Shown: positions 1 to 63,855, counted from the first letter of the whole stretch. The stretch: 63,855 nucleotides of DNA, filler included, from Collodictyon triciliatum (GCA_043381765.1; 8 parts of 8 records of this genome joined end to end with filler, not necessarily neighbours in it), one strand, 5' to 3'. The notes: generated from the letters alone by a model not told the origin. Made by a program: numbers and translations.

Positions 1-12500: not shown

Positions 12501-13817
12501 GTATTCATGTTTGTCCTTAAATTAATTTTTTCCCCTTTATTCGATTCAAGGGAAGGAAGGGGGTTTTTTTTTTTAAATTCTGACGTAACTGTATGCGCCA
12601 TGGATCAATTAATTAATTTATTATTTAATAGATATGACAAAGCTCTGGAGTGCTATCACAAATCGCTGGAAATTACAGTGAAAGTATTAGGAGAAATACA
12701 CCCTGATGTTGCCACTTCATATAATAACATTGGAGTCGTTTACCGTCGATATGAAAAGTATGTTTTATTAATATCTATGTATTTATGTTTATCCCTAAAA
12801 CTTATTATTTAATAGATATGACAAAGCTCTGGAATACTACCACAAAGACCTTGACATTACACTGAAAGTGTTTGGAGAAATACATCCTGATGTCGCCACT
12901 TCATATAACAATATTGGGATGGTTTACAATGACCTCGGAAAGTATTCATTTATGCATTTATGTTTACTTTGTTAATTCCTACATTAACTCAATATTTAAT
13001 AGATATGACAAAGCCCTGGAATACTACCACAAATCACTTGAAATTCGACTGAAGGTGTTTGGAGAATTACATTATGATGTTGCCACTTCATATAATAACA
13101 TAGGACTTGTTTACCGTCGACTTGAAAAGTATGTTTTATTAATATCTATTTTTTTATGTTTATCCCTAAAACTTATTATTTAATAGATATGAGAAAGCTC
13201 TGGAATACTACCACAAAGACCTTGACATTACACTGAAAGTGTTTGGAGAAATACATCCTGATGTTGCCATTTCATATAATAATATTGGGATGGTTTACGA
13301 TGACCTCGGAAAGTATTTCTTTTTTGTATTTATGTTTACTATATTTATCCCTACTTTAACTTGTTATTTAATAGATATGACAAAGCCCTGGAATACTACC
13401 ACAAATCACTTGAAATTCGACTGAAGGTGTTTGGAGAGATGCACCCGGATGTTGCTACTTCATATAATAATATTGGAAACGTTTACTATGGCCTCGGAAA
13501 GTCTGATGAATTTAATTATCTATTATTATGTCTATCATTTAATTAACTTATTATTTAACAGGCATGAGAAAGCTCTGGAGTACTACCACAAAGACCTTGA
13601 AATTACGATGAAAGTGTTTGGAGAGAAGCATCCTGATGTTGCGATGTCATACTACAATATAGGTGGCCTATTCATGAACCAGGAGAAATACCAGGAGGCT
13701 CTGGACATGTACCAAAAAGCCAACATGATTTTCAAGACTGTCTATGATGCAGACCATCCTCATACAAAGCTTTCAGAAAAGCAAATGATGAACGCACAGA
13801 AGAAGCTGACCCAATAA
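9578..13817 (+). CDS. NACHT/STAND NTPase + TPR-repeat protein (NPHP3/TEP1-like, NLR-like), 5'-truncated at the contig edge (paralog A)
   Basis: Walker A GAESGIGKST, IYHFVGCS, Walker B VLVIDAFNQL, GHPLYLRIVLDELR, SRIGLHENEL, RYAFSHQLL; then eight kinesin-light-chain-type 42-aa TPRs (YDKALEYYHKSLEI..HPDVATSYNNIG) and stop at 13817. Confidence 0.9.
10099..10150 (+). mobile_element. Micro-retroposon copy 4 (16-nt insert) with perfect 18-bp TSD
   Basis: aatatagtaagtttaaat + tcgaataaaggaaaaa + aatatagtaagtttaaat; intronic. Confidence 0.85.
12172..13817 (+). repeat. Tandem exon-intron array: seven 126-nt phase-2 TPR exons plus terminal exon
   Basis: Exons 12172-12297, 12354-12479, 12632-12757, 12816-12941, 13003-13128, 13187-13312, 13375-13500, 13562-13817; the introns also resemble each other. 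Confidence 0.9.
12520..12619 (-). mobile_element. Micro-retroposon copy 5, longest (~80-nt) insert
   Basis: ttcccctttattcgattcaaggg... inserted between aattaattt repeats; paralogous introns 12758-12815 and 13129-13186 lack the insert. Confidence 0.75.
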
Positions 13818-14479
13818 GTGGCTCGTCTGTTACCAACCCATCGAAACAATCCATTCATCCATCTCCATACAACCACCCTTTCCGCAAAAACAACTGCATG
13901 TGAGCACTGTCACGATGACCGCCAAACCGAAAGAATGCATATGACTGCTAGCTTGTTTGCAGGGGCTGGATGAAAAGAATAAAAAAAAATAATCAACATA
14001 ACCTTTCCAGCAGTTGCCGATAAACGTGGCACATCTCCTGTTTGTTTGATAATCGACGTTGGGTATGTGTCTCAGGTAAGTCCATGATTATGTGTTGATT
14101 GTCTATGTTCTACTGAGACTGTATGCTTTCATTTGATTTTTCATTTTTTTTTCCCGCTTGGTTACAAGTCGCAATGTCATCTTCATGAACACAATATTTT
14201 CTTCTCCTTTTGTGCATGATGAGGGCTGTAAGATTACATGCACTGCTTTGTGTGCGTTTATTCTGTCTTATATTTTTCATCCATCGACTTGAAAGCTGTG
14301 CGTATTCTGACTTACTGTATTATTGTCTGTTGAATCTGAAGTTGTTTCTTGTTTGATTAATGGGCAAAGTATTTTGTTGTTTTGTATTAGTTAATGCCAC
14401 AGTGCAATTGGTTTCGGCTTATTCTATAACATCCACCTGCTGACTGCAATACTTCTCTTCTCTTTTAATCTTTTCTTCT

Positions 14480-15570
14480 CTCATTATATTCCTTTCATCC
14501 TGCGCGAAATGTTTAAGGATTTGACCTCGAATCGCAGGTCATCTTTTGCATGGACGCTACTGGCTGCTGTTTGGCTGAAGAAGTAGATTGTAATCAAAAA
14601 TTATTTACTGCACATTGGCCTGTAGCCTAGGTCTTTTGATTGTATGAGAGAGGCAAGGCGAGGTTTATTCTCTTTCACAGTTTTATCATGTGTAGTAATC
14701 TTTTCTATGCTAGGTTTCTACAGAAGCTTTGCTTCACGTGTTTGTGTCCCTGGAAAAATAAGCATGCTTGTCTAATATCACTTTGTAGTATATATATTTT
14801 TATTCACGACAGACTTAGCAGTTGGAGCCCGTGCCAATAATCTACTTTGTAGTGTATATCCCTACTAAATCTCGGAGTTTAGTGTACAGCCAGCTTTGTA
14901 TCCTTTGCAGGAATTGGCACAAGTGATTCATTATATCCAACAGCACACATATGTGGTGACATGTTTCATGAAGACGCAAACTCGTTTATTTGTTTGAAAA
15001 TTATTTACATTTCTGTGATGTGCTTCTCTCTTTCATATAAGATTACTCTCTTTTCTCTCCATGACACCCTCGCTGATTTTTATTTTTATTTTCGACTTTA
15101 CTTTCTTGTTTTCAAATCACAATATCTACACTCACAGCTCACAAAGTTGTTTCCTAGTAAGCCTTTTTCAAAAAAAATTAATGTACTATATATAAGTCTC
15201 TCCAGAATAATATGTCATTTAAAAAGCTCATTGAAGTATCAATATCATTTTGGTAATGCATGCATAAGAGTTGCTTTTGCCGCACAAGCGCTTGATGATA
15301 ACAGATTATTTGGTCATGTGTTTGTCTTGCTGCTTCATTTGAACAGTGCACATCAAGGTTGTCCTCTGTCCACTTGCCACCTTTTTGTCTTTTGCTTGGA
15401 ATAGTTGACGATATTTTTTCCATCATAGCAAGTATCGCCCTCTTACCTCGTAATTGTGTGGTAATATGAGCTGTAAAGTGGAACTTATCCCCAGAAAAAG
15501 AGACCCAAACTTTCATTCGGGTAAATTGTGTCCCTAACGTTTGCACATAAAGCGTGGTGGTTTTTATCAT
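14480..15570 (-). mobile_element. Decayed non-LTR retrotransposon (LINE) remnant, same family as 47782-49093
   Basis: Reverse complement of 14480-14730 aligns by eye to 48830-49093 (e.g. aaacctcgccttg..ctcat..aagacc.agg.tacaggccaa; agtagcgtccat.caaa; tgaaaggaa). ORF 15178-15570 has TLGTQFT..QLRGKRAIL, resembling a post-RT thumb region. The upstream extent is uncertain. Confidence 0.7.
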
Positions 15571-18500
15571 TCTCCCCCCTTTACCTTCATGTGTTTATGT
15601 CTTCATTTAACGCATATTTTATTGCACTATCGTATTTTCTTCCTTTTTCTTACGACCATATGTACTGTGCATCCAGCCATGATTGTTCCAGACGTTTAAT
15701 TTACCTCATTACGCTTTCTTGGATTGCTTCTGGTAAGTCGCTCTCATTTCCTGATTGTTAAATTGATATGACGACCTTCTTTTATCATATTCCACCGCAC
15801 TTTATTTCGTTCTGATTCATATTCAATATTTTTGGTCTTGTTAAAATAGGGCCTTCAAAATCAAGTAAGTAAGCAAAATTAATTCATAGACTTTTGCTAT
15901 AATAGAAACAACAAATGGTTTCCCTTTCATGATTAGCAATCACTGCGCCAATCATGTCATTCTCTTTTTTTTAAAAAAAATCGCACAGATATATGTATAG
16001 ATAGAGATATCATTCACAATATATATATATACGAATGTAATTTTTTCAGGCTGTGAGTCCTTTTCGTTGCCCAGCAAGAGGTTGTCAGCTTGTATACTCA
16101 AGTTTAAAAAATATTGGTAAATAAAACCATTCACCCTCATCGGTTCTACTTTTAACAGAAAATAATTAAATCTACGATGATTATGATTCAAGCAAAAACT
16201 AAAATAGCATATGCAATTAAACGTAATGTTTCAAAAATAATTATATTGAAAGAAAAGGCGGTATGTTTTAATTGTTAAATATATTCCAATACAAAATTGT
16301 GCATAAAAAGTTGCTATCAAGTAAAACTTTCCTATCTGCCCAGTAATCATATGAATGGTCGTTCAGGGCACACCCTTCCCACGACATCATCAGGCTTGCC
16401 ATTAAACCTTAAAAAATCAGAGCAATTAACATATGCTTATATACTTTGGCACTTAGGACACATGCATATAAAGAAAAAAAAGGTTATGCGTCTCCTATTG
16501 CATCTAATATTATCCATTGAAGTGTTTCTCAAGACATACGTATCATCTATTATATCATCTCTTATAATTCTATTAACGAAAAAGGTATGACACTATTTTG
16601 TTTTATCTCTTCTCTTTTGCAACTATAGCTTTTGATACATAGCCAAACGGAGGAAGCAAAAAGCATAAAGAAAAAAAAGAAAACTATCGTTCGTGCGATT
16701 TCTGCTCATCAATTCATGAATAAAAAAATCCTAATCAAGTGTGTTTTGCTTGTGTTGAGAATGCTCATCGCCACCCTCTTTTTGCTTCTATGTTGATTAA
16801 TAAAGGCTTTCTGTCGATCTACTTCGGCCTTTGTGTAGTTGTGTTAACGGAGTTGTGTGACTGTACCCCTGAAGCTGAACACTGTTGACTTGATTGCCTA
16901 TGCGTTGTTTGTCATGTATAATTGTACAAATCATATTCTCCCGCTATGACAGACTGGCAATAACACAACCTCATGAATTGACCTTGCCTATAGTTTCCTA
17001 TGCACGACACAACAAACAAAAAACCAAAAAAATCAATGATTCCCATAATAGAAACACGTCGTCTTTATTTTTTATCTATAATTATTTTTTTTTTATTATT
17101 TTTCATCTTTTTTAGCTCACTTTTCTTTGCTCATCTACACTTTTTTGTTGTGCTTTTTATTGGAGTAATTAACGTGAGTTTTAATGCTGTAAAGTCATGA
17201 GATAATATATCGATATAATCCATTTATAAACGATATCACCATTATATATTCACAAAAATGATAATTATATTATTGCACTATTTATCAATAACTAACTCCA
17301 GAGAAGGCTGGCGCAAAACACAGTAAGTAGCAATTTATCAAACTTCTATCCCACTGCTTATATTGCATATTATGGAACAGATCCGCATAGTTATCCATAA
17401 AACATACCTTCAAGTCAACTAAATCTGTGAGCATATTATTTTTGGCATATCCTAATAATAAAATTTCATATAAAAACATCTTTATGTAAAAATTATAATA
17501 TGCTAAACAATAACATTCTACAGCCCCTTCATAGTATTACATATCTAAGCACAACCGCTCTTAATCAAGCTCAAAGAAACCGGAGTAGGTACCTGGAGTG
17601 AGTGTTTCTTCACCAAATACTTTGGTATTTCCAAGAAGCACCGTACATGACTTCCATCTCCACATTCAATATCGTCGACTTAGGCGAAAGACTATTTTGA
17701 TGCCTTAGGCGATTACAATAATTTCTTATAGTCTCATCATGTCCGTCATCATTCAAGTATCGATGCATATTCGTTATGTTTGGATATGTGCATTAGAATA
17801 TAGTCAATAGAAAAAAAACTGACTCAATACCAAAAAATATATGTTTAGCAAAATAATTAATTTTAACTTGATAAATACATCAGTAATTGAACGAAAAATG
17901 ATATAGTGAAACACAAAGACATCAGAAGATTAAGCAAGACAAAAAGACCAAAGTATGTCTTCCAGTAAAAAAAAATATAAAAATAGAAAATTTTAATAGA
18001 CTCAAAAAATCATTACATGATGTTCTCAACATAACATAAAATACCCACTGTTAATAGCAAAAAGATATTCGGTTGCCATTATAATACTATCAAGTCATAC
18101 CCGCTCAAGCATACACATATTTGGGCCAAATACTGCAATAAAAAATTCACCAAAATTTTATCTACACTACGTATACATACAATATTAACTATCGACTTGA
18201 CGCTATATGAAGCAAAACTCTCGGAAGTATTAAATGCATGTTTGAAAGGCTGCTCATGGGCTTAACTTGAGCCCAAGGATATTCGAAAACTATTTTTAAT
18301 CGTGCTTTCGTCATTAAAGGATAAAAAACTCATCCCTCCAATGCTTCAAAATTTTTATTTACCAGATAATCAAACTCAGCCCTTTAAAAAATTAACAAAT
18401 ATATCAAATATAACACAGGTTCGATAAACAAGACTTTATGAACATTTTCTTTCTAGTAAAATTTGCCTTTATCATTTTCCTGTAAGCCATCAATCACTAA

Positions 18501-19130
18501 GGTCAATATGTAGTAGATAAAGTAATATAAATCATTCCTCAGGCACCAAAATTAGATATTCAATTTCATCAAATTGTATTTTTTTTAACATAATCAAATG
18601 CTAAACATGAATTTCACAAATAAATATATTTCACAAATCATAAATACACTGTTTTATGTATTATATCCATATCGTCACAAAAATTATAATGAGACACGTG
18701 ATTTATTCAACTATTCGATTCTATTTAATTAGTCACTCACAAATGATACAAAATATGATTTTGAGATATCAATAAGCCACTACACACTGCAAGCGTAATC
18801 TCGGTCTTCATTAGCCAACAGTGATAGGACAGCTCAAGCGCGTTCTTTATAAGAGAAGTATCAAAACATTCACACATTGACAGTATTATTGTTCATACAC
18901 GTAAATCAAATCAATAATAATGGTAATGATAATAAATGCATTGGTTAAATGCATTGGTCATAAAACTTACATGACAATATACTTTTTGTTTTTTTAATTT
19001 CTCGTAAGCGCATCCTTATATTTAGCGCACNNNNNNNNNNNNNNNNNNNNNNNNNNNNNNNNNNNNNNNNNNNNTTAATTAATTAANNNNNNNNNNNNNN
19101 NNNNNNNNNNNNNNNNNNNNNNNNNNNNNN

Positions 19131-22100
19131 TCTTTCTCCTTGCGGACCCTCTATTCCGCAGACACACCGTGCAAAGTCCGTGTGTCCTTCCATGACCATG
19201 ACCAAAGAACTAGAGTTGATGTCCCAAATACGGACAGACTTGTCATCACTTGCTGAAGCGAGCCAGTTTTCATCCTTGGGACCTTTCACAGGGCAAATCG
19301 CATTTACAGTGTTTGCGTGTCCCTCAAAGGTTTTAGTCACAGTACCAGACTCGATGTCCCAGACAAGGATTCTTTTGTCTCCGCCTCCTGATATCAAGCA
19401 GTCGACCCCAGGCCGGATGTTGACGTAGCACATAGTGAGCACATAGTGAGAATGTCCAATAAGTACTTTGATGCGGTCGCCTGTAGCCAAGTCCCAAATC
19501 GTAATCGTGTTATCTTTGCTCCCAGATGCCAACCAGCGCTCTCCATTAGGACCCTTTATGCCGGTAACGCTATACACTGGACTGAATGAATCGGATTCTA
19601 AAACTCTTATAACGTCACCGGATAACACATCCCAGATACGAATGGTGGTATCATCGCCGCAAGATGCCAACCACTTCTCATCGTTTGGCCCTTGCAACAT
19701 ATGCACACAACTTATCGTCGCCGAATGACCTTCTAATACCTTGACGATGTTTCCAGTTGCAACATCCCAAAATCGAATCACATGGTCACTGCTTCCAGAC
19801 ACAAGCAATTTATAACCATCTGACATTTCCATGACCTGTAAATCCATTATCCAGCTTTTGGGGATACTAAGTGTTTCTCTAGGGAGCCCAAGATTTATCA
19901 TTTCCATCTGACAATCTTCAAAGCTACAGTTTCCTATCTGCGCATTTGAAAGGGAAGCGCATTTTAAATCAGCTCCAGTAAAATTAGCTCCGTCAAGATT
20001 GGATTGACTTAGGTCTGCATAAGGAATCTTAATCCCTGAAAAGTCTTTGCCTTGCAATGAAATTCCCATGAAATTTAAAATTGATATTGAATACGATGCC
20101 TGTTCAGCTTTCTCTTCGTCATTGATGGAAAGAGCCACAATTTGAAATAATGCCGCTACAATCTTATCACGGTCCCACCCGTCGCTCAGCTTGAGATTCG
20201 TGATGTTTTCTGCGATGAAATTTTGAACCCTTGTGTACTCTGCGGGCTCCTTAGTCACGCCTGCTTTCGCATTGTGATAGGAAATACGGACACAAGCACG
20301 AAAACAAATTGAATGAGTCCAACCGAGGTTCTTTTCGTATTGTTGCTTCATCGATTCCCAAAATTCAACTGCCTCCTTGTGTTGGTTCAACTGTTCATAT
20401 GTTTTATCAACCCATAGACATGCGAGCCACGAGTCCCAACTTCCAAACGAGTGTTTTTCTCCGTATCGCAAAGCAACTGTTTTGCTAAGTTGGATGAATG
20501 CCTCCAATGATTTCTTTTCTTTTACAAAAGTTGCAATTTTTGCCGACTGGTGCCCGTCAGCAAGGGACATGCACGTCCTTGAGGATTTTCTAATTCTACT
20601 AGCTCTCTCAAAATAGTCGACTACTTGATTAAAACTAATAATTTAAATGTCATATAATAAATTAATAAAAGTTGGAGCTCTCAATAAGCAAGTGTTGAGT
20701 AACTTTCAATACTGCTATTATCTACCTGTGCAGTTCGAAATTGGTTCTACCAACATTCTCCAAGGAAGTTGCATAGTCAATATGCTGTTCACCCAGCGTG
20801 CGCTTGCGTATTTCCAGGGTCTTTGTATAACAGTTCAACGCCTCGTGATATCTGAAATGCATGATATTCATTTAAAACTGAGAGAAAGCATACTTTGCGG
20901 TTTTAAAAAAAATCAAAATCAAAGAATTCACTACAAGAAAAGGAAAAGAAAAAGAAAAAGAAAAAGAAAAAGAAAAAGAAAAAGAAAAAGAAAAAGAAAA
21001 AGAAAAAGAAAAGGAAAAGGAAAAGGAAAAGGAAAAGAAATAGAAATAGAAAAAGAAAGAGAAAGAGAAAGAGAAAGAGAAAAAGAAAAAGAAAAAGAAA
21101 AAGAAAAAGAAAAAGAAAAAGAAAAAGAAAAAGAAAAAGAAAAAGAAAAAGAAAAAGAGCCCACTCTTTGAGGTCGTGGTGAATAGTCCCAATCATCTCA
21201 TAGGTAGCTAAAACACTTGGATCATTATCACCCATCGTCTCAGTTAGAATGTGTAAAGACTCATCGAGTAGAGCAAGGGCGTCACGCTCTCTGCGTATGA
21301 ATAAGCAAATTATTATACTTATCTCTTCATCCTTTTCAGCTTCGTTTGAGTTAATACATACTAAAAAAAAAAAAAGAAGAGGTGTATATGTGACTCTACC
21401 TCCCTTGGCATATCAAAGCTTTTGATATATGAGAAAGGACTCGAGCGATGGCGGGGTGTTTCTCACCGAACGTATTTTTTAGTATCAATTTGGCTTTCTC
21501 GTATTGAGAAATAGCTTCTTCATGCCTAAAAGCAAAGTTTAAATGTAAAGTTACATATAGTTTCCTTTATAAAAGAAAATTCATACTTTCTCTCAGCAGC
21601 TAGGACATGTCCAAAATTTTCAAGCGAAACAGCAATCAAAGGATGCTCATTTCCAAGGTTTTTTGAGCGAATCTCCATGGATAGCTTGTATTCACTGACA
21701 GCTTCTGTGATTCTAGAAGTCGTGAAAAATTAAAACTATGCAATTCTATGAGCTAGTATATGACGAATTGATTAATTTGCATTTATTTACCTATTTTGTA
21801 GCAAATAAATATCTCCAAAATGGTCATGAGATTGGGCCATAATTATATTCTGGCCTCCGTATCTTCGAGATCGAGCATCGTATGCGGTGCGATATTCGCT
21901 CATCGCCTCTTCAAACCTATTGTTTTTAAGAATGCAGTGATGACTTTTTTTTTTGAAAAATTTCTTATTCCTCATGATCCATATGTTTCTATGTCCCCTG
22001 GACTTTTGATAGTACCTTTGTTCTCTTTGATACACGTAGCCTTTTTCATCATGAATTGAAGCAATATAGTCATTTTGATCGCTTTGTGTAAGTTCACTGA

Positions 22101-25100
22101 GAACCAGGCATCTTTCAAAGTAATTGATTGACTCTTTCCAACTTTGTTGTCCATGCCGAAAATATATATAGGAAATTTATTTTTAAGCGTAAAGCATCTA
22201 TCTTGAATGAGTAGGTCAAATGTATAACCCAAATTGAAAAATATTTAGTATTTTGGGGTACCAAAAGTGAACAATACCTTTGCGTATTTTTATAGACGCA
22301 CCCTAATTTGAAGTAATCGCCAGCTTTGCATTCTTTTGTAAAAAAAAATAAAAATAAAAAAATAAAAAAAAAGTTATATCAAAGTTAAATTCTTTTCTAA
22401 ATGTACTACCTCCTTGTTTACTGTAAATAATATATGCGCCTTTCAAAGAAAAAAAAAAGGCAAATGTTTCTATAACTGGTTGAATAGATTACTCAAGCGA
22501 TAAATTTGCACCTTCGCTTGAATGTTTTGCAAGGCGCTGAACAATTATAGACGTAAGATATGAATTCTCAAAACTCTCCAGAAAAAAGTCCACTAACAAA
22601 TCCCCAACTGTTTTCATCGACTGCATTTGTGAAAGTAAATTATGTCAACCAAGTACACTAGAGTATGAAAATAAATGCTTCTAAATTCAGTAAAATATCT
22701 CAATCGATGTCCTACCTTAATCATAGTGTTGTAAACGTCCTTATAATTCGAAACCCCTTTTGAGTTGATAACTCTCCAATACTTGAAAAATTCATATCTA
22801 TACCGACCATTCAGCATACTGAGAACAACCTAGTTTTTATTTTATTTTTTTAGGAAGACAATCGAAACAAAAAAAAATCCAATAGTAAGAACAAATAAAT
22901 TAGACTTTTTTTTTTTAAAAAAAAAATCAGAATAAAATAATTACGCCCTACGTCAACTTACATGCTCGTTTTTAAGATACTGCACTAGTAACTCAAAACA
23001 TTCCCCTTCATGAAGTTGATAACAAATTTCGGCAATAAGTTCTTCATCAATATCTGCATTTTCTGCGTATCGACCATATAGCCAAGTGCCATATATCTTG
23101 TGGGTCGTGAGTACTTCACTTTTTTCAAAGAAATAGATGCCTATAGTCTCTAGAAGGAGCTGGTGGAAAAACATATGCCTGATGCAAATTTCATTAATAT
23201 ATTCATTCAAAGTGTAGTAATAGTGTTATTCTATTATTTTTAAATTCATAAGTATGGATCCTATTTACATTTAATTACATAGTTGACTAGTATACATACC
23301 TTCCATTTTTCACGAACAAAGACTCCGATAGGGTAAAGAAAAATGATTTCCTGTGATAAGCATTTATATTTATCGCCAGCCACGATTGTGCTCACTATGT
23401 AACGAAATCAAACCATTCCGATAGGTCGAAGACTTCCCCCATAATGCTTTCCATGTACTTGTCAAGATCGCTTTCTTTCAGACCTATCCTAGAGATGAAT
23501 AGTACTTGCATGGATATCTCCACATAGGGTTTCTCTATATTCCCATGTATAGAATTGTCAGTGAATCTGTATGACAAAAATATTTCATTCTAAAGCGAGA
23601 ACGAGATGTGTTTAAATGAAATCGTAAGCATCATGATTTGTAATCCCCGATATACCTTTTATGTTATACTTGGTTCTCCATCGGTTTATTATGAGGCTGT
23701 AAAGATTAATGACACCACTTGGTGAAAGTAATATGTTAAGCTCTTCTCCCAGTCTTTCATATACTCCAAAGATGCGTATCTCATCCAAAATAAGTCGAAG
23801 ATATAGTGGGTGTCCTATTAAAAAAAATTCTGATCGGCAAAAGAAAACTTGACCAAAAAAATTGTGGGGGATATATGAATAAAAATTGATAGATGTAAAA
23901 TCAAATAAAAATAAGACCAAACTACCAGTATTAGGGTAGTGGTTGATTATCAGTTGTATCTGATTCGGGTGCAGTGACTTGTCGTAGCGGCGAAGGAATG
24001 TATCAATACTCTCTTTAATCTCCACATCATTCAGTTTGGTGACTGGAATCATATCTAATCCCATTTCACTGGCAGACTAACATGTATATAATGCGTGAGT
24101 CTAGCACAGAGCGTGGATTGCCCCATTTTTTTCATGATTAGAGTATGTGAAACAATAAACTCCCTATGTGATATTTACACTCATTTAATATAAAAATATA
24201 AGTAACGATGTATTTTTTTGAAAAAAAAATTAAACTTGGCAGGAAGGGTGAGAATCTATCGTAGATACAAGAATTGCGATATTGCTTGGTGTCTTTTTTG
24301 GTAGCCATTTTAGCATATGTGGAACAGGAATTTCTTTTGACGGACAAAGCTGATTAATTGCATCGATAACAAATACGAATTTCTTCGCACTATGAAATGA
24401 TAATATTTTTTTGGTTAAGAAAATGATGAAGGTGAATCAGAGTACAGCCTTATTCATAAAAAATTGCGATTGCTAAACCTACGAATCCCATCAATCAAAT
24501 GTAAGAGCTCGTGCAACCCACAGTTTCCATATCCTAAAAGCCATCATGGAAATAAAAAAAAAACTGCATTTTGAAATAGAGTATAAACACAATCGTAAAG
24601 TATACCATTATCAGACTTTGTCTCCGAAAGATAATCGAGTTTATCCAACGACAACCTCCAGAAGCGAGCGAATATACTGTAGAAATTCATTTATATAATC
24701 ACCCTCTGGTTGATATTTATGTTGATACACTACAATTCTAACAAAATACCTCTCCACAAAGTTGCTCCAGTTGGTACATCCAACAAAATGATAAACTATA
24801 TTTAAACATGGATCGTTTTGTGCATGTAATTCTCTAATGGTAGCAGCCATCAAAGATGACTTTCCAATCCCAGATTCAGCAGCCAATATAGTTATATCCT
24901 CGTCATGTTTTTGGAGCTGCGACATAACCTTTATATGTGGTGTTATTCTTCGATATTTTTGCTTTATTTTTTTTAAAAAAAATTATAATGTATTTTTGAT
25001 TCGAATTAAAGGAAAAATGAATAATGTATTAATTTCATGTCACTTAACGTCATATCAAAATTCAAGGAATAGAATTTGATAATTGACCATTCATCTATCT

Positions 25101-27967
25101 TACTTTTGTTACTAAAGTCCCCAAGAATTCCTTCCTTCCTCCAAAGCCAATAAGGCGGTGCATTTTGAATTGCTGTTGCGCCTGTTCTTCAGGATCCCTT
25201 ATCTTTGTTATTATTGTTATAATTTTTCTTTAAAAAAAAAGTATAGAGTGTGTCAAATCCTGGCATTATAGCATGAATATATCTGTTATTTAACAAAATT
25301 TTTCAAAAAAACTATGTAAAAATGTAATTACCCAGTCAGTAGAAAAGTCTCGGTTTATGGCGAACGTAAGATGGGCTGTCATAAAGTCAGAGTAAGCTTT
25401 TGGACAATCGTATGTTACATAGCTATACTTCAACTTGATAGAAGCCTTGAGTTTTTCTTGCTTTTTTCGCTATGAAACATAAATATGGAAAGGATTAAAT
25501 GCTCGGACTCGAAATAGCACGCGTGTTTTAGGTGTGCTATATTTTTGTGGTTTACAAATGTAAGAAAGACAAACACTCTCTTCATTTTCAGCTTGGCATA
25601 GCTTCCTTTCTTCTTCATTTTTGGCTGTTGCCACAGCAATTGACTCGTCTCGAAAGTAAAAGAACACTCGGCTGCATGCAGGCTTCTCAATCAAGGCTGC
25701 ATACTGGACCTGATTATTATTTTTTTTAAAAAAAAGAATTAATGTTTTATCATTTTCTTTCATTCGTTATAATTTAATAACGAAAATTATAAAAAAATTT
25801 CAAACCTCATACTCAGTGACACTTAAACCAGGAATGTCGTTAATGAATGGAAATCTCTTATTTGTCTCGCTTCTCCATTCAACCCACAAATCTGTTAAGA
25901 ATGCATCGGGTTTCTGCTTCTTGAGTTCTTCAAATCTATATAATATGTTGAGCTCGGTCTTGTTTTGATCTGGTATCCAACCATATCGAGCTCCAAGGGA
26001 ACATACGAAGTAAGGACACTTCGAGATCGAGTCCAAACAACGAATTACAACCTAGTTTAATATTTGGTTAGAACTAAAGCATAATTATTTTTTTTTTCAT
26101 AGCAAACCCATCCTTCGCTGCTGTCTTTTGAAGTTAAACCCCAACGAAGGTCTATGAAGACAATTTCGATGGCTTTTGATTTTGCCAAATTCTTTAATCT
26201 GAACGAAGGATACACTGAGAAATCTCATTGATTGAATATTTGCGACAAGAGAATCTATTTACATATTCGAAAAGTTTGTGACATACTCAACAGCTCCGTG
26301 CTGGAAAAAATAATCCCTTTCATTTTGCATGTCTCGAAATGTAGAAGACAAGAATATGCGAATAACTCTCTGCTCATTCACTGAAGCTGGTAAAGGTGTA
26401 CATGTTGTATAGCACTGAGGAGCAGCAATCCATTTTCGAACTTTTCTATCTCTCTGTTCCCTTTGTGATGTCGTTACCTTGATAATTTAATCGTGTGTAC
26501 TCGATTGAGATTTCATTATTTAAGCTGGTGGATTTCAAAAGAACAGAAGGTGATCAATTATCCAAATTAAATTCAAACCCTGTCAATAAATATGCACGAC
26601 CGAATCAAAACGATTGTTCCTTTTTCATCTTCCTTTGAAAGTCCTTCAAAATAGGTGAAAAAGTTGGTGGAAGCCAAAGAAAAAACTCATTATTTAGGTG
26701 CATAAAATATCATTACAAGTGATTTTCACTTGTAATTAAATCGATGAAAGAAAAGCAGCTAAAGGAATAATTGGCAAGGTGTGGAGAGAATAGTAAACAA
26801 GCATATACCATCAAACAAGAAAGGGAGATTGTGTTTTTGGCAAAGGGTCTTGGCTAGAAGGTATCTTTCTTTTGAAGTTTTCTTTATGTTTTATTGTGTT
26901 GCTTAGTTGATATTTGCGATCAAATAGATTGACTAAAAAGTTAGTGATCAAATAAATTTGGTTATTACGCCAAAGTCAATCTTCTCCTTAAGGCTGCTTT
27001 GAATCAAAATCCAGATAATTAATCCGATGATGTCTGTTAGTCGACAATTTTATTGAATAGATGAGAGGTATAAAAAAAATCACTGTGATTCATACTTTGT
27101 TATAAAGTTTAGCAGGATAAGCCGAAACCTTGGAAGTTAGCAGTCTTTGCTCTGTGTTGTTCCTCTGCATCAATGTCTGTGTTTTCGACAATCCATTTTC
27201 GCAATAAATCCTGATTTTCTCTTACGAATGTCAAGTCTTCGATTGGTCTTTGGCTACATATTGTTCCAAAAAAAAAAGCAAATTATTCTAGAAATCTGAC
27301 CAATAGTTTACGTTGGTCTACGGTAAAAAATATACATATAAAAACAAGAAACGAAAATAAGAATCATATTATGGGTCAACAGGTTATTTGAACTTGAAAA
27401 ACTGTGCCAGCTCAGCATATAATGCGTCAGATAACAAAACAAATTTATCTAATCAACAACATAAACCCTACGCCGATAGTCGTGTGTGATAGTTGGGTAT
27501 CGCTTTGTCTGAAGTTATTTCAACCAACATTATAAGAAAGAAGCAGTCCTCCATATCAGAATCTACATTTGCGGCTGCGAGCTCTACCTTACCTAACTGG
27601 TAATTGCTCCATTCTAAAAAAGCCTATCATGTATTCAAGCTAGTTTAATAAATTAGATCACGGATACTGGGTTTGTATCAGAGCCCATAGTAGGGTGAGC
27701 AAGAATGTTCCGCTTTCTTTGTAATCCCTTTGGGGAAGAATAGTCCAATGACATGATCATTTCAAGCATGGAATAAAAAAAAAAGAATCAACCAAGGACA
27801 TGCACGCGAAGGAAGTGAAGAGAACAAAGAAAAGGGGTTGAAAACGAGAAGAAGAAAAAAGAGGGAGAGAACTAATTGAAAGAAATCACCTGTTTGATAT
27901 CATCCTTCTCACTCAATTGCAAAGGAGCTTCTTTCTTGGCCTTCCTGGAGCTGCCAAAAAGACGCAT
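19131..27967 (-). CDS. CH-DUF4062-NACHT-TPR-pentapeptide-WD40 protein, 3'-truncated at the contig edge (paralog B)
   Basis: ATG 27967 MRLFGSSRK; CH-like FLEWSNYQL..DMEDCFFLIMLVEI..REN..IIGLIIWILIQ; DUF4062 IRIFLSSTFRDMQNER..DLRWG..LGARYGWIP..SVTEYE; Walker A AAESGIGKSS; GHPLYLRLILDE; six 126-nt TPR exons; final exon 20634-19131 with pentapeptide repeats (ADLSQSNLDGANFTGADL) and WD40 repeats (GH..WLASGS.D.TI.IWD). Confidence 0.88.
20935..21157. repeat. (GAAAAA)n-type microsatellite in intron
   Basis: Direct inspection. Confidence 0.95.
24985..25030 (+). mobile_element. Micro-retroposon copy 6 (diverged) with ~10-bp TSD
   Basis: ataatgtatt + tttgattcgaattaaaggaaaaatga + ataatgtatt; intronic. 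Confidence 0.65.
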
Positions 27968-28079
27968 CGGCAGCACTTTCGTTTTCCCTCTCTTTCTTAT
28001 GCCAATAACTGCAAATAACACTTTCAATTATTTTTCAAATGAGATAATGGAAAAATTAAATGAAAAAAAATAAAACATG

Positions 28080-28506
28080 AATTAATGGAAAAGAGAAAGT
28101 AAATGAAAAATGAAAAATGAAAAATGAAAAATGAAAGATAAAAGATGAAAAAGAATAAAGGAAAAAGGAAAAATAAAATGAAAATAAAAAAAAGATTAAT
28201 GAAAAAGAGAATGAAAAGGGAAAAATAAAATGAAAATAAAAAAGATTAATGAAAAAGAGAATGAAAAGGAAAAAAAATGAAAAAAATTTAAAAAAGGAAA
28301 AAGGAAAAGTGGGAAAAGGAAAAGTGAAAAAAATGAAAAAAAAAGGAAAAGGAAAAAGGAAAAGGAAAAAAAATTAAAAAAATTAAAAAAAATGAAAAGA
28401 ATTAAAAAAAAGGAAAAGGAAAAGGAAAAAAATGAAAAAAATGAAAAAAATGAAAAAAATGAAAAAAATGAAAAAAATGAAAAAAAAGAAAAAAAAAAAA
28501 AAAAAG

Positions 28507-28582
<76 letters not shown>

Positions 28583-28682
28583 NNNNNNNNNNNNNNNNNN
28601 NNNNNNNNNNNNNNNNNNNNNNNNNNTTAATTAATTAANNNNNNNNNNNNNNNNNNNNNNNNNNNNNNNNNNNNNNNNNNNN

Positions 28683-28718
<36 letters not shown>

Positions 28719-28812
28719 CCTTTTCCTTTTCCTTTTCCTTTTCCTTTCCCTTTCCCTTTCCCTTTCCCTTTCCCTTTCCCTTTCCCTTTCCCTTTCCCTT
28801 TCCCTTTCCCTT
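28080..28812. repeat. A-rich low-complexity, poly-A/poly-T and (TTTCCC)n tracts at contig ends
   Basis: Direct inspection. Confidence 0.9.
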
Positions 28813-28910
28813 TTCTATTAGAAATGCAAGTATAGAATATTAACCATTAAAAATAGAATTAGTTAATTAGTTGATATTGGATGATAATGATTGCGATATT
28901 TTCCTTTAGA

Positions 28911-30076
28911 ACCCTGGTGTGATGCAGAAAATATTCCTTCCTTCGACTCATTCGATTCAACTCTCTTGATTCCATCTGAACTGCGACTCACACCTGATTT
29001 GCGACTGTCTGCATATGTCGACCCGATTCTTTTTTCTCATTCAAATATATCACCAAAGGGCATAGTACAGTGCCAGCCATTTATTGTCAAGCCGAAACAA
29101 ACAAGCTGTCAAGCGAAATTACCTCGAGTACCTCTGGCAGAGTCAGCATCAGAGGATACAGGCCAAAACTCCACAAGGATACCGATTCCAGATCCAAAGC
29201 AGTTTGATACTTCATGCTCTGCTGAAAGTACAGAAAATGAAGCCTGTCATCCAAGTGTAGGGAATTCAGAAGATTGCGTACGAAAGAGAACAAACCCTAC
29301 AGGTTTGTTTCATTTAGAATATTATGAACAGTTAGTGCATGAATCTATACATTTATCCTATTATGACCAACTATAAGGAAACCAAAGAATAACCATCATG
29401 ATATATCTCCTTCTATTGCAGCTGAGCCTGTAGCAGGAAAGGGGGTCGATGATACAGACAGGCAAGCCATTTTCTCAGCAAAAATGAGGAAACAACTCCC
29501 CACAGTAAATGACAGGATTGGATTTGAACCTGAAGCAGAGGAACCTCCTCGTGTGACTGCAGAACAAGTTGTTTTGATCGCAGGATACTCGCCGATCGAA
29601 CCTTCTCAAACGCAAACAAATGAAAATCTTCAGACTTTAGTGGACATTTCAACGCACCCTGGGATTTTGTCACGCTTTGTGCCACCCGCACATTCGACAA
29701 CGAGGAAGGAATATGTTAATATGCACCCAGATATTGGCATCCAGGATTCAGGGAACTCAATCGATGATAGTTGAGTACAAGGTGAAAAAAACGAAACAAT
29801 CATGAAAATCCCTAGCTTATGTTGAAGGAAGATGTTATACTAATAATTTTATGTATGCTTCTTTTTTTTTTTTTTTTTTTTTTGTTTGTTTGTCCGTTAG
29901 CTCCTGTAAAAAATAAAATAAAATTGCGCAAAAAATAAATAAAGAAAATAATAGAACAATTTCGATGGACAACCTCATAACGTGACTCAGTACCAAAGCT
30001 CTCTGTTGGATATCAACCGCAACGCCTGAAGAGACCACTCTTCTCGAGGACCTTGAAAAATCACTGGGAATCTGAC
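28911..30076 (+). CDS. Probable 3' exons of an unidentified Ser/Pro/Glu-rich protein
   Basis: Higher-GC open stretches bounded by ag/gt (28911-29302, 29422 onward, 29901 onward); no recognisable domain. Confidence 0.4.
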
Positions 30077-31922
30077 CTCTCCGTGTCTTGAAGATATGAC
30101 ATAACTAGCTTGATCAATTAATATAAACTAATATGTCAGAAAATGCTGGATTGGTTGACACAGCTTGTCAAATCCCCCCGGTCTATTTGCCTCGCTCAGT
30201 CTGATGTAGTTTCAGATGTTTCGAATGATGGGTTCAAGAATGTGTCTTTGAATGGAAACTTTTCACAGAGTGGTATATGAAAACTGCTGAAATAAAAAAC
30301 ACACACAAAATGTTTTATCCTGTTTAATTTAAGTGAGCAAGATTCTAGGTAGAATAAACTAGTTTCTAAACAGTGTGATATTGGATAATACCAACAGCGT
30401 AATTTGTCACGACCCGTTTTCATTTCATTTGTTTTTCATCCTAATTAATTTTCTCCATAACAATTAAAAGGACTCTTCCTTCTGCTTGTTTCAAAAACCG
30501 AAGCTGCTGACTTTTTATGCAGCATGAGAATATGTGGATGTAATTGATACCCTCGGTACAATACCACGCTTGTGTGATAAAGAAATCGTGATGAAAAGGT
30601 CATATTCAATCAGCCCTATTTTCATTTAATTTAAATCGCAAGTATAAATGAATGCATTCCAAGTTGCTTTTTTTTTTTAATAATTATATAAATATCATAC
30701 ATCGAGGCGACGCATTTCACTTATTGACATACCTTACTTCTTCCAGAGTCTGTTGATTTGGTGCTTAGAGCTGCTTTTGATATCCTTCATCTCCCCTTTG
30801 CATTCGTAATCACGAGCTATGTGTACAAGATTCGAGTCAACCAGATTACAAACGAACCTTAATGGCATATATACTTGGATGACTAATCAGGGGGATATTT
30901 GTATACTCAAATATTACTGAAACTAACGTAGCTCGCATTGGTGAGATGGTTTTTTCATTCTTCCTTTCAATTTTGTGCATTTCTCGGTATTATATGCTTC
31001 TCATTTGGGTTTTCAATTTCAAATATTTGTGCATTTTTACATCTACGCATAGTAAGAAGAAATAGTTATTTATTTTTTTTTAAAAAAAAAGGCAAATTAC
31101 TGTACACTTGATATCGTCTACTCGAAGTAATACCACTTAATTTTATTTTTATTTTTGAATACTATCCATAAGCGAAGTCTAATTTATAATTCCTCTATAT
31201 TTCCCAAGACATCGCGATGTTTCGTTAGGCAATTGCTATCTGTCCACTGACTTTGGTAAGTGTTCTTGTAGTGTATATCATACTGCTGAAGTCCTCACAC
31301 AAATATTAAATCCTGCTAAAATCTGCAAAACTCATTCACATTAAAAGGAAAAGGTCTGGTCACCCTACCGAACTTTGTCATGCAAGCGGTTCTCGCTTTA
31401 CTGACATGTTTTGATGTTCTAGCTTTCAGACGAGAGTACTACCTTTTGTGATTTTTCGAGTATTTTCGTCGTTTGCACTTATAAATCATCACCACTGCGT
31501 TGACTGCATAATGTTTGGGAAATACCATAATATTGACCGGCTTGTAAGAGTATCTTTTATCTATCTATCTATTTATTATTTATTTATCTATTTTTTTCTT
31601 TTATCTATTTATTTATCTATATCCATAAACCAGTGACATTGTAGCCTGTAAAGAACGATGTGATTGGTTGATTTACCTGTTGGTTAACTTATCTCTTGTA
31701 ATAGTGATAGTAGTAGTAATGATAATAATGATAATTTAATTGCTTTTTTCATCAGCTATGACGGGCTGGTGTGAATAGGGATGTGATAAGCTTCGTCCAT
31801 AACCTTGCAGAAATACGTGACTTGAAAACTCCAAAACAAATGCATACGTTTTTGTGAGTATGGGGTGTTCGTTTTGGATTTATTGGATGGTGTGTGTGCT
31901 TTGCCACAAGTATATATTGGAG

Positions 31923-32897
31923 TTATTTGCGAGCCTTCTTTTGGTACTCATCCATCAGCTGCCTCTCCACCTCCTTTGCGACAGGGTTATATTGCTTGTA
32001 CTCCATCTGGAACTCTCCTTTTCCCTGATAGAGTAATGTTTTTAGGTGGTATTTTTGGGGACTTTATTTTATGAGGGATCAAGCATATGCAATTTAGCGA
32101 TGGACAGTATGTGACAAAGTGTCAAGTTCAAAGCAAAAAAAGCGAAAACACATTACCTGGGTCAATGAGCGTAGCTCAGTAGAGAATCCAAACATATTAT
32201 TGAGTGGAACCTATCAAATCATAGGTATATATTCAGTCACACAGTAGATAATATTTTTTTGCCACTCATGACCGAGAATATACATACATACATACATACA
32301 TACATACATACATACATACATACATACATACATACATACATACATACATACATACATACATACATACATACATACACTATAATGAAGGACTTACATCGAC
32401 TTCTAATGCGAAATAGTCATCTGGAGTCTCTGTGGACACGATGACACCTTTGCGCTTGTTTACTGAAGCCACAACAACACCCTGTTTGGGCGTATAAGTT
32501 TACAGGTGCCATCTGGATTGCGACAATTACAAACGTACTTGGAATTCTACAGGGGCCTGAATAGCTACTTTCATAATTGGCTCTAAAACGATTGGCTGCG
32601 CTATTTGGTAGCCTATAAAGCAAAATGAAGTGAATGTCTGTCCACTCTTTAATAATCACTAGCAGTCGAACGATTAAAAGTCATTCATTGGTACGTTAAA
32701 AAAATTATCCCGGTTATGAATTCAACATATATTGCATTCTCGTTTGATTGAATAAAAATATAATAACCCACATTGGCGGAACGCATAAAGGGCAGCGAGT
32801 TTAAAAGCAAGTTCGCTGGAGTCAACTGCATGGTACGCACCATCCGTCAAAACCTGTATTTTTCGGGTGAAACCGGGTCAATTTGGAGAGAAAATAA

Positions 32898-32952
<55 letters not shown>

Positions 32953-35587
32953 ATCTGAATGATTTCCAGCTCGTTAAATGCAAGTGGGGATTTTATCAAA
33001 AAGAAATATGTGTTTATTTTAATTCTCAACATGTACATGCCGAATGAATAAAAATAAAATTACCACACGCAACCCAGTGACACCCGCCCCGATTAGGCTT
33101 CCCTTGAGACAAGCTTCTTTGAAGCCCTTTTTTTATATTTAATTTATTTTTATTGTCCAATTAATCGATAGAGTAGCGAACAGAGTTGACAATATTGATT
33201 CAATTAAATTCAAAGCATTTCAAAGTCATAGTGCTTAATTGTCTGATATTCAAACGAGATAATATGCACAAAAGATGGCACCTTCTCAACCCCAGGAATA
33301 TAGCTTTGTGGAATACTATTGCCGATAATGGCATTATCAAACTCGAAGGTTTCTGTAGACCCTTCTGGAAGAGGCTCAACATACCTTCACATAGCACGAG
33401 ATGGATAATTTAGTGTATGCAATTGTCTACGGAAATGTAAATCAATTTATTAATCTGCCGTATGTTAAGTGAAAATGCTTTTTTTTTTCCTTAACAATAA
33501 AAAACAAAGCTCTATACCCCTTCACACGACCATATTGACCTTGACCACCGCTCTGTTTTTTGTGAAGGTAATCAAACTCGGCCTAGTAGTCAAGATGATG
33601 AGGCTAGGCATGTCGTTTTATCGTCTGACTGGCAGATATCATACAATCACATCGTCTTTTCGTACCTTTTGGGTAATCGTTTCGCGGAAGGCCACTTGCG
33701 GCTTGCCAAGCTCTGTCAAGCAGTCAAACTCTCTTTTGAGTCGCTCAGCGTAGATTTCGAGGTGGAGTTCACCCATCCCACTGATAATAATCTGCGGTAT
33801 AAAAGAATGAATACGAATGAACGTATCTCAATCACATCCTGAGGGGATATATACTAGATTTTGCTTAATTGCGCAAGCATAATAGTTAGACCTGGTTGCT
33901 TTCAGGGTCGTTATGCACACGGAATGTCGGATCTTCGCGAGTGAATCTTCAGTAAGAGTATATTTTAATGTATATTTGATTACTTTAAAATCAAATGAAA
34001 AAGAACAGGAAAGTGTATTTTGACAAATACTTTTGCAGGGCTTTGGTAAAATTATTCTCGCTCTTTTTGTTTGCTGGCTTGATAGAAAGGGAGATGACAG
34101 GGTTGGGCACGTGCATCGAGGTCTGAGATAAATATCAAAAGAAAGTTTGGTTAGAAGTAAATATTCTTCTGTACATAATTTAGGGGAAACTCTCAGCGAA
34201 AATTCTAAAAAAATGAAAAATGATAGTTACACCGCCGCAAAATGATTTTTAAGGCTAATGTGTATTGCTTCATGTGAAAGAAGTAGTATTTGTAAACGCG
34301 ATATTATTTAAAGAATTGTTTCTTACCATGGTATATTTGACATTTCCATCTGTGAATGTATCACCAGTATTGCAATCAACCCCAAACACCGCGCAAATAT
34401 CTCCGGCGCTGGAATAATCAATATCCTTTTTTTTTTTTTTGGTCGATTATGTTCAGAAAGTTTTGTTTGTGAGAGAGGGAAACTAAACAGAAATTGAGTG
34501 ATTTGACCATCGAGAAGAAAATTCAATGCATTTTCAAAGGTGTCTAATTTTGTGTCGCTGAAATTAGAAGGAGTTGCAGACAACAAATAAGTTGATAATT
34601 CACCTCCATATGGTTGGAGTGCATTCGGACAAGTCGAGGGATTTTCATTTTTCGGGAGCCAGAATTGATGTTGTAGAAATAATCTCCCTTGCGAAGAGTT
34701 CCTAATTACAGTCGCATTAAATATGAAGGATTATGATTCTTTGAAAACGCAATGTACTTGGAAAAGTGCAAGAACGTGTCGATGTATGGTCACCTTGGTA
34801 GATGCGCATGTATGTCAGCTGACCAAACTTGTTTTCTTCGAGCTTGAATGCTAAACTAAGTGATCGAAAAACATTCAAGTTTAATGGTGAAATATCTACG
34901 TTACAAGCTTTAAGATTTATTATTATTACAAGTATTGCTGTTTTCATTATTCTTTTAAAAAGAAGGTCAAATGATTTGAATAAAGGAAAAAGAAAAAAGA
35001 GGGTACGAATGTAGCACTGGCACTCTGCACGGTTCAAATACATGGAATGTGTGTTGTGAGTAATATTCACATTGTGAACAAAAAACAAAAAACAAAAAAA
35101 AACAACAAAAAAAAACATACCCGACGAAAGGGTCATTCCCGTTGCTTGTCAGAGGCACAGGAGTGGCATCTTTGCCTTGGTCCAATGCTTGGTTTGTCCT
35201 TTGAAATAAAATAGTAAATTTCGCATTCAGCGAGTATTTTGTTGGTTCGTATGCATACACCGTGCGTCTCAACATGCATGTAAAAATAAAATGCAAAAAA
35301 ATAATAATAAACGGTTTCAGTTACTTTTCCACCGGGCTTGGAAGGTAATCCAGAATAGCATCCAACAGCAACTGAACCCCTTTATTCTTGTAAGCCGAAC
35401 CCATCATCACAGGAATAAACTTCAATGATATTGTTGCACGTCGGATGGCTGCCTGAAGAGGAAAAGTAATACAGAGTCAGCAGGACATCATTCACTTAAC
35501 CAAATAAAGGCCGCGTGGAATTTTGGGTTTATGTTTTGTACTCTCTAGATCAAAATAATTGGCAAACGAAAAGAAGGAGAAAAGGAA

Positions 35588-35683
<96 letters not shown>

Positions 35684-37463
35684 AAAACCTTCAATTCCTC
35701 AACACTGGGGTCCTCCTCTGAGAGAAAAATATCACCCATTGTTTCATCCACTTCAGCTAACTAAATTAAACAGAAATTAGTCGTTCTTCATAGTAAAAAA
35801 AAATAATAATAAAAATTGCAGGAAAATGACTCGTCTTCTTGAAGAGGCCGTTTCTTTATTTCGACCTTACGAATTGTGATGTTTATGAGGAGACCTGTTG
35901 AATAAGATTATGTCGCTTGCTTTTGGCCTCTGCGGCAAGATTTTCGGGTATGTCCTCTTCGATAATAGTTTCACTAATGAAGGAAATTGTTAATTGTCAA
36001 ATTAATCTAAATTTTACTACCTTGCTAAAGAAAAATAAATGTAATAGATGCATTACAATTATTTGCAAAAAAAAAAAAAAAAGAAGCTGCCGTGGTGTCT
36101 CATACAGAGGAGAAAAAGAAAGATACAAACCCGTTATTTCCTTTGAAGTAGAATGCTTTCATCTTCACCAAATCAATCAGTCCTTGAAATTTATCATCAG
36201 AACCAATAGGCATTTGGAGTGCGGCAACATTTAGGCGAAGTTTATTCCTATCCGACATGAAAATCAATTTAATTTATTTCAGGTTAAAAAGTTTATATTA
36301 TCAGAAGAAATAATGAGGTGCGATATATCAAAGCGAGAAGAATGGTTTAAAAAGAACCTTGTTTTTTTATTCGAATTTAATATATATGTGAAGAAATGGC
36401 CCGAAAGGAAAAAGGAGAAAGAGATGGTTATTAAATGGAGGTGTATTCATCCATACTTGATTTGGTCGATTCCTCTCCACGGATTGGCTCCTTGTCTGTC
36501 TAACTTATTGATAAATACCAAGCGAGGAACTCCATACCGTTTCATCTACAGGTGCAGATTAGGTGATCCATTACAATCAATGTCAATTTCCTCAGACTTT
36601 GGCATTTCATATAAATAAGTGAACCATATATAACCTGGCGATCTACGGTGCTGGTCTGACTCTGAACTCCACCGACACCGCACAACACAAGAACGGCACC
36701 ATCTAGAACTCGCAAAGCGCGCTCCACTTCGATAGTGAAATCGACGTGACCTGTTCGTGGATTTATTCAAACAGATGAATATTACATAATTCAAGAGCTT
36801 TTTTATATAAAAAACTATATGTGCCATGTTGAAACCCAGAGGCTGATGTGAAATGTAACACATTCGAGATGGAGGCCAACCAGGTGTATCGATGATATTG
36901 ACTCGGTGGTCTCTCCACTGCAGGAAAGTGGCTGCACTCTGGATGGTAATGCCCTTTTCGCGCTCAAGTTCCATGTGATCCATTGTTGCACCGATGCCAT
37001 CAGAGCCGCGGACCTGTTATATCAATTATCAGAGGATGAAAGAAAAATAGTCAGTACTAATAGAATGCAATACGATGACACATTTAAAATCTAACACGAT
37101 AAGATGCACAGCTTAAAATAATTACAAAGTAATTAAAATAAAATCAATTCAAGTACGAATACTACAATAAGTAGAGCATCAAACACTACTTTATTGTAAG
37201 AATGGGAGCTGGCCACGCAAAAAAAAACCAAAAAAAAAACGCTCTTTACTTCGTGCATGTGATTGATTCGTCCGGAATAGAAAAGAATACGCTCGGTCAA
37301 AGTTGTTTTGCCGCTGTCGATGTGCGCTGAAATACCGATGTTGCGGAGATAACGGATATCGGAAACCTGCGATATTTGTTTTTATTTGTTTGGGTTACGT
37401 GTTTTGTACTTGTTTCTTGCAGCAGGCACGATAGTTGAGTTATTTTGTAGTCATTGGCAGAGA

Positions 37464-37494
<31 letters not shown>

Positions 37495-37912
37495 AGTATA
37501 AATATATGGTGCTACACATTATGTTGAACAAAGAGAATATGGTAAGTTACCATTTCCTTCAGATCCTCTGAGGCATAGAATCTGGGGAGGATAGTTTGCT
37601 TTTGCTACGGGGTTTTAACAGAGGGTAATTTAAAGGATTCTGGAAAAACAATACATACACTCAAAGAGTTTGTGTCGAGTAAATGATAGGATATTATTAT
37701 ATTGGGCGATGAAATCACTCGAGTTCTGGGGGGTAGGAGTCATGCTACTTTTCTATTATTATATACTACTCACGTGAAAGAAAGAGTTGAAAGAGAAGGG
37801 TGGGAGGATAGCAGCCTTTCGTGCATGGAAGATTAATCACCTGCAAAAGTGCGCTTCTTCCCACGCCCACGAGGCGATTCGCACCCACTCCGATCAGGCG
37901 GAACGGAAGCAT
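31923..37912 (-). CDS. GFM1: Mitochondrial translation elongation factor G (EF-G1mt), ~20+ exons
   Basis: N-terminal Arg-rich presequence-like [136 protein letters not shown]; stop at 31923. Confidence 0.96.
32279..32375. repeat. (TACA)n microsatellite in GFM1 intron; also (AAAT)n 32895-32953 and (AAAG)n 35586-35686
   Basis: Direct inspection. Confidence 0.95.
34957..35004 (+). mobile_element. Micro-retroposon copy 7 (diverged)
   Basis: aaaaagaaggt + caaatgatttgaataaaggaaaaaga + aaaaagagggt; GFM1 intron. Confidence 0.5.
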
Positions 37913-39287
37913 CGCTGACTACAAAGCCTCTATAGTGTTTTATCTTTGATAATCTTCTACTTAATTATGTTTTTTGTTTTTTTTGGTTTTTTGTTTTTTG
38001 TTTTTTTGTTTTTTTGTTTTTTTGTTTTTTTGTTTTTTTGTTTTTTTGTTTTTTTTGTTTTGTGTTTTGTTTTTTGTTTTTTGTTTTTTGTTTTTTGTTT
38101 TTTGTTTTTTGTTTTTTGTTTTTTGTTTTTTGTTNNNNNNNNNNNNNNNNNNNNNNNNNNNNNNNNNNNNNNNNNNNNTTAATTAATTAANNNNNNNNNN
38201 NNNNNNNNNNNNNNNNNNNNNNNNNNNNNNNNNNTTTTTTTTTTGTTTTTTGTTTTTTGTTTTTTGTTTTTTGTTTTTTGTTTTTTGTTTTTTGTTTTTT
38301 GTTTTGTTTTTTGTATTTTGTTTTGTTTTTTTTTGTTTTTTGTTTTGTGGAGCGCTGAAATGGAGGCATAGACAAGCGACTGCGATGAATACTGTGTGGA
38401 TGGCAGTTGCTTTGGGGGTTTGGTTTTGTGTCAGAACAGGCTTTTTGGGGGCGGTTTGCCCCCAGCCTGGTAGGAGTGATTTGCAAAGGGAGTGTGGGTT
38501 TGTGGCACGGGAGAGCGATCGGCTTGTCGGCTTGGTTGGCAATGAGGACATCCATGGCGAGATTATTCTTCAGCCCAACGAAACCAAAGAGCCCAAGAAA
38601 AAAATAAAAGGGGCGCAAATTAAAGTGTTCATGAAATGGGCGCCAGTGGGTGAGTTGTGTCGCAACCTCATTTCGACCCTCATGTCTGCAAACAACCAGT
38701 TTTTTGTGTTTGTGTGTTTGGTTTGGGTTTTGGACTTTGGCTTGGGTGATGTTTTGTGACTTGGAAGTGGATATTGATCTGGACAGTGTGGTGGAAATGT
38801 GGGTTTTACATGGCAAATATCTGACTGGAAATTTATGATCAATTGCATTTCAGTGTAAAAATTTGCCGAATGTGGATGGATGCTTTGGGTTTAGAGTTTG
38901 TTTGTGCGGACTGAAGTGGAATTGGTTTTTCGAATATTTGTATCTCTTATGGAACATCCAAATGTGTATAATCTATACTAAATATGGTATTAATATTTGA
39001 ATTGTTTGGGAAAGTACTTTAGTATTTCAGGAATCATTAGAGTTTCGTGTGGCTGATTCTCACGCTGGAGTTCGCCACAGAAAAATTCTGTTATTTTCTA
39101 GTACCATAAATTAACAGGACATGATATGTTCTGCAAATATTTGTTTTTAGTTTTCTGAACGCATATAATGACCTAATAAATATATTTTCCACATTATTAA
39201 AATAGGTTTGGTATGAGCAAGAGCCCAGGGCTTTTGTCGCAGATACCCTGCTCTTGTGCTTCGTTCGGTAATTGCAATTTCGTTGAT

Positions 39288-42200
39288 TTATTGCCTTGAA
39301 GCCACTAGTGCTTTCCACTCTGCAGTTTTCTCCTCGTTCTTCTCCACGACTAAACCTTGCTCGTATAGATGAGCCATCCACTCGGCTTGAAAACGCGTGC
39401 ACTTTCCAGCCTCGCAGAATCGAATGAAATCCTCATCGCTCGATATGGCCCCAAGAGAAAAAAGAATATGCTTATTGTCATCACCCAAGCACACGGTATT
39501 TTGAATATTGATATCTCCTCCAATAGTACGAATGTCCTTCCATTTCTCTTGGGAGCCGTCACTTTTAAGAGGCAAGTTCATCGAAAATCTCTTTGCATCA
39601 AAAACGCTGGTGAGTGATGCAAGCACTCTTTGCGGTTCGTCTCTAGACACCAAATCTACATCGCCGTTCACTACCAAATTGTCTTTGGATAATGTGTGCA
39701 ACAGTGTTTTGCTTTGAATGTCATAAATGAATATGTTATCTTTACTGTCCGCGATTAGAAACCAATTTTCTTTGTTGGGTCCACGAACGGTACACAAAAA
39801 TCCGCTTTTTGTCCATTCTTCGAACTCACAGCCACCTGATTCCATTACATCCCATATGCGAATCGAGTTGTCGCCACCACCAGATACTAAGAATTCCACA
39901 CTATTCGGGCCTTTGATTGGACAAACAGACTTAACGGAGCCAGTGTGGCCCTCCAGCATTTTTACTTGAGTTCCCGTCTCCAAGTCCCAGATTCTCACCT
40001 TCTTGTCATTACTTCCAGATGCCAACCAGCTCTCACCATTAGGCCCGCGAACTTGGCAAATGCTCCAAATATGGCCAGATGCCCCTTCAAGGATTGCAAT
40101 ATTTTCTCCGGTTTCAACGCTCCAGAGGCGAATCGTCTCGTCACTACTTCCCGACGCCAACCAGTTCTCACCATTTGGTCCGCTCACAGAGCAAATAGAC
40201 CAAATAAAATTGGTGTGGCCTTCAAAAACACGAACCCGGGTCTCGGAGACCAAATCCCAAAGAATGATTGTATTGTCTCTTCCACCAGATGCCATCAAGC
40301 TTTCTCCATCAGAACCTTTTACACTGCAAATACTAAAAACAGTGCTTTTATGTCCTTCAAGCGTTCTGATTTGGTTTGCGGTCGCAACATCCCAAAGCCG
40401 AATTGATTTCCCCTCACTTCCAGAAGCCAACCAGCTATCACCGTTTGGGCCCTTAATTCCGCACACAACAGTCACAGAGCTTGTGTGTCCTTGCAATGTA
40501 TTGATTTGGGTTCCGCTAACCACATCCCACAAGCGAATGACACGACCTTCACTACCTGATGCCAACCAACATTCTCCATCAGGGCCTGGAACATAACATA
40601 TACTACGTACTGCATTTGTATGACCCTCCAGAACCTTCACAACATCGCCAGTTGACAAATCCCAGATCCGAATGGTTTTGTCACCACTGGCAGATACCAG
40701 GCAGTGCTTCCCATCTGGCATAGGAATAGTACATACACACCTTATGGAATTTGTGTGCCCCTCCAACTTTCGAACAGGTAATCCCAAAATTATATGCTGC
40801 ATATTTGAGTGACTGAAATCACAATGGCCGAGGACTGAGTTTGATAAGTTGACTGAATCCAAATTAGCTTTTCCGAAATCCACACCGTCGAGGACCGAAC
40901 CACTCAAATTTGCCCGCGGGATTTTAATGTCGCGAAGATTCATCCCTCCAAATGACATATTCATGAAATTAAGAAAAGATATCGATATGGAGGCGCTTTC
41001 AGATTTGCTTTCATCTGAGCAAGATGCAGTGATTATCTCGTACAAGTATGAAAAAATCTCGAACGAATCCCAAACAGGCTGAAATGTCGCACTAGGAAGT
41101 GTTCTGGTTATAAAATCTTTCACAGATGTGAACTCAATAGGCTCCATGACGTTTCCAGTGTATTTGGAATGTAAAGATAACATCCTACAAGCACTGAAAG
41201 TCCTTGGGTGGACATGCCCAAGCTTTTCGATAAAAATTGACTTCATTTGCGTCCAAAATATCATGCACTCATCATACAAGCCCTTCTTGGCATACAATTC
41301 GTCAATTTCCATTGCTGATGACCACACCCCTGCATGCTCATAGGAGTATTTTTCTCCGAAAAGATGGATTAGTTTTCTGTTCAAATAAACTGCAACATCA
41401 GATTCGTTATGATGCAAGGACATCTTCTTTAGTTGCCCAATCTGAAGAAAATTATTGAATGACATGGGGGTGTTGGTTGTTATCCTAATCGTAGTAGACT
41501 CTTTCAAAAATTCAATAACTTGATCGACCCTACAATTTTTAAGTTTTGAAAAAAAATGAAAAATGAAAAATGAAAAATGAAAAATGAAAAATGAAAAATG
41601 AAAAATGAAAAATGAAAAATGAAAAATGAAAAATGAAAAATGAAAAAAAAAAAGAAAAGAAAAAAGAAAAGAAAAAAGAAAAGAAAAAAGAAAAGAAAAA
41701 AGAAAAGAAAAAAGAAAAGAAAAAAAGAAAAGAAAAGAAGAATGGAAATTACAAGTAATAGAATACCGTTTAAGCTCCATGTTTGTGCGTCCGATGTTTT
41801 CTAAAGCCGTAGCAACATCGGGGCTATGGACTCCTTGAGTTCTCTTACGAATATCCAACACTTTGGAATAGGCAGACAGGGCCTCGAGATACCTTATACG
41901 CAAGGATTCTGTTAAATAATTTTTCCCTTTATTCGATTCAAGGCCTGTTAGATCCATATATATATACTGAAAAATGAAAGAAGAAACAGGGTTTACTTTT
42001 TAGATTTATGGCTTAAATCTCCAATCCTTTCGAAACTCATGATGACTTTTGGGTGATTTTCTCCCACCGAATGCGCCATGATTTCAACAGTATTTTTAAA
42101 ATAGTCTATTGCAGTCTCCGTTCTGCACATGATATCTGGGGTCAATGGAAATGATAAATGATAGAAATCTTAGTGTTGTCGAAATGAAAACTTACTCGCC

Positions 42201-45200
42201 CATAGCTTCATGAATACCAGCGGCATCGAAGCATATGGAGCCGATTAACGGGTGAGCTTTCCCGAAAGAATCACGAGATAGTTCGAGAGCTTTGTTGATG
42301 TGCTCGAGAGACTTGGCGAAACTATATTCAAAAACAATAGCAAGGAGTTTAGGAAAGAGTATGTCGAACAATTTTAAAGTAAATGTATTTCCTACCTCTT
42401 CTTGGCCAGTTCAAATTTGGATATATTCAAATAACATGACGCAATGAGTGGATGGTCCTGGCCAAGAAATTTAAGGCGAATTTCAAGAGACTTCATGAAA
42501 TATGAATATGCTTCGTCGTACCTAAGTGTCAAGGTATGGTCGGTAAAAATGCGTAATTAAAATTGAGTTTTTCTTTCCAAAATCACTTACGATTGTCGAG
42601 CCAAATGCACGCTTCCGAGGTAATCGTAAGAGCCCGTCAAATTCAAACTCGCCTCTCCATATAATTTCATCCTCAAATCGTATCCTTTTTGAAGATGGAC
42701 AATAGCTTCATCGTTTCTATCAGTTTTCATTAGAAGCCTTTATCATTATTAATTACAGAAATCATAAATTATGAGCAAACTTGTTTTGTTTGTAGAGTAC
42801 GAATCCGAGTTCATCATAAATTTCGGCTAATTCTTCATCCTCCTCGATTATGCTGTGCAGTTTAACCTCCAAGCATTTAGAGAGCCATCTAATTGACTCT
42901 TCCCAACTATATTAAATGAAACTATTAGTGATATTGAAGGAGCATGAATAGATTTCAATTTTATGTGCTTAGTATTGCATCAGAAGGAAAAAATCATACT
43001 TTAGCATATTTTTATATACTCGAGCCAGTTTCAAGAAATCCAAGCTCTTTTCATCTCCATATGTTCTCTTTGATATCCTGTGGGAAAGGATAGTAATAAG
43101 AAAGGAATTCTCATACGACTCCAAGAAGAAATCGACCAGTAAGTCTCCCACTTCATTCAGTGATTTTACCAAAGATCTATAAATTTCTTTGTAATTTCCA
43201 ACACCCTTTTCATGTAACACTCTCCAGTAATTGAAAAATTCGTATTTGTGTCTCCCACGAAGCATCTTGGTTACAACATATTCTTTCTGAAGATACTCTA
43301 AGAGGGTCTCGAAGCATCCACCCGAGCACAATTGGAAACATATCTCGGCAACAACTTCATCAACATCCTCATTCTCAGAATATTGGCCCACGAGCCACAT
43401 GCCATACTCCTTTTGAGCCTCTGATTTTGAAATTGACTCTGAAAAAAACACCTGCTGAACAGTTTGCATTAAGAGATGGTGAAAATACATGTATCGACCA
43501 TTCCTTACAAACAAGGACTCAGTTAGTGTAAAAAAGAATGATTTCCATGAGGCCATGGCCAATTTAACACCAATGGTATCCTGAAGGAACTTATCAAGTT
43601 CACTTTCGCTCAGACCAATACGTGAGATATATAGCACTTTCATGGAAAGGTCGACTATGAGCGACCCAGGCGAGTTGTACTTTATCTGCCATCGATTTAT
43701 TATCATCGTATATAACTCCAGTACTCCGTTGGTTTCCAGTAAAACCTTCAATTCTTCATTTAAATTCTCAAAAATCCCATAGACTCTAACCTCCTCCAAT
43801 ATAAGTCGCAGGTACAAAGGGTGCCCTGTATCCTCAATATCATCCAAAATCATATTCAATTGCCCGTCGCTTAATTTTTTGTCGAAACGTCCCAGATACG
43901 ATATAATGCCTTGCTTAATTTCCACATATTCAAGCTTGGTAACAGGTATGTATTCCATTTGACTGCCTTGGATGGAATGAAACGAAGCATGTGTGTCTAT
44001 AGTTGATACAACGAAAGCTGCATTCTTTGGTGTTTTCTTTGGTAACCAAGTGAGCAGGTGAGGGGAAGCAGTCTCTTGTGAAGGTTGTAGCTGATTGATT
44101 GCATCGATTAGAAATACATAATCCTGACCTTTCTTTTTGAACTCGATGTATTTCATCAGCCCATGCAAGGCTTCCTTTTGAAACTCGAGATTATTTTTTG
44201 TCTTTGATTTTCTGGAAACCTGTCTCTCTTTTTTTAGGACGATATTCCAAAATCGTACTGATAAACTTTCCACATAGTTGCTCATGTTTGTGCAGCCAAC
44301 AAAATGATAAATTACATGTAAATTTTTCTTTTTTGACCTCTCTAATAGCTTGACTGTTGCGGCCATGAGCGATGACTTTCCCATGCCCGATTGAGATGCA
44401 AGAACGATTATTTGTTTATCAGGAAATTCTAGTTGTTCATTAATTCGAGTATAGACTTGATTCAAAATACTTTCTCGTCCCTCGAAACCAATCAATCTCT
44501 GCTTCATAAATTGGAAATGCGCCTCTTCTTCTTCGTTTTCATGAATCTGTCTACGGGAGAAGTCCTTTTCAATAGCATAAGATAGATGAGATGTAACCGT
44601 ATCTGAAAATTCGGCTGCTCCTTTGTACACATATGCTGTAAATTTCTCTTTAATTTTGGTCTTTAGCCTTTCTTGCTTTCCGGCACTTTCGTCATTTTCT
44701 GCCTTGAATAAAACCTTCTCCTGTTCATTTTTTGCATTTGCAAGAGCATATTCTTCGTCCCGAAAGTAGAAAAACACCCGACTGCAGAATGGTTTTTCTA
44801 TCAACGCGGCGCATTGAATCTATGATACAGGTCTTATTGACTGGCTGCATTATGATACCACAGCTTATTTATTTTCAATTTTTTTTTTTTATGAAAAAGT
44901 ATCCTGCGATTCTAACCTCATATTCGGTCACGCTAAGCCCAGGAAGACTTGATAAAAAAGGAAACATTTTGTTTGTTTCCGGGTGCCATTGGTTCGGATC
45001 GGACTGGTCGGGTATCCATCCGTACCGTGAACCCAAGTGACAAACAAAATAAGGACACTTTTTGATAGAATCACAGCACCTGATTACCACCTACAAAGTT
45101 CATAAAAAATTTTAATTTCTTTTTGCAAGATGTGTTTGTGTAGTTTATTTTACCCATCCATCACTACTTTCGTGATGCGTCAGTCCCCAACGTAAATCGA

Positions 45201-47342
45201 TAAAGACTAAATCGACGCCTTTTTCTCTAGACATATTCTTTAATCTGTGTTGCAGGTTTCTTAGGTTAATATCAATTTAAGCTGTTTAGTGTAGATCAAA
45301 TCAAAAATTTAATTTTGAAAAGTATAGACATATATATATATATATATTCTTACTCTACGACGCCATATTGAAAAAACCGGTTTCTTTCTGCTTGCATATC
45401 ACGAAAAGTAGATGACAGAAATATCCTCAAGACACCCTGCTCTACAACAGCCATGTCTAAAGGTTTTGCAGTTTTGTATTTCTGAGGTGGCAAAGTCCAC
45501 TTTCTGACCTTGGCCTCTTTTTCTTCTTTCTGCTCAGCTAAAACGCGATCCTTTATCATGCAAGATCCGAGTAGCAAGACAAAGGCCTTTTCATTGGCAT
45601 CCATATGCTTGAAGAAAAATGGAATTCTGAGTTCAGAAAAAATCTCCTTGGATACCTCGAGCATAGACTCGGCTGAAACCTTTTTTTTTTTTTTTTTTTT
45701 TGTATATTAGTACTAATAGACTGTAAATATCTTGTTAGTTTTTTTTTTTAATTATTCTCCACAACTAAATAATAAAACCAACGTTCATATTTTCCTTTCC
45801 GATACTCCTACAAAGCAGAACCCAGATAACTTGATATGCTATGTTATCCGATGCAAGTCCTCCCGAAAATTGAAATGCTGTCTCTCTCATCTCAACGCTG
45901 ACAAAGTCACTCAGCCATTCACGAATTCTTCGATTATTCTCTCTAATCCAGGACGACTTTGAGATAGGTTCATCACTGCAAGATAATTCCTTTTTTTAAT
46001 AATATTTACTTAAAAATGTAATGTATTTAGAGAATAATCATGAAATTTTACACATATAGACGAGATCGGTAATCTGCTATCGGTTTTCCTGTGACTACTT
46101 CGATCAGGACAATGAGGATGAAGCCATCCTCGAGGTCAGTCTCCATATCTTTTGCCTTCAGGTCAATCTTGGACAGATGAAAATTAATCCAATCTAGGAT
46201 AGCCTTTGAAGCAAAAACGAAATTTAGGAACACAGCTCCTAGTAAATAAGCTATTTTATGTTATAAGCATAGCCTATACAAATGTATCATGCAATACAAA
46301 CCTCATTCTCAATAATAGACTTTGGTTTGTTTATAACAGACATGCGCCTTGGAGAGTCCAAAAGACCACTAGAATTCTGACGGGGCATTTCACTAAGCAT
46401 CATGACTCTGGTAACGGGTGAATCCCAGTCCCCAGATGGGCTTGTTGCGTCAGGGCTGGCTTCCAGTATGCTCGAATTATGATGCTGTAATTGCTGGGTC
46501 TGTTCCGGCGCTCTGACATTTGGGTGAGCTCTTGTGCGAGAGAACCTTGAGCCACCTCCGCACATTTTCAGAGAAATCACCAAGCGAGGCTTTTTATTAT
46601 CCATTATTCGGATTATAAAAGAAAATTCATTGGCATGGTCGACAACGAATTTCATAGGATTATCCCCATCCAACTTCAATGAAATGAAAATATCATCCAC
46701 AGTGGTTAATTGTTCTGTAGCCTTGTCGAAAAGAAAAAATGAGACTAAACTATTTTCTCTTTCGACACAAAACACTATTTGATCAGTGGTTTCCACAGGT
46801 GTCTTTGAAATCCAATCATTAGTTCTGTGTGCTGCTTGTAATTGGGCACGATAATGTTCCAAAATATTGATTGATGCATTTCTCGGGTTTGGAGAATCTA
46901 TTTTATATAATCAAATGAATTGGTCGAGTACACAAGCGACAGATAGAGAATTAGGATCATTCTGATGTAGGAAAGAGTGATACTCAGAAAAAAAGTTAAA
47001 AATCATTTGGTACTTTCATTTGAATATGTCCGTGAAGTTTGACTTTATCAACACGAATATACGATGATTATTTTAACATGCATCAGTACCGTTGGGAGTG
47101 ATGACTTCATCTTGACAGATACGAATAATGTTGATGGATAGACTTTCGTTCTCATGTAATCCTTTTCGTATTTTCAAAAGAGATTGATTTTAATTGTAGG
47201 TGTGAATTCTGCCCTTTTATGTAGTATTTTACTTTCAAACTGATGTGTTTAATCAAAGTAACCAGTATAAACATAACACATCCTACTCACCCCTTGCAAA
47301 TTCAATAAGGAGAGGATATAACCGGATTGTGCGCATATACAT
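39288..47342 (-). CDS. (Unknown N-terminus)-CH-DUF4062-NACHT-TPR-pentapeptide-WD40-Sel1-like protein (paralog C); start codon tentative
   Basis: CH-like AILDWINFHL..DMETDLEDGFILIVLIEVVTGKPI..REN..YQVIWVLL; DUF4062 LRIFLSSTFRDMQAER..IDLRWG..GSRYGWIP..SVTEYE; Walker A ASQSGMGKSS, Walker B YVFLIDAINQL; six 126-nt TPR exons (42907-41768); last exon 41529-39288 with pentapeptide repeats, ~7-8 WD40 repeats and C-terminal AHLYEQGLVVEKNEEKTAEW. Confidence 0.9.
41909..41953 (-). mobile_element. Micro-retroposon copy 8 with ~9-bp TSD (1 mismatch)
   Basis: ctgttaaat + aatttttccctttattcgattcaaggc + ctgttagat; intronic. Confidence 0.7.
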
Positions 47343-47781
47343 GTTCTCACACAGCCAGTCATACTTATAATGGAAAAAACTTTTTACTTCAAATGATAAC
47401 TCGTGTGTGGATATTACTAGTAGTTCTAAATGGAGTATATATGAATATGTTGTAAGCTAAACCAAAATCATACATATCCGTGCTTTGCAGTCACGAGGGC
47501 ATCGCCAGTGCAGCACCCAATATTATTTCCATCGTATTGTGACTAAGCACATGCATACATTATTATTGAGCAAAAAAAGAAAAAGAAAAAGAGAGAAGAA
47601 AAAGAGAGAAGAAAAAGAGAGAAGAAAAAGAGAGAAGAAAAAGAGAGAAGAAAAAGAGAGAAGAAAAAGAGAGAAGAAAAANNNNNNNNNNNNNNNNNNN
47701 NNNNNNNNNNNNNNNNNNNNNNNNNTTAATTAATTAANNNNNNNNNNNNNNNNNNNNNNNNNNNNNNNNNNNNNNNNNNNN

Positions 47782-49093
47782 CATGCAGCCGAAAGGGTTT
47801 TGGCAAATTGGGATGTGGAAACTCATCACCAAACTGTGTGCAGACTTCAAAACACAGTTGCAACAAAGAACAATCCCACGACCACCTCCAAACACACCCG
47901 AGCCTTTGCTCTCGCGTTGGCAGATTCTGTATACTCACTGCGAAATGACAATACCCCTGAACGAGCCATTGGCAGCAGGACAAATATGCTGGGACAACCA
48001 GAAAGGCTTCTGCATCATCAAACAGATTCACGAAGGTAACGCGGCCACCATCAGAGAAATCTCATTCAAAGAAGATGGCTCATACATCACAACGCCAGGC
48101 TCCATCGTATTCCGCACACAAGATGCACAGCCAACCACAGCCGTCCTGAATAACAAAGGAAAATGGCGCTCACGCAGACCAATCTCATACGACATCCCGT
48201 CGCCATTCTTCTTCCGCCTCAAGAACGAACGCTCGTCTAACGGTGCGCAGTCTATGCAGTTCTCGATGGCTATGGCCTACTCCAAATTCTTTCGATACAA
48301 AATATCGCCGCCGACACCCTACAAAAAGTCAAAACATCAACGATGGGGAGAAACACTGGGCATCACCCACAAACCCCGCTCACCGCGAGCTGGAGACAAG
48401 CACGAATCTCACAAGTCCTTCTAAATCACCGCTCTCTAATGCATAATATCACCAATAGGGAGCTATGGATAGGCACACGCGCGGCAAAAGCTGGCAAAGT
48501 CTCCCAACAATGCACACTTTGCAGCAACGGTGACGAATCCATTGAGCACACATTTTTGCAACGTCCCTTCGCTCAAAACCTGCTCGAAACAGTCGGTGAG
48601 ATTCTTCGACTGACACTCAAGACGGCTGCAACTGTTGGCCCAATCCAGGCGATATTTGGGCCTCTGCAACAGCTGCGTCCAGAGGCAAAACCACTCTGGG
48701 CAGTGACGGGAGACCATTTTCTATGGACTATGTGTATAGCGCGCATATACCCACGCAAAGCAAGACTCAACAACCAGCCACCCATTACTGATAATAGACT
48801 GAATGACTTCATTCAAATCTCTTTTCTCAATAGCTTTCTTCGCCACCTGCACGTTCTCTACTACTCCGACCTTGTGAGAAGAGACATGTGGAAAGAAGCT
48901 GAGAAGGAGATTAAACCTCGCCTTGTATGTCTCATGCAGGCGCAAGACCCAGGGTACAGGCCAAACCGCAGGATGCAATTCCTGATTACCGACTAGTTCT
49001 CCACCACTCGGCCAGCAAGTAGCGTCCATACAAACAGTGGCTAGCGAACCGGCCAGCAGCACCATCCTGCACAACGTTGAAAGGAAGAAAAAA
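47782..49093 (+). mobile_element. 3' part of an L1/Tx1-like non-LTR retrotransposon ORF2 (frameshifted, defective)
   Basis: Intronless, higher GC, C/A-rich sense strand; overlapping ORFs 47783-48424 and 48343-48996 imply a frameshift; zf-RVT-like LMHN..TNRELW..CTLCSNGDESIEHTFLQRPF (last Cys replaced) and downstream LW..R..R..RLN motif; ends in A-rich gaaaggaagaaaaaa. Confidence 0.8.
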
Positions 49094-49692
49094 TCGTTAC
49101 ATTTATAAGTGGTGAGGCTCTCATCACTCCCTAGTGCGACTGGTGGAAGGGAAACGGGGTGCAGTCTACTTTGTCATAGTGACCATATTTGTTAAATATC
49201 TGTTATTCATAGCACTTTGTAGAACTGAGGAATTAATTTTCATCTTTCGCCGAAATCCAAACGAATGAGATAACAGCCGAATCTCATGCACAGGTTTAAG
49301 AGATTCCGTGTCCGTGGCCCTCACCGGTGAGCGTTGAAATTACCCAAATTCCCTCGTCAGTTCACCGGATGGCGCTAAATGTGACATTTAAATTTCAACA
49401 TATCTACTTTGATACTATAAATCTCGATTTTTGGATTTTTACTGGAATTACAAACCTTTAGGTATTTATTGAATTCCAGAGTTACCCTTACGCCTAGTAA
49501 TCAAGTGCAATTCTCGTGACCTCACAATGGCCGTTGTCCCCTTAACTGAATGTCACGCTTGTGCCGCACTTAGTAGAAGATATAATTACTCTATTTCAAA
49601 TATATCATATTACTCTTACTGTCGGTGCATAGAAATTTTAATACTGAAGCATATCACATTCCATTCAGGTCACTCTGAAACTCTAACATTCA

Positions 49693-50788
49693 ATGGGACC
49701 TCTCATGGTAACCTCTCGGAGTATGGTGTTCCTTGCGATAGTGGCAATTTACTATCTATCCTTGAGCAAAGATAATGGTTACGTTCCAAGGGCGCTTATA
49801 CCTTCAACATATAATCACACTCATTCTTATCAAAGGTTGAAAAGGTCACCGTTCAAAGATAGTTTGGACGAAGTTGATACTAGTTTCCCTCGGTTTTCTG
49901 ACGAAGAACTTATCGATTCAGTTACTAGTTGCTCTCCAGAATTCCCTACGAATTTGTTCTACAATAGAATACCAAAATGTGGTTCTTCTTCAATACAATA
50001 CTATGTAGATGAAAACGTGAAATTGGCGAACGCTAAGGGCAGACCATACGAACATATTTCTTATTTATTTAGGCATGAATTCAACGACTTAAGAATTAAT
50101 AGGTTACCCGGAGAATTCTTTAACCCCATGGAAGTGAAAAAACTTCGAGATCATATTAAAAAGCATTCTCCAGGTTTTTTTGACAGTCATACTGCTTACA
50201 TGTCATTCCTCCCGTTGAACGCTCATGCTTCTGCAGACGGAAAGGGAGATATGTCATACATCAACATACTAAGGGAGCCGTTATCAAGGCTTATATCCTG
50301 GAAACATTTTTCGTGTGCAAGCGTGCATCCAGAATGTGAAGTTCCAATGGAACAACTTCTGCACCTGACGAAAAATTATCAGTTAGTGTTTCTATGTGGG
50401 CACCAGGTCGAATGTATGGAAAGGGATGAAACATCTGCATATATTGCCAAAGTACGAATGGCCTTCACGTACAGCCTAGTTGGTCTAACAGAAAACCTTA
50501 ATGATACTACTCGTTTGTTGCAAGCGCTCTTTCCGTCATTTTTTATGAAGGTAAAATTAATCATTACAATTCCAACTCCAGGGTTTACATTTTTTTAATA
50601 GAATAGAAATCTCTATAAGTATTTTATATATTTTTTTAGCCGTATGATGGACTTCGCTTCAACACCAGGACAAAATCAGCTCAGAATGTTCATATAACAG
50701 AGGCCTTTGTTGAGAAGTTCAGATTAGTACACAAACATGACATTGCTGTGTACGAATTTGCAAAGAAATTGTTCAGGAAAAAAATGTC
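49693..50788 (+). CDS. Golgi type II membrane sulfotransferase, HS2ST/uronyl 2-sulfotransferase-like; 3' end runs into gap
   Basis: N-terminal TM (MVFLAIVAIYYLSL); 5'-PSB motif LFYNRIPKCGSSS; 3'-PB motif YINILREPLSRLISW; YSLVGLTENL; exon 2 from 50640 ends HDIAVYEFAKKLF. Confidence 0.85.
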
Positions 50789-51630
50789 NNNNNNNNNNNN
50801 NNNNNNNNNNNNNNNNNNNNNNNNNNNNNNNNNNNNNNNNNNNNNNNNNNNNNNNNNNNNNNNNNNNNNNNNNNNNNNNNNNNNNNNNNNNNNNNNNNNN
50901 NNNNNNNNNNNNNNNNNNNNNNNNNNNNNNNNNNNNNNNNNNNNNNNNNNNNNNNNNNNNNNNNNNNNNNNNNNNNNNNNNNNNNNNNNNNNNNNNNNNN
51001 NNNNNNNNNNNNNNNNNNNNNNNNNNNNNNNNNNNNNNNNNNNNNNNNNNNNNNNNNNNNNNNNNNNNNNNNNNNNNNNNNNNNNNNNNNNNNNNNNNNN
51101 NNNNNNNNNNNNNNNNNNNNNNNNNNNNNNNNNNNNNNNNNNNNNNNNNNNNNNNNNNNNNNNNNNNNNNNNNNNNNNNNNNNNNNNNNNNNNNNNNNNN
51201 NNNNNNNNNNNNNNNNNNNNNNNNNNNNNNNNNNNNNNNNNNNNNNNNNNNNNNNNNNNNNNNNNNNNNNNNNNNNNNNNNNNNNNNNNNNNNNNNNNNN
51301 NNNNNNNNNNNNNNNNNNNNNNNNNNNNNNNNNNNNNNNNNNNNNNNNNNNNNNNNNNNNNNNNNNNNNNNNNNNNNNNNNNNNNNNNNNNNNNNNNNNN
51401 NNNNNNNNNNNNNNNNNNNNNNNNNNNNNNNNNNNNNNNNNNNNNNNNNNNNNNNNNNNNNNNNNNNNNNNNNNNNNNNNNNNNNNNNNNNNNNNNNNNN
51501 NNNNNNNNNNNNNNNNNNNNNNNNNNNNNNNNNNNNNNNNNNNNNNNNNNNNNNNNNNNNNNNNNNNNNNNNNNNNNNNNNNNNNNNNNNNNNNNNNNNN
51601 NNNNNNNNNNNNNNNNNTTTTTTTTAATAG

Positions 51631-52982
<1,352 letters not shown>

Positions 52983-53342
52983 AAGAACCCCTTTAATTGA
53001 TGATTAATGTGACGGGTCTCTCCTTGAAAGAAGAAGAAAAAAAAAAACGAAGGAAAAAACGAAGGAAAATTCACACTTGTGCTCCTGCTTCTGAAAATTT
53101 TTTTTCTATGTTAATGCGAAGGCCTATTTGCGTTGCCATAGTCTTTTTTATTACTTTTTTTTTTTTTAATAATATTATTATTATCATTACTCTCATTCCG
53201 TTTCAAATGTTTTTTTCTCAACAAGAAAAGATTTTGTTACTGAGGAAGCCCAAAAAAAAGTTGCCTTTTGGTGTGGAAACTGCTTTGCAGACCCGGCCAC
53301 TGCCTTTTCTTTTCTTTTTTTTTTTTTTATCATTTTTATCAG

Positions 53343-53343
<1 letters not shown>

Positions 53344-53426
<83 letters not shown>
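53344..53426. repeat. (ATT)n microsatellite
   Basis: Direct inspection. Confidence 0.95.
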
Positions 53427-53580
53427 GAAGGGACTCTGTCTTTTCAGACAGTAACTTTCTGCGCGTTTGAGTAGTGAGAACCATGCTTCAATTGAACAAA
53501 AGAGTTTTCGCAAGACGAGCCAACTTTCATTGTGCTCCTTTTTACTTTCATTTTTTTCTTTCTCTTCCCAGCACCCGAAG

Positions 53581-56500
53581 ATGAGGTTGTGTTGGGTTCT
53601 GCTAGTGCTGTCACTGTCTCAAACTTCAAAAGCGCTGGTTTTCCCTGTGGACGTCTCTTCGTTCGAACGTAGTTATGTTAAAGTTGTCTCTGACTTTGGA
53701 GTGGGCAGTGATGGAGAAATCGTGGTCGACTTGGAGTTACAAGTTTATTATTCACCTATTCATTCACCTATTCATTCATCTATTCATTCATCTATTCATT
53801 CATCTATTCATTCATCTATTCATTCATCTATTCATTCATCTATTCATTCATCTATTCATTCATCTATTCATTCATCTATTCATTCATCTATTCATTCATC
53901 TATTCATTCATCTATTCATTCATCTATTCATTCATCTATTTATATTCATTTATGAAGTGATTGATTGCTTCACTTGTTTGTACAGAATTCTGAAGGTGCT
54001 CAGAATACCTCATATGTGATATCACTCTTTAGAAAAGAACAATGGGTGAGCTTTATAGCATTCATGTACATACAGCGAAAATTTTATAATTGGAGTGATA
54101 ATAGTTCTTTTCAATATAATATTATGAAATGTAATTCAATGTATTTTTTTGGTAAAAAAGATTTTTTTTAATATTTTTCTTTCACAGTCCCTCATTATGA
54201 TTTTTTTATTTTCCCTAAACCAGGATAAATATTCTCACAAGTTATCAAACCCTGGACATTTATGTTATGCTCCATCCATGATGGTAATTTGAGCCCATCT
54301 CATTTTCTTTTCTCGAGGAAAAAAAAACATTTTAAAACTGTCAGATATGCAGTTTTTTTTTACCAGCGTTCTTCAAAACTCTTATGATACTTTATAATCA
54401 AGAGATACACTCATTTTTTTTTTTTTAGAGATACGAAATTAAATGGAAGACAAAGGTAACTCATAAAATTCCGTGGACTGATTTGTACTACGTGGTACTT
54501 CATGATTGTCTCGGCCCACTTTCAATAAACATTAAGGTAACATGCGTTTTCATTTTATTTCTACGTGTGAAGACGGATAATTTGGTATTTGAATGCATCC
54601 ATGAATCATACATTTGTGTAATTCTCAGTTCAAATATTCCTGAAACTGCTGTTTCACTTTTGCTCCAGTCATTGAAGCAAACATCTGATATTTTCTCTAG
54701 GGTACTGTCCAACTCATGAACCCTCACGGAGAGCACTTGTCGCTTGAAAATATTCCTATTGTTGCTATAGAGTCGTTCCTTTTTTGTTCTTATTTCCTTT
54801 GTTCACTTTACTGGTTTGCAACCTATCAATGGTTTAGGTTTGATTTTTATTTACCCATATTTCAAACTGCTCTATTGTTTGAGGCCTTGAAAAAAGGCTT
54901 TGTAGTTGCTTCTTTGACGGATTTAACCTTTTTATCAAAATATTTTCCATTATCATTAATTTATCTATTTACGAAAAGAAATCAAGTAATTCGGATGCAC
55001 AAGCTACTATCGGTTGGTTTTGGATTGAAGTTTATCGAGTCTCTTATCAATTTGATATACTTTAAGTCAATATCGATGACAGGAAAGGAATGGTTTATAC
55101 TAAGGTTAACATCTGTAATAAAATTCTGAAAAAAAAAGAACGAATATTATTTATCAAGATTAGACAATAAAAATAAAAACTGTTTAAGTCATATGAACGA
55201 TTAACTAATTGCTGCTTCTTTTCCTTGATTCGATTCAAAGAACTAATTGCTGCTTAAGTATATATATTTCAGCGAACGCTAACACTAATAATTTGAAAAA
55301 ATCGAATATATTTCATCATGAATGTTAATTATTTGAAATTATGTAGTATGAGTCGAATTGTCATCGTATCAATATCAGAGACGCTATTTTTTACAACTCT
55401 CTTCCTCATATCCTTGGGATGGACCATCACAAGAAACCGCCTTTCAGAGAGAGAAAAAAATATGCTTATATGTGAGAATTAAAATATATTTGCCACAATA
55501 CATAACATAGCGAGATTATTAAATTTTTTCTCTCATAGGTATTTTTGTGTGTTTCCTGCTTATGGATTTTATGAAAGAAATATGTGATGGAGGCTCTTTT
55601 TGCTATGTGTATACTGTAAGTAAATCAACTAGTTAAAAGTCGAGTATTTAATTTTAATCTGCATAAAAACCTGAGTAATCTTCTGTTTCGTTGAGTATAC
55701 ATTTCCTTCTTTTCTTAAAAAAAATCAGCTAAGCTATCACGGTATTAAGTTCATCGTGTTATTCCTCATTATCGTTTCAATGAATTCAATAATTGAGAGG
55801 CTAAGGATTACTGCTAGGGAACAAGTATTAACTCTATATGTCTATATTTCGTAAATTTGAAGCTTTTGTTGAATTTAAATGCGCATTTTGAACATGAACT
55901 TTACACTTTATTCCTTGACTGCTTTTTTAAAATTATCAGTGGACAGAACACCACACAAGTATTTTGTCCAAACTCAAAATGTTTCGGTAACTATTTCAGA
56001 CATTTGTTTCAGTATAATTCACCATTACATTAGTGGTTATATACATAAAATCATACCAAAAATTTAAAAAAGAACGGGAAACATAGAGTTCAACAAACAG
56101 TCTGGACTCTCGAAAGACAGTTCATATTCCTTTTCATCCAGGCTCTTCCGTTGGGTCTATGTCCTCTATCTCATCATCCCCATATTCATTCTGGTCATTC
56201 AGTCGTCCATCTTAAGCTGGCAGCAGCAGTGGATTGCAATTTTATTAACGCAGCTTCTTTATTTGATGGTATACGTCATGATTGGACAAACTTTCAGACC
56301 GCGCCGGAACAATCGCTATTTCTATGACCAAAGAGAAGCAGAGTATTTTTTTTTTATCATATTACTGTTAAAGAAACATCAGATGCACCTTAGTATCGAA
56401 GAGTCTTATATCGAATGGAGAATGTAAAAGAAATGTAAAAGAAATCTAAATATTATGTTTACTATTGAATATAAATAAATATTCGATATTGATATGTTTT

Positions 56501-57067
56501 GCCTTTCAACAGAATAGCACCGCTTGCAAACAGATTCGTTCAGCAATTTATTCAAGACACAGAGCTTGTGCAGCTTGCATCAGATAGAGAGAACCTGAAC
56601 AGACCGGGTATTTCGGCACCGACTTCGCGTAACCGCCCAGGTTCATCGTTATCCTATCCTCCTAATGCCTCAATAACTCTTCTGCACGTTACAGTAAAAC
56701 TAGAACTTCAATAAGGAAATCTTATGGAAATCTCGAATCAGTATCCAAGAAAACACTGATTGCTTATTTCATCTATGTTGTTGAGTAAAAATAGGAAAAA
56801 AGGAAAAAAAGAGGCTATTCTCATTATTACTTGACATTTAAAGTCTCTAGAAACGCACCCGGTCGCCATTATGAGGCATCACCTGATTATTACGGAGCCG
56901 AGCAATCCTACCATCCATTTACAACCCATACGGAAAGCCATGGTGATCACCACACGCCGGAACGAGAACTCAGAGCATATAACACTGGCGCCCCGAATTC
57001 CCCGCAGGGAAGACCTGTGCATAACTTAAACGGCAGAATCAATCAAGATTTCACTGACCTTGGGTGA
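53581..57067 (+). CDS. GOST-family (GPR107/GPR108/TMEM87-like) signal peptide + luminal domain + 7TM protein; last exons tentative
   Basis: Signal peptide MRLCWVLLVLSLSQTSKA; FG..DG; LYYVVLHDC; MNPHGEHLSLENIP; MHKLL; LISLGWTITRNRLSERE; SWQQQWI; IGQTFRP..N.YF. Confidence 0.8.
53750..53950. repeat. 12-bp (ATTCATTCATCT)n minisatellite in intron
   Basis: Direct inspection; degenerate relative at ~52768-52799. Confidence 0.95.
55203..55255 (-). mobile_element. Micro-retroposon copy 9 (23-nt insert) with perfect 15-bp TSD
   Basis: aactaattgctgctt + cttttccttgattcgattcaaag + aactaattgctgctt; intronic. Confidence 0.85.
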
Positions 57068-57524
57068 ACATGTACACAAACATCACAAACTAAATCCTTA
57101 TCTAAGCCGAAATGGAGAAATAAACCAAACCAAACCAAACCAAACCAAACCAAACCAAACCAAACCAAACCAAACCAAACCAAACCAAACCAAACCAAAC
57201 CAAACCAAACCAAACCAAACCAAACCNNNNNNNNNNNNNNNNNNNNNNNNNNNNNNNNNNNNNNNNNNNNTTAATTAATTAANNNNNNNNNNNNNNNNNN
57301 NNNNNNNNNNNNNNNNNNNNNNNNNNAAAAAAAAAAAAAAAAAACACAAAAAAAAAAAATTTTTCTTAGACAAACCGTTTTTCATAAAAGGTAAGGTTTT
57401 CCTTTTTTTTTTTTTTTTTTGACGAAAGATACAAAAAAAAAAGAGAAAATATTGGCGAGAAATATTGGCCGAGAAAAGTCGAACAGAAGAAAATACGTAT
57501 CAGAATACCTTATTTATACCAATA

Positions 57525-59222
57525 CGTTTATCACGCGCGAAAAACTGTACTATTGACAAAATGCTGCCATCATCAACGAAATGCAAGTCTTTCAGTAACA
57601 GCTGTAATGTGTAAAAAGGGCTTGTTTGTCACCAACAATAGAGATTATAGAAGCAGATGAGCTATTTACTTCGCCAAATCAGACGTGTAAAAAAAAAAAA
57701 AGAAGAAAAAGTCATAATAGTGATATGCCGTGATTGTACGGTAGGGAGAGTGGCTCATATGGACAGGAAGAAGATACAACATGATTTATCCGTTGATTTA
57801 ACCTTTAAGAAGCTATCCATCACAGAATGAAGCTAATTTTTATGCATAGGTCCGGGTTGGTTTTTTTTTTTTTAAAAAAAAAAAAAGAGATATTAAAAAG
57901 AAAATTTATCTTGGGAAATGCAACCAAAATTATAATTGTCTTGGGTATTTCGATGAAAAAAAAGTACCGCATGCGTATCAACGTGATAGAAGCCTCCTAT
58001 CATTTTGGATGTAGTTATTAGGACATCGTTTACGAGGAGTGGGATATTTCAGAAAAGACAGTCGTATTCGATCGAAGAGTTTGTAACACATGATTTACTC
58101 AAAGCATTTATGAACCCCGATGCGAACACCCAGATATCTCTATGGCTTGGNNNNNNNNNNNNNNNNNNNNNNNNNNNNNNNNNNNNNNNNNNNNNNNNNN
58201 NNNNNNNNNNNNNNNNNNNNNNNNNNNNNNNNNNNNNNNNNNNNNNNNNNNNNNNNNNNNNNNNNNNNNNNNNNNNNNNNNNNNNNNNNNNNNNNNNNNN
58301 NNNNNNNNNNNNNNNNNNNNNNNNNNNAGGGAAAGGGAAAGGGAAAGGGAAAGGGATATAAACCACGTATGGGGTACTTACAGCATATTTCTGAAGCATA
58401 TTCACTGTTGCACAAGGAGAAGCGGTAATGAAAGCGATAGGGGAAGGCGTGGTTAAATGATTTAGAATACAGGATAGAATGAAATGCATCGCAATTTTCC
58501 CATCGCCAACGTGATGCAGATCAAGATGAGAACTCAATGAGGAGTAAAATGTTACCCAAGAGAGTGTCCTTTCTATCTATGATTTTATATGTGTCCACTA
58601 CATTCAGCTCTGTAATAAAGAAGGAAACATCAATCAATTACAAGTCTCATGACAGTAAAAAGGAATAATGAAATGAGAGGAGAAATATATTCAGGGGGCA
58701 GATAAATGGATAATTATATAGACATTTACTACGCATCACAGTTCATCAATAATACGCTAGTTGGACATACTATATGAATTTGACGCTATCGAGGTGAAAG
58801 TGTCAGGCACCACCAAGTCGACCTTTTGTTTTCAGAAGAGAAGTTAAGCACATAAACTTTTGAAAGTGTATAAAAGAAAGTAGCCAGCTAAGGGGGAACT
58901 TAATGTGGCGAGGTCAGTTATCTCCATATTATCCCATAATTTTATTTATAAAATAGAAGACAAAGACAAAGACAAAGACAAAGACAAAGACAAAGACAAA
59001 GACAAAGACAAAGACAAAGACAAAGACAAAGACAAAGACAAAGACAAAGACAAAGACAAAGTATCGATTGATTGGGATAAATATTAATGGATAAAGTACT
59101 GCGTTCATGTTCGGCCGCCAAATTCCAGAAACATCCCAGCAAACTCTAAAGTGTCTTGCGTTGCTCAAGATACCTTCTCTGTGCGTTAGCGTATTAAAAT
59201 TATTTTTCTGTGATGAGAATGT

Positions 59223-59320
<98 letters not shown>

Positions 59321-60445
59321 CGATATCTCTGGTCCCCTTCACGTTAAAAATGAAAAAATGGCAGATGAAAATATTAAAATCAAAAGTAAAAAGTAAAGAG
59401 GAAACATAGAGAATATAATGAAATACAACGATAATATAGTTATCATAATTTGAGGTTGGTGCATATTTATGTATTATTCAAATATCAGCTCGTACTGATT
59501 GGATTCAGATTGGGCCTCTACGACTGCGCCGAAGGAAAGAAAAAAATGAGAAGAAATTGAGTCTTTTGTATTTAAAAAGAAATACTATCCCACATCCAAT
59601 CAATAAAAGGAGGTGAAATAAAGAAGGAAAATTGTCCCCTTTTCGCATGTTAAAATGCCACTTTCGAATACAAGAACTCAAGAATTTATCGAAGCTTTTC
59701 ATGATTACCAAGCATGAAGGAAAAGTGAAAGAAGAAAAAGAAAACCTTTTTGGAACGGAGGTAATGGTCGGCGAATATATTTCCTATTTGATTGCACATA
59801 AACAAAGGCATATTCAATACAAGAAAAATTTTGGGAAGCAAAATTTACAATTATCAACTCAGTTTTGTTTGTCTGTTGTGTTTGATTATACGGTGTACCG
59901 AAAAAAAAAATATGTATGGAAATTTAATCATCATGTTCAGAGAAAGAAACCGTGTAGTCAAATGTGATATCTTTGGAGGATGCTCCGGTGTGTGCTGGAA
60001 TGAAATATCGGCAAAGTCTAAAGGAATCTGCATCGGCGGGGCTCTGGTGTCGGAGTCCATTGGATAATTATCCACATAGTCTATTCGTTGGGGAATAATG
60101 CCAGTCAATAGTAGGAAAACTGATGGGAAACTGATGGGAAAAGGAAAAGAAAGAGTAGACGAAAAACAAAAACAAAAAAAAAATAATCTTGCAAACACGA
60201 AAAGCTTCTTCTAAATATGTGAGACATTGATGGAAATTATTGTGATTCAGTGTGTTTCTGAAGTAGAGAAGGATATTCTCCTGCTGCGGATACCATTTCC
60301 ATCATAATCGGTGGTTGGTTCTGCTTCTTGAAGTGGTGAATAGCGCTCCAGATAAGTCTAAATATGAACAGGGATAAAATTCATCAAAGCTTGAATCATG
60401 CATCGAGGACAGTATGGTGGTTATTATTGGGGTTAGTGCAACACC
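57525..60445 (-). CDS. Internal exons of an unidentified multi-exon gene
   Basis: Short ag/gt-bounded open exons (e.g. DYVDNYPMDSDTRAPPMQIPLDF.., LLGCFWNLAAEHE, LLLKDLHFVDDGSIL) separated by microsatellite-containing introns; no confident domain. Confidence 0.4.
58957..59320. repeat. (GACAAA)n and (AAT)n microsatellites
   Basis: Direct inspection: 58957-59060 and 59227-59320. Confidence 0.95.
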
Positions 60446-60553
60446 CTGACACAAGTTGGCTCAGATATGATATAAAATCAGCAAGAGAAGGAGAAAGGCT
60501 CAAATGATAACGAGCAGAAAAAGAAACATAGCAAATAATGAAAATAAAAAGGC

Positions 60554-60592
<39 letters not shown>

Positions 60593-60804
60593 GAAAAAGA
60601 GAATATTTTTTTTTTTTTTTTTTTATTATTTTTTTNNNNNNNNNNNNNNNNNNNNNNNNNNNNNNNNNNNNNNNNNNNNTTAATTAATTAANNNNNNNNN
60701 NNNNNNNNNNNNNNNNNNNNNNNNNNNNNNNNNNNTTTTTCAAAATCAATTTAAATAATGCGATTTTTTTTTTTTTTTTGTTTTTTTAATTTTTAATTTT
60801 ATTT

Positions 60805-60836
<32 letters not shown>

Positions 60837-60930
60837 CAAAGAATTGAGGAATTATATTCGAAAGCACCCAAGAGAATAAAAAAACGAAGAAAAGCACGGC
60901 AGTAAAACAAGAAAAAAGCGGTTAAATTCT

Positions 60931-61723
60931 TCATGACGCACCGTGTTGTCTCTTTGTGTTTGTCTGGATGATTTTCGGGACGACACGGTTGAGCGACATT
61001 CCGTTGTAGGTGTAATGCCGCTGTGAATTCCTTCGAAGTGCTCTGCATTGCAAGACAAATGCAGGAACAAATAAATCATGAACAATAGTGGGGTTTCTTC
61101 AAGTAAAAAAGAAAAGAAAAGAAAAGAAAAGAAAAGAAAAGAAAAAAAAGAAGAAAGAAGCTGATGTTTATACTCTATTATTTCTATGTTGGTTCTGTTT
61201 TCCTATGTGAAAGGACAGTTTTCGGCAGCACTCACCGAACTTCGCGGCTTTTCCTTGCCTCGAGTTTTTCAATGTCCTCGGGCATCATTTCGTACTTTGT
61301 GGGTCCCCAATCCGCGGCTTCTTTTGCGTCTCTGAGGCGGTATACATCTGATTCTATCATCCTCAGGCAAATGCAGACACAAATGAAAATTTGCCTTGGG
61401 AAAGGATTCGCTTACCGGACAACAACATTGTGGATATTTGGCGGGACATCATCGATGCAAGTGAAATGCTCGGCTTCGGCAACACGGTGGAGGTGAATTT
61501 GCTCACGAATGGTTTGTGCAATCACAACAGAAAACTACGTATTTGATGCGGTCTTCGGTGACTCGATTGCTTAATTGATATAGACACGTTTTTCTTCCCG
61601 ATTTTTCTTGGTGGTTTTTGAAACAGTAGAGATTATCGATGGCATGGGGAATGGATTTTGGTCTGGTTGGCTTTTGTACATGTGAAGAAAAGAAGAAAAA
61701 GGCTGCCTTATTTGACATAGGCT

Positions 61724-61768
<45 letters not shown>

Positions 61769-62616
61769 GTGATGGTGATGGTGATGGTGATGGTGATGAT
61801 GGCACCTCATGTGGGAGCTGAATGTCGGCACACAGCTGGTTTGCAAAGGCCTCCGGGTCGGCATCAGGATTGGAAATATCCCACTCAAACTGGTCGCCCA
61901 GGCGGATATTATCTATGCAGATGTCCAGCTGCGTTGACGGGTGTGGGTTAAACCAAATACGCTCTTTATGTCTCAATAAATAGGAAAAAGCGAGAGGGAA
62001 ACTGATGTTACAGCACATTTAAAGAGAAGTTCGGTTATAGTGAATGATACAATATTGTAAGATAATAAAGAACCCGGATGATGCGCCTTGCTTCCGAGGA
62101 AAGCTTTGATGTTTTCGCTGATGTGAACTGTCCAATCTGTTGGCGCATAGACTCTGCAATTGTCGATGCGTTGCTCATGGGGATGTCCAAATCCTGGCAC
62201 ATCGACATGGCGAAGTAGTCTATCGCCTTCCCAGCGGCTGGCATAAGAATGAAATAGAGTTTCGCTCAATACCAGAAGAAGAATAACAACAACAAAAAAA
62301 GGGATATAATACAAAATGACACTTAAGAAAGAAAAAAAAGATAATAAATAGATAGAATAAAAAAAAACAGTATAGAATGATAGAATAAAGAAAGAAGAAA
62401 AAAAAGAAGGCAAGGAAGCATGGAAAACCTGCCGAACTCCAGCAGAAGTTTTCGTAGATTGTCCGTTCGCCGCAGTCAAGCTCCACTTTGATCGGCACAA
62501 GCTCGTCGCACTCGGCGTTTGCGGGGTGTGTCATTCTGACGAGGTGACTTGTCTGTTCTGCCTCGCTTGCAAGAGCGTGAGTTGCCAGGGAAGCACTATA
62601 GTCGCCAGCAGAGGGC
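60931..62616 (-). CDS. SNF5: SWI/SNF subunit SNF5/SMARCB1/INI1; upstream exons probably extend toward 63660
   Basis: Rpt1 ELVPIKVELD..IYENFCW..FAMSMCQDLDIP..IAESMRQQI; Rpt2 LDICIDNIRLGDQFEWDISNPDADPEAFANQLCADIQLPHEF..VIAQTIREQI; C-terminal WGP..EDIEKLEARKSREVRALRR. Confidence 0.92.
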
Positions 62617-63660
62617 CTTCAACGTTAAGAAGATGGGCGCTCTTTGCTTCTTGCAGCGTGTTTTGTCCCTTTTCTTTTTCTATCTTTTTTTCTTTTCTTG
62701 CGATATTGAGTTTATTCGAGACAAAAGGAGATGAGCTGAAGAGACGGGAATGTAATGGCGATGGATATATTCCTGCTGCGACAGAGAAAACAGGTCGCTT
62801 TAGAGTTGAGCAAACAACCCCGAAGCAAAAAAAGAGGAAAGTGTGGAGCGAAGCAGAAACAACTGTCGCGTGGCAGAGAGCATCTTCATGAGTGAATATA
62901 TAAAAGGCTTGATAACCGATTGCTTTTTTTTTTCTTTGTGGTTGGAATCAGGCCGTCAGGAGATAACACACGAGGTGCAGCGCGAAGCAGAAGACTTTTG
63001 CCCACCCTATGGTTATGATTATTATTCTTGATGAAAATACCTTCAAATCTAACTTTCCCCCTCAGTAACGATATGGTGACTCTCATATGTACCGAGATAT
63101 CCGCTTCTGTTCTCTTATGCACGGTATGTTGACAACATGGTGGCGGATATAAACGTAGATGGATTAAAGGGAATTACATCATCAGCGTGGCTATCTCTCC
63201 AAGACGATGAGTTCGGGTCTTTCTGGGCAGTGTTGCGAGCAGGCTGCACCTGGAGCGGCTGCTTTGCTTGCTGTGTCCATGTTTTCTAATCATCAACATA
63301 TGTTGCACTGTCATGACAAAGTTGAAGGGGTATTCGCTTTTAATCGCGGCGTTCCAAGTATCATGTGGTGTTTTCGTGTGTTTGGAATGGTTTTTGATTA
63401 TTTTTTTAATTTACAAAAGCATGAAGCAACAACCGTCTTTAGATATAGCCAATTTCACTCGATTATATTTTTCTTATGTAAGTGACTTATGAAGGAAGAT
63501 ACTTACTTGGGATGCACTCTTTGCATTTTTGGATGTTGAGGAGGAAGAGCCAGACTTTGAGGAACTAAGGAAGAAGATATTAAAGCACCGATTGAGATTT
63601 ATGTTAGATTGGTCCAGCAATTGCTTGAAGTACCCAATTCAAGAATTTCAGCAATCCCAA

Positions 63661-63732
<72 letters not shown>

Positions 63733-63737
<5 letters not shown>

Positions 63738-63855
63738 GAGTTTCGCTCAATACCAGAAGAAGAATAACAAAAACAAAAAAAGGGATATAATACAAAATGA
63801 CACTTAAGAAAGAAAAAAAAGATAATAAATAGATAGAATAAAAAAAAACAGTATA
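63733..63855 (+). repeat. Near-exact direct duplicate of SNF5 intron segment 62252-62374
   Basis: aaatagagtttcgctcaataccagaagaag...aaaaaaaaacagtata occurs twice with about one difference. Confidence 0.85.

Follow-up and report, generated by a model that had tools for sequence, protein, structure and literature searches.

The analysed window is a stretch of 63,855 nucleotides from Collodictyon triciliatum in which eight contigs are joined end to end. Three paralogs, here called A, B, and C, lie on three of the eight contigs, and the predicted features are as follows.

39288..47342, minus strand: gene C, complete predicted CDS (15 exons, 6402 nt, 2133 aa)
47342-47291, 46897-46302, 46203-46052, 45975-45783, 45679-45354, 45244-45154, 45090-44917, 44819-43000, minus strand: gene C exons 1-8
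42906-42781, 42716-42591, 42521-42396, 42321-42196, 42122-41997, 41892-41767, 41529-39288, minus strand: gene C exons 9-15
46302..47342, minus strand: gene C N-terminal region, exons 1-2, about 215 aa, family not known
45783..46203 (46203-46052, 45975-45783), minus strand: gene C CH domain, two exons (Pfam, PDB profile, fold of homologue)
44917..45679 (45679-45354, 45244-45154, 45090-44917), minus strand: gene C helical linker and DUF4062/NIR TIR-like domain
43000..44819, minus strand: gene C NACHT NTPase and following helical domains, one 1820-nt exon (Pfam)
41767..42906, minus strand: six 126-nt exons of gene C in the same phase, one 42-aa TPR_12-type repeat each
40788..40940, minus strand: gene C pentapeptide-repeat beta-helix of about 10 units, last exon (PF00805 35.1 bits, cut-off 20.2)
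39849..40772, minus strand: gene C WD40 propeller, seven confident blades (Pfam WD40 PF00400, motifs, AF2)
39291..39482, minus strand: gene C C-terminal helical tail (AF2: four helices in helical hairpins, pLDDT 67-89)
19131..27967, minus strand: gene B, predicted, 3' truncated (31 exons, 5154 nt, 1718 aa, open to contig end)
27967-27890, minus strand: gene B exon 1
27623-27472, 27253-27129, 27033-26969, minus strand: gene B CH exons
26477-26287, 26198-26108, 26051-25806, minus strand: gene B DUF4062 exons
25709-22278, minus strand: gene B NACHT region, 15 exons
22141-22016, 21916-21791, 21712-21587, 21525-21400, 21290-21165, 20851-20726, minus strand: gene B six TPR exons
20634-19131, minus strand: gene B last exon with helical region, pentapeptide repeats, and five WD40 motifs
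9578..13800, plus strand: gene A, third paralog on another contig, NACHT region and TPR exons (tblastn, spliced alignment, exon scan)
9478-9577, 19031-19130, 28583-28682, 38135-38234, 47682-47781, 57227-57326, 60636-60735, no strand: artificial contig spacers, identical N44-TTAATTAATTAA-N44

The contigs are joined by artificial stop-codon spacers of the form N44-TTAATTAATTAA-N44, which separate the contig of B, an unrelated contig (28683-38134), and the contig of C from one another. A previous sequence-only reading had placed B and C in the span 19131-47342; this is not one locus, as the spacers at 19031-19130, 28583-28682, and 38135-38234 show that the span consists of separate contigs. Because of these joins, the neighbourhood of B and C is not demonstrated.

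All 14 introns of gene C are of the GT-AG type and 63-393 nt long, and its only stop codon is terminal. The junctions from 46203 downward were reproduced by a custom spliced aligner with the Diphylleia protein P0002 as guide. The start codon at 47342 stands as a prediction; start and first intron were read by eye and are in frame. In gene B, all 30 introns are GT-AG and the model is free of stops up to the contig end at 19131, which cuts the gene within its WD40 region. Gene A has lost its 5' end at the contig start. It contains at least six near-identical 126-nt TPR exons (12354-13500), one of which scores 41.8 bits with TPR_12, and no WD40 was found.

Gene C is predicted to encode, in this order, an N-terminal region of no known family, a single CH domain, a helical linker, DUF4062, and NACHT, followed by six one-repeat TPR exons, a helical region, a pentapeptide beta-helix, a seven-blade WD40 propeller, and a helical tail. 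Gene B has the same domain order. The arrangement CH-DUF4062-NACHT-TPR-pentapeptide-WD40 proposed from the sequence was confirmed for each domain, with the CH of B assigned by homology and not by Pfam. The N-terminal region of gene C gave no Pfam match at E<=1 or at E<=0.01 and is 19-27% identical to the N-termini of Diphylleia P0001, P0002, and P0003.

In a window of concatenated contigs, the CH exons could stem from a neighbouring gene or the contigs themselves could be chimeric. However, gene C lies wholly inside a single N-free contig (38235-47681), its CH to DUF4062 exons are in frame across GT-AG introns of 63-109 nt, those separating CH from DUF4062 exons being 76-109 nt, and its exon lengths agree residue for residue at the junctions with Diphylleia transcripts. 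The same order is found in Trinity ORFs and is repeated independently by gene B. Single Diphylleia rotans Trinity transcripts carry the whole architecture with CH, DUF4062, and NACHT together: P0001 scores 34.1 bits for CH, 42.9 for DUF4062, and 27.4 for NACHT in Pfam, and P0002 (2619 aa) is co-linear with gene C as far as the tail. Since these single transcripts, and also the Collodictyon fragment P0094 (CH-linker-DUF4062), hold CH with DUF4062, the CH exons are part of the gene, and the artefact reading is close to refuted.

The CH-like domain read in B and C was supported by several approaches, and a CH match at the level of profile or structure, a test set beforehand, was obtained in Pfam, in a profile comparison with the PDB, and in two fold searches. 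Pfam CH (PF00307) matched the gene C exon region 46051-46260 with 27.1 bits (cut-off 26; E 5e-6; profile positions 4-47 of 109), and the family profile matched CH1 of alpha-actinin-4 in the PDB with an E-value of 1.4e-6 over profile positions 13-120 (108 positions). The best sequence matches in this comparison were CH1 domains of alpha-actinin, plectin, and filamin; MACF1, spectrin, and NAV2 were matched as well. The gene B CH exon 27471-27623 alone gave no Pfam match at E<=1. The CH assignment of B is based on the 53% identity of this exon to P0002 residues 189-239 (E 4.5e-12) and on the 34% identity to the CH of C over 111 aligned residues.

For the CH fold, which has four main helices in about 105 aa, comparisons were made with an AF2 model of Diphylleia P0002 residues 175-560, not with a protein of the window. 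This model has a pLDDT of 64-86 over model residues 11-170, while its DUF4062 part is poor, with a pLDDT of <50 in large parts of residues 172-366. Foldseek listed tandem-CH actin-binding domains in its 14 best rows, with probabilities of 0.96-1.0 and a modest best E-value of 5.7e-3. In a VIA-wide fold search, the first 20 rows were all named CH proteins, the best Z being 7.8 (the tool's caution line is 8), and the match to alpha-actinin CH1 on F-actin (3lue_K) had a Z of 6.8 and an rmsd of 3.0 Å over 100 of 109 residues.

The canonical actin-binding domain consists of two CH domains and not of one, and CH domains may also bind microtubules or serve in autoinhibition. Pfam found no second CH stretch in P0001 or in the gene C exon 45353-45706, and the P0002 model shows an 80-aa two-helix segment after the CH. 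A tandem-CH actin-binding domain of the alpha-actinin/spectrin type was therefore rejected: the family CH matches CH1 of these proteins over its full length at 12-22% identity, but they carry CH in tandem, whereas B and C have one complete CH and then the two-helix segment.

Instead of a tether, the CH might be a bait or sensor integrated into the protein or, like the CH of Vav, a cap that keeps it autoinhibited; disturbed CH-actin contacts or a CH-targeting pathogen factor would then release the NACHT switch. The CH is the least conserved named globular domain between the paralogs, as expected under changing selection, it adjoins the effector on the N-terminal side, and the fold matches of the P0002 model include the CH of autoinhibited Vav1. 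On the other hand, the sensor of STAND proteins is usually C-terminal, where a large repeat array is already present, and a CH as an integrated NLR domain was not found in the published literature. We consider this role of the CH improbable.

The DUF4062 domain is the best-conserved part of the family, with 72% identity between B and C and 75% between C and P0002, compared to 50-56% for NACHT and 34-47% for CH. Pfam DUF4062 (PF13271; cut-off 24.7) scored 25.7 bits on the gene B exon 25803-26051 and 19.1 and 25.9 bits on pieces of gene C, the latter on exon 44878-45090. The family profile matched the solved DUF4062 domain of TEP1 (11gz_A) with an E-value of 4.4e-18. In this alignment, chain residues R15, R83, and E115 fall on the motifs STFRDM, GxRYG, and SVTEYE, all of which can be read directly in both B and C; SVTEYE closes the gene C exon 45090-44917. 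By an inferred offset of 893, on which all three residues agree, they correspond to R908, R976, and the catalytic E1008 of TEP1; SVTEYE is thus the catalytic-Glu motif, and the two Arg are substrate-site residues.

DUF4062 had been described in the earlier reading as related to the TIR-like fold, and this has since gained a biochemical basis. Three 2026 preprints report DUF4062 in phage defence, and two of them show that it is a TIR-like NADase widespread in eukaryotic NLR-like ("NIR") proteins, with activity shown for bacterial systems and human TEP1 and with activation by concentration or oligomerisation. The preprints also found no NADase activity in vitro for NWD1, NWD2, and NPHP3, human proteins with the same DUF4062-NACHT core that were assayed at full length. 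Conserved residues are therefore no guarantee of NADase activity.

The NACHT exon of gene C scored 31.5 bits with NACHT PF05729 (cut-off 26.7), 32.2 with nSTAND1 (27.1), and 24.8 with NPHP3_N. The Walker A motif is intact (GMGKSS in C, GIGKSS in B), and the exon is 56% identical to Diphylleia P0001 and P0002, compared to only 22-24% to the TEP1-like matches P0014 and P0019. An exon scan confirmed the predicted six TPR exons in each of B and C, all of 126 nt with AG/GT on all flanks. On the six exons of C, TPR_12 (PF13424) scored 13.1-27.8 bits over profile positions 19/20 to 52-59 of 77, each exon spanning only half of the 77-position model, whose cut-off is 30.1. It was the top Pfam match in five of these six exons and second to TPR_11 in the first. 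Gene B TPR exons gave 35.3 and 22.8 bits, and P0002 gave 136.5 bits. In the pentapeptide region (exon residues 197-247), the AF2 model places a strand every 5 residues. Pfam WD40 scored 191.5 bits in seven stretches in C and 119.7 bits in B; in C, seven xRxW[DS] motifs follow each other at a spacing of 45 residues, and AF2 predicts seven blades with a pLDDT of 80-95.

The claim that this architecture is unusual stood in part. In a word-indexed search and an exhaustive profile search of 1.84 billion representatives, CH was combined with DUF4062 in collodictyonid sequences only. Among the EukProt matches, the family is represented by at least 12 distinct Trinity genes, and the ten that were looked up are from Diphylleia rotans. 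In contrast, the DUF4062-NACHT-repeat core is widespread in eukaryotes according to the preprints, and precomputed Pfam lists show TPR together with WD40 families in further DUF4062 proteins as well, namely P0085 and P0062. The CH fusion and the TPR-pentapeptide-WD40 array are a lineage-specific variant of a core that was already known.

One of the closest counterparts in organisation is TEP1 (telomerase/vault protein component 1), which, as described in the preprint text, shares DUF4062 as a TIR-like NADase, NACHT, and WD40 with B and C and likewise has a targeting module on the N-terminal side of the NADase. This module is TROVE and vWA in TEP1 but CH in the family, and the preprint's text and legends describe TEP1 with no TPR or pentapeptide segment, both of which B and C have. 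NPHP3/TTC41 and NWD1/NWD2 share the N-terminal DUF4062 adjoining a NACHT-type NTPase, followed by KLC-type TPRs in the former pair and by WD40 in the latter. Unlike all four, B and C have both TPR and WD40 in a single chain, where a pentapeptide beta-helix separates the two, and carry a CH in addition. In bacterial NIR/DUF4062 systems (Avs2-NIR, Swarozyc, Vulcan, Vesta), the preprints describe an oligomerising sensor that uses the domain as its NADase effector and follows an abortive-infection logic. Compared to B and C, these systems are prokaryotic, lack CH and introns, and use other sensors, and the only direct sequence match of the family profile to them is weak (KpSwz 10wc_A, E 0.39).

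These comparisons suggest, with a probability of roughly 55%, that B and C belong to an NLR-like STAND NTPase family, so far collodictyonid, in which a NADase switch is positioned by the CH domain. [quoted passage not shown] The CH, closest in sequence to actin-binding CH1, would position the protein on a structure of the cell, with F-actin as the most likely one, in a way similar to the placement of TEP1 in the vault by TROVE-vWA.

Alternatively, the proteins might be housekeeping scaffolds, like NPHP3 or NWD1, that organise a cytoskeletal or flagellar structure and are not a defence switch; DUF4062 would then be an interaction module or a domain of local NAD(P) binding or turnover, and the repeats would be assembly platforms. 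Several observations are consistent with such a role: the NACHT region scores high enough for NPHP3_N at its Pfam cut-off, TPR_NPHP3 is among the Pfam matches of the TPR exons, the human NWD1, NWD2, and NPHP3 proteins showed no NADase activity in vitro as noted above, and the axonemal or microtubule proteins SPEF1 and EB1 are among the CH-fold matches. In addition, gene C resembles Diphylleia P0002 and B to about the same degree, which suggests that the copies are old and stably kept and do not stem from recent bursts. However, the most conserved domain retains the catalytic Glu together with both Arg, which fits an enzyme, the many paralogs with varied repeat arrays resemble NLR families, and the best CH sequence matches are of the actin-type CH1, not of the microtubule type. 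We therefore regard a scaffold as rather unlikely.

Within the reading as a positioned NADase switch, an immune function and tethering to actin would be further steps. The proposal of a cytoskeleton-tethered innate-immune receptor could not be kept as stated: the family has a single CH in place of the two-CH module, and human NWD1, NWD2, and NPHP3 showed no NADase activity in vitro and are not known as immune receptors. A bolder version, which appears quite unlikely, is an actin-anchored "guard" NADase, in which the CH would hold a pre-assembled DUF4062-NACHT switch on actin and the array would sense an invader or a cytoskeletal disturbance; oligomerisation would then cause local NAD+ destruction and suicide or arrest of these phagotrophic flagellates. 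If true, this would be a eukaryotic NLR with a NIR NADase effector in which position, and not only ligand, is encoded by a cytoskeletal domain.

After the seven WD40 blades of gene C, a weaker region resembles an eighth blade. The end of the protein had been read as a Sel1-like repeat that C has in addition to B. The difference between C and B did not hold, since the tail is absent from B because B is truncated at its contig end; the likeness to Sel1 is sub-threshold. The Sel1-like repeat PF08238 gave no Pfam match at E<=1 in gene C 39291-39662, and the best of three phmmer matches of the tail in the PDB was the Sel1 repeat protein 6ur7_A (E 0.096), followed by 4bwr_A (E 0.58), which we take to be Sel1-like. 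The tail is 22-24% identical to those of P0002 and P0003.

Seven identical spacers, each composed of 44 N, TTAATTAATTAA and again 44 N, split the window into eight pieces.

Pieces of the window and the spacers that follow them
1-9477: piece, spacer at 9478-9577
9578-19030: piece, spacer at 19031-19130
19131-28582: piece, spacer at 28583-28682
28683-38134: piece, spacer at 38135-38234
38235-47681: piece, spacer at 47682-47781
47782-57226: piece, spacer at 57227-57326
57327-60635: piece, spacer at 60636-60735
60736-63855: piece

The 12-mer in the middle of each spacer places a stop in each of the six frames, a mark of artificial joins between contigs; adjacency in the window is therefore uninformative about adjacency in the genome. 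Five consecutive pieces measure 9445-9453 nt each, like size-sorted contigs. The DNA itself is eukaryotic, with ~35% G+C, microsatellites and many short GT-AG introns. The span given in the sequence-only reading, 19131-47342, is not one locus: it comprises three contigs, namely that of gene B, an unrelated one (28683-38134) and that of gene C. Gene A lies on the contig that precedes gene B's in the window. We rejected a tandem gene cluster, since the paralogs are on separate contigs.

The three paralogous NLR-like genes
9578-13800, plus strand: gene A, NACHT region and at least six near-identical 126-nt TPR exons (12354-13500)
27967 to 19131, minus strand: gene B, 31 exons, TPR exons at 20726-22141
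47342 to 39288, minus strand: gene C, 15 exons, TPR exons at 41767-42906

The model of gene C comprises 6402 nt, or 2133 codons with a single terminal stop, and its introns measure 63-393 nt. Junctions were read by eye and then checked with a purpose-written spliced protein-to-DNA aligner, which returned the model when given gene C's own protein. With P0002, a homolog from Diphylleia rotans, the aligner found the same junctions from 46203 downward, apart from some minor spurious gaps where the sequences diverge. Where the CH, linker, DUF4062 and NACHT exons meet, the spliced peptides align with the Diphylleia proteins with no gain or loss of residues. GT-AG borders were present at 14/14 introns. 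The original observation was real and its gene model accurate; we consider a gene-model artefact highly improbable. Gene B comprises 5154 nt, or 1718 codons free of stops, with GT-AG borders at 30/30 introns, and its reading frame is still open at the contig end. When its 3' end was sought by spliced alignment past the spacer (19030-14000), only noise was obtained, with scores of 61-63 versus 3358 for the gene, which is consistent with a contig break at this end. The tail of gene C can thus not be counted as a real difference between C and B, as had been proposed, because gene B is truncated. In gene A, truncated at its 5' end where the contig starts, we found no WD40.

Intron totals differ strongly between the paralogs, with 14 in C versus 30 in B. 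Past DUF4062 and through NACHT, C has a single exon of 1820 nt (43000-44819) where B has 16 (22278-25709). The TPR region of B and C consists of six exons of exactly 126 nt in one phase, each corresponding to one 42-aa repeat, and the TPR exons of gene A follow the same pattern, so that exon duplication, loss or skipping would preserve the frame. Exon gain and loss is thus a possible route for rapid change of the TPR array. An additional N-terminal region (46302-47342, minus strand, ~215 aa) is present in gene C, compared to a leader of only 26 aa before the CH domain in gene B. This region is only 19-27% identical to the N-terminal parts of the Diphylleia homologs, and the first 215 residues did not match a known family in Pfam scans, which were run on ORFs and exons.

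The calponin-homology (CH) domain was examined by profile and by fold. In Pfam, the first CH exon of gene C matched CH with 27.1 bits, over a cut-off of 26, and the Diphylleia homolog P0001 scored 34.1 bits. We built the profile A2 from three Diphylleia segments and window exons; alignments A1 and A3 were excluded because MAFFT had scattered short exon fragments. Searched against all PDB sequences, A2 matched CH1 of alpha-actinin-4 over profile positions 13-120 (E 1.4e-6), and further matches included alpha-actinin-1, -2 and -3, plectin, MACF1, filamin A and B, NAV2, spectrin and parvin. P0002 residues 175-560 were modelled with AF2 (mean pLDDT 55.3), and confidence was limited to the CH part and the pair of helices behind it, with pLDDT of 64-86 at model residues 11-170. 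In a Foldseek comparison of this model with the PDB, the best 14 rows were tandem-CH actin-binding domains with a probability of 0.96-1.0, although none reached E <= 0.001 (best 5.7e-3). In VIA-align against 48,161 representative chains, each of the top 20 rows was a named CH protein; the best match had Z 7.8 and an rmsd of 4.4 A over 144 aligned residues, and alpha-actinin CH1 alone had Z 6.8 and 3.0 A over 100, values at which (Z < 8) a match may reflect a common arrangement. As the profile, Foldseek and VIA-align results agree, we accepted the CH assignment, which upholds the sequence-only reading on this point. The CH exon of gene B had no Pfam match by itself and was assigned via homology, being 53% identical to P0002 and 34% to C. 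By eye, the N-terminus of P0002 (residues 1-130) resembles a further CH-like segment ahead of the studied CH; tblastn found no counterpart of its residues 1-188 in the window.

DUF4062 was matched by Pfam in exon pieces over cut-off in both B and C, and A2 aligned to the solved TEP1 domain 11gz_A with E 4.4e-18. In this profile alignment, chain residues 15, 83 and 115 of 11gz_A are R, R and E, which an offset of 893 converts, all three agreeing, to R908, R976 and E1008 of TEP1. These lie opposite the family motifs STFRDM, GxRYG and SVTEYE, respectively, and the three motifs are present in both B and C, where the predicted NADase residues are intact. DUF4062 is the best-conserved part of the protein.

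Identity of the gene C protein to that of gene B and to Diphylleia P0002
DUF4062: 72% to B, 75% to P0002
NACHT and helical region: 51% to B, 56% to P0002
CH: 34% to B, 47% to P0002
TPR: 33% to B, 39% to P0002
WD40: 42% to B, 41% to P0002

Since C is roughly equally close to the Diphylleia protein and to B, the paralogs are old.

The NACHT domain scored 31.5 bits in Pfam and its Walker A motif is intact. TPR_12 was the top Pfam match in five of the six TPR exons of gene C and second to TPR_11 in the first. The pentapeptide part scored 35.1 bits and WD40 191.5 bits in C and 119.7 in B. We modelled the last exon of gene C with AF2, using alignment rows from B and the homologs P0007 and P0005 (mean pLDDT 74.1).

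Features of the AF2 model of the last exon of gene C
residues 1-188: helical repeats
residues 197-247: strand at each fifth residue
residues 253-560: seven confident blades
residues 563-682: poorly predicted region
residues 683-745: four helices

The tail, which had been described as a C-terminal Sel1-like repeat, had no Pfam match, and its best PDB sequence match was a Sel1 repeat protein with E 0.096. The Sel1 likeness is weak, and 'Sel1-like' denotes resemblance rather than demonstrated membership.

We found 21 longer proteins related to the NACHT exon of gene C at E <= 0.001. The best seven were EukProt Trinity ORFs with 39-59% identity, and the five identified among these were all from Diphylleia rotans. 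P0001 (1245 aa) is a CH-DUF4062-NACHT protein, and P0002 (2619 aa) and P0003 (2401 aa) extend from CH through the tail, with every domain aligning to the gene C model. When the CH-to-DUF4062 part of P0002 served as query in a word-indexed search, 69 proteins were returned, among which only P0002 itself and P0003 reached >=95% query coverage; the remaining 67 covered <=54%, on the DUF4062 side only. The exhaustive A2 profile search over 1.84 billion representatives yielded 9032 proteins at E <= 0.001. Three of the best 150 had their best match starting before profile position 120 and thus overlapping the CH part: P0002; P0094, a 377-aa Collodictyon triciliatum fragment that begins within CH; and P0188, a TPR protein in which Pfam CH is absent. 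Pfam CH was found in 0/9 proteins scanned from the profile-search list. A pentapeptide-segment HMM matched 5 of the 248 proteins collected, all five from Diphylleia, and TPR and WD40 families co-occur in other DUF4062 proteins, such as P0085 and P0062, according to precomputed Pfam lists. An Atlas search with P0001 residues 255-700 returned only DUF4062 clusters, with scores of 0.75-0.77 (below the 0.9 line). Judged by these sequences, the DUF4062-NACHT-repeat core is common, and the CH fusion and the TPR-pentapeptide-WD40 order appear only in collodictyonids among those searched. The expectation that the architecture is not common in databases was borne out in these searches, for the CH fusion within the best 150 of the 9032 profile matches.

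According to the main text of a 2026 preprint, DUF4062 is a TIR-like NADase, with bacterial homologs that make up the Swarozyc defence system, and human TEP1 hydrolyses NAD+ and NADP+, which requires E1008 with contributions of R908 and R976 (10.64898/2026.05.01.722283). Specific activity increased with concentration, suggesting activation through oligomerisation (10.64898/2026.05.01.722283). In the main text of a second 2026 preprint, the domain was renamed NIR and shown to serve Avs2, Vulcan and Vesta as their effector (10.64898/2026.09.04.749371). Both show that the domain is a NADase (10.64898/2026.05.01.722283, 10.64898/2026.09.04.749371). It acts in phage defence and in human TEP1, and many NLR-like proteins of eukaryotes carry it at their N-terminus. 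The words 'calponin' and 'pentapeptide' are absent from these two main texts, supplements aside, and 'calponin' does not occur in the eLife 2020 conflict-systems paper. We found no relevant literature, by title or abstract, on calponin homology with NACHT and STAND, and none on calponin among NLR 'integrated domains'. The domain order proposed in the sequence-only reading is confirmed. It represents a lineage-specific variant among the NIR(DUF4062)-NACHT NLR-like proteins described in 2026 and no new kind of system.

B and C share this domain order, and both keep the P-loop and the NADase residues intact. TEP1, Avs2 and STAND proteins generally suggest, by analogy, a mechanism in which the C-terminal repeat array would hold the protein off until ligand binding, and NACHT oligomerisation would then concentrate the DUF4062 domains and switch on NAD+ hydrolysis. 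The CH domain, in sequence nearest to actin-binding CH1, would position the protein at a structure in the cell, F-actin being the most likely one, and occupies the place of TROVE-vWA in TEP1. The CH is single and precedes a segment of two helices, unlike a two-CH actin-binding domain. A CH that acts as bait or autoinhibitory cap seems improbable. Full-length NWD1, NWD2 and NPHP3 were reported as inactive (10.64898/2026.05.01.722283). For B and C, with their catalytic residues in place, we regard a non-immune scaffold role like that of NPHP3 or NWD1 as unlikely, though less so than the bait or cap. To the repeat-gated, NACHT-oligomerised NADase placed by CH, taken as a whole, we assign a probability of roughly 55%.

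The family represents a natural variant that couples this NADase-NACHT core with a cytoskeleton-type domain as well as three different repeat arrays, and it is multi-copy in a deep-branching protist lineage. It provides proteins with which to test whether non-animal eukaryotic NIR-NLRs are active, ligand-gated NADases, and to ask whether targeting by an N-terminal module, such as TROVE-vWA in TEP1 and CH here, is a general route for placing the enzyme in the cell.

Other contigs of the window carried a few further features.

Features on other contigs
36549-37016, minus strand: GTP_EFTU exon (41.9 bits), in the unrelated contig 28683-38134
48241-48993, plus strand: zf-RVT (reverse-transcriptase zinc-binding) fragment (28.5 bits), other contig
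49687-50595, plus strand: weak Sulfotransfer_2-like ORF (19.7 bits, under its own cut-off), other contig

Long CT/TTC-type microsatellites were located within or beside introns (41530-41766, 20906-21164 and 28060-28582). Some of them are open in frame and enlarge raw ORFs, as in the 903-aa ORF at 39288-41999, which spans a 237-nt intron.
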